DNA of 64,000 nt, from the NCBI GenBank assembly GCA_973895155.1, contig OZ316893.1, positions 13,842,359 through 13,906,358 on the forward strand, written 5' to 3'. Shown in pieces: positions 1 through 64,000 of this stretch. This DNA is from Marsupella aquatica. Taxonomy: Eukaryota > Plantae > Marchantiophyta. How positions within the stretch are numbered: position 1 is the stretch's first letter; every line of letters begins with the position of its first letter. The position numbers were made by a program, and so were the translations under genes. The notes under the pieces are model-generated. The model was given only the letters and a program-made list of their open reading frames with translations. It was not told the origin of the DNA and searched no databases.

Positions 1-264
1 TCTTAGGAACCACGTGCGATCCAAAATATGTATTTTTCATAGAAATTAGCTAAATTTTTAAAAAGCGTAGGAAGCAAAAGAAGGTATTATAGACCAATAT
101 TTATAGAATATTCTCTAATATATATCTTTTATAAAGTAAAATAGGTCATTAATATTGAAAATAGAGAATGTTTTTGGAATATTCCCATTATAAAATAGGT
201 GTGTTTATATTAGGCTAGGATCGCACGTGGTACCCCAAAATATACACTAAGTTAACCCCCCGAG
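1..264. mobile_element. MITE, left end cut off by the window edge; same family as 35412-35686
   Basis: Ends ...AGTTAACCCCCCGAG and is colinear with 35434-35686. Subterminal inverted pair ACCACGTGCGATCC (~10-22) / GGATCGCACGTGGT (~218-231). Confidence 0.8.
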
Positions 265-757
265 TTGTAGACGACTTGCTGGGGAAAAGTGTAGTACACT
301 CTGTTGTGCTGTACCAGATGCTGTGGCTTCTATGGACTGCTCGCAATGTGCACATGTTTCAACCTGGTGGCCATTGTACATTTGATTTTGGACTGCTTCT
401 CTCAGAGATGGCTGTGCACTTATATACGCTGTCAGTCGTAGGCTTCTGGTCGGCAGGAAACACTCTCGGCTAACTCAAGCCAGGGAGCGGATTGATATGA
501 ATCGCAAGAAGTGGTTCAGGTCGGATCAGAGGTGATTTGTCATGGGTGTTGCTTGAGGATTCTTTGGTTATTGCGTATTAGTGCTCATTGTTGGGTCATG
601 ATTTGGCCTTGGTAGGTTTTTGTGCCCTCGTACGCCCAATGGTGTGTCAGGGGCGGTTGGGCATTGTCCCCTGTTTGTGCTCTGCCTCTTTTTGGTGTGC
701 TGGTCTGTTTGTCCCCCCTATCCGTGGGGTTTCACGGTATTAAAATTTATTAAAAAA
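265..757 (+). mobile_element. Probable 3' fragment (3' UTR and A-rich tail) of a LINE
   Basis: Ends CCCCC..GGGGTTTCACGGTATTAAAATTTATTAAAAAA, resembling the reverse complement of the LINE 3' end near 62035-62070. No coding motif seen. Confidence 0.35.
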
Positions 758-2198
758 TCCATTCCAAGGAGAATGCTCATTGTGGAAAAATAGTCTAAGG
801 TTTATAAATGAGGCCTGGCCCTGTGTTCATAATCTCCTCCAAGAAGTGTGCTAGCTACTATGACTAGCAAAGCTACCAGACTACCAAAGAAACTTCCAAC
901 ATCTCAAAATGATGGAACGTCAACCGTCTCTCACAAAGTGTCAACCTTTCTTCCTCTCATGAGAGTAGTTGTAAGCTTTGAGTCGTTTGTCTGGACTACC
1001 ATTTTTAGTTGTTTCATTGTGCACCTTTATGGAGGCTGTTGTCTCCTTTAAGTGTCAGTGAAGCTTGCCTTTCCCAAAAAGACAAAATCAAAAAGGATCC
1101 TTTGTCTGGAATATACAGTCAACAGTTTAGCAAAGATATTGCTAAAGATATTCTGGATGTTTTTCCAGTGTTTTCTCCCCTTTCTCGGGTCTCCTGCCTT
1201 TGGGGACTGGGGTCTTTGTCCCGGGTTGGCCCTGTTTATTGGCAGTATATATATAAATATTGCTGTGAAGATGTGTAGTTAAGTACTGCACATGAACATG
1301 TCTCACAGTGGACTTGTTGCTCCGCTCATGGTAGACAGTGCCTTGTGATAGCAGAAATTTTCATAATATATGGCTGGGCAAGGTACCAGTAAGTCATATC
1401 ATTGAAATTGTGTAACAAGTATGAAACGCTTCCCCTCGGATGTGGGTGTCTCTCTCAAGCAGGGTTTCCCATCTTTCTTACAAAAAACAAGTGATCAAAC
1501 ACTTCCCCTTGGCTAGAATAATCTCAAGGTAGAGGTTTGTAGTTTTCCTTTCAAATGTTCATGACATACATTGGACATAATCTTCATGGGGATTCCCTTT
1601 AAAAAAAGAGGAAGAATGTTTTTATTCTTACATCAGTTCACGAACTCTGATCTCGTTTTGGAGGGATTAAGACACCTATGCACTTCTTTTGTCTTCTCTT
1701 TCTTGGGTGGGGAGGGGGGGATAGTTGACATCTATCCACTTTTCCCAGCTTGGGGGTTTGAAACATGAAGAAAAGTGGCCGCCTTTTCAAATCCAGTGAA
1801 ATTCCTTGGGTGTTCCCATGTTGCGAGGACCATTAAAGCAAAAAGACATTCTCATGTAGTGAAAGGAGTTTTTCCTCATTTCTCATTTGTCATATGGAAA
1901 GGAATGCCCTTTTCAAATTGGCTGGGATTCTTGTTGTCTTGTTATGCAATAAGGACGGGCTGAATGTAGTTTTTTGTTGGGGGGAGGTCGCTATTGTATT
2001 GTAAAGCTGTGGTGGTTTGAGTTGTGGGAGAGCTACAGTACTTTTTCAAAGTTCAAGTCTTTTGAAACGAGGTTCGAAATTCATTATCTTTTCGATCTAT
2101 TGGTATATTTCTTGTCCGGAAAGCATTTTAGGTTTTCTTTTGGGTTGGTATTTTCTTTTTCCACAAATTACCCAGGGGGGGCCGCTCTACAAGAGCTA

Positions 2199-2220
2199 GG
2201 GGGGGGGGGGGGGGGGGGGG
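2199..2220. repeat. G22 homopolymer
   Basis: Directly visible run, followed by CCGGTAGCCACTG (possibly a DNA-transposon end). Confidence 0.9.
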
Positions 2221-5200
2221 CCGGTAGCCACTGTTTACTCATTGCCTATACTAAAGTTAAAATGCCTGAGCCAAAATGTGTCAGTCTGAAGATAATTAAT
2301 GCACTACCCGAATAGAAATGGACGTCTTGGGCCTTGGCCCATCCTTTAGACCACCTCAGCAAAAGCAGGGACCTGGGACCCACTAGCAGGTGACTAGGAT
2401 CGGTAATAGTTTTGCCAAATTATTCCCCAAGTTCATGTAAAGTGAAATCTGGCCTGTACCCATTTTCGAATGGCTAGGATGCATCTCAGACCTGGAAAAA
2501 AAGGGACCTGCCTCCAAGTTCTTGCAAACCCCCTTAGGTATGATAGCATATTGGCAACCAGGGTGCCTCCATTGTACCCACAGGATCTCGACTTCTGGAC
2601 AGTCCGTAGTCCAGCCCATCCACAAATGCTCTACAGTAATAACAAAGTGATGAGATGCACTCCCACGTGTTTCATGCTACAATCAATCAATCAGTCATGA
2701 ATTAGCCTAAAAGTGTGATCTCCTCATATCTAACTGTTGGTTGCAGTCCAGAAGTGTTGATCTCATGAAGCATCTTTCAATATGTTATTGTTATTTCGTG
2801 AATTGACAGTGATTGTAACTTTACTTATAGAAAAATGTTCGTAAAAAAAGGAGCTGTTAATTAGAATTCAACCTACCACACATACACCATCAGGATTCTC
2901 CTCATTCACTTTATTTGGAGAAAAAACTTTATCTCACACTATTAAGATGAAATCCTTCGAATCAGCTCGTTTGCAGTAGTGTGTAATGACAAACTCATCT
3001 CTGTCCTTTCCCTCATCTAGATTGTTGTTCTCATCCCTGTCCTGCTAAACATCCACATGCTGCCCTCGACAGCATGTTGCTAGCATGTTCAAGTATTACT
3101 TGAGAATTTGTGGTTTCCTTTGCAGATGTTTTCCCCTTGAGGTGCTTGCTTGCTTCAATCCGGGCTCCCAATTCTATCATGCCCAGTGGATCCTTTGGAA
3201 TGTCATTAGAATTGGCATTGTTTGTAGATGTTTCCCACTTCCTCATCTTTTGTGTCTTAGACAGTGAGCCTTGGTTGTGTTCTCTGGGCTGACTATGGTT
3301 TAACTAACTATGATTATATAATAACTATGGACCTAAAGGTAAGTGTCTAACAAAGACCTCTTCAGATATACTCAACAAAAATGCAACTCAACATCCTCCA
3401 AGTAATGCACCATGTAGTCGGCAACCGTTCTTGCCTAAGAGTAGCTTTCATGGGGTTTGTCTTGAGCAAGTAAGTGACTTATCCTACCCTTGCATTATTG
3501 ATGACATGGAAAATGATGCTCTCATCAATCGAGCCCATGAAGCATGCAACCCCCATGGACTGTGACACCTTTACACTTTCAATCATTGACTCGCTTCTGG
3601 TTTCCAAAAAGTATTAAATATCTCCCTTGATGTCCAACTGAATATTCTTTGCTTGGGCTCATCATAAGTAGTTTGGAAATATCTTTCAAACCAGTCTATG
3701 TTTCTAGCTTTCATGAAGAGTGGAGAGAGTTCTAAATGTCTAAATATTATTTAATCATTTGCTTTCCACACATGGCGGTTCTGAAAGTGCCGGGGGGCGC
3801 TCAAAGGGGGGGGGGAAGTTGTTGCAATGTTTTGCAAAATAAACTTGAAAAACACATACTTTTTATAGAAAAGGGCCAAATAGAGTACAAAAGAATAAAC
3901 AAGAGAGGAATAAACACCCTAACAAACAAGAATTTTTTTTCCAAATTTTGGTTTTGAAACCCTGTTGTTCTTCCAAAATTTACAAATCTTCCACCAAATC
4001 AACCCAAAAGGCTACATTTATATGCTTGTGATGGGTAGGAAAGAAAATGTGAGAATCTGGGACCAAAAGTTTTTGAAGGGCTAACTTTGGCATTCAATGT
4101 CTCCCTCCGTATCCAATGGACTCATAACTTTTGGGTTTGTTAGAAAGTGCTTAAAAATATATTTCCAATCAGCCTCATATAGTCAATTCATTGAGATTTG
4201 AGAAACCTGAAAATTTCCAAAGATGATGGACTTGTTTAGGTTTACTATTTAGAAATTTGGATTTTGACTTTTCCTAATTTTTGGTACCAACCTGAGTGCA
4301 CTAGGTGTGTAAATTACTTCAAGGGGTAGGTTTGTAGTGTTGTTTCTAGCATGTTTACATTTCAGGTTACTCCTTAGGATGCCGTCTGGATGTTATGCGC
4401 TGGGGTTGTCTTTTGGCTTAGACCCGCCTGGGGTGTTTTTTGGGGGAAGGGGCGAGCGGGAAATCCACCAGGCCAAGGTGCACAACTGGGTTTTATTAAT
4501 AATAAACATAAGAATAAGAAAAAGGAACCCAAGCCCGAGCAAAACGACCTCGCCACCTGATTGGCCCCTCCGGCAGGGAAGCCCTGCCCTTTTTATCTGC
4601 CTTGGGGGCTGTCGCTTCCAATATTGGGATTTTGCTGTTCCTGCAGGGAAAAGCTCCATGCCAGACAAAAGAAAAACAATAGATTATCACGCCAATGCCA
4701 GCCTCGTGCCTCGGTAGCTGTTGGTAGCGACATATAATTGCTTTTATTTTTCCACTTGGCTACGCTTATAAAAATGGGACATAAACTGAACGATACCCGT
4801 TTTCTCGCTTTATCGATATCATGCCCCAGCCTCCAATTAAACACCCCCCCTCCCAGGAAAATGATTATTTCTCCCTAAATCATTAGGCGCGGACCTGGCC
4901 TCACCTTTACCGCGCAAAAGCGAACGGGCGTTCGGGCAGGCACCGATCCCGACTCGTCCAACGAATCCGACCGCTGACAAAATACGGTGCTGGAGCAGCA
5001 CAGGCTGGGGCCGGTACGTATACTGGTACGTACAAATGGGACTGGACGTACCCGCCGTTGCCAGACGGGCAGCGCGCGGCTGCAATGTCGTAGGTGACCG
5101 TACGTACGCCCTCAATACTCTTCACTGCCCTTCTGCCTTGCCTGTCTGCCCTGCCCGAGAAGCAGACATGCGGCCATCCCGCCATCCGATCCCATCCGAT

Positions 5201-6510
5201 CCCATCCGAGCCTTCCTCCATCCACCAGGCTGGACGTACAAGGTCGTCGAGAACCTTTTGGACGTTTTCCATCCCCCTCCCGCCCATCTCCATCCATGAG
5301 GGCAGGCAGGCAGGCAGGGAGGCGGGCGTACAGTAGTGATCTACTCTCCTGTAGTTACCTTAGCAAGTACGACCGGACAGCCAGCCCAGTAGGTGCACCC
5401 TACTATTAATGTCACCGTGCAATAATAATAATACATGCCCTAACCATGGTTACAGACTTACAGAGCCGCAAGAAGGATGGTACTCCCCATCTCGATCCCT
5501 AGTGTAGTTCGTTAGAAACGGATATTTTCCCTTCTCTGTTTGTAGAACTTGGTGATCATTTGGAGGAGCGGTTTTTTAGTGGCGAAATTTTTCTTCCTCT
5601 TTAAAAAGTCTTCACTTTTGGCAAATATTCTCTCTATCATTAGCCAGTTTCCCACCTAGCCGAGACCACTTTGAGTCTAACAGTCAGCCATGTATCAACT
5701 AAGGCCAAAAGGTGGTGATACCATGTCTAGAAGAACAATGGGAGACCAGACAAAGGGATACAGGTTGACGGCTCCTGGATAGCTCATTTATTGTAACCCT
5801 TTGAGTCTCACTCTTAGATGCTGCCTGGCTGCCCAATTTCATTTAGGTGATAAGAGAGTGAACTCAGAAATTTCCAATTGTTAAGTCTTTTGTGTGCAAA
5901 AGGCTTTAGTGAAACCCCCTAGGGGATGGGGTTTTGTGAAAAAGTGAGTCGACTTGTGAAGCTTGAAATCGGAACCTCACTTGCCATAATGATAACTACT
6001 AATGCTCCGGTAGGCTTGTTGGGACAACTATTGTTGAGAAAACTGCACACTTAAGTGGATCCTACACCATAGGTAGCATTTGGAAATGTGACGACACCCA
6101 CCTATGCAATGGGCAACATTGAATGTTGGGACCCAATGCGCAACAACAATTGAGTTTTCAGGAACGCTAGTCCAGAAAAAAGGAGATGAGATCCAGGCAA
6201 AGAATGAATAATCCAAGAACGTTTGCATTCTCTAGGGTATGAATCTAGGGTCAAGAACAGTTGAACATGATTGCTACATTTGAATTCTTGTCCTTTGCTC
6301 TTTCTCCTGAGGGGAATGATTCTGTGTATAGAATCTCCTTGATCTCCTCTCTTTGGAATGTCAAATATTCATATTCCAATTCTTAAATGAATATAGGGTA
6401 AAGAATGTATATATGAACACTTGAATACAGGAACCCAAGTGCAAGAAAAGGTTCTCGGTGGGAACCTAGCACATCGCAAGGTTCATACCAGTTTTTTGGG
6501 CAGCTTAGAG

Positions 6511-6918
6511 TGTTGAGCAAACAATTGCTACTAGATCAAAGATAGCATGCACATGTGCAACAGCCAACAAACACACAACTAGTCAATACAAGAAAGACTT
6601 GGTTCACCTCTCCAAAGGCTACGCCATATGAACACATGACATAGATTTACTAAATTTAAACCGTTGGACATATCAAGTCTCCATAAACTAAGCTCTGCCT
6701 ATCTCTTGGATGGCTCCGTGACAACAAGCCTATGGTCCACTCATTAGCTAACTGCTGCTAGTGGCACATCTAACCTTAACCAAGTACCCAACCAGATAGT
6801 TAGATTAACATATAGGTTATACTCTTGGGTCTAGACTTGGTTAAGGTCAGTCTATGTGCCATTACTATATTCACTAGCAGTTACATAGTAAGTCTAGACC
6901 CAACAGTAATTCCTAACA
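6511..6918. mobile_element. Solo LTR (408 bp), related to the Copia LTRs at 41612/46829
   Basis: TGTTGAG...CCTAACA ends with a perfect 5-bp TSD TAGAG (6506-6510 / 6919-6923). Shares blocks (GGTTCACCTC, AGGCTACG, AAGTCTCCA, AAGCTCT, TGGCTCCGT) with the Copia C2 LTRs. Confidence 0.88.
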
Positions 6919-8499
6919 TAGAGTAGTCCTCCAAACCCAATCATAGTAGTCCACCTCTCTCCAGACAGACTGTAAAGTATGCCATTGTTTGTTGTTGTTG
7001 TTCAAGTGACAATAATTCAAACCTTATCCCCACTAATCCTTGGCACCCCAAAAGAAAACACAGCTGCAACATGTTACCATATGGGCTCTGTACTTTAGGG
7101 TTGGTGTGGGTGTTGCTTTGACTCATAGTGAAATTATTTCTAACTCACATCCAACTTGAACGTGGGCTTCACTGACTCTTGAAGCCCTGAAATTGAACTA
7201 CTTGAAGCAATTTTTGACTGGCAATGGACCACACCAAAGCAAAGCCTCCATCATCTGGTAGGCAGCGAGTTTCAAGCTTGTAGCCTCCCACACGGGAATG
7301 ACCAAGTTCCCCACTGACATAAGCTCTGAACTTGTTTGTACTGTTGGGCAGACAAAAAGTAAATTTCTAGGGTACTAAACATATCGGAAACAGAACCTTC
7401 CTACTAGCTGGGTTCTTGTCAAGGGTTTCAATGACCAAGATTATCTTTAAAGTATCCTTATAGAGGGCAACTTACTCTTGAAGTTCATGCAAATTATGCA
7501 CGTTGCATTTTTTGCATCAAATACATAAAAAAATTGTTTTGATAGAACAGAATGAGGATGTGTGTGTTTTACACTCATTTTGTGATAAAACTAAATTAAC
7601 TTTTGTTAGCAGGGTAAGCTTTTGTCTTGTTTGTGGTTTGAAGAAAATTTAAATATTCTGTTTATGACACATCTACTTCTATAATAAAGAATCTCCAAAC
7701 ACTATCCATGGTCTATTGACAAACCTAGAAGGAGAGAACAAAATCCAGCCCTAAAATGTGTTCCAGGGTTTTTTTTACACTGTTGGATTAAATCCAATGG
7801 GATATCAAAGAGGGTCTACTATCTTTAGAAGGGAGCTATACGTACATTGTGCTGTTCACTAGGTACCTACTTGGTAGTGTCATCAGTATAATAATATGTA
7901 AGTACTTAAAGATAGAAAGGTACACCTTTACTTGCCAGTACAAGGAAGCTAAGGCATGGCAGTTACCATCTTGAGAAGTTGGTCCAAAGTCAGATCCCAT
8001 TGCTTAGAGATGAACACCAAGTCAGCCTGATTCATAGAAACCCTAAACCCTACACAGCCGCAACAGAAGTTCAATGCTCACATTATGGCCTGTTAAGCTG
8101 GAGAGTAGTTCGGGTAACGCGAGTAGATTCAGGCGCCACAGCACACCAAGATATGAGCTCCGTGTTAAGTTTGGACTCGATTGGATAGTCCTGGTGGCAC
8201 CTGGGCCCAAAATCCTTTGTGTGCACATTGGCACCATAGTCGCATCCTCTATGACTTTACAGGCTCCTAAGTAAAGTCTAGGAAATGTGTGGACTACTTG
8301 GACCTAGCACTAAGTTGGGCATATTAACTTTTGATCTCAAACTCTGTTTGACGGCCGTGAGACCTTGGTGCAATCAATATTTTGACATCTACATGCATGT
8401 AAGAATGCAGGCCTATTTGACCTTACTAAGCCTTCAGTATGGGTGGGAAATTCATAATGGACTGAGGTTGGTTCCTAGATGACAGGTCCTAGAAGAGGT

Positions 8500-8784
8500 T
8501 GACAGGAAACAATAAACAATAATAGGAGACGATTACTAGTAACAGGAAAAATGGTGATAATTGTTTTTGGTGTTAGTTGACATTTTCTTGCTAGCGCCCG
8601 ACACTGATAATAGGAGCGCCTGAAGCTAGCAAAAAAATGTTGTGTATTTTAAGAATTTTGGAAAATGAAACTTTTCATGAGACATTTTCATATCATTTTT
8701 TTTCCTGGTAATAGTAACATTTTGATGGTAACTGAAAAAAATTGTTGGTAATTATAGGAAACCTGTTTTTGTTGTTTCCTGTCA
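8500..8784. mobile_element. MITE-like inverted-repeat element
   Basis: 13-bp perfect inverted repeat TGACAGGAAACAA (8500-8512) / TTGTTTCCTGTCA (8772-8784), plus an internal IR around 8580-8640. TSD not resolved. Confidence 0.45.
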
Positions 8785-8798
8785 CGGTTGCAATACCC

Positions 8799-9290
8799 GA
8801 CAAATCTATCAATGTTAGGTTCATTGGAAAGCTAAAGAAACTGAAAAACTCATCATCCCCTTAGTACTTGACAAATTCTTTCAATGTTCAGTCATTAGAA
8901 AGCTAGAGAAATTTGGAAACTTATTATCTCTCTAGTACTTGATGAATACGCCCAATAGCACACATTAGAAAGCTAGAGAGATTATTGAACTCATGATCTC
9001 TTTAGTACTTGACAAAATCTAACATGAAATTTGTTAATGTCGGACTCAATGTTGGAAAGCTCGAAGAATTCATGAACTCGTGATCGTTGTAGAACTTGAC
9101 AAAGTTTCTTAGTGTCACACTCATTGGAAAGGCAGAGAATTCAACTCATTTGACAAAATTTGCTAATCTGAGGCTCATGAGAAACCTAGAAAAATTGCTA
9201 CTCATGATTTGGTTTGTACTTGACAAAATGTACCAATGTGATGTTCATTCAAAACCAACAGAAATTAAGAAAATCATGATCTTGTGTCTC
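8799..9290. repeat. Degenerate tandem repeat, about 7 units of ~55-85 bp (mode ~70 bp)
   Basis: Recurring TACTTGACAAA ... TCATTRGAAAGCTAGAGAA ... AACTCATGATC. Confidence 0.75.
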
Positions 9291-9533
9291 ACTCATCTCT
9301 CAATGAACCTTTTGTGCTAAACACTTACTTAGAGGCATCCTAGAAAATCATAACATTGAGAATGAATCTAAAATTGACAAATTTTTTCATTATAGTGGTG
9401 GACCTTGCCACCCAGCGCCCTCACCGATCCCAACACCCACACCCACACCCACACCTAAGTGTTCTTGGTGCCCAAACACCTCCACAAAACTTGTTGAGAA
9501 AGTAACTTGGTAACTTTTGCACCTCCAGCAGCC

Positions 9534-9892
9534 TGTCATGCCGAGGGATAGTACCTCTTATGCACATCGGCATGTCCCTCACATGCCCGCTAGGTATGTA
9601 GTTAGGGCTAGTGTACTACTTGAGTTAGCGACATGTTCTTATAGCAAATGCCAGGCGTTCTTGAAGCAAACGCGCTTGCTAGTGTGACGCCAGGACTTTG
9701 TTTACTTAGGGCATGTCTTTCTTTGTGGGTTTTTTTCAGTTCTTCTTGAATCGCCATTGACAAAGCTCAGACAGTGCTCGTCGGTTCCGTACACGGGATT
9801 CACACAGTGATTCGTTAGATGCTCCCAGCCGATCTTGGCATCCTGCCGGTTTTCGATTCGATTTCAGTACAATTGTTTCTCTTACGCCTTTT
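9534..9892 (+). repeat. Terminal repeat segment A (359 bp) of element A
   Basis: Homologous to 27921-28090 + 32843-32985 and to 37329-37684. Homology with 37329-37684 stops at ...TTACGCCTTTT. Confidence 0.9.
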
Positions 9893-9906
9893 ATTCAAGA
9901 AGAACT
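9893..9906 (+). promoter_or_regulatory. Putative self-priming primer-binding site
   Basis: ATTCAAGAAGAACT lies directly after segment A and is the exact reverse complement of 9738-9751 (AGTTCTTCTTGAAT). No TGG-type tRNA PBS at this position. Confidence 0.7.
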
Positions 9907-11546
9907 CTGATGAGGGGAAGAAGATCGGAGACGCTGTGCTTCTCAATTGCTCGAGACAATTGATATTTTTCCGTTGATGCCGGTGCAATTTCTATGGAAA
10001 AACGTTGAGCGATGGGGTGGAAGTTATGGCTTGTGTGTATACACTTAAGTATATACACTTAAGTCAAACAGGCCCCCCTCCCTCTTTTCCTTCGCGCTTT
10101 GCTTTCAGGGTTTTTCATTTTCTGGCCGCTGCCAACTGCTGCTTCAACGCCTGCCACGACCTTTTTCGGGCCATTTTTCGGTGTTCCCCGGACAATTTCC
10201 GTCGTGAGCTGTTCCCCGGCCGCGACCCCTTTTTCTTTACTCGGCAGCTGCCGTCGCGAGCTGCTTCCGGTCCGGCAGCTACTCTGCCTGTGTATACACA
10301 CATTCGGGGCCCATCAATGCCCCTGGGCCGTGCATAGGGCCGCGCGCGCTCCTTTCGCTCCGCCTTACGCACATAGGGCATCGTGCCCTGGTCTTAATAG
10401 GAGCTGTTGGCAGGAGGAGGAGCCGAGTACAAGGCAGCGCGAGGAGAGGAGGGGGCACGAGGCCCTATGCTGAATTAAAGAGGGAGGGGGAATTCAATTA
10501 GACTCCCTTCTCTTGGGAGTAGGTTCATCCGTGGCCAGGCAAGAGCGCAAGGAGAGGGCACGAAGCCCTATGAAGCATTAAAGGGGGGAGGGGAGGGGAG
10601 GGGAGGGGAGTATATACGACTCCTTCCCTCAGGAGTCCTTCTGCCAGGCACAGAGGCCCATGAAGCATTAAAGCAAGAGAGGAAGGGAAGTGAGTGTGCC
10701 AGAAGATCATTAAGAGGGCGGAGGGAATTTCCTTTTGGGAGCTCATAAGGAGGGGGAGGGGGCGCGAAGCCCTATGCAGGGCTCGAGCCCATTAAGAGGG
10801 GCCCATTTCTGCTCTTTCGCCTCTTCCTTTGCCACCCGACTGTCAGTGCCCGATTCTCCCTTTTTTGGCCATTTTCCACCTCTCGACATTTTCTTTCTCC
10901 GTGCCACCCGGCCTTGGTGTATACACATATGGGAGTGCATAGGGCCGTGTGCCGTCCCTACGACTCCCTTCGGCATTTTTCCGGTAGTGACCTCCATCGG
11001 GCCGCGACCTGCTTACGGCCAAGTTTTCCCCCCGGCCGCAACGACAACTCCAACAAAGGAGCTGCACGGATATTGGGCACCAGCCGGTGCATCTTATGTG
11101 TATACACATAAGGGAGGGACCCTTTCCACCGTTTTTGTTGTTTTTATTCCTTTTTTTAATTTTGACCCTTATAGGCAAGGCCAGTATACACATGGGGGCT
11201 AATTTCATTATGTTTAGCCCGGCCTCCTTGCCTCACCCCGTTTGCTTCATTGTGGGTTACATTTCCTAGCCTTGGGGTTGCCACACCTTTTTCTTGTCAG
11301 TTTCTTTCCCGTTGGCACCCCGGGTGAGCATGCAGCATGTCAGCAGAGGAACCAAGTCATAGCAGCACATCGCCACCGACACCTAGGTACCATTTACGGA
11401 GTGATCCACGACCATTGGTGCCAATTTCATTGGAGTCTCGGCAATTTCGATGACATCAACAGACAACAGCAGCACCCACACCACGCAACCCTTCTGCTAC
11501 ATTTGGCGGTCGCTTCACCACTACCCCAAAGCCTGTTATTGCTTCT

Positions 11547-13139
11547 TTGCCCTTTACTCCTTCTACATCAGTGGTTGTTCCAGCTTCTCCGACATACAGC
11601 ATGGACACCAGCCACTCATCTGGCCGCATTGAACGCTTCAGTGGGCGGTCAGGCACTGTTTCTTTGCGTGAGTTCAAATCCACTTTCTACACTGTCGTTT
11701 ACGAATTGGAGTTGAAGTACGGCAACAATTTCACAAATGCTTTTGCATTTAAGCAGCTAGCCAGGTATGTGCACCATGAGGCTTTGGATGTGTATGAGCA
11801 GCACTCTCAACGGCTGCTTGTTGTCACACAATTGCCTAACCCTGCCTATGCCAGTGCAATTGCGGCAGCATCACAATTGGCCTTACAGAATGCCATTGCA
11901 GCCCATGCTGCTGCTCCTGCCACTTCCCCTCCTACTCCAGTTCCTACCACTACGCCAGTTACTCCCACTATCTTGGCACACGCTACATCAGGCATTTCTC
12001 CCACCATTGATTCCCCTGCCTTTGCTAATCCAGTGGCTGAGTTTTTCCAGGTTCTTGAATTGGAATTCCCCATCAAGAGTGCTGACAAAATCATGCAGTT
12101 GGCCACCTTTGTGAGGCAGCGCGATGAAACCTTGAAGATGATGTATCGTCGGCTTCTCAAGCTGAAGGAGGACACCCAGAGCATCACTGACCTGGAAGTT
12201 TCTCATCGCTATCTTCGCGCATTGGAGGGCACACCAGCTCTCCATTCGCAAGTGTTGCAGCAAGTATTCTCAGAGTTTGGAGATAGCTACACCCTGCTCA
12301 ATGTCTATGACACTGCTGAGAAACTTGAGTTGGCCCATGCACATTATGAGGCCAGTATTGCGCGTCCACCGCGATCCAGGTACCAGGCTGCTGCTCCTAC
12401 AATGGCCACCCCTTCCCGTGTGCCACAGTATGCTTCCAAGACCAAACCAGCACATGCTGCTTTCATGCTGCCATCTTGCAACTACTGTGACAATCCTAAT
12501 CACAAGGCTAATGAATGTGATATTGTTGCTGAGGACCTGCCTTGTGATTTTTGCGGGCAAGTGGGCCACTTGGAGGCAGTTTGTTTTGCCAAATTCCCAG
12601 AGAGGAAGCAGCTACGACAACAGGCCACTCATCCTGCTCCTATTTCCACTCCCCCACCAGCTAGGAGGGCTCCTACTGCATCAATTGCTCCTCCTTCCAG
12701 TGGCAAAGCAACCAGTGCCAACAAATTGCCCAAGCAGCAACAGAAGCCACCAGCTCAGAAGGAGGCTCACAACGCACAGGCAACTCAACTCCAGTCTCTG
12801 ACTCATGAGGTTGAGTCCCTACGTGCCCAACTTGCCAACATCAAAGGCACGTCAACTGCCTCTGCTAGTCCTTCTCAACCGGTTGGTCACGTGCAACCCA
12901 TCCCTGGCCCAAGCACCACTGACAGTTCAGCACCTCTACCCCGCTCTTTCTATGGCTTGCCATTTGATGCTCATATGGGTGAGTGTGTGCTGTCCTCTGC
13001 TCCACAGCCTGGCCTTACAGCAAAATTTTCAGATTCATTTTGCCCTTCCTATTTTTCTTACCAGCAAGCCAGTGCGCCTCTCGTATTGCTCCCACACACC
13101 GCATTGTACAGGCTGATGGTCTTGCTGCCGGTCCTATGA
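11547..13139 (+). pseudogene. gag: Gag of element A (capsid-like region and two CCHC zinc knuckles); 3' end frameshifted
   Basis: IERFSG...LREFKSTF, QRDETLKMMYRRL, then CNYCDNPNHKANEC and CDFCGQVGHLEAVC. Likely start MDTSHSS at 11601. Confidence 0.85.
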
Positions 13140-13230
13140 CTAGAGCCAGGGGAGCTCGGGCTGTCTTGCCCCAATCTTTTCAGCCACTCACACTTGCTGA
13201 AGAGCGCACCTTGTTGGCGAGGGGGAGGGA

Positions 13231-14427
13231 GCTGCAGCTACATCCATTCCACCACCAGGTGCTGCTGACATTTCACAGAGAGTTATTTCTCCTGAGCTGC
13301 TTGAGCATGTCACCTCCGGTATGGCACAAAGGATTCTTACAACTCCACTTTTCAGTTGCCATGATATATAGCTGGATGCTAGAGCTGTCATCAGAGCGCT
13401 AGAGGGCTCACTGCATTCTTCATCAGCCCCTGTGACACCGGTTTTGGAGGTCCAATCTCATGTACATACTGGACCTTCTTCTTCTCCATTACATGCTTCC
13501 ACTGGTTTGGCTATCCCAGTACCAATTTCCAGTGGTAGAGATGACAGTATTGCTGCAGATTGTGTGACCAAAGCTACACTGGATTCTGGTCATGCTGCTC
13601 CATCTTTCCTGGCTATGCTGTTGAGTGGGCAGACCGTGGACACTAACTCCCTTCACAAGGTACCTCATCATTTGCCAAAAGTGGTGCCTAGTGACAGGAC
13701 TTTAGTTTCCACCACCATTGCCATTGTTGACAACATGAATTCAGCGGTCAAGTTGGAGGGTCACACTCCTCAGGTGGTCATGCTAGACATAGGCACTCAA
13801 CCAGTGATATTGGGCATTCAGTTTGCCAAGAAGATGGGACTACTGACTGATCACTTACAGCAATCCTGGTGGCACATTCGGACTGCTAGTGGCACTGTGG
13901 AGGACGTGTTGGGTGAGAGTTCTACTTTACTCACTCTCACTTTTAATGGAGGTATAGATCAGGAACTGCATTTCCCAGTCAGATGTTTGGTTACGTATGA
14001 TGTGCTCATTGGCCAGGAGGCTTTGTTCCCACCAGGTTTTACCAGTGACAACTGGCATGAGCATGCATACTACAGAGTTGATTGGCATACTGATGGCTCA
14101 CACTTGGGCTACATTCCCCTTGATTTGCATGGTGCCCATACACCTATGGCTCACCACTATGTGTTGAAAGCAGTGCACACAGCTACCTATGTCAACCACC
14201 CATTGCAGGATTGGATTGAGGAGGATGATGATGAGGTGGCTGCTGCACGTATAGCAGCACTTTCCATCAGCGTGGATCATCAACCAGAGGTGGTATTATG
14301 GCTCCAAGCAGCCCATGGACCTTTGGTGGCTGCATTACGCAAATTTGAGGACCTTGGGCAGCACAATGGACAACCGATAGCCCCAATCTTGAGCGCATCA
14401 GTTACATGGACTCCTCCTTCGGATGGC
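13231..14427 (+). pseudogene. Aspartic protease region of element A pol
   Basis: VVMLDIGTQPVILG (degenerate LD[T/S]G[A/S]) near 13780 and YDVLIGQEAL. Same frame as the downstream DNMT domain; one TAG near 13369. Confidence 0.75.
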
Positions 14428-15365
14428 CTTACATTGCTTGAGCTTTTTGGTGGCATTTCTATAGGCCTGGAAGCTCTCCTACAGTCTGGCATGGTGGTGA
14501 AGTAGTACATCTACGTGGACATTGATCCAGGTGCAAGGCACGTGGCTGAATCCCGTTTGCTAGAATTTTCAAAGCGATTTCCCCAGCAGTTTCCACATAG
14601 TGCATGGAAGTCTGCATTTTCTTTCTTCCCTCCAGATATCCAGCTTGTCCAGCACCGACACTTAACCCTTCTTGGCTCCCTTGATTTGATCATAGCTGGT
14701 TGGGAATGCCAAGGGTTTTCAGCTGCTGGTCACGGTGCTGGATTGCATGATTTTCGTTCTGGCCTTTTCACAGCATTGGTTCAGATTCTCACCTGGGCTC
14801 AATCCCTTTATCCTGCTGTTGGTTATATCATTGAGAATACTCCATCTCAGTTTGACCAGCGTCCACAGGTCAAAGAGGATTTCAGTGTGGTCCAGCACTA
14901 CTTGGGACCACCCCTTCTCATTGATGCAGTGCACTGTGGTTCTTATGCACATCATCTTTGTAACTTTTGGACTAACCTTGCACCACCTTCCTTGTTGGAG
15001 TTAGCTCTTCACCACACATCCAGGGACACTAACCTCATAGTGGACCAGATTTTGGATCCTAACAGTTCTTGCCAACCAATTACACGGCAAGAGCCAGCAC
15101 CTTGGTATCCAGCCAATACCATTGGACAGCCTCGTGCTACTTGGCCTACATTTGTGTCCTTTCCAGGTGCACATGCTTTTCAGGGTGATGGTCCTGGCCT
15201 AGTTTATCGACATTCTACCGGTACATGGGATGAACCTAGTCCTGAGGAGAGAGAGCGGGCTATGGGCTTCCAACCCGGTACTACAGGTCACACCAAAATC
15301 ACCAGGCTGGCCAGGAATGCTTTACTTGGCAGGGTAATGGATCTTCATGCTCTCACTTGGCTTCT
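14428..15365 (+). pseudogene. C5-cytosine DNA methyltransferase domain embedded in the retroelement pol
   Basis: Motif I LLELFGGI; motif II YVDID; motif IV DLIIAGWECQGFSAAG (Cys at 14707); RSGLF; motif VI YIIEN; motif VIII-like AHHLCNFWTNL; motif IX ERERAMGF; motif X LLGRVMD. One in-frame TAG at 14503. Confidence 0.9.
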
Positions 15366-17521
15366 GGTCACTTGCATCTTTTTCAGATGTACATTCATCC
15401 AGCATCAGGAGTTCCAGCCCTACCACTCCATGGTGCTGCTACATGGCATCCAGACCAGGTGCACTTACCTCTATTCAACACTCACCGCTTCAGTCCAAGT
15501 GTTGGGGGGGAGGAGGTCCCTTGTAATGTGGCTGACATTATTTCTGAGTTTCATGGTGTGGATCAGACCAGAGCAACAGATACAACAGGCCTTGGAGAGG
15601 CCTCATCACCTTATCAGCAGCATGCTAGCAGCTTGGGTGGAGAGGCTGGCACTTCTGGCTCTTCAAGCACGAGTACATCAGGTCCTATTCCTAGTGTTGC
15701 CAACTACACATTCATCATGGGCAACCACCTGAGTAAAAGACAGAAGGACCAGCTGCTGAATTTGCTCCTCAAGCATGAGAATGTGTTTGCTTTCTCTACG
15801 AAGGACTTGGGTAAGTGCAAGACTATGCAGTTCTCCATTGAGTTGGCTGATGAAACACCTATCTTTAGGCGGAGACACCGTTTGAGTAAGCATGAGTGGC
15901 AACTGGTGGATGAGAGGTGCCAAGAGCTCTATGAAGCTGGTCTTATTCAGCCATCTACATCAGATTGTGCAGCAGCTACAGTGATGCCAACAAAGAAGGA
16001 TTCTAGTGGATTGTGGATAGAGAAGCGCATGTGTGGGGACTACAGGCCACTGAACTTGGTCACACCCCAGGACAGGTACCCCATGCCACGGCCAGAGGAG
16101 CTATTTGACAGCATTGGAGACTCAGACATCTTCACTCTTGTGGATCTAAGGCAAGGCTTTAACCAGATTTTGCTGCTTGCAAAGGACCCCAAGAAAACAG
16201 CTTTCCATGGCAGTAACCAACTATGGGAGTGGTTGGTGATGCCATTTGGCTTGAAGAATGCGCCCATATTCTTTCAAAGAGTCATGGACCAGGTTCTTCA
16301 AGGTGCTGAGTTTCTGAAATGCTACATTGATGATGTGTTGGTCCACAACAAAGGATTTGACCAGCATCTACTTGACCTTGAGGAGCTATTCATGAGGCTT
16401 AAGAAGGTGAACCTAAAGATACACCCCAAGAAGTGTGAATTTGCTGTCAGATCAGTAGTATACCTTGGGCACCACATTCTTCCAAATGGAACCATGGCTC
16501 TCTGGGCCAAGGTGGTATCCATCTTGGAAATGCCCACTCCTACCGATGTTCACACTTTGAGGAGTTTTATTGGGTTGTGCAATTACTACCGGATCTACAT
16601 CAAAGATTTCAGCACCATTGCACACCCATTGTATGCTTTGTTGAAAAAGAATGTGACTTGGACATGGAGTACAGATGCTGAGGCAGCATTTGCCACTTTG
16701 AAGGAGAAGCTCTCAGAATACCCGGTGCTGAGAAGACCTGATTTCAGCAAGGTCTTTGTGCTACACACAAATTGGAGTGCCCTTGGGATTGGTGCCATTT
16801 TGGGCCAGCATGATGAGGAAGGTAAAGAGTACGTCATTGCCTATGCATCCAGGAGCAACAATCAGGCGGAGAGTCATTATTCTTCGTATAAGGGTGAATG
16901 CCTTGCTGTTGTGTGGGCTGTCATACATTACAGGCCCTACCTCTATGGGACCAGGTTTGCCCTCTACACCGACCACCAGCCCTTGAAGTGGTTGATGACC
17001 AACGACAAGCTTACTGGCAAGCTTGCTAGTTGGGCGCTCATACTCCAGGAGTATGATTTTGAGGTAATTCATAGGCCTGGTGTGACACATCAAAATGCTG
17101 ACACTATGTCCCGCAGCCCTTTGATTGCCTCTGATGATTCCTCAGATGCACGACAGGATTTTGACCAGGTTTCCATCCTGCCTACATTTCATGCATCTAC
17201 CTATCTTGCTTTGCTGCCATGCTACGTTGTTGACCAACTTGTGGTGGACATATGGGAGGACAACGACACTCTGAGATTTTTGCAGCATGGGGAGTACCCC
17301 ATACATGTTACTGCTGCCCAGAGAGACCAAATTCAGCAAAGGTCCAAGCGTTACTTGTGGAAGGGAGATAATCTCGTGCGCTACTTGCCAGACAGGGAAG
17401 TGGTGGTTCCACCCATTCATGAGAGGGTTGGCCTTATCCGTAAGGTACATTCTGAGCTTGGTCATTTTGGCGTTAAGAGGACTTACAGCCTCTTGGTCCC
17501 TCATTATCATTGGAGAGGCAT
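15357..17521 (+). pseudogene. pol: RT, RNase H and integrase N-terminal zinc-binding region of element A
   Basis: RMCGDYRPLN, DLRQGFNQI, VMPFGLKNAP, YIDDVL, YLGH; RNase H VLHTNWS...ECLAVVWA...YTDHQPL; HSELGHFG. Cut at WRG|MHG by element B. A 1-bp deletion near 15378 separates it from the DNMT frame; copy 2 (ORF 33705-33896, LVTCILFQMYIHP) is in frame there. Confidence 0.93.
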
Positions 17522-20500
17522 TGTGATGCCTAGACAGGAATCACTCGGCCGGTTAAGTGGGTAAAGCAGGAAGGCACCCTAGGAACACCTTAGTATAGTG
17601 ACAAAACAAGGAAAATATAAACAATTAGGGGCAACCATGGAACCCGGGCAGAGGCCGGAGGTAAGGCTGAGGGTGAAAACCCGATTAGGGTTAGGGCGCG
17701 TTAAGCGTCGGCGGCTAGGAAGGATCAACGGGAAGAAGGACCGGCAGAGGAGAGGGGTAAGGAGCGCTTGCAGGAGATGGTGGCTCATTTGCGAGCACGA
17801 ACTAGGCAGACGACTACGGGAGGCCAACTACTGTCAGCTGCTTAGGCAAGCACTCGGGGAGAGAGTAGATACCGACGATCAACCTAAGGAGGGTATGAGC
17901 AACGTCAATCAAGCGGCACATTTCTGGGGATGCCTGTTCGAATGGGCAACTGAGTACATCAAGACTTACGAGGACGAGGAGTCAGAAAGGGCAGCTCGAG
18001 AACGGCAGGAGCTCGCTCGATTGTGGGAGCTGCAGAAGACGGCTTTCTTAGGAGGCAAACTCATCAAGGACGAGTTCCTGTGGACGCCTACTTCCAATCA
18101 ACTCGACGATCTTCTGTTTTGCAAAGACAGCGTCGTCGGCATCCGAGAGGCCATCAAGAACTGCAACGACATACACTGGGAATTAAAGGGTAGCACGGAA
18201 AGGTGGACCCGGGCAACGGTGCTAGGAGAAACCTCCACGGCAGCAGAGATGAAGAGGAAGGGAGCCGTCAACGATGAAGCCACCCCGGCAAAAAGAACGA
18301 GGTCGGCGGCACCAAAGAAGCCAGCCGAGCAGCAGAGCAGGAGGCAGGGAGAAGCCGAAGAGGAGGAGGTCGATCCCATCAAGGCCATTCCAACCAAGGA
18401 TGACACCTGGAAGGGCTGGGCGGCAACCCTACCGGTGGAGGTGCAACTACATTTTGCACGGGAGGAGGATGCATGCTTTACGGCCATGCAGACCAAGAAG
18501 TACCAAGGCTTCATGGCCGGATCCGGCTTGGAGGCCTTTGTAAGATTACCATGGCTGAAGCCGGAGGTACCGGAGTCAGACCTATTAGAATTCGTGGGGT
18601 CATGGGAACCCGAGACCAATTGCACGAGGATATATGGGAAGGATTTCTATCTTACTCCCAAGGTGATTGCCGAAGTGTTTGGCTTGCCGATGGGCAATAA
18701 GACCAAAGTTGATACCAGGAAGACCTTGCCTGACAAGGAGTTCCGGTCGTTCCCCGGGCCATCAACGAAGAATGGCTTCTTCCGGAACACCTGCACCAAC
18801 CCGCACATAGGAGAGATGATCGACTTCTTGCGGGTGACCATGCATTGTAACTTGCCGAGGGCAGAGATCGGCAAGGCACAGGTCTATCTGGCAGAAAGGC
18901 CAGACCCAAGCCGGGACTACAACGGGTACCTCCTCAACCAATTGAAGAAGATCTTAAAGGAGGAGCAGCAGGTAATCGGCATGGGGAGCGTGTCGCGGCT
19001 TGGCTATCACATACCGCTGTTGTGCCGGTATGCCAGAGGTCAGACTTTTGCCCCGGTACTTCCCCTGCAGGTAAGGGCACCCGAGGAAGCTCCAACGCCG
19101 AGGCCGTTGGCTGAGAAGCCTCAACCACCTGTTAGTCCTACGATCGAGCAGGTGTTTAGGCCCAGGAAGGAAGACTTGCCGATGCAGCAACCAGGCATGC
19201 AGAGTCTGCTGAAACTACTGGAGAAAGAAAAGAAATCGGCATCGGCAACAACAACGGCAACGGCAACAATGCAGGACACTACTACAGAGGTAGGCCTACA
19301 CCGGCTCACAAGAGAAAACCCCTTTGCTGGAGACAAGGAGAGAATCAGGCCGGAATCCAAGCCAGGTATTCGAATGTACGTGGGAACCTCAAGCTCCGAA
19401 TCTGAGGCAGAATTGCCTGAAGCTCCTACCGACGAAGAGGAGAGGGAGAAGCCGGAAATCCAAGAGGTAGAGGAGGCAGTGGAGGACTGCAGCCATGATA
19501 ATTCCGGCTATGGGTCGGACCATCACGTTCCAGGAGTAAGGACCTGTGGCCGGTTTGTCCCCACACTTCCAAGGGTAGTGCGAGGGGACCCCAACCAGCA
19601 GAGTAGCCCTGAGTCTCCCCCACCAGATGTTGCTCCCCCGAGCTTCGACGGCATAAAACAGACGGTGCAGGAATTTCAGGAGCGAATCAAGCAGGAGGAA
19701 GAGGCCGCCCTGGCTAAGGAAAAGGATTTACCAGGAGGAGATTGGCCGGAGGACATCAGGCGGCTAGCCGAAAAAGGAAGCAAACCTCTAGCCACGATTG
19801 AAGAGATCCGCAGGACGGCTTGGGAGCAGAGGCCACGATGGGCGATGCCGATCACTTCTACTTACTCCACCTACGCTAAGAATAGAGCCATGGAGTATGG
19901 TGAGATGTGTGGGGAACTTGCGCTCGGCATCTTTGGAGAGGAGTTGGAGGTAGGACCCTTTTTTCATAGGGAGCAGTTGGAGAAGCACCAATTAGAAGAA
20001 GCGGTGGCTTTAGAGAGAAGCAAGAAGGACGAGGTCATTCGGCGGCTTAGGAGGATGGAAGCCGAGATTGAAGATCTAAGGGCGGCCAAGAAAGCCCAAG
20101 ATGAACTGCGGATTAAACGACATGAGCTGAACATCATGCAGGGGCAGTTGGACGCCGCGCAGGCTGATAATCAGAATATCAAGGATAAACTGACTCAGAC
20201 ACAGGAAGAGTTGGCCGACACGATCAAAGAAAGGGAAAAGTGGAAGCAAGAGCTGAAGAATACAGAGGAGGCCCACATAACAGCCAACAGCCGGGCCATG
20301 GCGGAGACCCAAAGAAAGGAGTGGGCGTTGAAAGGGGAGCTCGAGAAAATCCGCGGAGCCCTTGAGCAGAAGGAGGTCGAGTTAGGGAAATCCTATCAAG
20401 GGATTATGGCGCTGCAGCAGGAGCTTGCGTCCCTGACGGCCAGCTTCAAGGCCGACCTAAGGGAGAAGGACGAGATGCTCGAACAGACTTACGCCAAGAT

Positions 20501-22157
20501 GAACCAGATGGAGTCTGTCATCATTGCAGAGCTCGACAAGGAGCTAAGAGCAACCCAGGAGGAGAAGGCTACCTTGAAGAAGGAATTGGAGGAAGCCCAC
20601 AGGGAGCAGGAGGAGGCCAAAAACGAGCTGGAGGGGGCACGTAAGGACCTGGATGAAACCCAAGAGGAGTTGGAGGAAATCACGAGGAAGATGGAGAACC
20701 TACAGCGGCGGGCCGACAACCAAACAGAGCGGCTGAAGAAACAAGCCGCAGTATTTAAATGCTTAGCTGCAGCAGGTCCATCTCCTGTTGGGACAAACCA
20801 GTTACCAGGGGTGGTAATTGCCGAAGGACAAGCCGCGCCACCTGCACCAGTGCCGGAGGTAAGTGGGAAGGGGAAGGGACCAGCTGCCGAGCCACCAACG
20901 AAGAAGAAGCGGAAACCTTCAGGGTCAAGGAGTAATACGACTTCACAGGCCGTGGTGATCAAGGAGGTAGACCTAGCACCGACCCCAGACAGGGTCACGG
21001 CTAAGGATCCAACTCCCCTAGGGGAAGGGGAAGCCGAAGCCGTGGGAGTGGCTGAGGCCGAAGCCGTGGGTATTGCCGAGGCCGGTGTCGAGGCTGAAGC
21101 CGAAGGTGGACCCAGTCAGGCCGATGGAGAGTTGACTCGGTCAAGGGCAGGTAATCTGTCAGTAGGCGGGCCAACGGCAGTGGCTGAGGAGGAAGTATTG
21201 GGGGCATCCATTGAGGATCCACCACCGGTGTCGTGACGGTGCAAGGGCGCCGTTCCTTTTAGGGAGGGCGGACGTGGAGGGAGGAGGCGTGAGTGGGCAG
21301 GGCGGGCACGGATCTCCACGTTTAGGATTAGGATCAGAACCAAGAGCGGCCCTGACACTTAGCTTAGTGGGATTGCGGTCCCACTGGTAGGAGCAACACT
21401 TGTGCTCCTGCCTTGCTGTACATAGGTAGATTCGGGCAAGTAGATTACTGTTAAGTAGATTAGGCTTACGATGCAAAGAAGGGCGGATCCACTACCAGGA
21501 TAAGTACCTGGGCAGCGGGGAGCTCAGGGCCTCTTCTTTAGCAAGTTTTTAGTTTGCACCAGCCGGGCTGGGATCAAGTAGTACGAGAAGCTCTCGGTTA
21601 GTCATACAGTGACCCTTGTGTATATTCATGTTTCCTCATGCCTAAGAGCTGAATAGAGTTGGCCTCACGGCTTAGTTCGCAGAACTTGTGTATGAGATGT
21701 ACTGTTTGTATGGCAAGTGCATGGTATGACTCAGTCATAATGAGTCATTTTGCTATTTGTGTGTCGCATTAACTTGTGTGAAGAGTGCCCACATCAACAG
21801 AAGGAAGGAAAGTAAGCAGGGGAGTGAGAGTTGGATGTGTCGAGCTGAGAGAGGTCTTAGCGGCTTAACCAAGCCTATTGGGGATCATTCCGGCGGCGGA
21901 ATCCAAACATACCTAACAAGACGGAGGGGAAGACAGGGGAAGACAGGGGAAGGCCTATATTAGGCCGGCTACGTATCTCATGACCCGATGAAGGATCTGT
22001 CCAGTATATGTGTGTAAAATGTTAATAGTAGTAGTAGAAGGTTAGCAGCGTCCCATGCCGCTAAGCCGCGGAAACGGCCTCGCCAAGCACGAAACCTGCG
22101 GGAATCGGCTTGAGCTGGGGGGTTTCTTGGGTTTAGGGAGCCATGGGACGCACCACA
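17522..22157 (+). mobile_element. Element B copy 1: 4636-bp TG..CA unit with a single large ORF (giant solo LTR or LTR-less passenger)
   Basis: Ends TGTGATGC...GCACCACA; 5-bp TSD GGCAT (17517-17521 / 22158-22162). The empty site is visible in copy 2 of element A (TGGAGAGGCAGGCATGGCC, ~36183). Confidence 0.92.
17637..21236 (+). CDS. ~1200-aa protein: region resembling plant retrotransposon accessory (PMD/Transposase_32-like) domains, acidic linker, long coiled coil
   Basis: Uninterrupted ORF. ATG-GAA-CC (MEP) start is conserved in copy 2 (40790, minus). Motif LLEFVGSW...IYGKDFYLTPKVIAEVFGLP; E/K/Q-rich heptads ~20000-20740. The domain assignment is a resemblance only. Confidence 0.8.
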   Translation: MEPGQRPEVRLRVKTRLGLGRVKRRRLGRINGKKDRQRRGVRSACRRWWLICEHELGRRLREANYCQLLRQALGERVDTDDQPKEGMSNVNQAAHFWGCLFEWATEYIKTYEDEESERAARERQELARLWELQKTAFLGGKLIKDEFLWTPTSNQLDDLLFCKDSVVGIREAIKNCNDIHWELKGSTERWTRATVLGETSTAAEMKRKGAVNDEATPAKRTRSAAPKKPAEQQSRRQGEAEEEEVDPIKAIPTKDDTWKGWAATLPVEVQLHFAREEDACFTAMQTKKYQGFMAGSGLEAFVRLPWLKPEVPESDLLEFVGSWEPETNCTRIYGKDFYLTPKVIAEVFGLPMGNKTKVDTRKTLPDKEFRSFPGPSTKNGFFRNTCTNPHIGEMIDFLRVTMHCNLPRAEIGKAQVYLAERPDPSRDYNGYLLNQLKKILKEEQQVIGMGSVSRLGYHIPLLCRYARGQTFAPVLPLQVRAPEEAPTPRPLAEKPQPPVSPTIEQVFRPRKEDLPMQQPGMQSLLKLLEKEKKSASATTTATATMQDTTTEVGLHRLTRENPFAGDKERIRPESKPGIRMYVGTSSSESEAELPEAPTDEEEREKPEIQEVEEAVEDCSHDNSGYGSDHHVPGVRTCGRFVPTLPRVVRGDPNQQSSPESPPPDVAPPSFDGIKQTVQEFQERIKQEEEAALAKEKDLPGGDWPEDIRRLAEKGSKPLATIEEIRRTAWEQRPRWAMPITSTYSTYAKNRAMEYGEMCGELALGIFGEELEVGPFFHREQLEKHQLEEAVALERSKKDEVIRRLRRMEAEIEDLRAAKKAQDELRIKRHELNIMQGQLDAAQADNQNIKDKLTQTQEELADTIKEREKWKQELKNTEEAHITANSRAMAETQRKEWALKGELEKIRGALEQKEVELGKSYQGIMALQQELASLTASFKADLREKDEMLEQTYAKMNQMESVIIAELDKELRATQEEKATLKKELEEAHREQEEAKNELEGARKDLDETQEELEEITRKMENLQRRADNQTERLKKQAAVFKCLAAAGPSPVGTNQLPGVVIAEGQAAPPAPVPEVSGKGKGPAAEPPTKKKRKPSGSRSNTTSQAVVIKEVDLAPTPDRVTAKDPTPLGEGEAEAVGVAEAEAVGIAEAGVEAEAEGGPSQADGELTRSRAGNLSVGGPTAVAEEEVLGASIEDPPPVS

Positions 22158-22162
22158 GGCAT

Positions 22163-23335
22163 GCATGGCCAGGTTCGAGATGTTATTGCCCGGTGTAAAC
22201 AGTGTGATAGGGTGAGGACTTCTTTCACATCTCGGCAACCCACATTCATCCACTCCCTATTCAGGGCATGTTTTATTGCTGGTCATGTGATTTGGCTGGA
22301 GAATTACCCCTCACGTCTCGGGGTAATCTCTACATCATGATCATGATAGAGCATTTCTCCAAGTGGATAGAACTTGTGGCATTGCCGGATAAGACCTCCT
22401 GTAGCACCAGCCAGGCATTCCTGCAACAAGTTCTCAGTCGCTTTGGAGTTTGTGCAGAATGTCTCACTGACCAGGGCTCAGAGTTTAGAGGAGAGTTCCA
22501 AGAGCTGCTTGATCAGGCCCTCATTGATCATCGTCGGACATCACGAGATCACCCACAAGCAGATGGCTTGGCAGAGCGCATGGTTCAGACATGCAAGAAG
22601 GGTCTCCGGAAGATTTGCCTCACCAAAAACAAGGAGGATTGGGACCTGGCCTTACCCTACATTGCCATGGGGTATAGGATGTCCAGACATGCATCACTGT
22701 CTAACTTTTCTCCCTACTTCTTGTTGTTTGGTCGTCACCCAGTTCCACCTTCTGCTATTGCTGCTCACATGCTTCAGGTGGTAGACTTGGATTCAGCTGT
22801 GACTTGGTCTGATGTGATCTCTGAGAGGGCTGCCCTATTCAGGAGGGTTATGCCCATGGCCATGGAGAATTTGGCCATTGCACAACACAGGGACACACTG
22901 CGTTATGCACACACACGAGGGGGCACTTTTCAGCCGAAGGTCAGGAGGTTTGATGTGGGAGATTTTGTGTACTTGCAGCGGCAAGCTAACAACACCCTGG
23001 ACACCTCTACCAGTCGTACTATTCTCAGGGTTAAAGCTATTCGACCGTCTGGAGTGCTAGAGTTACAAGGGGCAGATGGGCGCATAATTGCTGACAATGC
23101 CAAGAATTGCGCCCCTTGTCATCTGCCTAACCTGGATCCCACCATTGTGACTTCTACTTGGATTCCACCTATGGACTACCCTTGCAAAGTGTGTTTGCGA
23201 ATTGATGATGCTGACCAGATGCTGCTGTGTGACAATTGCAATGGAGGGTACCATCTTTTCTGCCTTCGGCCTGAACTTACCCAGATGCCAGAAGGGTTAT
23301 GGTTTTGCCCTTCCTGTGCTCCACGTGCTACCTGA
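22163..23335 (+). pseudogene. Integrase core and C-terminal PHD finger of element A
   Basis: CKQC, WSCDLAG, IEHFSKWIE, LTDQGSEF, DGLAERMVQT, FSPYFLLFGR. C4HC3 PHD CKVC..MLLCDNCNGGYHLFCL..WFCPSC at 23183-23317. Frameshift near 22245. Confidence 0.92.
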
Positions 23336-23367
23336 ATTTTCTTCAGCCCTCCTTTTGGCTGTGGTCT

Positions 23368-23550
23368 GGGGGGGATACATAGGTTTACACCTCCACTACG
23401 TACATACCACTTCATTTGCTTTTTCTTGGCACTTGTGAATGTGATTGGACTTTTTCTATGCATGTTGGTTGCTAGCAGCTTGCACATATGCCTTGCCGGT
23501 GACTTATATGTTTTCGATACACTATGGCTACGATACTATATGTCACGACA
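23368..23550 (+). repeat. G7 PPT-like tract (23368-23374) and terminal segment B (23375-23550)
   Basis: Segment B is homologous to 37151-37326 and 37685-37861 and ends TGTCACGACA. Confidence 0.85.
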
Positions 23551-26500
23551 AGCCACTCCCATACAAAGCCACACTTGCTTCCTAACGTGACGGTTGCTCA
23601 ACAGTCCTCACTATCTACATAAGCAACCAAGCACCTTGGTAAGTAACCCATAGGATCTAGGCCGTCCAAGTCTAGCATCCTAACTCAAGCTCATTGGTAA
23701 GTAGGTCAGCGAATAGATCGAACCCCGGGCCCACATGGCCTTGCCATAAACCAAAGCCAGAGTCAGCACCCATTGTTTGTCCAAAACAACGTCTCTTTGG
23801 GTGCCGCCCATGATTCCCCAATTTCTATCCGTCACTAGTTGCCTGCCCTGCCCCCAAGATATGCTCATGGCCCAAATAGTTTAGTTTGTCCCAAAGCTTG
23901 TCCTAAAACATCGGGACCCCAATCAGGACCAGATTGGTCCCCGACTCTAGCAACCAACTCCAAGATTCTTGATCAAGTAATAGTCTAGGGGCCACATGCA
24001 CTTGAATGTCAACCTCCATGCCTACTCTACTTTGCCTTCCCAATGCAAGCTCCCGTGGGAGACTGGACATGGCTTGGCTGTTGTTTTAGCAAGATTTGGC
24101 AAGTGAGCGAGATAGTCCCCACAAACCCCAAGAATCCATGGCACCCCCAGACTCAGCTGAGCTCAAGAGGATGTATTCTTTCTCAAGAGATTTCCAACAC
24201 AACCAACAAGTCCCCTAACAAACTTCCGTTGAGGAGTTATCGTTTTTTTTGTTTGGCGTTCCTCTGGTGTTGCGACCCTCGCGGCTCACGACTTGGACTC
24301 GCCCTTGGCCCCCAGAGAGACACCACTCCCCTCATATATGCTTTGGAGACCTGACACCCCTGGACCGACTTTGGTTCCCTATATTTGGCCTTTAACTTGG
24401 ACTCCAACCCACACGCAGGGGCACGCAACTAACTTGCTAGCTAGACGTCCGTAGGTGGAGTGCCTTAGCCCGTTGTGATTGGGCTGACCTAGTGATCATG
24501 CTTAGGCCCTCAGAACCAGTTGTCACTCAAGGATCTCAAATGGTCGCACCTGGGCCACGCTGTATTTCATGCGCCAAACATCCATTGCGCATGAAGTAAA
24601 TTTTGCTAGCCTTGGGTCCAAGAGGAGCTTTCACTCAAGCCCTCAAAGCTCAAAGTCCATCTGGGGGTCCGGACGGTCCAACCTAAGCCCACCCCCTTCC
24701 CATAACTTGACCAGTCCCCAACTAGTCTAGGTCCTTAATGTGCGTTACCAGCTTAGCGCCTTGCCCTTGCTACTAGTGCCATGCCTTGTTGCCCACTAGT
24801 CTCCCCATACTTAGTCCCCATCGAATGGCCGTTCGGAGGGCTTGGACCATAAAGGAGCTCGGCGTTAGTGACGTCAGTGCTAAGTGTTAAGGTAGTCAAG
24901 TTCCACGACTATTACCAATGAGATCATGTGTTGAGATCCATCCCAAGATCCATTTGGTTCCTATAAGTTTGAGAAATGGGTTGAGGGCCATTTGGACTCA
25001 AACTTCCAAGTTACCTACAATCAAATGTTGAGAGGAATGAAATAAAGAATTTGGAAACGACATTCCTGTATTGGAATGTTTGGGTTGGGTTTATAATTAG
25101 ACAATGATTTGGAGACAAATAGGAGATAAATCATGAGTGGCGACATGGAAACAATCTACAATTGAAGTTGATTTAGACAATTAGCTTTGATGAACATGAA
25201 GGTACAAGCAATTCAAAGATAGGGATAAGTAGGATGAGCGCTAATACCAAGATGCAAATTTCTCTCTTCCAACTTACTCCATGACCCTACATGTTTTGTT
25301 CACATAATCATAGGTGGTCACGTAAGGCGCATGCAATGAGGCATTTGACCTTGCAAATAAACTTGATACTCACAACACTTAATGTTTTTTCCAAGGACAT
25401 GTCTCTCATTGAATTCTTGGGGGGGAAGACTTAAGAATTTTCTCAGAAGAACAACAGGGTCTTTTAAATCCAATTTTGAGACTTATATAAGAACACAGGG
25501 GTCTTTTTAATCAAAATTTTAGAATATTCCAAATATATATGGCTTTAAAAATAAGAAAAAATCTTACATTTTAGGGAGGCGCAAGGACTAAAAATGTTGC
25601 AGGTGAGAGGGAGGTCTCTATATAGTGAGACCCCCCAAATTGAAGTTAAGAATCTTTATAGGGAGATGGGGTCCACAAACTAATTGAGTTATGGTTCAAA
25701 AGACCTGTTGATTCCTCTAGACTCCAAGTTTTTGGTTGTGCTGCCTATATTCACCTTGAGCAGACACACAAGCCTAAGTTGGATCCCAAATCTAAGAAAT
25801 GTATTTTTTTGGGCTTCCGTCCCAGGCAAAAAGACTATGAATTGTAAGATCCTATTGCTTTCAAGGCAATTGTGAGGAGAAATGTTGTTTTGATGAAGAA
25901 TGGTTTTCAAGATCCCAAGATGATCATGAGGAGGAGGCATAGGAGCCCACTAAGGTGGAGCTTGATGGTGTTGAGGAAGTTGTTCACCCCTTTCATTGGT
26001 AGAGGTGCAGTTCCTCAACTAAGGAGCTCCACAAGGGCCAATTTGGTCAACCGCCTGATAGATTTGGTTTTCTCAGATCCTTGTGTTCACTTGGTTGAGC
26101 ACGACAATGATCCCACTTGAGGTCATTTTTCTCACTTAGGATGAAGACCTCTCTCGCTATGAAGAAGCTAGATGGGCTTTCCAGAGAAGTATAAGTGGAT
26201 GGAGGCAATTTTGAAGGAAATGAATTCTTTGAAGATGAATTCAACATGGCTTCCAATGGACATGCATTGCGGGAAGACATTCATTTTGTGTAGAGGGTTG
26301 TACAAGAAGAAACATAATGGCATGTACATGACAAACCTTGTGGCCAAAAGGTACACCCAAAAGGTCCAGAGGGCTTGGACTACACAAAAAAATTCTCACC
26401 AAGTGTCAAATTTGCTACTATTCGTGCTTTACTTGCAACTATGGCATTCTATGATCTTGAGTTAGATCAAAATAATGGATATAAATAATTACTACTTTCA

Positions 26501-28414
26501 TGCATGGATTGTCTAATGTGGAGATATATATGACTCAGCTTCCAAATTTTATTGACGAGAAGACTAGACACTTGGTGTGTCAACTTTTGCATTTGTAATA
26601 TATGGTTTGAAGTAGAGTCCCCCAAAGTGTAATGTGTTCCGTCCCATTGTCCTCTAAACCCAAAAACCTTCCTAAACAAGTCGATTCCTACCGGTTTTGG
26701 TCTTGCCAAGGCCAATTCCACTACTTATTGGCATGGGATGTTGCTAACTTCTTACCCACATATACTGGACAGTTCCTTCATTGGGTCATGAGGTATGTTG
26801 CCGGCCTACTCTATGCCTCTCCTATTCTTCCCTTCCTGGTCGTTCGTCACGTATATTTGGATTTTGCCCCCGGAATGATGCCCAATTGGCTTGGGTAGGC
26901 GCTAAGCCCTCTCTCAGCTCGACACATCCAACTCTTACTGCTTCTTAGTTACAACTTTTCTTACCCCCTTTCTCTCCTATAGTTGGTGTGGGAAATCTTC
27001 ACACAAGTTGATGCGACACACAAATAGAAAGATGACTGTTACTGATTAAGTTATACTTGACGCACATCCATAAAATCAGTACTTCTCATACACAAGACCT
27101 GCAAACTAAGCCGATAGGCCAACTCTATTCAGCTCAAGAGTGTGAGGAAACATGAATATACGCAAGGCTCACTATATAACTCATTGAGAGCTTCATTTAC
27201 TAAATGATCCCAGCCTTTGCTGGTGCACTAAAAATTTGTTAAGAAAAAAGCCCTGAACTCCCTGCTGTGCAGGTATTTATCTTGGCAGCGCACCTACTAT
27301 TTCCTTGCAGCATAAGTCTAATCTATTCTAACTATACTCTACCTATATACAGCGGGGCAAGAGCACAAGTGTTGCTCTTACCAACGGATCCGCAATATAT
27401 CCTACTAATCTAAGTGTAAGGGCCGCCTCTTGGCCCCGATCATAATCCTAAATCTGGAGGTTTGCGCCTACCTTGCCCACTCATGCCTCCTTCCTCCATG
27501 TCCGCCCTCCCTAAAAGGGATGGCCCTCCACCACCGTCATGGCAGCGATGGCTCATCCCCAATGAACGCCCCCAATCCTCCCTCTGTGGCCAATGTCATA
27601 GGTCCATCCTCTAACAGATTACCTGCTCTTGACCGGGTCAACCCCGCATGTTCTCGGCGTTCTTTGGTCCACCCCCGGCCTCAGCCTTGTCTTTGGCTTC
27701 CGTTGCCACCATGGCCTACAAAAGTGGTGGGACTGTTATTGAGGCATCGGCACTAGTAGTCCCAACATCCCCCTCCTTGCCATAGCAGTATTCCTCATAG
27801 GCTTGTCCTACGAGGCGGGTTGTCTCCTCTTCCCAAGGTTGCGTTTAATGCCTATCAACAATTGGCATCCTTGTGTCAACTCCCGTCATGGCCACTCCTA
27901 GTTGGTCTTCTTGACCGACTTGTGATGTCGAGGGACATTGCCTCCTATGCACATTGGCATATCCTTCTCATGCTTGCTAGGTATGTAGTTAGGGCCACTG
28001 CTTGATTAAGCGACATATTCTTATAGCAAATTCAAGACATTCTTGAAGCAAACGCGCTTGTTAGTGTGACATTGGGATTTTGCTTACTTAGAGCACTCCC
28101 ACCCGGCCCCGCCAAATTGACGCGGCATTGTCAAAAGTAGCCAGCCAAATGAGACTCGGCGTTCCAGCCTTAAGACCCGCCCCGGTCACATACCCCACCG
28201 CTGCACCAAAATTCTTGCACCAAACACTCACGTAGTTCGAACTGGGCGAGCTTGAGTTAAAACCGCACATTGAGAAATGAGTGATTCAAAACTTGGTCAC
28301 AATGTTGATTTGAAACACGACAACCATCAAATGTCATAGTTTGTGCGGGCTTCATCTCAGTTCTTTTGCTTGTCATCACCAATCTTTTCAAGAGTGTCGA
28401 GCCCAAGCAATGCC

Positions 28415-29755
28415 ATGACCTCGCACCAAGATTGGCGTGTAAAATTTCAGAAGCAGATACAAGATGAATTGGCAGAACTTGAAGTAGAGCAAAAATTGTG
28501 GGAAGATACAACAATCAATGGACCACTGAATCTGATGGACTGGTACAATCGGCACAAGGTATGTGTGCATGGTGGATCAAGGCCAGGGAAATCACCTAAC
28601 ATTGATCGTGACTCGGAGGTAGGGCACAAACGTATATGGGATGACTATTTTTGAGTCAATCCTATTTACACAGATGCTCACTTTAGGTGTCGATTTAGAA
28701 TGAGAAGGCACATGTTTTGGAAGATTCATAATGCTATCTGTGAACACGATGAATATTTCATCCAAAAGCGAGATGTTGCTGGAAAATTGGGTCTTTCTTC
28801 AATTCAGAATATTACTGCTGCTCTTCGGCAGCTTTCACTCGGGGTTTCTGTTGATGCCATGGACGAGTACTATTGAATTGCAGAAACTACTGCATTGGAC
28901 TCTCTAAAGAATTTTTGTAGGGCCATACGTGAGGTGTTTGAGGCACATTATCTCAGACAACCCACCAAATCTAACTTGGAGAGACAATTCTTGATCAATG
29001 AAGCCAGAGGATTCCCTGGAATGTTTGGCTCTTTAGATTGTATGCACTACAGATGAAAAAATTGCCCTGTTGCCTGGCAAGGCCTTTTCGCAAACAAAGA
29101 CAGGGAGAAATCAATTGTCCTAGAAGCAATAGCAGATTAGTCATTGTGGTTTTGGCATGCATATTTTGGACTTCCTGGATGCAACGACGACCTTAATGTA
29201 CTGGACAGATCACCCTTGGTGAACAATATGCTCAGGAGTGAAGCACATAACTGCAAATTCAAAGTCAATGGAGTAGAGTATAATAGATACTACCTCCTCA
29301 CAAATGGGATCTATCCAGAATGGTCAATTTTTGTTAAAACTATTGCGCTGCCACAAGGAGAGGCCAGGAAGTGGTTTGCAAAATGTCAGGAATGAGCAAG
29401 GAAGGATGTCGAGAGAGCATTTGGAGTTCTTCAAGCGAGATTTGCAATTATTCAAAATCCTGCACGAATTCATTCTAGTGCTGTGATCAAAGACATATGC
29501 ATAGCATGTGTTATTTTACATAACATGATTGTTGAGGACAAAGGAGACGAAAAGCTGCCTCAAGATTGGGACCAAAGGCCAGGGGCAAGGAGCCATGGAA
29601 GCCTACTTCCGACTTCTGACTGGAAACAATATATGGCAGCCACTCGAACAATCCATGATTCAGAGACACATTACATGCTACGAAATGATTTAGTTGAGCA
29701 CTTGTGGAATCTGAAAGGCGAAGGTCATAGATTTGATTATGTCAGTCAAGTTTAG
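28415..29755 (+). pseudogene. PIF/Harbinger DDE transposase (HARBI1/ALP1-like) with several stops
   Basis: FRCRFRM, GMFGSLDCMH, WHAYFGLPGCNDDLNVLDRSP, YYLLTNGIYPEW, RKDVERAFGVLQARF, ACVILHNMIVED, LRNDLVEHLW. Confidence 0.92.
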
Positions 29756-30884
29756 AAACTAGGCCCAAGACAGACATGTACGAATGTGTTAAAACTTGTA
29801 TTGAAACTTGCACCATTTGTGCTCCTTCATTCAAATTGACTGCCTACAAAAGTGGCATTGTGTACAACCCTACCTCTCTAAATAAAATAAAATTCCTGCT
29901 TGTAACTTACACAATGCTGAACAAAGTCGGGGCTAGAGGTCAAAGCCAAGCTGTAAAATTGGCAATTCCACTTGACTAAAACTATCCCAGAGTGCCTGAA
30001 AATCTTTGCTCACTGTAGAGCTTGTGTAAATACACAAAAGTGGCATTATGGATTACTCAATCCTTTGGCCACTTCCACACATATCCACCATACCGTCACC
30101 CATCATCCGAATCCCCTTCATCTTCCTTATGTTCCTCCCGAGCTATTTCTCTCTGTCATTGCTTCCCATCGCTTGTATCTTTGCTCTGCATGTTCACGTC
30201 TAGCAGCCTCCTCGGTCGAGAGTTGCTCCGAAATTGACGCCCTCCACTGCTTCCTGACCTCTTCCTCATGACTGATCCAGGATGAGGGCTGTGGAACTAC
30301 GATTGCTGGTGCAGGATTAGGTCTTGTTGGACCAGCTCCAGTACGCACTCCCTCACAAGGTTTCAATACAGGAAGTGAAAGGTTTGAATGATCGGCAGCA
30401 GCCTCATCAGCAAGGCCAGGCACGGAAGATCCTCTCGCACTCTCCGTTGCTTGAATGCTTCCCTAAACTCTGCAAAGTGATGGTAATGAAATAAAGCAAA
30501 GCTTGACAAGGTAGTAGACAAAGCTTTCACGAGATCGATGAAATGAGGCAATAACAAAGTGCGAGCAAACACCTGCAGCCAAGGTCTTGTAGAGATTCTG
30601 TGAGGGTCGGGGCTGATGTTGTATGTAGGCGTTTTTGTACTATAGGAGAAGATTTTGAGAAGGTCCCTGTCTCTCCTTTCGTGGTCTATCGCTGGTTCAC
30701 GGTTTGCAAGGGCTCTCAATGTACTCAACACGGGAGAAATGAAAGAATGGACGCAGTGTCATTTATTACTTAAATCCGTTCATGAGAGCACACACATGCT
30801 TCTCATTATTAATACATAGCAGAGGAGTCCTCTGTACAAATTAAGAAATCTCCACTAGGAATAAAAGATGAAACTCTGCCTCAA

Positions 30885-31312
30885 GAGTAAAGTAACATCG
30901 TCAGTTATCAGTTCTTTCCATCAGTCGACCTGATATCAGTTGTCACATCATCTCAGAGAGGCCACCAAGATGCGGCGCCAAAAAAAATGCAAATTTTAAA
31001 AAATAAAATTCTCAAAATTTGATGAATAAAAAAAAAATGAAATTTTTTTCACTATGGGTGTTCGTACCGTACGGACATCGCTTCTTGGCGGGGACACCAA
31101 ATTTCCACAATTTTTTTTTCTATTTTTCTTTGTTTTGAAATTTTCAAGAAAATAATTTTAAAAAAAAAATTTCCCATTTTTTTTGTCCGCTCGCCAATCT
31201 CGGCGAGGTCAGCTGAGATGCATGGAAATGCAAAGTCGTCATCTCAGTTGCTCAGCTAAGATTCCAAAAAATTTCTGCGGAAAAATTGATAACTGATGAT
31301 CCTCGCTACCCC
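30885..31312. mobile_element. Mutator-like MITE inside the Harbinger
   Basis: 9-bp TSD CTGCCTCAA (30876-30884 / 31313-31321). G-initiated imperfect TIRs containing ATCRTCAGTTATCA. Confidence 0.75.
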
Positions 31313-31377
31313 CTGCCTCAAAAAGAAAACAAATCTTCTTTTATAGACTCCAAAACTATTGCAAAACCCAATTCACA

Positions 31378-32440
31378 CTACGCCAGGTCTTTGTACACAT
31401 GTGGTCTCCTATTGGGATCAAAGCCTCCTGTACAACTTGTATCAACACCTACAAAATGAAGGGCTTGTGGAATCATTGTAGGAGGTGTGTGCATAGGTCC
31501 AATTGGCTCCTGGCCAGGCACCTCAACTGGAATTGACACCTCCACAGGCGCTGGTGCACTTTGAAAAGCTATGGTTGGAGTATGTGTGGCGCCCTGAATA
31601 TCTGTCGACTCCTTTTCATATGCAACCTTGAATTTCTGAAGCTCCCGAGCTCTCCATTGCTTGAATTCCTGTCTGTAATCATCATCCACTTCTGCTGCCC
31701 TCATGGTGAACAAATTGTGAATGCTCTGATCCTGGAGTAGCTTCAAACATTTTGAATTGGTGAATGCCATATCCCTTTGGGCGTAAGCTGCAATCCGAAA
31801 AGCAAACTCCTCACTCTTCAGCTTTTTGGCAGCCTTGTTGCCCATGGGTCGTCCATTGCTGCTAAATTCCCCAGCAACACTATTATCACAATCATTTGGG
31901 TTTATGATTTCTGTAGGAAAATAGGGGGTGGGGGGTACATTCTCCTTGTCTGTAGGCGATGCCTTCCCCTTATCTGCTACAAAGCCCTTTCCTTTTGCCT
32001 TCTTGCCCTTTTGTTTATCTGCCATGTCTTCTATAGAATGGGAGAAACGTGGGCAATCTTTCAACAAGTACCAGCAGTCCATGAAAGAAAAATCCTTCCC
32101 CTTTGGATGTTGTGCCTGATAATGCTCTCTTGCCTTCTGCAAAGTATCTTCCTGATTGGAACCAGAAAGCCTCAGATCTTCTAGATTGGCATACAAACCC
32201 AAAAACTTTGCAATGTCATGCTTCAAATCTCCCCATTTGCTCTCGAGTGATCTTGAGCCTCTCTCTTGGGTACCTCTCGGCCTGTGTTGATTGTAGTGGC
32301 CAGCGACACGATCCCAAAAAGCTTGATTTTTTTGCCCTGCCCCCACAATAGGATCCTATCCTATGTTCACCCACGACATACACAATTGTTTAAACTCTCC
32401 AGACAAAAGTTTTTTGCCCGCGCGCACTATTCGTTGCCAT
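31378..32440 (-). pseudogene. Harbinger Myb/SANT-like DNA-binding protein (NAM-associated type)
   Basis: LCMSWVNIG*DPIVGAGQKNQAFWDRV...SLESKW...F.FMDCWYLLKDCPRF...RPMGNKAAK. Stop and frameshift in the 5' part. Confidence 0.85.
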
Positions 32441-35411
32441 CTTTGCCAAGGCCCACTCGAGCTTGACAACGTGCAGTAGCCCATGCAATGCGATAGTGCA
32501 GAAGCTCGTGCGATGTGACAGTGCAGAAGCGAGGAAAACTTTGTTGCAGGATTGGATCACGAGGTCCTTGCAACGCCGGACCACGGTGGGAACAGCAACA
32601 ATTGAAATTGTTGGATGGAGGCAAGACTAGGTAATCTGGGCCATTGCTAAAGGATGCCGCGCAACTTTGGAGTTTCTCCCAGCCCGCTTGTTGAGCGTAG
32701 GAGTGCCATGGCAAGAGGTGAAAAAGGTGGGGCGGGGCCGATAGGATTAGGGCTACGGGCGCCGGTGGGGGACGACATCGGTGGCATCCCCGCCAAATAC
32801 TGTCGGACCGCTCAGTATAGCGGACCAGTGGGAATGCTCTCAGGGCATGTCTTTCTTTGTTGGTTTTCAATTTTTCTTGAATTGTTGTTGACAGAGCTCA
32901 GACAGTGTTGGTCGGTTCCCACAATGATTCAATAGATGGTCCCGACCAATCTTGGCATCCTACTAGTTTTTGATTCAATTTCAATTTCCCTCTAGATATC
33001 CAGCTTGTCCAACACCGACACTTAACCCTTCTTGGCTCCCTTGATTTGATCATATCTAGTTGGGAATGCCAAGGGTTTTCAGCTACTGGTGACGGCACTG
33101 GAGTTACATGATTCCCGTTCTGGCCTTTCCACAACATTGGTTCAGGTTCTCACCTGGGCTCAATCACTTTACCCTGCTGTTGGTTATATCATTGAGAATA
33201 CTCCATCTTAGTTTGACCAATGTCCACAGGTCAAAGAGGATTTTAGTGTGGTCCACTTTGACGTGTGGACATTGGCCACCCCTTCTCATTGATGTGGTGC
33301 ACTGTGGTTCTTATGCACATCATCTTTGTAACTTTTGGACCAACCTTGCCCCACATTCCTTGTTGGAGTTAGCTCTTCACCACACATCCAAGGACAATAA
33401 CCTCACAGTGGACCATTTTTTGGATCCAACCAGTTCCTGCCAACCAGTTACACGGCAAGAGCCAACCCCTTGGTATCCAGCCAATACCATTGGAGAGCCC
33501 CATACTGCTTGGCCTACATTTGTGTCCTTTCCAGGTGCACATGCTTTTCACTCAGGGTGATGGTCCTGGCATGGTTTATCGACATTCTACTGGTACATGG
33601 GATGAACCTAGTCGTGAGGAGAGAGAATAGGCTATGGGCTTCCAACCTGGTACTACAAGCCACACCAAAATCACCGGGTTGGCCAAAAATGTTTACTTGG
33701 CTGGGTGATGGGTCTCAATACTCTTACTTTGCTTCTGGTCACTTGCATCCTTTTTCAGATGTACATTCATCCAGCATCAGGAGTTCAAGCCCTACCACTC
33801 CAGGGTGCTGCTACATGGCATCCGGACCAGATGTACTTACCTCTGTTCAACACTCACCGCTTCAGTCCAAGTGTTTGGGGGGAGGAGGTCCCTTGACATA
33901 ACATGGCTTTCATTATTTATGAGTTTCATAGTGTGGACCAATTCAGATCAACAGGTACAACAGGCCTTGGAGAGGCCTCATCACCTTATCAGCAGCATGC
34001 CAGCATCTTGGACATTGGAGAGGCTAGCAATTCTGGCTTTTCAAGCATGAGTACATCGATCAGGTCCTATTCCTAGTGTTGCCAACTACACATTCATCAT
34101 GGGCAACCACCTGAGTAAAAGACAGAAGGACCAGTTGCTAAATTTCCTTCTCAAAAATGAGAACGTGTTTGCTTTCTCTATGAAGGATTTGGGTAAGTAC
34201 AACACTATGCAGTTCTCTATTGAGTTGGTTGATGAAACACCTATCTTCAGGCGGAGACACCATTTGAGGAAGCATGAGTGGCAGCTGGTGGATGAGAGGT
34301 GTCCAGGGCTCTATGAAGCTGGTCTTATTTAGCTATCTACATCAGATTTTGCAGTAGCTACAGTGATGCCAGCAAAGAAGGATTCCAGTGGATTGTGGAT
34401 AGAGGAGCACATGTGTGGAGACTACAAGCCACTAAACCTGGTCACACCCCAGGATAGGTACCCCATGCCACGGCTAGAGGAGCTATTTTGACAGCATTGG
34501 AGGCTCAGACATCTTCACTCTTGTGGATGTAAGGCAAAACTTTAACCAGATTTTGTTGCTTGCAAAGGATCGCAAGAAAACAACTTTCCATGGTAGTAAC
34601 CAACTATGGGAGGGGTTGGTGATGTCATTTGGCTTGAAGAATGCACCCATATTCTTTCAAAGAATCATGGACCAGATTTTTAAAGGTGCTGAGTTTATGA
34701 AATGCTAGTACATTGATGATGTGTTGGTCCACAACAAAGGATTTGACCAACATCTACTTGACCTTGAGGAGCTAACCATGAGGCTTACGAAGATGAACCT
34801 AAAAATACACCCCAAGAAGTGTGAATTTGCTGTCAAATAAGTAGTATATCTTGGGCACCGCATTCTTCCAAATGGAACCATGGCTCACTAGGCCAAGGTG
34901 GTGTCCATCTTGGAAATTATGCCCACTCCTGATGTTCACACTCTTAGGAGCTTTACTTGGTTGTGCAATTACTGTCGGATCTACATGCATCAAAGATTTC
35001 AGTACCATTGCACACCCATTGTACGCTTTGTTGAAAAAGAATGTGTCTTGGACATGGAGTACAGATGCTGAGGCAACATTTGCCACTTTGAAGGAGAAGT
35101 TGTCAAAATACCCGGTGTTGAGAAGACCTGATTTCAACAAGGTCTTTGTGCTCACACAGATTGGAGTGCCCTTGGGATTGGTGCCATCATCGGCCAACAT
35201 GATGAGGAAGGTAAGGAGTACGTCATTGCCTATGCATCCAAAAGCAACAATCAGGCCGAGAGTCATTATTCTTCTTATGAGAGTGAATGTCTTGTTGTTA
35301 TGTGGGCTGTCATACATTATAGGCCCTACCTCTATGGGACCAGGTTTACTCTCTACACCAACCACCAGCCCTTGAAGTGGTTGATGACTAACGCCAAGCT
35401 TACTAGCAAGC

Positions 35412-35686
35412 CTTGGGGGGTTGACTATCAAAATCTTAAGAACCGCGTGCAATCCAAAAAAGATATTTTTGATAGAAATTAACTAAAAAGCGTAGGAGGC
35501 AAAAGAAGGTCTTATAAACTCATGTTTATAGAATATTCTCTAATATGTATCTTTTGTAAAGTAAAATAGGTTATTAATATTGAAAATAGAGAATATTCTT
35601 GGATTTTTTTTATAAAATAGGTCTATTTATATTAGGCTAAGATCGCACATGGTACCCCAAAACATATACTTAGTTAACCCCCCGAG
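35412..35686. mobile_element. 275-bp MITE with 8-bp TSD (hAT-like) in the RNase H of element A copy 2
   Basis: TIR CTYGGGGGGTTRACTA; TSD TAGCAAGC / TGGCAAGC. The empty site ACTGGCAAGCTTGC is in copy 1 (~17013). Confidence 0.88.
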
Positions 35687-37150
35687 TGGCAAGCTTGCTC
35701 GTTGGGCGCTCATAGTCCAGGAGTATGACTTTGAGGTAATTCATAGGCCTGGTGTGACACATCAGAATATTGACACTATGTCCCGTAGCCCTTTGATTAC
35801 CTCTAATGATTCTCCAAATGCACGGCAGGATTTTAGCTAGGTTTCCATCCTACCTACATTTCATGCATCTACCTATCTTGCTTTGCTACCATGCTATGTT
35901 GTTGACCAACCAGTGGTGGACATGTGGAAGAACATCGACACTATGAGATTTCTTCAGCATGGGGAGTACCCCACACATGTAACTATAGCCTAGAGAGACC
36001 GCATTCAACAAAGGCCGAAGCGTTACTTGTGGAAGGGAGATCATCTTGTGTGTTGTTTGTCAGATAGGGAAGTGGTGGTTCAACCCATTCATGAGAGGAT
36101 TGGCCTTATTTGTAAGGCACATTCCGAGCTTGGTCATTTTGGCGTTAAGAGGACTTACAACCTCTTGGTCCCCCATTATCATTGGAGAGGCAGGCATGGC
36201 CAGGTTCAGGATGTTATTGCCCAGTGTGAACAATGTGATAGGATGAGGACTTCTTTCACATCTCGGCAATCCACACTTCATCCACTAGGCATGTTTTATT
36301 GCTGGCCCCTTACATCTTGAGGTAATCTCTACATTATGACCATGATAGAGTATTTCTCCAAGTGGATAGAACTTATGGCATTGCCGGATAAGACCTCTCA
36401 TAGCACCAGCCAGACATTCCTTCAACAAGTTCTCAGCCGCTTTGGAGCTTGTGCAGAACGTCTCATTGACCAGCGATCAGAGTTTAGAGGGGAATTCCAG
36501 GAGTTGCTTGGTCAGGCCCTCATTGATCATCATCGGATGTCACGAGATCACCCACAAGTAGATGGCTTGGCAGAGCGCATGGTTTAGACATGCAAGAAGA
36601 GGGTTGCTCTATTCAGAAGGGTTATGCTCCTGGCCATGGAGAATTTGGCCATTGCACAACACAGGGACACACTGCGTTATGCACACACACACGAGGGGAC
36701 AGTTTTCAACCCAAGGTCAAGAAGTTTGAAGTGGGAGATTTTGTGTACTTGCAGCAGCAAGCCAACAATACCCTGGACACCTCTATTAGTCGTACTATTC
36801 TCAGGGTTAAGGCTATTTGACCGTCTGGAGTGCTAGAGTTACAATGAGCAGATGGGCGCACAATTGCTGACAATGCCAAGAACTACGACCCTTGCCATCT
36901 GCCTAACTTGAATCCCACCATTGTGACTTCTACCTAGATTTCACTTATGGACTACCCGTGCAAAGTGTGTTTGCAAATTGACAATGCTAACCAGATGCTA
37001 CTATATGACAATTGCAATGGAGGGTACCATCTTTTTTTCCTTTGGCATGAACTTACCCAAGTGCTAGAGGGGTTATGGTTTTGCCCTTCGTGTGCTCCCA
37101 GTATTACCTGAATTTTCTTTAGCCCTCCTTTTGGCTGTGGTTTGGGGGGG

Positions 37151-37861
37151 ATACAGAGGTTTACACCTCTAGTACGTACATGTCATCTCATTTGCTTTTT
37201 CTTGGCACTTGTAAATGTCATGAGACTTTTTCTATGCATGTTGGTTGCTAGCGGCTTGCACATATGCATTGTCGGTGACTTGTATGTTTTCGATGCACTA
37301 TGGTTATGATACTATATGTCATGACAGCTATCATGCTGAGGGACAGCGCCTCCTATGCACATTGGCATGTCTCTTGCATGCCCGCTAGGTATGTAGTTAG
37401 GGCCACTGCTTGAGTACTAGCAACATGTTCTTATAGCAAATTCAAGGCATTTTTGAAGCAAACGTGCTTGTTAGTGTGACGCCAAGACTTTGCTTACTTA
37501 GGGCATGTCTTTCTTTGTTGGTTTTCAGTTTTTCTTGAATCGCTGACATTGACAGAGCTCAAATAGTGCTCGTTGATTCTGTACACATGATTCACACAAT
37601 AATTTGTTAGATGCTCTCAACCGATCTTGGTATCCCGCAGGTTTTTAATTCAATTTCAGTACGCTTGTTTCTCTTACGCCTTTTATATAGAGAGGTTTAC
37701 ACCTCCACTACGTACATATCACCTCATTTGCTTTTTCTTGGCACTTGTAAATATGATGGGACTTTTCTATGCATGTTGGTTGCTAGCGGCTTGCACATAT
37801 GCATTGCCGATGATTTTTATTTGTTTGATGCACTATGGTTATGATATTATATGTCACGACA
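37151..37861 (+). repeat. Split direct repeat block B1 (37151-37326) - GC - A2 (37329-37684) - B2 (37685-37861)
   Basis: Direct comparison with 9534-9892 and 23375-23550; preceded by G7 at 37144-37150. Confidence 0.9.
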
Positions 37862-40800
37862 AACTTCTAATATTGCCACTTTCACATCCATGACTTTGCA
37901 TAAGGCCGGTGCCATGCTCTCTACTTTGGCTACAGTGGCCCGTGGAAGTGTGTTGACTCTTGACCCGAAAGGCAGCCGACATCTTCCCCTTGCCCGTTAG
38001 TTTTGGCAAGGGTAAGGCTACCTCAGTCTTTTGGCCAGTATCACACCTGACAACCTTGTTGTCGCCACCAGGGTCTACTTGGTGTAGCTGGGCGCTTCAT
38101 TTCCTCGGCTAGTTTCTTTAGCCGCCCCATTTGATTGTCTGCCCGCCGCTGCAAGTTCTCTGCCTTCTGCGTGGTGTCCTTGAACTCCTCTTGAGTCTTG
38201 TCCAACTCCCCCCAGATGTCTTTGAACTCCTTTTGCAAGGCCTCCCTCTCATCCTGGGCTTCCCTCAGCTCCTTGTTGAGCTCATGAACAACATCAAACC
38301 CCATCTTATTCATCTTTTTGTATGCTTGATTGAGCATGTCGTCCTTCCTATGCAGGTCGGCTTGAAAATTGGCCGATTGGGTCGCGAGCTCCTCCTTTAG
38401 CTGATCAATGCCCGCATATGTTTTATCAAACTTGGCATTCTTCTGATGATAGGCTTTGTAAAGATCATCCTGGTTCCCCTTCAGTGCCCTCTCCACCCTC
38501 TGGGTATCTACCATGGCCCTATTGTAGATTGCTATCAATGTTGGCCTGCTCCGCTTCCTTCAGCTCTTGTATCCTTGGGTCTAGGTGAGTTTACTCTTGA
38601 TTAACTGGTTGTTAGCCTTAGCTATATCCAGCTGCCCTTGCATGATGCTCAACTCATGCTTTCGAACCGGCATCTCGTCTTGAGTTTGCTTGGCTGCCCT
38701 TAGGTGTACTATCTTGGCTTCCTTCTCTCTAAGCCACCGGATGACCTCTTCCTTCTTCATCCTCTCCAAAGCCACCGCTTCCTCCAAACAACTTTTATCC
38801 GACACCCCCCTTTGGATAAATGGTCCCATCTCCAACTCTTCCCCAAAGATGCCCAGGGCAAGTAATCCGCACATCTTCCGGTACTCATGGCTCAGCAACA
38901 TGAGTACGTGGAGTGGTTTGGCAACACCGGGATCTCCCATTGCGGCCTTTGTTCCCATGCCTCCCGCCTAACCTCTTCAAAAGTGGGCATTGGATTGGCT
39001 TGCTTTTTTGCAAGCCGCCTCGCAAGCCGCTGGATGTCTTTTGGCCATCCTCCCCCTAGTAAGTCCTTCTCCTTGTTCAGGGTTTCTTTTGCCAGATCTC
39101 TGAGTTGCTCCTACAACTCTTGCAAGACTTGCTTCATCCCATCGCAATTCAAAGGAGAGACGTCTGGTGGGGGAGACTCAGGGATCCTTTGCTGCTTTGG
39201 GTCCCCACAAACCACTCCCAAAAGTGTGGGGATGAATCGGCCAAAGCTCCTAACCCCTGGTACAGGCCGATCCTCTTCATAGCCAAAGTCCTCATCATCG
39301 TAGTCCTCCACACCTACCCTTGGACTTTCCTCCTGGTCTTCTTCTTGACTGGTTGCAAATGTGGCCTCCTGCTAGAAAGAGCGCACGGTTATCGGTTTCG
39401 GCTTTGACTCCCATACTCGCTTCTCCCTCTCTTCATTGGGACTGGGAATCTCGGACTCTCGTTCCTTGGGTGCCGGCCTTGAACCCCCACATACATCCGC
39501 ACTCCCTAGTCCTGCTCTGATCTCCTTCCTTTTGTGGCCTTGGGCAAAGGGATATGGCCTTGTTAATCTTCTTGGGCCTGCTTCTTGAACAGTGCCCTGT
39601 ACCGGTGCTTGTATCGCAACTGCCGGCTTCTCTTTCGGCAGCATCTGCAAAATGTTTTGCATGGCTGGTTGCTGCCTTGGCATGGGTGCCGGCCTCAGCA
39701 TGAAGAGCCTAATTGATTGTAGGGCTATTGGGCGGTTTGGGCTTCCTCTTTGCTGGCCTCTCTTCCAACTCCTGTTCTGGTGCCCTTGCCTGCAAGGAAA
39801 GTACCGGCACAACAATGACATATGATAGCCAAGCTGGGACACGCTCCCCTGGCCTATCACTTGTTGTTCCTCCTTCAAGATGATCTTCAATTGGGTGAGG
39901 AGGTACCCGTTGTAGTCCCGACTTGGGTTTGGTCTCTCTGCAAGGTAGACCTGTGTTTTGCCGATCTTTGGCCTTGCCAAATTGCAATGCATGGTCACCC
40001 GCAGGAAATCAATAATTTCTCCTATATGTGGGTTGGTGTAGGTGTTCCAAAAGAAGCTATTCTTCATTGATGGCCCAGAGACCAATCTGAGCTCCTTATC
40101 CAACAAGTTATTTCGGGAGTCCACCTTGGTCTTATTGCCTATTGGCAAGCCAAATACCTTAGCAATCACCTTGGGAGTGAGATAGAATACCCTCCTATAA
40201 ACCTTGGTTGCGTTTGAATCATGATCCCATGATCCCACAAATTTCAGCAAGTCTAATTTTTGCACCTTCGGCTTCAACCAAGGCAATCTAATGAAGGTTT
40301 CCAAGCCGGATTTGGCCATAAAGCCTTAGTACTTCCGGGATTGCATGGCCGTAAAACATGCATCCTTGTCTCATGCAAAATATAGCTGCACCTCCTTTGG
40401 CAGGACCGTCACCCAGCCCTTCCATGTGTCATCTCTCGTGGGGATGGCACGGGGGATGGCATTGAATGGATCAACCTCCGGTTCTCCAACCCCCTAGCTT
40501 CTGCCTCTTTCTTCCCTTCTTGGCAGGCTTTCTAGGTGTCGCCGACCTAGTTCTCTTTGCTGCCAGGGTAGCTTCTTCGTTGATGGGTGCCTTCCTTTTC
40601 ATGGTGGCTGCTCCTAATGACTCAGGGGATGACTGCCCCAACATAATTATTGCTTTTGTCCATGCCACTGTGCTATCCTTTAGGTCCCAATGCTTGTCGT
40701 TACAATGGTTGATGGCCTAATGGATGCCGACTATTTTGTTCTTATGGAACAGGAGATCATCAAGCTGATCGACATAGGGCTTGGGTTCCATGGTTACACT

Positions 40801-41611
40801 TAATTTAAGTTTTTTCCTTTTTCCTCCTTATACTAATGTGTTTTAGTGTACACTACCCATGTTTACCCTTTTAAATGGTCTAATGATTCCTGGCTAGGCA
40901 TCACATGTAATAAGCATTTTAATTCCTTTTGTTGTCTCAAGGGTTCACCGGAGTGAACATGATTGTTGTAATTACATGAAGGAGCTGGAGAGTTACTTAC
41001 GCTTTGGTTACATTGTGTTGGCACTGTATGTGGATAACATGATGATCCCAAGTGAGAATAAGTCTAATGTTGCTCATCTAAAAGCAATGTTGAGTAAGGA
41101 GTTTTCAATGAAGGACTTGAGTTAGGCCAAGAAAATTCCAGGGATGAAAATTCATCTTAACACGGAGCAGAGGCAATTATAGTTGTCTCTGAGATAATCT
41201 TTGGAGAAGGTATGTACTTGCCAAGTATGAAATGGAGAATGCAAAACAAGTTGGTACTCCATTGGCTTCCCACTTTAAACTCTCAAAGATTGATTGCCCT
41301 TCTAGTGAGAGTGATAGATACCCAATTAAATTGGCTCCCTATGATAGTGTTGTGGATAGTTTGATATATGCAATGAGATGCGCTGGACCTAATAATGCCC
41401 ATGAAATTAGCATTTTGAGCAGATTTATGGCAAACCTTGGTTAGCTTGAGTGGGAAGCAATGAAAATGGGTTTTGCGGTGTCTCAAAGGTACATAGGATT
41501 GTGGGATTTTATTTTATGGTGAAGCAGACTCTATTCTAGAGTTAGGAGGTTATATAGATTCAGATTATATTGGTAACTTGGATAAAAAAAAAGTCTACTA
41601 CACACTATGTG

Positions 41612-44600
41612 TGTTGAGAGCATAGACGACACTTGCAACGGTAAGCACATGACACATCCAACGCGCAAGTAGTCGACACAAGAGATACGTGGTTAACCTC
41701 CTCAAGGCTACGTCCACGGGAACACACAAGACAACTTTACTTAACTCTAAGCCCGTCGGCTAAACCAAGTCTCCATAGTGTAAGCTCTCCTCATCTCTCA
41801 AGTGGCTCTGTAACAATGAGCCTAAGTTCCACTTATACAAGCAAACAACGCTTGGCATATAGTATGCATCCTAGTTAACCTAACCACGTCTCCAACTATG
41901 GTTAGCCTAACTATGGTTGCATATCGTAACCCTAGACCTTGAGTAAATACCTAACAATCTCCCCTCTGACTCTGGTCTAGGGGAGGGTAATACTGCTAAC
42001 CTATATGATTCCTCAGCGGGAAGTTCTGGACGAAAACCAAAATGGTTTCCCCTCTCTAATTAGAGAAAATCAGAACTAAGCTGTAGCCTATTAATAGGAG
42101 TGAAGAAGAGCATATATCAGTAATTACAGCAAATGTCAAGAAAACACCTACTTGTGATGCAATTGCAAACCCTATAGCACATCACGATGTCTAGAGAGAC
42201 TTTCCAAATGAATCACTTTGGTAAATGCGTCAGCTGGATTGAGTTTACTGTCTATCTTGACTAGCTCAACAAATTATCAGACACAGCCTGCCTAATAAAA
42301 TGGTACATTGATGTCTATGTGCTTCACTCTACATTTCAATGATAAGTCTATCCAACCAAATTGCTTCCTTCGTTGCTTCCGCTGTTGCAACATACTCCGC
42401 TTCTGTAGTAGACTGAGAAATACACTTCTGCAAAGTAGACCTCCAACTTATGCATCCATTGCCAAGTGTGAACACGTACCCTATTTTTGCTCTCCTAGAT
42501 GAGGTGCATAGGGCATACTCTTGGCTTCATAAATATACTCATCATTGAGTAAATCAACTTCTCCATCAACACTAGCCACATTGGTTGATGAAGATTTAGC
42601 TACTTTATCCTTACAATCCCTCTTAACATGACCAACCTTGTGACACTTCCAGCAGACTACTGGCTTTCTCTCTTGGGACTTCCTCCTTGAAGCAAATCTT
42701 GTTCTAGATTTACTTTGTCCCTTGCCATTCATGCTTTGCTTTCTCCCAATGGTTGTGAGAATCCCATGTTGAGAATCCTTGAAATGTGAATTATGGGATT
42801 ATCACATTCAAGGCAACACCAGATGACGATGCTATTTGGGCTTGACCCAATTTCTTCTATGCATCATCTGACAGCAAAGAGCTTACCACCTCATCGTATG
42901 AAATAGATTTCAGGTCTCTATACAAGAGAACCTGCTTCAAATCCTGATAAGATGAGGGTAAGGAGATGAGAAGAAGCAAGGCCTTGTCCTCTTCTTCAAC
43001 GCCCTTATCGAGATTAGACAAATCAATAGCTAGGCTGTCAAATTCATCCAAGTGATCCCGAAGTCTGTTCCCCTCTGTGAGCCTAAGGCTCATCAAGAGA
43101 GATTTCTTGTACAATCGGTCTGATGCATCCTCCTAATAGTACTTCTCCCTTAGGGCTTTGAATAGAGATGCATAATCCGTGTAGTCATCCAACTTCTTGA
43201 TGATATGGGACTTCAAATAAAGCATCAATGCATTCACTATAATTACTTGTTCTTGCCTCCACCTCTTTTGTAGAATCTCCTCCTCATCATCATACATCTC
43301 TCGCGTAGAGAGAAGATGATCTAGGCCCAAAGCACAAAGAACTCCTTTCACTTCCTTCTCCCAGAGCAAGTAGTCTGTACGCCCATCATACTTTTCCACC
43401 TCAAACTTGACATCTTCAAACCTGGATGCCATCTTTTTTTCCTTTAGAACCCCCTCTACTCGCTGGACCGGTGACGTAAAACTTATTCACTTTTTGGTCG
43501 GGGTTGGTAAAACTCGGAATTCTCTCCCATTTTGACTGTAGTATCACACTAGGGATATAAATAAACATTTAAGATCCAAAACTCGGTATTCGTTCCCATG
43601 GAAGAACATGTAAGGAATGATTTTCTATGATTTAGCACTTATGAATGACTTAAGTAACAAAAACATAAAGGTTGAGCCTTTTACTATGGTTGCTCAGCAA
43701 GGCATAGTTTTGAATGTTTGCTTAATATTGTAAATAAAATTAACAAATGGAAATAATTAATAAAACACAATGAAAATCTTGAGGCATGGTGAGGGAGTTA
43801 GGAAATAACCAAGGTTACTCCTCAACATAACTTCATTTGATATGATTTAGGTGGTATATCCACAAGAACATTTCTGGAAAGGATTACGGTACTAGGATGA
43901 TTACTAAAAATGCCGTCAATATGTCTCAACTTTTCCTTCCAAGGTACTGAGTGAAGACTAGTAATCAATCACTTTAGTATCCAATCGGTACTTTGTGTCA
44001 CAAATAAGAGACACCATCATGATCAAATTTGAAGCCATAAGTAATTGGTAAGTAACAATCTTTGCATCCCGTGCACAAACAATGTCACATCAAAAACTAT
44101 GCATCAAGAACTAAGGAATATGTGAAACATCACCAACAAGGAATCTATTTCCACATACTCAAAAGATTTAACAATCACAATAATTTTACTTCAAGGGTCC
44201 AAACTTCTCATTCATTTAGACTTGAAGGGGAAATAATTCCTTTGTATTAAGTACTCATATGCAATGGAGTGTTTGTTACAAATGGAGGTAACAAAGTTGC
44301 AATCTTGCAACCGAGCGCTCATGAAATTTCTTCACACAAAAAGTGACATAAAGTCTACTACATATAGGCTAGTAGGAACTAAAGGGAAAAAAGATAATGA
44401 AAGGACATGCCCTTTCATATCTTAAGGGTCATAAACTAAAGTAAAAAATATGAAAATATGTCACAGGAGTACTCAAGGTTCACTAGAATGTTCCTGGAAT
44501 AAAAAACTAACCAAAAGTTATCCCTAGTGTAAACTGGAGTAAAAGTGTTTTTGCACTTTTGTTGTAAAACTAACAAATAACAAAGTTGTCTGAATTTTAA

Positions 44601-47175
44601 TTTCTAACATAAAGCTCAAAATGAGGTGAAACTTTTCTAGGTGGAAGATTTACATACATGCTACATGCTGGCAAACTTTCAGACTTTTCTGAGGTGTCTA
44701 AGTGCCTTAATAAAATCGGTGAAAAGTGCTGTCAAAAATAAAATACATATTTCCGGAAAATTTTCTAAGTGTCGGAAGCGCCGTTGTGCCTTTGCGCTTT
44801 GGAGCACTAGCGCCGTAGCGCCTTTGCGCAAAAACGCTTTAAGCAAAATTAAAAATGTTATAACTTCTAAACTACATGTAGGTTTAAGTTGATACTTTCA
44901 GGGCATGGTCTGCCAGATAAGGGCTATCTCTGAAAAAGTATGAGAATTTTCTAACTACTTTAATTATTTAATTAAAATTGCAGAGATCGGCTAATCTTAA
45001 TTATTGTCGTAGGAGAACTAATCTTGTTGGAGTAGTGCTGTCTGATCTGGTTGCTGAACTCTTGTGTAGGTATTCTCTTGCATAGCTTCTTGAATTACAT
45101 CCATGTCTTGAGTGTGATGCCGATAGAAAGGTAAAGACTTCCGCTCTCGTTCAATATCTAGAACAGGAAGTAGTCTCCGATGTAGCATGACATTAGGTAA
45201 AGTGTTCAGTTGATCTAAATTGCTACAAAAAGTAACTATATTGCACCATTGACTTAGAAAAAGTTCAAAGGTTATAATTTGTATATCATTTCTAACTAAT
45301 GTATTGTATTACATTGACCACCTCAGGGAATAACCAAAATGCAAACTAGTACCCAATGTTGGAAACACAATTTGATTGGTGCACCGCGTGGCCAACTCTG
45401 ATGGCTACCTCCTTACCAAAGATGAACATAAAAAGTTACCATTCGGCGGATGGAATCTTTGATGGATGGCCAAAAACACGCTCTCTACTTTTGGGAAATA
45501 TTCCCGCACAGAGGAGCAGGGCTCCAAGGGGCCGTTCCCCCTGTCCAAGTGGTTAAAGTGGAGGGCGGCAGGTCCCGAGATGCGACAACCAATGAGGAAA
45601 GAGGGAAAACATTAAAAAATGGGGCCTAAAGGGGGTTTAAAGCCCCTTTTGGAAAAAACAGGGTGTATGGGGCCGGGGTGGAAGATGAGCGCGTAGGCGG
45701 GGAGGGCGTACAATCGGGCCAGGTCAGGAATACCAAGCAGTCGCCGCGGCTACGGGCTGCCGAGGAGATGGGCTGGGGTGCGGAAGTTGCTGCAGCGACT
45801 AATGGGAGCCGGAGGGTGGCCGGCCGGCCATGGGGGGCGTGCACACGGGGGAGGGCAAGGCGAGAGGGTAGGAGTGCCGATTGACGCCGCGCTGTGGGGT
45901 CACGACGGGGAGGGGGGATGACGTACGTAGGGAGGGTGAGGTGCGTTTATTGTGGAATGACCCCCAAAAGCACAAAGGAATTAACCACCAAAGAAGTCAA
46001 ATTCACACTCGTCACCGACAAGGGCGCCAAAGAAATTTCTTTGCAATGTGCGATGGAGGTCTAGAGAGAGAGACAAAGTCGTAAATGGAGTATTTTTTGA
46101 GAAAAAATTGGCTAGTAAGAAATCCAAAAATGCTTGTGGAAATCAAACAAAAAAAGCTTGCACCTTGTAACATTTGGATTACGGTGAGGAATCAGAAGCC
46201 AATGTCGGTGAGTTGGAATGATTTGTGCACCCGCACCATTTGCTAGTCAATCAGTGGCAAAAGCTCAGAACTCCTTCCTCCCATGGGCAAAACCGTCAAT
46301 CTTGGACTCAAAACAATCACTTCTTCGTGATCTCTTCGTTCAGCCCAAGCACTTCACGTCTCTCCCTTCAAGTCAAGCATAACAACGAGAAATCATGCTC
46401 AGGCAAAAGAAGACTCCATAGCCGGCCAGAAAAGCAGAACTCGGTACTCACTTGGTAACAAAATAACTACCAAAACAACCAGCTCATCCCAATCTACAAG
46501 CAGAGCTATAGTATGCGACGCCTCATGCACCACAAAGCTCACACCTTCAAAAAAATGAACTCTGGTCCCTCCTTCAAAAAAACGGTCAAACACGAATGTT
46601 GCCAACTTTCTTCACAAAATCCAGAACGATAATAACTTAGATCTCTCTGCACCACAAACTCCGTTCAGCAATTTATTTGCACCGTTAGAAAGCCCTTGCC
46701 CCGATCTATCCGTTGAGCCCATAAACTCCAAGTTCCATGTGACGGAATTCCGGGAAATCCACCAACACTCAACGTTGGAAAAAACCGTCATGAACAATGT
46801 CACCTCCCACGCATGCTTTGATACCAATTGTTGAGTATAGACAACACTCGCAATGGTAAGCACATGACACATCCAATGCGCAAGTAGTCGACACAAGAGA
46901 TACATGGTTCACCTCCTCGAGGCTACGTCTACGAGAACACACAAAAAAGCTTAGTTTACTGAACTCTAAGCCCGTCGGCTAAACCAAGTCTCCACAGGGT
47001 AAGCTCTCCTCATCTCTCAAGTGGCTCCGTAACAATGAGCCTAAGTTCCACTTATCCTAGCAAATAGCCTTTGGCATATAGTGTTCATCCTAGTCAATCC
47101 AACCACGTCTCCGACTATGGTTAGCCTAACTACGGTTACATGTCGTAACCCTAGACCTTGAGTAAATACCTAACA
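41612..47175 (-). mobile_element. Ty1/Copia C2 with both LTRs, gag retained and nearly all pol deleted
   Basis: LTRs 41612-41956 and 46829-47175 (TGTTGAG..CCTAACA); TSD ATGTG. PBS TGGTATCAAAGC (tRNA-iMet type, 46815-46826, minus). PPT AGAGGGGGAGAT next to 41957. Confidence 0.92.
42500..43432 (-). pseudogene. gag: Copia gag (UBN2-type) with zinc knuckle
   Basis: KFEVEKYDGRTDYLLW, EEEDKALLLLISLPSSY, CWKCHKVGHVKRDC; internal stops. Followed directly by an RNase H tail (KHIDI..VKIDSKLNPADAFTK, ~42215-42325). Confidence 0.85.
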
Positions 47176-47401
47176 ATGTGTTCATGTTGGGTGGAGGTTA
47201 TATCAGCTAGAAGTCAACAACTCAATCCTGTATTGCGTTGTCTACTACTGAGACTCAGTACATGGTTGCCTCACAAGCAACCAAGGAATTGATCTGGCTA
47301 TGATGATTGGTGAGTGATCTGGTCTTTCACCCAAAGACCGGTGATGTTATGTGACAATCAAAGTACATTGCATTTGGCTAAGAGACACGTGTTCCATGTT
47401 T

Positions 47402-47858
47402 GGACTGGCCAGTGCCTAAGTTGCACTAGAGTACTCTCTGTAGGACCTTCTCCACCAATTTGTGCATACTTATGGATTTTGAGGAGGATCTTAAGCAGTT
47501 GGAGGATAGAAAACCCAAATGGTTTCAAGAAGCTATATGAGAATGAAGTGGATCCAACATGGCTACCATTTGCTCAACTACAATTCAATTAACTCAAGTC
47601 AAGGGCGGGGTCAAGGGCAATGGATTTTGAATGCAATAAAGGATTGGCTAATGCCTAAGTTGCACTAGAATACTCTATGCAAGACCTTCTCCACCAATAT
47701 GTGCATACATATGGATTTTTAGCAACGCCTTAGGCAGTTGGAGGACAGAAAAACCAAATGGTTTCAGGAAGCCATGAGAATGAAGTGGATCCAACATGGC
47801 TACCATTGTGCTCAACTACAATTCAATTCACTCAAGTGAAGGGCAGTGGATTTTGAAT
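47402..47858. repeat. Tandem duplication with ~239-bp period
   Basis: Units start at 47402 and 47641 (TGCCTAAGTTGCACTAGA...GAATGAAGTGGATCCAACATGGCTACCATT). Confidence 0.85.
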
Positions 47859-50800
47859 TAAGGGTTATATGACTTGGATAATGAAGTGAGTTAAAGATGA
47901 TTGAGTTGATATGACAAGGATAGCCACTACATTCTATTAATCTCTTCTGCCGTCCAAGTACTCTCCATCAAAGGCAGGTTCTTGAGAAAGTGAAGAGGCA
48001 GATTTTGCAGATGAGAAGGTGATGTTCGTGGCTGAGTTCACCTTGGAGTAAATTTATGTGGGGACAAAGCATTTGGGAAACATAAGGCTCTAGGGCATGA
48101 CAGGATACATACGGATTTGTTCCCCTAAGTAGGGAAGGTGACCTTGAGAGACAGTGTATCTATTATGCATCAAAGACCCACAATCAATAGCTGAGCATTC
48201 CCAGATCCATAGCATGAGACACCAGAGTGAGTGATCTCCAGCCCCGCAACCAGCCCCGTTGCAAAGCTAGAGATATTTATATGCTATAAGGCAAAGGGTT
48301 CTCTTGTGAAAGGTACGGTGTGCGTTTCTAATTGGCATTATTTCTAATACATTTTTAATTCATATCATTTTCATCAGGTATTTTCTTGAAAAGATAATGT
48401 AGGTGATCAGGTAGTATTGGTAAGTACTTTCATACCTTTTCACTTATCTTATTTTGATTTCAGCCTTTTACTCAAAAAGGTAATGTAGGTGACCAAGTAA
48501 ATTGCTTACATACTTATTTTTATTTTTATTAAGTTTGTTACTGGAAAGGGTAACATTGTAGGTGACCAATTACTATAATTGGTTAAGTCATTTTTTTTGT
48601 AACTTTTCAATTTACCTCTTCCTTTCTTCTATTGTCAAAATATACTTATAATTATCAAAAACTTCTTCATTGTTTTCTTTAGTTGTCCTATAGTATATTT
48701 CTTGGTTAATCCAACTCAACTCACAAACCTGGCATCTGTGGCCTGGGTTAGTTTTCTGGTATGTTATTCATGCATTGGGCTCTTTGCCCTCATGTTTGGG
48801 TCCTTTGACAACATTTGATGCAACTGTTAGACATTTATTCTTGGGTCTAGAGGTCACTCTATAACCACAGTTAGCCTATATATAGCTATTGATCAAGGCT
48901 AAGTAGCCATTACGGAATAGATGCAAAGCATGAGTTAGCTTGTGAATGGAACTTAGCTAATTGTTACCCAGCTATTGGAGAGATAGATAGAGCTTGTGCT
49001 TTGAAGAAGTGGTTTGGCCGATAGGCCTGGAGTGCAATAAAGCTCTCTTATGTGTACCCATGGATGTAGCATCTTAAGACATTGGGGTCAACTACATATT
49101 TGTTAGGCATTTACTCTTAGGTAATTATAACCGTAGCCATAGTTAGGGCTAACCTTAGTTGCAGACTTGGCTAGGTTATTTGTGTTGCAGATTATATACT
49201 CAAACAATTTTTGCTTGCCTAGATAGGAGGAGATCAGCTGGCTCATTGTTACGGAGCCAATTGATGGACTCGATAGGGACAACTTGTGACGCAGACACTC
49301 AGTACGGCTGACGTGCCTGGAGTGTAGTACAACTATTTTGTGTCCTGTGGACGTAGCCTCAGTTGGGGCAAGCCATGTATTTCTGTGTGTCAACTACTTA
49401 TTTGTTGATGTTCATGAGTATGTCACTATGAGACATATTCTTTGCTCAAGAGTATGATCTCATGTGTCAAGTACTTGTTTGTTGGATGCTTTAAATGTGC
49501 ATTTTGTTATGAATGGCTGGCTATGAAACATTCCAGGCCCAAGGTGATGCCTTGGTAATATGGGTTCCAGTTGTGGGTTGGGGTGGGGTGCTTGATGATC
49601 TCCTTCCTGATGTTTTTCTTTCCTGCCCATTGGTTTTTTCACTGGGGCTTTGGATTTCATTTGGGGCATGGTCACCTTTTCCTTAGAAATATATAAATCA
49701 CGCTCCCAAAGAAGTGTCAAACCTGGAGACAAGATCCAAACGTAGGAGACCTAGAACAACATGAAAAACAAACTAAAGGCTACACATACCCCTTGGAATA
49801 CATGATCATTAATTTACCAGGGTAGCCAAAGTGGTGACAGCCCATTCTTTTTATGAGGACTAGTGGCCACCTGAAGGAACCAACTTTAAAAGGGATGATG
49901 TTCCCCCACCTATGGTCTAATTTCTGGCAAACAAGAGTTCTGTTGGACTCGGCGTCAGAGTTTGGTTAATATTTGCCAATGAAAAATAACTCATAAAGTA
50001 GGAAATATTTGCCAGTGAGGGTGGGAAGTGGGACAGGGTAGTGACCTGGCGCACCTAAAAGTCAGGATTTCTGAAGAATTGGCCAATCTTCAGCTGTGTT
50101 TATTGGCTGTTTTTATTAAAATTTCCCCATTGCTCCCCTTTAAAATTTGCACTCTATGCAGTGGGTGCACTTTGGCATATTTTGGGCAGTATTTTTTTTC
50201 CCCAGAAAATCAGAGGACGTGCTATTGAAGTGAGGACCAGTGGGACAGGGTAGCGACCTGGCTCCCCAAACCGTCCAGCAAATTGGCCAACAGTAGGCTA
50301 CGTTTTTTGGCTGTTTTCTCAAAATTTTGCCTTAATTCCCCTTTGTAAAAACTGGGAACTACTGGGCCAATGGACTAAGCCCATAGACCAGGTAACCCCG
50401 ATGGGCTGTGGCAGCTTTTTCACCTACACTCACTTTTGCAACAACCAAAAAGACTATTCAGCAGCACAGTTTGGTCTTCAATATCTCACCTCTTGTCTAA
50501 CAAAATGGGCTCTTTTTGGGCTTGAATGTTAGAAGAGGCTTAGAAATATCTTTCTAATGAGTCTAATATCTAAAGTTCATGAAGAATTTATCAGATTTAC
50601 CAAATTTTTTGCTCATTTATCCACCTCTCCAATTCACTTTTTGTACTTCCTAAAGTGAAACTGAAGCCATGATGGAACACCATGTTGGACACAGAGCTTC
50701 TTTGGAAAATATTCAAAATATTTTTTAGTTTTAGGGTGTCGACATTATATGAATATCAAGTTTTTACACTTAAACTCAAATTGTGGGAAATGTGGTCTAT

Positions 50801-53800
50801 GAGGGTTTCAAATACCAACCTTGTGGTCCATAGGGTCTCAAATTCTCCTAAAGTTTCAAGCTTCTCTGCAAATTGGGCGGAAATGGGGTTCTGAATTATG
50901 GAAATTTTCGCCAATTAAAATACTCTGACTGCTGTTCGTGGACGGAGGGAGGCATGCACGCATGCAGACATCCGTCATTCATGGTCCTCTACTGTACAGT
51001 ACTGCAGTCGTTCAGTAACTGCAACCGTACATCGTGCCTGACATTTTGTTCCTCGATGGAACTGTGGTTAATTTCGATCCGCTCATATGGCTAGTTTTCT
51101 TTGTAGTCTGTTTCTCGCTTTGCAATAAAAATTTATGGATTAATTTGATCTATCGCTTACTGATACTGGGAATCTAGACACATCTCTTCTGAATTTTCGT
51201 TTATCAAAATTTCGATTTTGCACTTATACTCAGTAATGACAAAACGTTTGTAAAATTACTGCAAATGAGGAAGAGGGGCACTTTCTGGAACTGGATCTTG
51301 TTAGATCTGGACCATCAATAGTAATAATGGAGGGTGAAGATCAGCTCTTTTCAGGAAGAGTATTATGCTCACATAGATACTTTGGCTCACATAGATACTT
51401 TGGTGCTATTCCAGTTAGTGAAGGATTTGCGCTAAAACATAAATTTATTCCTATAAAGTAACTAAGTAAAAGCCGGAAACTATCCTTCCATATTAAATGG
51501 ATACCAAGAAAAGTGAGTGTTTAGAATCTTCGACACAGTTACATGATAGCATTCTTTCGAGGTTCCATAAAGGCCAAGATATTTTGTTAGTTGGACACAA
51601 AAATTTAATGATTATTTAATTATGGTGCAACGAGAATGACAATGCGGTACTGCCTTCATGAATGAACATTCAAAGAATCTTTTAACCTTGGTCTTGATTA
51701 TAGACGTTCCAGATGCACTCATATGAAAGTGCATCGGGGCTATGATCCCAACAAAACGTGCCCCAATTCCGTTAGGGGATGTCTGAGCATGTAGAGATTC
51801 CGTAAAATACACCACTAGTGTCCTTAAATTTGGACTCAAGCCTAGGTAAACAAGAAAGTAATCCAATGTCCATTGTTTAATAAAACAAAAACTCAGACAA
51901 ATTGTATTGAATCATTAAAAGTATGCAAATTTTGATGGTTTTACCTTGAAGGCTATACTACAACTACAATTTCCCGGCCTTTGCAATTTTTTTCCCCCAA
52001 ATTGAACGCTTTGATAAAGATATGGGTTTCTCTAACCCTATCTGCTATCTTTTCCTCAGTAAGAAATATGGGTTAAAGTCAAATATAAGGCCCATGGGGT
52101 GCCATTTGAATAGAACACTTGGGGTTTACTATTAGAATACAAAGCCCTGGTTTTTGATAGAATGTAGTTCTGCAGCTTGAAGTTTCCCTTTAATAAAAGA
52201 GAGAAAACTTTTTTTCCTCTTTTTTCCCCAAATGAGAAATCCAGAATATATCAAGGGAAAGTTCTGCCCATCACCATACGCTGCGTAATGTCATCAGCCA
52301 CACAGGGGAGCAGTTGCTTTTGGAAGGAAGTTTCACTTCTGAGAAGAGCGCCCCAGGTAGATTTTGCAGGCACCCTGACCTTGTGAAAATGGCTGGTGTT
52401 TTTGGTAGACTTGGGCATTTATTTGAACAACTTTGGATCCATCATTTATCTCAAAATTTTCAGCAGGTCTTCCAATCTACTAGCCTACAGAGTTCAGAGA
52501 TTTTTCTGAGATCATTTGATCCTTTTTTTATGAGAGCAAAAGTGGTCAATTACTATAAAGCAACTGACGAGGTCTGCTTCAATTGTGTGAAGGAAGCCCC
52601 CAGTAATTTGGGCATGGGTGGAGAATTGCCACTTTACCAATTTGAGAATGACACCCTGAGAAGTCTAGGCATGAGTGACAATGGCCATTTTGGGCAGGAC
52701 ACTTTGCTTTTGTGACGGAGTGCTTTGGCCATGAGCAAGGACTTACCACTGGGTAAACTAACATGAACTGGCTGCAAATAGTCAACACATGTTTAGTCAA
52801 AACTATTAATGGTGCTACAAAAGTCTGTTTAGACATTCCTTGCCAGCCAATCTGAGCTTTGGAAATCCATCCGGGCTTCAGAGCAAACCCCTGTGTCCAA
52901 ATGATAAACATACTTTTAAAACTGAAGTGTCCTATTATTGTTGTGAGAAGCTCATGAATGAAGTCACACTGTAAATTAACAAGCAGGTAATGAAGTAAGC
53001 AAAAATCATGTGAAACTAATCAAGGCAATGGTCAAGCCTAGGCACATTCCCGATTACATTACCATGCTTATCAGTTTGTTGCTCGCTAGGCATTTAGTTT
53101 GCAATTGTGATGGACTCTTGTTGGGGACTCTTGTTTCGGGTCTTTGGTCTTTGGGTTTTCTCACATGATTCAGTATATAGCCAATGCTATATACTAATTT
53201 CTAGCAAAGCACAACTTTGTTTCAGTCTGAAACTTTCTAATAATGTTCAAGCAGGTATTGGGTTAAGCATTATGAACTCCTGACCCTTGATTTCATCGTC
53301 AAAAATTATTAATCTGGGCCATACAATTTCCCTGTCCAGATATGACCCTCCCGTGCCCCTAAATCCATTTCATAGATCAATGCCTCTTCGATTGGCTCAT
53401 TTTTCACAGAAATTGTCTTATCAACCATTAAAAAGGCCTTTTGGGCATGTGGTAGTTTGAAAGGTTTTCTCAGATTTCTTAGTTCCATTACCCAGATGAC
53501 CTTCTACTATTGTTTCAGATTAAAACCCCATTAAAAAGATAGAATACAAAGAAGGAAATAGTCACACACTGGTACAAATCCAACGTGATTGGGTTGATAT
53601 TCATAGAACAGTTTTCCTGAACTTCTTTAAACCACAGCTGCACATATAAGAGCGGATACAAGAGCTACGTGGGTAACTCGTAGCTCTCATTTCCACTATG
53701 AATGGTGGGATGGGCAGGACTGTTGGGATGATGTCCACCTCTTAAGGTGAGATCCACTATTCACCGCTACCAGGAATGAACAATAATTGGGAAGGGAAGG

Positions 53801-56800
53801 GGGCCTTTCATATGGGCAGGTGTGGTTTTACAGCCAATAAGTCTTACATACGTTTGGAACAAATGAAGAAGAAGCACTTGCCTGAATGCATGCAAGTTGT
53901 GCTCAAGGGGGTTTTTAGTTTTCAAGTTTGGTTTCAGGTGCTGAAAATTTAATTGCAGAACCCACAATGAGTAAGAAGCATTGTTGCCTGTAGAATGTTG
54001 TATTCAGCCCTAATTGGTAATTGAGGTTGTTGCTTTTTAACCCCCTAGAATTTGAGACATGGGCTATTGTAGGAACAGAGAAAGAAGTTGCTAACTATAA
54101 GTGTCCAGTTGTATTTGACTTAGCTCAGGGTCAAATCTAAAATAAGAGTATGGCTTTTGATCATGTCTGCAGAGTTGATCAACCACATGCTGTATTATTA
54201 TCAACAATTCAAGCTTTTCCCAGTTGAGAATTAAATAATAAAGCTTTCCTGTAGATATCATGAGCCCTCTACAGCAACTAGCATATTAGCTAGGGGAAAG
54301 GTGTAGAGAGTTATCATGGTATGCTTAAGAGACTAGCCCAATGCACACTATGCTTGTGCGTTCTTATCCGTACGCACAAGCATAGTCTAAATACCAAAAT
54401 TTTATGTTACAAAAACAACAACCAAATTTGGCTTCAGGCATAACTCTACTGAGTAGGTTTCTTTCTTATTGGTACACACAAGCATAGACTAAATACCAAA
54501 TTTTTACGTTACAAGAAAAATGACCACATTTCAGGCATAGTAGGTCATGACCGTAAACTTTGATCATAAAATTATAGCATAGATTTGTATCTCCAATTTG
54601 TATGTGAGGGTAGGGTAGTGAGGGTAGGGTAGTAGGAAATAATATGGCCCAGAGATAGAATGTACCCCCACAATGTATATTACTTCAGGCTATTCTGACC
54701 AAAGAGATCATAGACCTGTTATATGGATGTCAGCAAGGAGCCCTCAAAGAAAATGATACCAGATGTTGAAGTGATCTACCCGCTTGCTGCTGATGTTGAC
54801 TATAATGATAAATCTACTCGAGCCAACTATAAGCTGTACCACCTATTTTCCTTGGGGGACAGGAAAATATTGTTACAAAAATGATTTCTAATCAATAGCA
54901 TTCAAAAGCAAACAAGAAAGAGCCAGGTGAACTTAGCTGTACACGAGGCTGTACAACACTTTCACTATGACTTGAACCCAGAAACTCTCATTTTTGTTTG
55001 CCTTTTTGTTTGCCTTTTTGTTTATTATGGGTTGGGGAGTTTTTACAGCTCCTTTGCCTGGTGAGTTTTGATTTAGCTGACCACATTTATTTTATTGTGG
55101 CTCTGGTTCCTTTCTGGTAAGGCTTCCTTCATGCACTGGGGTTTGTTAAGTGCTTTGACTTGGTTGCAGGTTTTGCCTTTTTTGCCTTTTTGGTGTATTG
55201 GAGTTTGTTCCTCAGCCAGTGAATTTTCTACTCGGGCCAAATAACTGAAAGCAACCAAAAGCTTGGCTACTTAACTAGAGAGGCTACTTTATTTCACTCC
55301 ATCGTCCATTTGATAAAGACATCACAGTCTATATATGATTTTTATGTTATTTCACTTGTTAGCAAAGTAGGTAGTTTGAAAGAGTGACCGTGATCGACTT
55401 AAAGTGACTGTAAAGTCAATTTTTTTAGTTGTCCTGCAAAACCTTATGCACCCAGAAATAACAGGCACTGCGTTTTTCTTAATCAGAGGGTCAAGGCTGT
55501 TAGTTTCAGGGACTCTAGACACATTTCTCTTTATGACCCTCCTATGCAGATTACTCCCAAATTTTACCAAGCTTTTCAGTTCATGTTGAGTAAGGCTTTA
55601 CTTCATCTGCCACGGTGTGAAACTTTTGGTTTGTTTGGCTCTTTGGTTGTCCTGGGGCTTTTCTTTTGTTTTCTTGCCTTTACTGGGGTGCAAGACTCTT
55701 GGGGTGTTTAGCTCTTTGGTAATTTGGGGCTTTTATTTTATTTTCTTCCTTTACTGGGGTCTGTTTGGGAATTTGTCTCTCACTTGACACGTTGTGTTCT
55801 TAGACTGTTACTTGGGAAATTAGTTCAGAGTTAGAACGTCTAGAAAAGTAAAAAGGGTTTAAATGACCCGCAATTATTGTATATTATGACTTCAGTTGTC
55901 GTAAGCTTGTCAGCTTTGAGCGCACCCCTCTCAATTTCGTGTGACGCGTGAACTCTGGGTGGTAATCTACCCTACCTTAGGAACGATTCAAAAAGGTGCA
56001 AAAGGAAATAAAAGTGGGCCCTCTTCGTATCAAACCTGCAACGAGTGTCACACACACTAAGGATGTGACTGGGCGTTATTTCAAACATTATTTAATTGAA
56101 TAGGACTGCCTATTCTACGTGAACCCAGACTCATAATCAGAGGTGGGCCAGAGGACCCGTTCTTTCTCAGGATTCTTTAGGTTTATTTTCTTCTTGTCTG
56201 GCTTATTCTAGACAGGCCCCAGCGAGGGGTTGGAATCAAAGCTGACTACTTAATAATAAATGATATCTCATTTTTTTTATAAGAGAGGTGGATAGAGAGG
56301 CTGGGATACTCAAAATCTGATAGACCCAAAGCAAAATTAAGTATCATCCCATGATATTGTTTTCAGTTTAGTCAGAGTATTTTGCTTTTGTTTTGTTACA
56401 CTATATGGCTTGACGTGTCCATCCCAGTGTCAAGAACCAAACTTTGTGGCTATGGGGGATTTTTTATAGAGTTGAGAGGAGATAACAACCAGTTCAATCT
56501 TTCAGTTTTAAAATACATACTTATAGGGTATTTAAAATATAAGTATTGGAACAAATAGGAATGCATGCTGTCCATTGGATATATCATATCATTTCTGGGA
56601 CTATTCAATCGGCAAAAAGCAAAGGTACCCAATTGGCCCTGACATGCATGGCGAGTGGGCGTTCTCAAGTTCGCAGGATGGGGCAACCATACATCTTGTG
56701 AACATAGACCATTGGCCAGGGCTTGCCTAGATCCTTCCCCATTGTTGGTGTGTGTGTGTGTGTGGGGGTGGGGGCTGCATCCTTTTTAGTTGCCCCCGTA

Positions 56801-57411
56801 ATTCACTTCCTTGCCCTTCTATCACACCTGATACTTTGGTAGTTTCCCTGGGTTTTTTTGACGACCCAAGTTTATTTTTCTTTTGCACCCTCTCGATTTT
56901 CTTTTTTATTGGCCCCTTTAGGATGCTTTCATTGTCCCCAGATTTTCATTTGCCCCCTATGCTTAGTTTGTCTTAGGCCTACCTTGACATTTCTTTGCCC
57001 AATTTGGGAAGTTTTATGGGTGAGTCTCACGTATCAGTAAGCTTTTAGGTCCACCACCTTCCTAATTGCCAGGCAGCGAGTGATAATTTTTAGCACAAAT
57101 GCATTTCACATGCTACCAGACTGGATGGGGCGGGCCCGGTGGCTTAGGCATCCAATAACCTTACAAACATTGGGCTTCGGGACAAAATGGCCGAGAGAGA
57201 AGGCAATTTGGAATGGTTTCTTAAACCAATGCTCTACTCCATCTACTCCATTGCCAGACTAAGGTAAAAGTTTTCTATTGTTTCAATCACGGATCAATTT
57301 ACTGGATATATCATATTTTTGTATACATTTTGAACGATGAAAACAATTCTAACCATACAAAACCATACAAGGATTTCAATTTTGTTTCATGGTTAAGACC
57401 CAGATTTGTCC

Positions 57412-57485
57412 AAATGAAAATGGTTCAAATGAAAATGAAAATGAAAATGAAATGAAAATGAAAATGAAAATAGTTCAAATGAAAA
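57412..57485. repeat. (AAATGA)n simple repeat
   Basis: Directly visible, imperfect. Confidence 0.85.
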
Positions 57486-57489
57486 CAGC

Positions 57490-60400
57490 TCTTATATTTA
57501 CGGAATGTTGTTTCCGAGTCCAAGTATGAAACTTGTTGCTCATAGCTTCCTCTATTAGGAATCGAACCCACAAGCCTGCCCACCCAGGCTTGCGGACAAC
57601 CAATAAAGCACCTCATATACCGTCCAGTATCTCTTCTTCCACTGGGTTATTGGCCTCCGGAATTTCTTCCAGTAGCTGGTCATGGCCCAACATGGACATC
57701 CAAAACCGGCAGAAGAATACCCTCCATTTGAAGACAGACAATCATGTACAAGACAAAACAAACTTAGGATAGGGAAAGTGAAACTTACCATAATCCAACA
57801 GACAAGCAGAACCAACTGCTAGAGGCACACTTCTGCAGACCAAAGCACCTCATCCAAGTCAGCGAGTCGGACAATTAATATTCAATATGTTGGGTCTGCC
57901 TGAAGTAGAATCGACCAACTGATAAAACGACACTGAAGATACAAGACCACAAAACAGCAAGACAAAGACAAAGACACTACAGAAGCTCCCGATCAAGATC
58001 GAAAGCCAAAACGTCAAAGGTAGCCAAGGCTGAGACCGACGAGACTTGCAATAATTTCTGAGAAATGTGGCAAGAAAGTGGGTCTGATGGAAATTCCAAG
58101 GAAACGCGGAATTGCCATTAGAAAAGAAAGTGGGAACAGTAGAAAAGGTTCAATCATACATCTGCAGTGCCCATCATTGTACTGATTAGTATTGCACCGA
58201 AAACACATAGAGAAACTGACAGACAAACTATGGCAACGAGAGTTAATGAGAAGCGCGAGTAAGGCTGACCAACGCGAGCAAGTGATATTCGACAGCAGTT
58301 TCGCAAGAGTCATATTAACACAATCCCTAGCACTCATCGAGATAATACAAATTTTACAATTGAAGTAAACCATTACAAACCTGTTTTTTACAGCGTTACT
58401 AGACTGAGTTGATACTTGTATGCCATGTCTGTCCACCTCCAGCATGGTACACTTCCCAAGTAATATCGTATATGCATCATCAATTCGACAATCACTTAAG
58501 TGCATCATACTTCGGATGTCAAAACGAGAGTTGGTATCAATGACAGCATTGGCTTCTCTGAGCCCCCAGTGAATTAACTTCTTATTCGTTTGGTAAAATA
58601 GCCGACTCTACCTAACCCGCATCACACTTTGCAGGCATTCAAAATTATTGCTGAGATATGCTCCCCACAATCTGAATCAGCGATCAAATCACATCTACTA
58701 AAATGAAAGGTGAATATAGCAACAAAAGTTCCTCGTGCGTTCGCTGTGATAGAATTGCAGAATAAAATGTGGACCAGGTCTGTTTGCCGAAGTTCGAATG
58801 GATGAATCAGGAAGACCTTGGTACAATGAAGTAAATACGATGGCACGACAAGTAGAGTTCGCAAACCGATATAATTGAACTATGCGCAAAGATAGAATAC
58901 TCAAGAATAGAGGAAACAGAATAGACAAACTTAAAGCAAAAGCTCTGAGTAGCTCAACTATTTGACTAAGGTGAAATGAGAAGTACACAGGGAGGATATA
59001 CTGACGAGAACACAAAACCGAATGAACAATCACGCGACTGACACTGTGACTAGCTCAAATAATTGTCGTAACATACAGAAAGAGAAGAAGTAAACGGACT
59101 GGACAAACCTGTAACCGAGGATATGTCTAGCTCAAATATTCAAATTACCCACAGTAAGTTGATGAAGCATTTAGAGGATATACAGAAGAAAGGAGAGAAC
59201 GAAGGTCTGAGTCTTCAGATTTCACGTTCTCTTTTTCTATTCAGTAAAACCTCCCTGTTCGAGCAGCAGGTCCAGCAACTTGCCGTAAATGTGTCCGAGA
59301 ACAATCTGAGAATCTGAATATCTGGAGACTCATCCGTTGCTTATACGGTTAAGATCGTCTCTGAACATTACGATGTCTTTCACATTGCCAATCTTCGGGA
59401 GATACCTTCCAATCTCCTTACTTTGGCGTCCAAATCTTCCCTTCAAATCGTCTTCCCGTGCAAGCCACCCATAAAAACCTTTTCATAGACTCTCAGACCC
59501 TAAACCTCTCTCATAGTCTCTAAGACCATGTTCATTGTCAAGGGGAGGATTCTCCAATGTTTGTGCCTGTTCAGAAACTGACAGGTCTCGTTCAAAATGG
59601 AGGACACGGATTCTCAGGTGACCCCACGAAAGTTGAACCTTATCAGGCTTGCATGATAGTTGCTGCTTCGATTGGCGATTTTCGGGAATGAGGATTAAAC
59701 ACTTCCAATCTGCAGTAATGATGAAGCCAAAGCAAAGGCCTTCAGGATGAGAAAGCTTATCCTATCACCTTTGTCATACGCAGGCACTCCAGGTTTAGCC
59801 GCATTACAATCATCTTTGTGCTTTCGTACAATCTCATAGGAAGTAGGCAGAAGATGATCACTTTCCCAACCTGAAAATTTGTTACCTGAGCTCCACCTGC
59901 AATGGACAGCACAATTTCCCATTCAAGAAGCTCAAAAGCACAAGGCTGCAATTTAGAGAGATACACAAGAATTCCGATGATTTTGCCACGCGTGAGGGGA
60001 GCTGACTTAAAAGGAAAAAATCTAGTAGTTGTACTACAAACCCAAATGTCAGGATTGGGAATTAAGTTACAACCTTTGCTCAAGTTCCACAATGACAAAG
60101 GAATGTCGCCGCTCATTGCCCAACCATTGACAAACATGCACACTCGAGGTACATTTTCATTCCTAATCAAACTATGGAAGTAGCCATCAGTCAACAATTT
60201 ATTTCAAATATGCTCATGCCACAAAATGCATACTTGACTGATTGAGTGTTTCAGAAATTGATTAAAAGGCCGATCAGGGACTAACAATGGCAATGGATCC
60301 TGTTCATTCACCTAGAAATCCACGTAGACTGCTAACTCGTCGTTCAGCTGTTGTCAATAGAACAAACAGCAAATTCGGCGCTTATTACTTGAGATCCAAC

Positions 60401-61750
60401 TACCGTAGGGTCTAAAGTGTCTCTCGTCATGTAGGTTGGCAGCAGAGGTGCAATTTGTTGGCAGCGGACACGCAAGACCAAAAGACCGCCAGAGCAGAAG
60501 ACTAAAAGAAGAAACCTCCATTCAGATATCAGTACAGGGATGATCTCTTGTTAAAAACTATGATACTTGCTCAAGACGAAGATCGTAAGCCCCGAGTGAC
60601 AAGTCCTAACCGACCTCTAAATAAATTCAAGAGCAGGAATGAATTTTGGGGCTAAGGTTTCTGAATTTGACAATATCCAACCATCGGATATGAAACAATA
60701 TGCCAACAAGCAGGGCAATTTCTTGACGTACTTTTGTCTTAAGCATCTTGAGTCGGGGCTTTGTGTCGCCTGCCATGCAAGACTCGCGAGGCTGGCAGAT
60801 GTGCAACCCTCTAATCGAATTGTCCGCACGAACAGGTTTCTGCGGGAGGAAGGGGGAACGACGACTTGAAACAGAAGGTGCTAGGAAGGACGTGGTACTT
60901 ATGAGCAACGGTGACAGATTGAAAAGTAAGGAAAGACAGAGTATATACCGAAACAGGATAACGACTCAAAGACACGGCCCATAAGTCACCACCGCAATTA
61001 TCAATAGAAGAAGCGACAGATACGTCCTACATGACATGTACATTCTCAACAAGTCGAAAACCAATTTCAGGTCATCCATCATTCAGGCTTTTAGAAACGA
61101 CAGACCCTCGCAACTGTTGGGTCCTATCCTCAACACCCACCTTGAAGTTTTCTGAAGCCAACACATTGGTGGGTAGCAACGCAAACCAGCTATTGAAGGG
61201 AAAGAGAAGCACAAGAAATATACCGTCACTGGAACGTTTATGTCTCGAGCTACTCAGCCACGTTGAGAAAGGGACCCAGGGAAAAGAGGCCTCGAACATC
61301 CAGAGCGCTGGCCGCAAACGAAAGCCGCGACGAAGCGGTCAGAAAGAGTGGCACCAGTCCACATTACGAGACAACGCTGTTGACAGCACCGCTCAGGTGA
61401 AGAGTGAAAGAGACAATCGCCACATTGAACTCCCCCAACGGCAGCAAACGATTCCATGCCTCTACCAACGTCCATCCCGTTTGTCAATGTCTCCCATAAT
61501 CTCATCTTGACGACATCCTCAATACTGAGGTCTAGAGATCCGCTGGCTTGCACGCATCGGTACTGCTCTCAAGGCCATCGAGCTCGAAGCAATCCAAGCT
61601 CGTCGCCAAAACCCAGGTGGAATGAACCCAAGTACTCGGCCAAAACCCTTTCCTCCATTGAGGCAGTCAAAGCTCTTGAAAGGGTGGTCAAGCAACTGAG
61701 GCATTGGGCTTGAAATCCTCGACGTGAAAAAAGGTTAATAGCCCACCAAG
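57490..61750 (-). other. Possible multi-exon gene or pseudogene of unknown function
   Basis: Short protein-like segments on the minus strand bounded by AG/GT-like sites. Example: IVRKHKDDCNAAKPGVPAYDK|GT..CTGCAG|WKCLILIPENRQSKQQLSCKPDK|GT. No recognisable domain. Confidence 0.3.
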
Positions 61751-61776
61751 TGACGTTTTTTTTTCTTTTTCTTTAA

Positions 61777-62008
61777 ACCACACCTGTCACTATAAGAACC
61801 TCATTGTCTCGCTACTCACCATAAAACAACCTCATTGTCTCACTACTCACCATAAAAGGTGAAACACTAGCATGTTTTGTGGAGTACTTGCTAAAAAAAG
61901 GTTTTGCAATCAACACCTTTTGTGGAGCTCAAAATACATTTCTGAACTTATACTCTTTAGAATGAGAACTATGGGTTACCCGTAGCCCTTTATAGGGGCA
62001 GGTGTGGT
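61777..62008. mobile_element. 232-bp MITE flanked by TTAA
   Basis: TIR ACCACACCTG(T/C)C(A/C)CTATAA; TTAA at 61773-61776 and 62009-62012; internal ~34-bp direct duplication. Confidence 0.7.
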
Positions 62009-62029
62009 TTAAGGGGGGAATGACCGAGC

Positions 62030-64000
62030 ACAAAGTTTATTAAATTGCAACCGTGATGAAAACCAGCGGGGAGAAATAACCAAAAGAGCACCCGACAACA
62101 GCCCCGGGGCCAGAACAAAAGCACCAACAAACCGCAGCAGAGGAGACAAAGCAACAAGCCCCAAGCACCATCACCATGCAAGGACCAAGGGAGGCCCAAG
62201 GAACAACCAGTGACCCTAAAAGGGGACACCAGACAGTACACTAAATAACAACCAACACTAGGTCTAAGTTCCTATAGACTTTAGAATAGTCATGTACTCT
62301 ATCTAAGGTTGTTGTCACTGTAATGCACATGAGTACCAGGCCAATTTCTATTAGCCTGAAAGCAAATAGCAAAAGGCGGACTCATACGAGTGCAGCACTC
62401 AGATTTCTGTGGGTCTAGCATTGGCGGTAATGCTTCTGGTGGCACTCCTACCAGTCATGGCAGTGAGGTCAGTGAGCGTCCTGCTTAAACATCTAGCTTT
62501 TTTTGCGCCTTTCATGCGCTGAAGAGTGGCAAGAGCACTAACCGCAGTACCATGGAGAATCAAGTGCAACAAGAACCGGGTTGCATTATCTTGGTAAGTC
62601 CGCTGTCTTCTTTTAGTCCATATATTGGTATTCATTTGGTGAATCAGAAGAAGAAAGCCAGGGTCACGGTTTTGTGAGCGAATGGCAGTATCCAACTTGC
62701 CAAAGAAAGAGCCCCCAGCTGCCTTATCAAGCCTAGTTCCAACAGCAATGTGTTCGAGTTGGATCCAACGGGGTCTCAATCTAGGACAATCATAGAACAT
62801 GTGCTCAATGGTCTCGATATTACCTTGACATGCAGTGCATTTACCATCAGCCTTGTCCCACTTGAGTGCTCGCAGGTTTGAAAAAAACCCAGCGTTTAGT
62901 ACTTTCCAAAAGTCCAATATACCCCTAGGAGAAGTCCATCCAGTCCACAAGTGAATCCACCATCTCCTCCATACCTCTTGTGAGTCCAACGATTGCCATC
63001 TACGGTTGAGTTGTGCAATGGGTGTGGTATGTTGTTGCATCATGAGTGCCCAGGTTTTAGTCTGAATATTCCATCCTCTTTTTTTCTCCAATGGCCCATC
63101 TCCACACCCATCCCTCAGCGTTGCTCAGTGTCTCAGTGGTGACTCCTCTAGAGCTGTGCAACAACTCCATGAGTTGTGTCAGTAGCCCCAATGCACTTTC
63201 CCTGGTAGTTCTGATTGACCCGTTGATCTGTTCTGTAGTCTTCCATCCCTACTCTTGAATGACCAAATCAGCTATAGTGTAGATTTTCCTAGTTGCCAAA
63301 AGGCTTCGGCATTCCTGTAGCACATGCTCTCCTGCATTAAGCTATCTTTGAATCAAGAGCAAGAGTTGATCAATGGAGATACCAATTGGTATTTTCCCAG
63401 CATCAAGTTCAAAGCAGAGATGAGTGACTGTGTGTGAGTTCCCATCCCCCCAGCATGTTGTTCAGTGTTGGCGCTGAAGCAACCTTTAGCTCAGGAAAGA
63501 GAAGGATAACCTCACTGGGGTCCCATTGTTTGCGCTCCTTTTTGTGGGGACCTTTCTGTACAGTGGTTGTGATCATAGTTCTGGCCATGTTAACCCAAGC
63601 GGTGTCAAAATCAGTGAGTAGCTTGATGATGCTGCGCATTTTGCAAACCTGTGGTTGGAGCTCAAAAGTTTGTATGGCCAGTCCTCCCTCTTCGTAGAGT
63701 CTGGTGATAGTGTCCCACGCAACAAGCGCTTTTTTGTTGGCTCAGGTAGTATTTTTCCCCCACAAGAAGGTGGGGCAAATCTTTTCAAGTTGCTTGTATC
63801 AAGTCTTCTGAATATTGAGAAGCATTAGGTGGTAGACAGGAATGGCCCTAAGAACATGTTTTAGGAGAACCAATCGTCCAACTTTGGTTAGCAAGTGAAC
63901 CTGTTAGTCCAATGCCTCAGTCGCTTGCGCACTTTGCCAAGAAGAAACTCAGTCTCTTGTGTGGGCTTAATTCCATTCCCAATAGGGCAGCCCAAGTGCG
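62030..64000 (-). mobile_element. LINE (L1/Tx1-like) ORF2 C-terminal part and 3' UTR, decayed; continues beyond the window
   Basis: LGCPIGNG..KVRKRLRHWTN, VLLKHVLRAIPVYHL, EEGGLAI, zf-RVT-type CTAC..ETIEHMFYDCP; AATAAA-like 3' end near 62040. Confidence 0.88.

Follow-up and report, generated by a model that had tools for sequence, protein, structure and literature searches.

Split direct repeats in a DDE-integrase Gypsy-type retrotransposon of a liverwort, with a proposed attachment site inside its LTR

How can a retrotransposon of the Gypsy type, carrying a DDE integrase, come to be bounded by two unlike sequences, A and B, which in one of its copies recur side by side only at the 3' end? 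The question is raised by two copies of one element in a window of 64,000 nucleotides (the whole stretch of DNA analysed) from the liverwort Marsupella aquatica, both of which are old, broken and dead Gypsy-type retrotransposons. Split direct repeats are found in PAT, TOC and Ngaro, which are DIRS-group elements, and the first-pass annotation of the window had regarded them as foreign to Gypsy elements. This view does not hold, since a DIRS-like layout on a Gypsy element is known already, noted for KnitGypsy-Dnmt3 in the accessible text of PMC5890265 (Fig. 4c legend) without a mechanism.

Layout and coding capacity of the two copies

Copy 1, which like all features described here is read on the forward strand, has the order A-internal-G7-B and is flanked on both sides by the 4-bp target site duplication (TSD) AGCC (9530-9533 and 23551-23554). 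Its left end reads AGCC/TGTCATG at 9534, while on the right the G7 polypurine tract (PPT, 23368-23374) is followed by B (23375-23550), which runs from ATACA to CACGACA/AGCC at 23550. Self-BLAST detected no terminal direct repeat within this copy, in agreement with the earlier description. A (9534-9894) is 84% identical to 37329-37686; it would represent the 3' part of the LTR used in reverse transcription (end of U3, R and U5), and B the 5' part. As BLAST matches 9533-9894 to 37328-37686 and A of relatives ends in AAT directly before the primer binding site (PBS), the terminal AT belongs to A, which ends at 9894 and not at 9892 as first annotated.

Copy 2 starts at 27921 (GACT/TGTGATG) and ends at 37861 (CACGACA/AACT), and its TSD matches at three of four bases (GACT at 27917-27920, AACT at 37862-37865). 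BLAST coordinates bear out the order previously given for it, A-internal-G7-B-GC-A-B: G7 (37144-37150) is followed by B1 (37151-37326), GC, A2 (37329-37686) and B2 (37687-37861), and the A and B repeats of the window match each other with E-values from 1e-43 to 1e-111. The direct A-B joint does fuse the base before the PBS to the base after the PPT, as had been claimed, at 37686/37687 rather than 37684/37685. The B-GC-A joint (37323-37332), a predicted integrase attachment site, reads GACAGCTATC, one change from the palindrome GACAGCTGTC of relatives. Sequence matching about 9867-14625 of copy 1 is missing from copy 2, namely the end of A1, the PBS, gag, the protease and part of the methyltransferase. 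In copy 2, A1 (27921-32983, composed of 27921-28090 and about 32843-32983) is split by a Harbinger-like insertion (28091-32839), and a MITE is also present. The decayed internal region (32986-37143), with part of the methyltransferase, reverse transcriptase (RT), RNase H, integrase and PHD finger, contains frameshifts and stops and is 84-90% identical to copy 1. The whole copy is nested in a second, inverted copy of a 4.6-kb element, element X. The first copy of element X, a foreign insertion of 4,636 bp (17522-22157; TG...CA ends, 5-bp TSD GGCAT) with a 1217-aa ORF matching no Pfam family above cut-off, interrupts the integrase of copy 1.

The domain order is Gag-protease-DNMT-RT-RNase H-DDE integrase-PHD, DNMT being a C5 cytosine methyltransferase, with Gag and protease matches in the window that lie below the Pfam cut-off. 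The gag-like ORF (11454-13139) has a weak CCHC zinc knuckle (zf-CCHC, E 0.008) and a weak match to the Gag of relative L082 (E 3e-7). It is followed by an ORF (13372-15732) with a weak aspartyl protease (E 0.007) and the methyltransferase (motifs ELFGG, WECQ and ENT; in-frame stop at 14503-14505), whose relative in L082 has DNMT3A/B as its best solved matches. RT (YIDD), RNase H and the H2C2 (HHCC) domain of the integrase lie in a different frame (15246-17516), and the integrase core (rve, with the D,D(35)E triad) resumes beyond element X (22163-23335), carrying a C-terminal PHD finger; a chromodomain is absent from this C-terminus. Chlamydomonas REM1 is another odd Gypsy element with a PHD finger.

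The Ty3/Gypsy (Metaviridae) order Gag-PR-RT-RH-IN is thus present, the best solved match of RT-RNase H is Ty3 Gag-Pol (E 3e-68), and TG...CA ends with a 4-bp TSD fit the Ty3/Gypsy range of 4-6 bp. A tyrosine recombinase was found neither in six window ORFs nor in L082, an intact relative whose two long ORFs were scanned; its only other ORFs of at least 150 aa are the Gag start and one 163-aa antisense frame. The nearest named relative is from the liverwort Calypogeia fissa (87%). At the protein level, P0180, a DNMT-RT-RH-IN protein of Klebsormidium nitens that is not equated with the published KnitGypsy-Dnmt3, is co-linear with the window element at 30-52% identity. The DNMT-bearing polyproteins of the window and of K. 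nitens fall, not as sister rows, into one RT-RH clade of 38 rows (SH-aLRT 97) in a quick tree of 44 of 47 rows, built from search matches only, rooted on two chromodomain proteins and containing no named reference clades.

Recurrence of the layout in relatives

Relatives from other hosts were taken from the best 80 of at least 553 metagenome stretches, which are short-read assemblies in which chimeras are possible. Since window A or B as a DNA query matched none of 82 relative loci, the repeats were identified anew in each lineage. Relatives with no detectable DNA similarity to the window in A or B have the same layout; given this recurrence and the E-values of the window repeats, the split-repeat layout is confirmed as a family-wide trait and not a product of chance.

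Among 57 distinct 3' ends, 32 are short (A-internal-B) and 25 long (A-internal-B-nn-A-B). The B-A spacer measures 2 nt in all 25 long ends (GC 9, AC 6, GT 5, AT 3, AA 1, TA 1), being GC or one of its transitions in 23, and ACGACA-GC-TGTCA recurs in L081 and L082 despite an integrase identity of 55%. In the 20 complete copies the TSD of 4 bp is exact in 10 and within one mismatch in 16, against a mean of 0.55 and a maximum of 5 in 5000 shuffles of the pairs; four copies have no TSD match, and exact TSDs of 5 bp and 3 bp occur in 0/20 and 1/20, respectively. Terminal direct LTRs around the internal region were seen in neither window copy and in none of these 20 relatives. The check that had been proposed against the split-repeat reading, a search for canonical LTR copies and for B-GC-A joints that vary or are unique to one locus, left it standing.

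The boundaries set by reverse transcription are equally regular. The PPT directly precedes B, and never A, in 57/57 ends, with at least five G in the 8 nt upstream of B in each of them, and it is the PBS, rather than B, that adjoins the 5' A downstream. A stretch of 12-14 nt within A pairs with the bases just after A in three lineages with differing sequences. In copy 1 the predicted self-primer, the putative 5' end of the RNA (9738-9751), is fully complementary over 14 nt to 9893-9906, including the PBS directly 3' of A (9895-9906); all 25 control windows yielded only 5-7 nt. At least 10 of 12 bases pair in 15/20 relatives, each with a TATA box 32 nt away, and fewer in the other five; L082 has a third sequence, with a 13-bp match 29 nt from a TATA box. 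A clear TATA box 30 nt upstream of the self-primer was not seen in the window copy, and an Rfam scan of 9400-10400 returned one chance-level match. This complementarity predicts self-priming of the Tf1 type next to A, and B-GC-A would therefore be the LTR of reverse transcription, which upholds, together with the position of the PPT, the functional LTR suggested at first.

As in LTRs, the two A repeats of an element resemble one another more than they do those of other elements, and so do the two B repeats (median rank 0.04-0.09 over 8 A pairs and 21 B pairs); the members of a pair also have subfamily indels in common. Divergence is similar between B1 and B2 and between A1 and A2 (4-17%, mostly transitions), and its age prevents the steps from being dated. 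The integrase tree, which is mostly open (37/53 inner branches), shows the short and long forms intermingled (20 changes vs 18.5 when shuffled). The A-B joint is variable: judged by reading the joints, 12/25 are full length and 13/25 altered, and among the altered ones five have lost AT and three have gained TC, G or A.

Some further candidates were set aside. A circular form of L082 with a 127-bp terminal overlap was rejected as a true circle, may be an assembly-graph cycle, and was left out of the evidence. In a viral contig collection, five pattern matches to the integrase gave no confirmed relative, and the 30 matches to the joint motif, none accompanied by RT or integrase, are attributed to chance.

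Origin of the inserted ends

The inserted ends lie at the GC spacer inside B-GC-A, as the first-pass annotation had proposed, and we think the following origin likely: the RNA would prime itself, yielding cDNA with B-GC-A as its LTR, and the integrase would cut the internal palindrome GACA^GC^TGTC instead of acting on the cDNA ends. Transcription would start in A, about 30 nt after the TATA box, and the first 12 or so nucleotides of the RNA would anneal to the PBS and prime the minus strand as in Tf1. With the plus strand starting just after G7, the product would be B-GC-A-internal-B-GC-A. If each strand of the palindrome were then cut 3' of CA, the stagger would leave 2-nt 5' overhangs resembling processed retroviral ends, strand transfer would produce the 4-bp TSD, and end-joining of the orphan cDNA ends would create the A-B joint. 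Cutting of the left site only would give the long form, the only one with a 3' R and hence the only one predicted to be copied again; the short form could result from cutting of both sites, from a 1-LTR circle or from later recombination between B1 and B2.

The mirror form, A-B-GC-A-internal-B, was seen in 0/20 5' ends vs 25/57 long 3' ends (Fisher p 1.5e-4), and no A copy, of 56 aligned at both ends, had B-nn before it and the PBS after it. The absence of the mirror form is not predicted by the simplest version of the internal-cut model. The right site may never be cut alone if the left LTR becomes double-stranded first; alternatively, the right end may gain an additional LTR unit, and three sites on linear DNA would yield exactly the short, long and solo forms observed.

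The mirror form's absence would be accommodated by copying of the PAT/Ngaro kind, in which the RNA runs from A1 to B2 and the A-B joint is copied from the template and passed on; insertions would always be of the long form, later recombination producing the short and solo ones. Such copying accounts for A-internal-B-A-B, a layout shared with DIRS-group elements (PMC5890265, accessible text). Two independent A-B joints (L025, L034) have in common a duplication of 17 bp where A ends, which occurs at no end of A before a PBS, a weak hint that such joints can be inherited, and L034 also has a solo A-B with the TSD CAAT. We nevertheless regard this copying as unlikely. Self-priming beside A could not, by our reasoning, copy B2 into the minus strand; joints differ among near relatives, the five without AT requiring five changes on the tree (weak support); neither B1 and B2 nor A1 and A2 are told apart as classes by any column beyond what multiple testing predicts (best p 0.045 and 0.004, with hundreds of columns compared); and short forms are no older than long ones (p 0.33).

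Covalently closed 1-LTR and 2-LTR circles, cut by the integrase at any B-GC-A site, are a slightly less probable substrate still. The A-B joints resemble 2-LTR circle junctions, short and long forms correspond to the two kinds of circle, and HIV-1 offers a precedent (PMC1905944 and PMC4372172, accessible text). However, the plain 2-LTR circle put forward in the annotation would also give the missing mirror product, which refutes the symmetric form and leaves that model incomplete; once a left-site bias is added, it merges with the internal-cut reading.

It is very improbable that A-internal-B is a DNA transposon of the Ginger kind, excised by its DDE enzyme at short inverted ends, with B-nn-A as the junction of excision circles or tandems. 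The ends TGTCATG and CACGACA are indeed short, imperfect inverted repeats, the TSD is 4 bp long and B contains sub-terminal repeats. The spacers, on the other hand, are GC or its transitions in 23/25 (GC occurs in just 3/57 flanks) and not varied flanking bases, the A-B joints map exactly to the PBS and PPT, which reverse transcription alone defines, and intact relatives retain RT and RNase H. Ginger elements are DNA transposons with a Gypsy-like integrase and no RT, and membership of that group is rejected by the RT and RNase H of the window element. Finally, a canonical element with A+B as its LTR, locally rearranged or misassembled, is suggested by A2-B2 (37329-37861), which alone resembles a 533-bp TG...CA LTR, and by the age and nesting of both copies, and is refuted by the PPT and PBS positions, by TSDs flanking the permuted ends and by the identical layout in three lineages with unrelated A and B.

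Implications and comparison with known systems

On balance, we favour the wider reading that, in an old clade of DDE-integrase retroelements of streptophyte algae and bryophytes, the attachment site has shifted from the ends of the cDNA to the middle of the LTR. The integrase would be a site-specific cutter of a templated palindrome, this being the obligate route, with a built-in left bias favouring the copy-competent product. If true, this would be a third way of retroelement integration, between LTR and tyrosine-recombinase elements, deserving its own group, and the clade would be invisible to LTR-finding software. If the internal cut is right, a retroviral-type integrase would normally act from an internal palindrome and not from DNA ends, and the disputed cutting of the 2-LTR junction, a side reaction of HIV integrase, would become the principal life cycle of an element in nature. 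Furthermore, the end of reverse transcription and the attachment site, usually one LTR end, would be separated, split repeats could arise without a tyrosine recombinase, and an abundant family's escape from surveys requiring two LTRs would be explained; the survey in PMC6317226, according to its accessible text, selected on 5' and 3' LTRs.

The closest published likeness is KnitGypsy-Dnmt3 of Klebsormidium nitens (de Mendoza et al. 2018, PMC5890265), which has a Dnmt3-like methyltransferase in pol beside its Gypsy domains and whose legend states that the repeats follow the arrangement of a DIRS element, given as A-coding-B-A-B in the Fig. 1 legend, as in copy 2 and 25/57 relatives. The accessible text is silent on mechanism, TSD, short form, internal palindrome, self-primer and PHD finger. 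Beyond that article, a search to which subscription journals and Repbase Reports were external found nothing on an internal-palindrome mechanism in the accessible literature.

Troyka (Kojima 2025, PMC12440569), named at first as a possible LTR-less home for the element, does have LTRs, with CG...CG ends and 3-bp TSDs, and is found only in animals, as far as the accessible text goes; the order Gag-PR-RT-RH-IN is shared, and membership is rejected by the TG...CA ends and 4-bp TSD of the window element and by the single exact 3-bp TSD among 20 relatives. The DIRS group, to which SymbioDIRS-Dnmt3 belongs (PMC5890265, accessible text), shares A-internal-B-A-B and ends made inside the B-A joint, but uses a tyrosine recombinase, whereas the window element has a DDE integrase, a 4-bp TSD, a PPT, a PBS and a common short form.

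In the Tf1/sushi group and the plant Tcn1 chromoviruses, the accessible texts describe a self-primer at the RNA 5' end and a PBS beside the 5' repeat (10.1101/2022.12.06.519325, PMC6317226). The Gypsy domain order and a self-priming PBS, here in the form of complementarity, are shared with the window element. The LTRs of those elements are terminal, with CA as the last bases ahead of the PBS, and a chromodomain is present; in the window element, AT precedes the PBS, CA is internal to the LTR and a PHD finger takes the place of the chromodomain. Lastly, HIV-1 integrase, also of the DDE type, cuts the palindromic 2-LTR junction internally (PMC1905944, PMC4372172), and an internal cut of a CA-spacer-TG palindrome is predicted for the window element as well. 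In HIV-1, as far as those accessible texts describe it, this is a side route acting on an end-joined junction, whereas the palindrome of the window element lies templated within the LTR, and its cutting would be the normal route.

Structure and decay of the window copies

Both Gypsy-type copies in the window carry two split repeats, A and B, in the layout described by the first-pass annotation, whose boundaries were off by two bases: A ends at 9894, and the joint at which A is fused directly to B (A|B) lies at 37686/37687. Copy 1 (9534-23550, + strand), of the short form A-internal-B, starts with TGTCATG, ends with CACGACA and has the 4-mer AGCC on each side, and self-BLAST of the window detected no direct repeat between its ends. 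Copy 2 (27921-37861, +), flanked by GACT and AACT, is of the long form A-internal-B-nn-A-B, its 3' end reading G7-B1-GC-A2-B2, where G7 is the polypurine tract (PPT). Both are dead elements. An in-frame stop interrupts the DNMT region of copy 1, whose integrase also holds a 4.6-kb insertion. In copy 2 about 4.7 kb is missing, the PBS, gag and protease among it, and two insertions, stops and frameshifts are present.

A nested element, X, occurs as two copies mutually 64-76% identical, one within the copy 1 integrase (17522-22157, +) and the other hosting copy 2 (26633-40905, -). It is 4.6 kb long, with TG...CA ends, 5-bp target site duplications (TSDs; GGCAT and TTACA), no terminal repeat in self-BLAST and a 1217-aa ORF matching no Pfam family above cut-off; it may be a giant solo LTR, or else a further element without LTRs. 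A1 of copy 2 contains a DNA transposon (28091-32839; 12-bp inverted ends, TTA/TCA TSD, NAM-associated ORF) which we take from these features to be Harbinger-like. A 275-bp MITE (35412-35686; 14-bp inverted ends, 8-bp TSD matching at 7/8), presumably hAT-like, has a second copy at the window start (1-265). Another dispersed repeat family (6570-6744, 41618-41958, 46833-47177, 49100-49399), a short ~70-bp tandem array (8799-9107) and a LINE-like zf-RVT fragment (62402-63124) are also present.

Coding content and layout in relatives

In copy 1 a Gag-like ORF is accompanied by a weak protease, a C5 cytosine methyltransferase, RT, RNase H, an H2C2 and rve integrase carrying D, D(35)E, and a PHD finger. 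Ty3 was the top solved match of its RT-RH (E 3e-68), and no tyrosine recombinase was found among the six window ORFs scanned. Named relatives come from Calypogeia (87%), Sphagnum (65%) and Klebsormidium (50-55%), to which the intact relative L082, used as query, adds Marchantia, Riccia, Closterium and more distant chlorophytes; this range makes a bryophyte the likely host. In the RT-RH tree, built from 44 of 47 rows after omission of three too-short ones, the window falls inside a 38-row clade (SH-aLRT 97) together with P0180, a DNMT-RT-RH-IN protein of K. nitens. The DNMT of L082 has DNMT3A/B as top matches. The position of this domain varies within the clade, since in the protein P0125 (compared with window 14419-17342) the methyltransferase follows RT-RH instead of preceding it; another protein, P0219, pairs a PHD finger with a methyltransferase of the Dam type. 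L082 and a further locus, L081, are young, apparently intact members inside an assembly titled as a cyanobacterium, where they are likely eukaryotic contamination.

The A and B repeats of relatives have no detectable DNA similarity to those of the window and were identified de novo by self-comparison. The census covered relatives from other hosts, namely the best 80 of at least 553 metagenome stretches and two loci from genome_contigs. Removal from the 80 of nine without B in register (truncated or interrupted), six without a callable end and eight duplicates left 57 distinct 3' ends, 32 short (B, then flank) and 25 long (B-nn-A-B). Tabulated by architecture and TSD length, as the first-pass annotation had proposed, both layouts recur, and no (A+B)-internal-(A+B) copy was found among the relatives surveyed. 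The spacer is 2 nt in all 25 long ends (GC 9, AC 6, GT 5, AT 3, AA 1, TA 1), a spectrum that would be expected of a fixed GC decaying by deamination in CAG/CTG context. Among 20 two-ended copies a 4-bp TSD was exact in 10 and had at most one mismatch in 16 (shuffled pairs: mean 0.55, maximum 5), and did not match in 4; a 5-bp TSD was found in none of the 20. L081, at 55% integrase identity, also reads G7-B-GC-A|B; its B copies are identical, and its joint is likewise ACGACA-GC-TGTCA. One locus (L034) is a solo A|B with TSD CAAT. On the poorly resolved integrase tree the short and long forms intermingle, and short forms are no older than long ones (p 0.33). The split-repeat layout is genuine and conserved, and it is strange to find it in an element with a DDE integrase.

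Three internally deleted copies (L049, L068, L074; 2.3, 2.9, 6.0 kb) with intact ends, two of them with exact TSDs, resemble copy 2 and are possibly non-autonomous derivatives.

A candidate route of copying and integration

A G-rich tract lies immediately 5' of B in 57/57 ends. In the window, 9738-9751 inside A pairs over 14 bp with 9893-9906 just after A (control windows 5-7), with no evident TATA box for the predicted self-primer there. Of 20 relatives, 15 pair at no fewer than 10 of 12 positions between an A-internal stretch and the sequence after A, and in these the stretch lies 32 nt from a TATAAAA box; in L082, a third, unrelated sequence pairs over 13 bp, 29 nt from TATA. The pairing thus persists where the start site is expected although the three sequences differ, which is the pattern described for Tf1-type self-priming in passages of 10.1101/2022.12.06.519325 and PMC6317226; the element is predicted from sequence to prime its own reverse transcription in this way. 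Given the self-primer and PPT positions, the cDNA LTR would begin with B, continue over the GC and stop where A stops. This extent fits the finding that, within an element, A1 resembles A2, and B1 resembles B2, more than the repeats of other elements, the two members of a pair having subfamily indels in common (8 A and 21 B pairs).

The first-pass annotation had proposed circles cut by integrase inside this B-GC-A LTR. A 2-LTR circle holds two identical B-GC-A sites, and cutting the right one would yield the mirror form A|B-GC-A-internal-B. This form was seen in 0/20 5' ends versus 25/57 long 3' ends (p 1.5e-4), and among 56 A copies with both ends aligned, none lay between B-nn and the PBS; a few automatic labels in that check were wrong on inspection (e.g. 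L037, minus strand, and L064), none creating such a case. L082 reads B-GC-A-PBS on a terminally redundant contig, its circular form probably being an assembly cycle. The symmetric circle model is therefore incomplete. The left LTR might become double-stranded long before the right and be captured first; or an extra LTR unit might be added at the right end, which would provide three sites on linear DNA and give exactly the short, long and solo forms. Later B1xB2 recombination may contribute short forms. The long form would be the only one with A at both RNA ends, and thus the only one able to copy again.

At the A|B joint, the last base ahead of the PBS is joined directly to the first one following the PPT. 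By our reading, 12 of 25 joints are full length and 13 altered (AT lost in five, one base lost in two, TC, G or A gained in three, larger changes in three); end-joined cDNA ends would look so, which is consistent with a cDNA LTR spanning B to the A end. A 17-bp duplication that occurs at two independent joints, but at none of the A|PBS ends, speaks for a joint that is inherited rather than formed anew, a reading that nonetheless seems improbable. In L082 (~7410-7422 and 6950-6960) the A end plus PBS start shares 7 nt (CACTTGA) with the B start, and the final two bases of A equal the initial two of B (AT) both in the window and in the metagenome family; such shared bases may assist cDNA end joining.

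Every inserted end falls at the GC spacer in the middle of the 10-bp palindrome GACA-GC-TGTC. Cuts 3' of CA on each strand would give 5' overhangs of 2 nt, as on retroviral ends after processing, and strand transfer would then produce the 4-bp TSD; from the sequences we infer cleavage of this internal palindrome by the integrase. Recombination at a shared core is disfavoured, since the flanks show no GC bias (3/57). HIV-1 integrase can cleave a palindromic 2-LTR junction internally, according to PMC1905944 and PMC4372172. We regard the combination of self-priming, a B-GC-A LTR and palindrome cutting as the probable mechanism.

Comparison with known elements

Membership in Troyka, raised earlier as a possibility with this group taken to be LTR-less, is rejected: as described in part of PMC12440569, Troyka elements possess LTRs and CG...CG ends, have TSDs of 3 bp and are confined to animals. 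The Fig. 4c legend of PMC5890265 assigns DIRS-like repeats with Gypsy domains to KnitGypsy-Dnmt3, the available portion of its text giving no mechanism, and a passage of a 2026 preprint uses the group name 'Gypsy-DNMT3' in passing. The window element shares the testable features of this group. A published account of the short form, palindrome or self-primer was not found in a search lying outside subscription journals and Repbase Reports; the layout is already in print as a single legend sentence (PMC5890265), the mechanism apparently not. The element differs from canonical Gypsy elements in having no terminal LTRs and from DIRS in having no tyrosine recombinase in the ORFs scanned, and thus belongs to neither. 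In its predicted copying it is like self-priming Gypsy elements. In where its ends fall, it is like PAT/Ngaro.

Follow-up and report, generated by a model that had tools for sequence, protein, structure and literature searches.

The Tf1 and Tf2 retrotransposons of Schizosaccharomyces pombe, which belong to the Tf1/sushi/Tcn1 group, dispense with a tRNA primer, the 5' end of their own RNA being complementary to a primer-binding site (PBS) that adjoins U5 (PMC7175516, PMC4600332, PMC5341516). The Tf1 primer comprises 11 nt, with RNase H cutting between bases 11 and 12, and in LTR-type copying the tips of the cDNA are set by the polypurine tract (PPT) together with the PBS (PMC7175516). Self-priming has been predicted for 12% of plant elements, and among the lineages named in the text of that survey it is assigned only to Tcn1 and TAR (Neumann et al., PMC6317226). 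KnitGypsy-Dnmt3 of Klebsormidium nitens combines gypsy domains with a C5 methyltransferase in pol, and the legend of Fig. 4c describes its repeats as arranged as in DIRS (de Mendoza et al. 2018, PMC5890265). The terms 'PBS' and 'split direct' do not occur in the main text of that paper, and the section on the element is silent on priming, a PPT, an internal att site, a duplication or a mechanism; the main supplementary PDF lies outside this coverage and may bear on novelty (PMC5890265). A 2026 preprint names a streptophyte Gypsy-DNMT3 without treating its repeats in the available text (10.64898/2026.05.21.726589). The elements Ngaro and PAT, which show the DIRS order, have an A1-ORFs-B1-A2-B2 layout along with isolated A-B units and use a tyrosine recombinase (PMC8547959), and HIV-1 integrase tetramers cleave the palindromic 2-LTR junction internally (PMC1905944). 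In Chlamydomonas, the active gypsy element Gypsy-7a_cRei carries a PHD and is drawn with 'LTR subparts' and without solo LTRs in the published text (10.1101/2022.06.16.496473).

The window analysed here, i.e., the whole 64-kb stretch of DNA from the liverwort Marsupella aquatica, holds an element that resembles the Tf1 group in the predicted pairing of its RNA 5' end with a PBS adjoining U5. It differs from that group in its predicted primer of ~12 nt, in having a PHD finger and not a chromodomain, in the methyltransferase within pol and in lacking a full LTR pair, the U5 end at its PBS reading AT and thus being no insertion end. The sequence-only reading of this locus had called it Tf1-like, a label that suits the priming mechanism (a complement of at least 11 bases, with the PBS adjoining the U5 end) but not the clade. 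With KnitGypsy-Dnmt3 the window element shares the gypsy domains, the C5 methyltransferase in pol and an A-B-A-B layout and, judging from the published description and from relatives in Calypogeia and Closterium, the two very probably represent the same lineage. The window family and a sister family described below also share with Ngaro and PAT the order of repeats, and one sister locus has the isolated A-B unit; in place of the tyrosine recombinase, however, there is a DDE integrase, accompanied by a PPT, a PBS, TG..CA ends and a 4-bp duplication. In the open-access literature (Repbase reports and subscription journals lying outside this scope) we found no description of self-priming, of an internal cut site or of their link in this clade. 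What is known is self-priming, from Tf1, and the A-B-A-B layout, from the KnitGypsy-Dnmt3 legend; what would be new is the priming trick in a new clade, where it exposes an unusual route of insertion.

Organization of the two window elements

Element 1 (9534-23550) is a 14-kb Ty3/gypsy element with TG..CA ends and a 4-bp target duplication, in which Pfam comparisons give the order gag, protease, C5 methyltransferase, RT, RNase H, rve integrase and PHD. The succession protease-RT-RNase H-integrase and the DDE core of the integrase, with the second Asp and the Glu at a distance of 35 positions, are those of Ty3/gypsy elements; the paired full LTRs of that group (a left one followed by the PBS, a right one after the PPT) are present in neither window element. 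Element 1 has no terminal direct repeat at all, bearing only segment A (361 bp) at its left and segment B (176 bp) at its right. Its features are as follows, L151 being a distant relative treated further below:

9530-9533, no strand: left target-site duplication (AGCC).
9534-9894, plus strand: segment A, whose initial TG is the left insertion end; its putative roles are the second part of U3, then R and U5.
9703-9711, plus strand: box TACTTAGGG, a non-canonical TATA whose place is taken in the sister family by TATAAAAGG.
9738-9751, plus strand: 5' arm of the inverted pair; 9738 is the predicted transcription start and 9738-9749 the predicted self-primer.
9893-9906, plus strand: 3' arm, made up of A's last two bases (9893-9894) and the 12-nt PBS (9895-9906).
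11454-13139, plus strand: gag-like ORF with a weak zinc-knuckle match (E 0.008, below the Pfam cut-off).
13372-14505, plus strand: aspartic-protease region (E 0.007, below the Pfam cut-off), with an equivalent in L151.
14506-15732, plus strand: C5 cytosine methyltransferase region (PF00145, E 1e-5; in L151, E 7e-12).
15246-17564, plus strand: RT, RNase H and the start of the integrase (zinc-binding part).
17522-22157, plus strand: unrelated nested element (TG..CA ends, 5-bp duplication GGCAT, 1217-aa ORF) that splits the integrase.
22211-23335, plus strand: integrase core (rve) and C-terminal PHD finger.
23368-23374, plus strand: G7 polypurine tract adjoining segment B, found at the same place in relatives.
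23375-23550, plus strand: segment B, with an AT start at the PPT and a CACGACA end that is the right insertion end; putatively the first part of U3.
23551-23554, no strand: right target-site duplication (AGCC).

Because it is an A-int-B copy with an interrupted integrase, element 1 is most likely inactive. Among named proteins the closest are those of the liverwort Calypogeia fissa (82%) and, at up to 48%, those of the alga Closterium, and a scan of viral contigs with a single protein gave no match. The long leader before gag (10032-11200) contains repeated GTGTATACAC palindromes and GCCCTATGC-type inverted repeats. A tandem array of ~70-bp units (8799-9300) lies just left of the element, and to the right of this array there is a separate high-copy repeat (9394-9470) whose left edge (9393-9394) borders varied flanks.

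Element 2 (27921-37861) is ~90% identical to element 1 in pol and is flanked by the target duplication GACT/AACT (27917-27920 and 37862-37865). Its right end, G7-B-GC-A-B, supplies the second copies of both segments:

27921-32983, plus strand: left A, split by a Harbinger-type transposon (28091-32839); the PBS and gag are deleted.
37151-37326, plus strand: B1, after the G7 tract.
37327-37328, plus strand: GC spacer (2 nt) of the internal CA-GC-TG palindrome; predicted integrase cut site.
37329-37686, plus strand: A2, the second A copy, with the 5' arm at 37527-37540 bearing one change.
37687-37861, plus strand: B2, directly joined to the end of A2 and closing with the CA end.

At 37330 the G of the palindrome's TG reads A in element 2, and G in most copies. 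The transposon at 28091-32839 is of the PIF/Harbinger type and sits in the TACTTA box of the left A, with 14-bp terminal inverted repeats, a TTA/TCA duplication, and Plant_tran/DDE_Tnp_4 and NAM-associated ORFs. The element nested in element 1 belongs to a pair of 4.3-4.6 kb copies (17522-22157 and, on the minus strand, 40905-26633, the latter hosting element 2). Both have TG..CA ends, 5-bp duplications and a single long ORF, which in the first copy comprises 1217 aa with only a weak coiled-coil-type Pfam match. Neither an RT nor an inner repeat was found in these copies, which may represent either a solo LTR of great length or a non-autonomous element; having no shared self-complementary pair, PPT or inner repeat, the nested 4.6-kb element was set aside as unrelated.

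Insertion ends, repeat copies and joints

The closest comparison is with a sister family of 80 metagenome loci that has the same domain order and an RT typically ~78%, and up to 81%, identical to that of the window element, while its A and B gave no blastn hit to the window A and B. TG..CA ends and a 4-bp duplication characterize both window elements and 14/14 complete sister insertions (the sister duplications being exact in 11 and with one mismatch in 3, two of the rows after a register correction of 1-2 bases). Insertions run from the start of A to the end of B, taking the form A-int-B-gc-A-B or A-int-B: the sister right ends, 30 independent ones after removal of L057 (cut by the contig end) and L061 (a solo A-B) from 32 clusters, consist of B-gc-A-B in 15 and of B alone in 15, and the A-ORFs-B-A-B arrangement recurs in element 2 and in L168, a relative of L151. 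The A2|B2 joint and the repeat layout of element 2 and the relatives bear out two earlier claims of the sequence-only reading, viz., that the end of A is the U5 boundary and that the repeats are permuted. In all four families compared (window, sister, L151 and L152) the palindrome CA-GC-TG joins the two insertion ends, i.e., the B end and the A start, head to head. The PPT and the PBS, on the other hand, frame the unit B-gc-A, the tips of which read AT..AT and not TG..CA. The predicted primer site fixes the start of the minus strand and, with the PPT, makes B-gc-A the copied unit; insertions end inside that unit, and the palindrome seems to supply all insertion ends. The internal cleavage known from HIV-1 (PMC1905944) differs in being a side reaction at joined cDNA tips, whereas the palindrome of the window family is inherited inside the repeat and has a 2-bp spacer.

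The two junctions behave differently in the sister family. The B|A spacer is 2 nt long in 15/15 copies, whereas the A|B joint is altered in 8/15 independent copies, each time differently (p=0.002 against 0/15 for the spacer; p=0.015 without the two large deletions), a contrast that fits an integrase cut inside the repeat followed by host end-joining. A1 is closest to its own A2 in 6/8 rows, the remaining two being a single insertion seen twice. The B copies of one element differ from each other by 0.101, as against 0.135 between elements, with no grouping by position in the between-element distances (B1-B1 0.127, B2-B2 0.138, B1-B2 0.135), and the own B2 ranks first in only 5/15 rows. The pattern of repeat distances and joints is predicted by a re-copying of both repeats from one template with subsequent new joining of the tips. 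In some elements the own repeat copies also differ by indels: in L009, L023 and L050 the difference is a 15-bp end unit, in the L045/L064 insertion a 20-bp duplication, and such differences need later slippage or two templates. Left ends of the form A-B-gc-A number 0/24, as against 15/30 right ends of the form B-gc-A-B (p=2.5e-5); their absence is unexplained, since a symmetric two-repeat circle should yield them too, one possible reason being that the left repeat would become double-stranded first and hence capture the integrase.

This absence bears on an alternative that we regard as unlikely, in which self-priming is true but the A-B-A-B layout arises by the route put forward for DIRS, Ngaro and PAT, with the RNA extending into B2, template switches between repeat copies rebuilding the ends and the A|B joint being inherited, so that host end-joining plays no part. 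From such a route no A-B-gc-A left ends are expected, and none occur; it would also accommodate both the indel differences in some B1/B2 pairs and the identical layout of Ngaro (PMC8547959), but it sits poorly with the mutual differences among the eight altered A|B joints, with the lack of positional grouping among B copies, and with the rve integrase and 4-bp duplications; a tyrosine recombinase (PF00589) was matched in none of the 10 listed L151 ORFs, nor in the scanned ORFs of the window and L152.

Two further observations concern the repeats. The unit at 16837-17315 of L061 is a solo A-B with TG..CA ends and a 4-bp duplication (CAAT), i.e., the counterpart of a solo LTR. In the insertion shared by L010 and L058 (3662-3950) the left A is inverted relative to gag, which is either a rearrangement or an assembly error.

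The inverted pair at the end of segment A and its relatives

The perfect complementarity claimed by the sequence-only reading holds: 9893-9906 is the exact reverse complement of 9738-9751 (AGTTCTTCTTGAAT) over 14 nt, with no further pairing past either end, and 9738 is, as stated there, the A of TCAGTT. The description of TCAGTT as initiator-like is to be refined, the motif being present at 9738 but unconserved in relatives, where only a pyrimidine-purine step persists at the predicted start (23/24 sister copies). The placement of the 3' arm directly after A needs a similar correction: the arm does lie at the end of A, but alignment of 9533-9894 with 37328-37686 (the inner A copy of element 2) puts that end at 9894, so that AT (9893-9894) belongs to A and the PBS proper is the 12-nt stretch 9895-9906. 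A 14-nt primer was accordingly rejected, its last two pairs falling within A, and the predicted primer is ~12 nt long. Six perfect inverted repeats of at least 14 nt with arms at most 400 nt apart occur in the 64-kb window, so a 14-nt pair is by itself not rare. The rarity of this one is its position, with the 3' arm at the end of repeat A: among 3000 dinucleotide shuffles of A none has a complement of at least 13 nt to the site at A's end (maximum 12).

Other copies of the window family have the same PBS after the end of A (loose ends in 5 contigs of run X1, agreement 0.9). Across contigs of four coded runs, A starts and B ends border varied flanks, what comes after the end of A is either B or the window PBS, and the window 5' arm is present in most copies. 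Summed contig depth is ~10-50x higher over A (9538-9911) than over the leader past the PBS (9912-10300) in 4/4 runs; depth is no copy number, and the excess might stem from numerous solo A-B units or from non-autonomous partners. A shows no visible derivation from a known RNA, as Rfam gave no match in 9500-10300 and ARAGORN detected no tRNA anywhere in the window.

The sister family has the pair at the same place, again with the PBS adjoining the end of A. In its 24 independent left ends (kept from 28 A copies found, leaving out L025, which is not a left end, and L034, L058 and L045, whose insertions are already in another row; L013 was missed by the filter) 293/336 cells are Watson-Crick. Position 5 is T-A in 23/24 copies as against C-G in the window, and position 10 is A-T in 24/24 as against T-A. 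Own arms pair no better than shuffled partners within this family (p=0.23), i.e., there is no covariation among its decayed copies, and the evidence for compensation consequently consists of three between-family contrasts. Such compensatory changes between relatives, named in the sequence-only reading as a check on the pairing, are found in the sister family, L151 and L152.

The last two come from 76 loci in prokaryote assemblies, five of which have both integrase and PHD (L151, L152, L154, L155 and L168), with L154 and L155 stopping short of the repeats. L151 (RT 54% identical to the window, intact ORFs) has a perfect 13-bp pair in which 10/13 letters differ from the window in ungapped register; 13 is attained in 1/3000 shuffles, and the pair lies 29 nt downstream of a TATA-like word. 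The end of A is fixed in L151 to within ~2 nt only, as L168, with its B-GC-A-B, puts it within ~2 nt of the 3' arm. L152 (RT 41% identical) has a 12-bp pair with 10/12 letters as in the window and both changes compensated; 2.3 kb of this locus contain no other such sites, the end of A was not located and both arms overlap TATA-like words. The pair lengths in the window, sister, L151 and L152 families are 14, 14, 13 and 12 bp, respectively, and all four have the at least 11 complementary bases between 5' repeat and PBS by which self-priming is recognized. Four of four ordinary two-LTR control elements give a self-complement of only 4-7 nt, and three of them have a TGG-type PBS.

In a midpoint-rooted tree of 30 rows, which comprises neither a named Tf1-group sequence nor one from K. 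nitens, the window, sister, L151 and L152 families cluster with the Calypogeia and Closterium rows in a single supported RT group (100/99). An alignment scan yielded 70 loci at 27-43% identity, of which L081-L087 served for a repeat and domain check and three of these for the tree. No chromodomain was matched in the window, L151 or L152, each of which has a PHD finger instead, and the C5 methyltransferase lies inside the gypsy pol of the window element, the sister family and L151.

Several observations on these loci stand apart. L151, L152, L168 and others are eukaryotic retrotransposons within prokaryote genome assemblies, L151 being a circularly collapsed contig with its ORFs intact. In L151 (7228-7255), and likewise L168, the predicted start is spanned by a 12-bp hairpin that was seen in none of the other families; it might form only in the 3' A copy and so conceal that copy of the primer sequence. 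Sister copies, e.g., L004 (3842-3885), have a hairpin of ~10 bp after the PBS, for which L012 and L051 show paired changes as judged by eye; this is a possible packaging or priming element.

The promoter context agrees with a start at the 5' arm in the sister family, where TATAAA lies 28-33 nt upstream of the predicted start in 24/24 copies (32 nt in 19). In the window family the expected place is occupied not by TATAAA but by the non-canonical box TACTTAGGG, 35 nt before 9738 and 32 nt before the corresponding position in the inner A of element 2. The predicted fold of the window helix is fragile. The helix is not in the minimum-energy fold of 9738-9960 (z=0.54) and, depending on the chosen 3' end, is probable at 4/7 ends, reaches ~0.6 at one and stays at or below 0.03 at two; it holds in 12/18 sister folds, 6/7 of L151 and 3/3 of L152.

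We consider it highly likely that the 14-bp pair is a self-priming helix, because it persists with compensated or wholly different sequence, is missing from the controls and, in the sister family, has the expected TATA spacing. That the helix is real but structural, a stem for RNA folding or packaging that resembles the retroviral U5 inverted repeat, with a host tRNA or tRNA fragment priming at or near the site, strikes us as improbable: half-tRNA PBSs do occur in ~2% of plant elements according to the surveyed text (PMC6317226), and three of the four families have similar arm sequences, a likeness that a fixed host primer would promote, but in the window, L077 and L151 the 32 nt around A's end contain no TGG, the PBS and the cis arm change together between families (wholly so in L151), and the sister 5' arm starts at the distance expected from the TATA. 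Both arms also contain TTCnnGAA. We take this to be the core of a heat-shock element, and the very remote reading of the pair as chance or as a by-product of two such inverted motifs, for which the six inverted repeats of the window, the 8 of 14 bp supplied by a palindrome in the sister family and the lack of within-family covariation might speak, is largely refuted by the perfect, motif-free pair of L151 and further opposed by the 5-6 bp of pairing past the core, the coincidence of the 3' arm with the repeat boundary across three families and the lack of such pairs in the controls.

A proposed life cycle and its implications

Given the self-priming helix and the ends within the repeat, we propose transcription from 9738, with the first ~12 bases of the RNA pairing with the site directly behind A, whereupon RNase H may cut near base 12 and free the primer, with a transfer to A2 during copying. 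LTR-type copying from the self-primer and the G7 tract would yield a linear DNA that carries B-gc-A at each end. An integrase cut at CA-GC-TG, staggered by 2 bases, could then generate two CA-3' ends with 2-base overhangs and, if the left site is used and the blunt tips are joined by the host before or after insertion, the product would be A-int-B-gc-A-B, predicted to be the sole form able to copy again. The dead-end form A-int-B might derive from a one-repeat circle, from cutting at both sites or from a later B-by-B deletion. Palindromic 2-LTR circle junctions are cleaved by retroviral integrases, and the circle junctions of IS3/IS30-type elements offer an analogy for insertion through an internal junction. 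Taken as a whole, the scheme of self-priming combined with an integrase that cuts the internal CA-GC-TG palindrome rather than the cDNA tips is in our judgment probable. A wider proposal, toward which we lean with less assurance, is that these elements represent a deep green-plant gypsy clade with copying uncoupled from insertion, in which priming is tRNA-free, the tips are not integrase substrates, the cut at the inherited CA-GC-TG is obligate and host end-joining builds A-int-B-gc-A-B. Because half of the copies have no terminal repeat, programs that search for LTR pairs are predicted to miss this clade.

Self-priming, so far tied to the Tf1/sushi/Tcn1 chromoviruses and one copia lineage, on this reading very likely reaches a gypsy clade without a chromodomain, in four divergent families. 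The scheme offers a testable mechanism for a repeat layout that was noted but left unexplained in 2018, and the clade may provide a natural case for the old question of whether joined or circular LTR DNA can serve as a regular substrate for integration. If the wider proposal is true, a DDE integrase acting obligately on an internal junction would constitute a new LTR life cycle, which would also explain the DIRS-like repeats of KnitGypsy-Dnmt3.

Follow-up and report, generated by a model that had tools for sequence, protein, structure and literature searches.

A Ty3/gypsy retrotransposon whose polyprotein includes a DNMT3-type methyltransferase: likely cDNA methylation and likely integration through a palindrome inside the LTR

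Two decayed copies of the element

The window (the whole stretch of DNA analysed, 64,000 nucleotides) holds two copies of a Ty3/gypsy retrotransposon, both decayed, whose Gag-Pol polyprotein contains a methyltransferase of DNMT3 type; both copies and all of their parts lie on the plus strand. Copy 1 (9534..23550) is a complete A-internal-B form with the termini TGTC..GACA and the target site duplication (TSD) AGCC at 9530-9533 and 23551-23554. Repeat A1 (9534..9894; 84% identity to 37328-37686), which probably comprises distal U3, R and U5, is followed by gag with a zinc knuckle (11601..13231; frameshifts near 13050 and 13230-13300), an aspartic protease (PR) with a spacer (13672..14412) in the same frame as the methyltransferase (DNMT; 14413..15387), and a region of Ty3/gypsy type encoding a linker, reverse transcriptase (RT), RNase H (RH) and an integrase zinc finger (15378..17521; Pfam matches, with Ty3 RT as the top PDB match, E 2e-67). 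The integrase (IN) core (rve, DDE) and a C-terminal PHD finger of BAZ/KDM5-PHD1 type occupy 22158..23335. The protease match to PF13975 was weak (E 0.007), and stronger in the relative P0124 (E 4e-5). The PHD finger resembles those of WSTF, BAZ2B, KDM5-PHD1 and ATXR5, which are readers of unmethylated H3 tails. A G-run polypurine tract (PPT, 23368..23374; the same in related loci) adjoins repeat B (23375..23550), probably proximal U3, which ends in the putative att half-site GACA. The PR-RT-RH-IN order, Ty3-like RT, DDE integrase, TG..CA ends and TSD are those of Ty3/gypsy elements; two full terminal LTRs were not found, the element ends being A and B.

Copy 2 (27921..37861; flanks GACT/AACT) has the form A-internal-B-A-B and is internally deleted. 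It is devoid of gag, protease and methyltransferase motifs I-II, resumes at the equivalent of position 14626 and contains several frameshifts; its DNMT remnant, frameshifted and running from motif III onward (32986..33760), is 91% identical to copy 1. The original prediction that both copies carry the domain as a family feature was right about the family, copy 2 contributing only this remnant, and the segment 33705-33896, thought to join DNMT in frame with RT, spans only the last DNMT helix to the linker. At the 3' end, repeat B1 (37151..37326) meets repeat A2 (37329..37686) at a near-palindrome, GACA-GC-TATC (37323..37332), a predicted internal att site, and repeat B2 (37687..37861) lies head-to-tail with A2 at a predicted end-to-end junction of cDNA.

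The methyltransferase of copy 1 is damaged by a stop (14503-14505) and a frameshift near 15378, and neither of its two motif VIII arginine positions is arginine; the copy is also frameshifted between gag and protease, and its integrase is split by a 4.6-kb insertion. The motif VIII arginines were lacking in both window copies. In four related runs of near-identical DNA nearly all depth differs from the window at both of these codons, so the changes are decay in the two window copies, as also fits a divergence dominated by transitions (48 of the 69 mismatches between copies 1 and 2). Judged from their reading frames and residues, the enzymes of both copies are dead.

The insertion splitting the integrase (17522..22157, plus strand) is unrelated and has TG..CA ends and a 5-bp TSD (GGCAT). 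It has no internal LTR pair and carries one 1217-aa coiled-coil ORF with no Pfam match above cut-off, and is either a solo LTR containing a large ORF or a non-autonomous element that lacks LTRs. A second copy lies at about 26640-40905 (minus strand), and the nesting is reciprocal: the 4.6-kb element sits inside copy 1, and copy 2 sits inside the second copy of the 4.6-kb element. A1 of copy 2 is itself interrupted by a PIF/Harbinger-type DNA transposon (about 28091-32840) with Plant_tran/DDE_Tnp_4 and NAM-associated ORFs and short TIRs. Elsewhere in the window were seen a 260-bp repeat, possibly a MITE, with 85% identical copies at 1-265 and 35434-35687 (the latter within the RNase H of copy 2), a tandem repeat of four 70-87-bp units just 5' of copy 1 (8800-9110), a decayed stretch that is Copia-like by eye (25700-26620) and a zf-RVT LINE-type fragment (62402-63124).

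The methyltransferase domain and its relatives

Read with X at the single stop, 14413-15387 (plus strand) translates as a C5 cytosine methyltransferase in frame with the upstream aspartic protease. As predicted originally, its motifs stand in canonical order in the protease frame: I (FGGIS, 14446-14460), II (14518-14526), IV (GWECQ, 14698-14712), VI (EN, 14833-14838), VIII (14950-14964), IX (15247-15267) and X (from 15325), named after the standard motifs of C5 methyltransferases and by the alignment with DNMT3A. The unpermuted order of motifs I-X means that the domain is not a DRM. Its match to the profile PF00145 (E 4.3e-6, 26.8 bits, cut-off 22) bore out the prediction, and its best PDB sequence matches were to DNMT3A (E 1e-4). 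A structure model built on 26 sequences (pLDDT 91.5, pTM 0.91) had DNMT3A/3B as its best matches when folds were searched (E 4e-16, TM 0.72/0.82, about 20% identity), and the sequence and fold matches together put the domain closer to DNMT3 than to DNMT1, DNMT2 or bacterial enzymes.

The search for relatives produced 226 near-length proteins and 71 + 78 longer ones, as well as 638 clusters at 50% identity (E up to 1e-30). Named sources were Calypogeia fissa (66% identity to the window), Sphagnum (56-65%), Marchantia polymorpha (a cluster of 18 members that carry the annotation hypothetical protein), Closterium, Klebsormidium nitens, Chlamydomonas eustigma, Chromochloris and Monoraphidium; the Sphagnum, Calypogeia and Marchantia members substantiate the predicted occurrence of the family in land plants. 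Matches on viral contigs were 13 in number and weak, and covered general methylase motifs only. One relative, P0037, which is annotated as coming from a MAG of 'Candidatus Obscuribacterales', falls among Marchantia-type elements and probably represents plant DNA that was binned with bacteria.

The catalytic Cys and Glu were present in all of 152 full-length diverse natural domains, and the motif VIII arginines in 150 and 148 of the 152. Motif IV, usually Pro-Cys in C5 methyltransferases, is G-W-E-C in 92 of the 152, which counts against the methylating role proposed below. A second set consisted of 80 metagenome loci, the best 80 of 456, picked by motif patterns (median 79% to a Sphagnum protein); as these loci were found by the patterns, their counts for motifs IV and IX are biased, and the 152-protein set was relied on instead. 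Median dN/dS between copy 1 and 79 of the loci (L018 dropped) was 0.118 for DNMT, 0.070 for RT, 0.171 for PR and 0.130 for gag, with dS near saturation and loci that are not independent. The value for DNMT indicates purifying selection and agrees with the earlier claim that the domain is a feature of the family.

Natural relatives demonstrate the fusion of PR, DNMT and RT in a single frame: P0123 is DNMT-RT-RH in one frame, P0237 (DNMT 76% identical) is gag-PR-DNMT-RT, and P0375 is a whole polyprotein from gag to PHD (2358 aa). In a rough tally among the loci, PR and DNMT shared a frame in 55/77, DNMT and RT in 41/68, and gag and PR in 23/55. Three layouts were found among the relatives, namely PR-DNMT-RT in one frame, gag-PR-DNMT with DNMT closing the frame (Marchantia group), and RT-RH-DNMT-IN-PHD, the last in each of the six named chlorophyte proteins over the part that it covers. 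DNMT thus follows the protease in streptophytes and RNase H in chlorophytes. Some chlorophyte-type members (P0164, P0173, P0379, P0381) additionally have a G-patch domain. Related DNMT domains also stand beside a Copia-type RT (PF07727; P0402 and P0397) or RNase H PF00075 (P0186); these settings and that of P0401 are possible transfers to other retroelement classes or gene-model fusions.

Trees were built with FastTree and midpoint-rooted with no outgroup. Post-protease DNMT domains form one clade (43/153, SH-like support 0.984), to which the window belongs together with K. nitens P0277 and every named streptophyte of the tree; within it the window falls in a subclade (support 1.0) with Calypogeia and moss-like sequences. 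The window is about equally distant from the named Calypogeia and Sphagnum proteins, and its host is probably of bryophyte grade. The doubtful exception is P0137, whose label as a pre-RT type came from a partial match and was rejected, since it groups with the post-RH set in the DNMT tree. RTs of post-protease elements group likewise (13/89, support 0.965). KnitGypsy-Dnmt3, as described in the available text of de Mendoza 2018 (PMC5890265), is a Gypsy element whose Pol includes Dnmt3 and whose repeats are DIRS-like, and is regarded there as acquired in the K. nitens lineage. P0277 (KFL_013780020; PR then DNMT; 35% identical, E 1e-53), presumably a copy of KnitGypsy-Dnmt3, lies in the same DNMT clade as the window, which places the window element in that lineage and not in a separate capture. 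That the domain is a DNMT3-type C5-methyltransferase and belongs to the KnitGypsy-Dnmt3 lineage is, jointly, close to certain.

Split repeats, insertion ends and predicted primer

Repeats and ends were analysed in the window and one moss-like clade. Gene order in the related loci was kept where covered, bar a few internal deletions and one duplication. After merging of identical flanks, the integrated elements fell into two forms, A-int-B-A-B (n = 15, B2 truncated in two) and A-int-B (n = 7), both ending TGTC..GACA with 4-bp TSDs; the tallies leave out L021 and L029, in which B is broken by a microsatellite. Among the 13 distinct insertions for which both ends are available, the TSD was exact in nine, had one mismatch in three and was absent in one; those of the window copies were exact (AGCC) and with one mismatch (GACT/AACT). 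The opposite polarity, A-B-A-int-B, did not occur, none of 28 distinct left ends being preceded by B.

The PBS adjoins A1 and the PPT adjoins B1, and reverse transcription should therefore define an LTR of B+A; the integrated ends sit at the B|A boundary and not at the LTR ends defined by PBS and PPT. The two junctions of the longer form differ in character. B1|A2 is the palindrome GACA-GC-TGTC or a C>T/G>A derivative of it in 14 of 15 distinct insertions, and at position 37330, where the window departs from it, nearly all depth of the four related runs has the palindromic letter. A2|B2 was precise in 8 of the 15 insertions, short by 2-3 bp in four, left with no more than the final 30 or 6 bp of B in two, and in the remaining one extended by 135 bp from upstream of the PPT; such raggedness is as expected of fresh end-joining. 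The arrangement suggests that the split repeats are permuted LTRs, a description absent from the literature searched.

The PBS (9893..9906), directly 3' of A1, is a 14-nt perfect complement of 9738..9751, an initiator-like pyrimidine-AGTT site predicted to be the RNA 5' end and self-primer. In the related loci (duplicates unmerged) 11-12 of 12 bases pair in 19/35 and at least 10 in 25/35, with two compensatory changes separating the window from moss-like loci and a third in L014. When 9738-9930 was folded, primer and PBS paired in both the MFE and the centroid structure; overall z was 0.62, and stability is therefore no evidence. The complementarity is a putative signature of Tf1-type self-priming, the priming itself being deduced from it. 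According to the available text of Neumann 2019, self-priming in plants has been predicted only for Tcn1 and TAR.

Proposed life cycle and relation to known systems

Taken as a whole, we consider it likely that the polyprotein-borne DNMT methylates new cDNA and that insertion proceeds through a cut in a palindrome within the element's LTR. The gag-PR-DNMT-RT-RH-IN-PHD polyprotein, made as one chain as natural relatives show, would be packaged and processed, and DNMT, made with Gag and Pol, would thereby reach the cDNA in the particle. The RNA 5' end, for which pairing and covariation were seen, would pair with the PBS and prime the minus strand in the manner of Tf1. Before or at integration, the packaged enzyme would add 5mC to the cDNA, probably at CG, a role that we favour by a small measure. 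Methylation of cDNA was proposed earlier for DIRS elements, and a Klebsormidium Dnmt3 domain gave no methylation in yeast, a result its authors themselves call inconclusive (PMC5890265, available text). In the window CpG observed/expected was 0.19-0.37 in coding regions against 0.42-0.47 in background and 0.68 in the nested element; in nine related loci the coding region (0.28-0.40) was not below the flanks (0.14-0.54), and CpG depletion was dropped as a sign of self-methylation. Less likely, though to be taken seriously, is that the enzyme has another substrate, either the integrated copy or its target chromatin, which would amount to self-limiting silencing, or that its main part is to bind DNA within the integration complex. 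The place of the chlorophyte DNMT between RNase H and integrase would suit that reading, and insertion-site chromatin and host benefit are among the options in the text of de Mendoza 2018 (PMC5890265); against it, the streptophyte DNMT lies after the protease, away from integrase, and near-invariant catalytic residues favour catalysis over binding alone.

Integration at an internal att site is, from the repeat structure, quite likely. Reverse transcription would give B-A-int-B-A, with ends that, from the PBS and PPT positions, are not TG..CA. Within GACA-GC-TGTC of the 5' LTR, integrase would cut after each CA in a staggered way, so that 3'-CA ends with 5' overhangs of 2 nt remain, as in ordinary processed ends, for insertion with a 4-bp TSD; the PHD finger would read unmethylated H3 tails and steer insertion. 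The true cDNA ends would be linked by host end-joining, either before integration (2-LTR circle) or after strand transfer, to give A-int-B-A-B, which is the only form able to supply R since it alone has a second, downstream A. Dead-end A-int-B forms would come from one-LTR circles, double cutting or B1-B2 recombination. Against the model, a symmetric circle would have two att sites, yet only the 5' att appears to be used, and the fixed polarity (0/28) is unaccounted for.

That polarity would be explained if B2 were instead copied from read-through RNA, as proposed for PAT/Ngaro, so that A2|B2 is inherited, the cDNA is already permuted and A-int-B arises only by later B1-B2 recombination. The 8/15 precise A2|B2 junctions fit as well, and PAT elements are characterised by split direct repeats (PMC3266345, available text). 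This reading seems rather improbable to us, as 7/15 junctions vary by deletion or PPT-upstream extension while the terminal att end survives, PBS and PPT adjoin A and B as in an ordinary LTR of B+A, TSDs are present and no tyrosine recombinase is among the Pfam matches of the element. That DNMT is a captured host gene fragment, a neutral passenger in a local family, as the broken state of both window copies might suggest, is scarcely credible and is refuted by the conservation data: dN/dS of about 0.12, 638 clusters at 50% identity (E up to 1e-30), the grouping of post-protease elements in both the DNMT and RT trees, and motif VIII changes missing from nearly all depth of the four related runs.

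More tentatively, and with real room for doubt, integration through the internal palindrome may extend to an ancient green-plant-wide clade of DDE-integrase elements that abandoned end-directed integration, with an att palindrome encoded in U3, host-joined cDNA ends, permuted insertion and a DNMT3 kept since the chlorophyte-streptophyte split and shifted within Pol. In the boldest extension, DNMT would mark the CpG beside att on the first-made LTR duplex, so that the LTRs would be hemimethylated on opposite strands and integrase told which palindrome to cut. In the textbook, integrase acts on the ends of linear cDNA, a rule from which the route suggested by the end structure departs. LTR finders would miss or mis-bound such elements, and counts of DNMT3 in the gene sets of bryophytes and algae can be raised by them. 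In Marchantia, a model plant for which methylation mutants exist, gag-PR-DNMT frames that look unbroken are annotated as hypothetical genes, which makes the role of a retrotransposon methylase testable.

The window element shares with KnitGypsy-Dnmt3 the Gypsy domains, an unpermuted Dnmt3 in Pol, purifying selection (Ka/Ks below 0.2) and DIRS-like repeats (PMC5890265, available text). The combination originally suggested as perhaps undescribed is accordingly not new as a whole, since a Gypsy carrying Dnmt3 in Pol together with DIRS-like repeats was already reported from Klebsormidium. The PHD integrase, split repeats and predicted self-priming named at the outset were themselves supported in the window element. 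The available text of de Mendoza 2018 (PMC5890265) mentions no TSD, att palindrome, two-form pattern or self-priming, and PHD is absent from its three text supplements. Whereas KnitGypsy-Dnmt3 was reported as a one-lineage acquisition, relatives of the window element span bryophytes, Closterium and chlorophytes, turning a one-alga curiosity into an old, widespread and barely studied lineage. The available texts of Sarre 2025 (PMC12344493) and a preprint (10.64898/2026.05.21.726589) cite DNMT elements as streptophyte, without bryophyte or chlorophyte members, which their supplements may include. The openly accessible papers searched contained no account of the land-plant/chlorophyte range or of the internal-att model, and the range Sphagnum, Calypogeia, Marchantia, Closterium and chlorophytes appears new relative to the one-alga report.

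In its A1..B1-A2-B2 layout the element resembles PAT/Ngaro, which, as described, have a tyrosine recombinase and DIRS-type integration without TSDs; the window element has a DDE integrase, TG..CA ends and 4-bp TSDs, and the plus-strand ORFs scanned gave no Pfam match to a tyrosine recombinase, with rve integrase instead. Predicted self-priming is shared with Tf1/Sushi and the plant Tcn1 chromoviruses (Neumann 2019, available text). Unlike these, the window element has no chromodomain match, carrying PHD, DNMT and permuted repeats instead; in the available text of the Neumann 2019 survey, PHD, methyltransferase and Marchantia are mentioned nowhere. A Chlamydomonas Gypsy element with PHD and unequal LTRs was described by Craig et al.; the Chlamydomonas PHD-bearing Gypsy-7a_cRei and REM1 resemble the window element in a PHD finger in Gag-Pol and in unequal LTRs, the left being without the last 8 bp of the right. 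Gypsy-7a_cRei has no DNMT among its listed domains. Troyka, with CG..CG ends and a 3-bp TSD, was considered as a match and does not fit.

For the proposed cut itself, an analogous cutting of a palindromic junction of abutted ends is that of IS3/IS911 circle junctions. Cleavage of retroviral 2-LTR circles, in which an rve-type DDE enzyme cuts such a junction, is likewise similar, and a palindromic 2-LTR junction is a substrate of HIV-1 integrase in vitro (PMC1905944, available text). The retroviral and IS3 junctions are made from cDNA or element ends, whereas the palindrome of the window element is encoded in U3 and its real end junction is sloppy.
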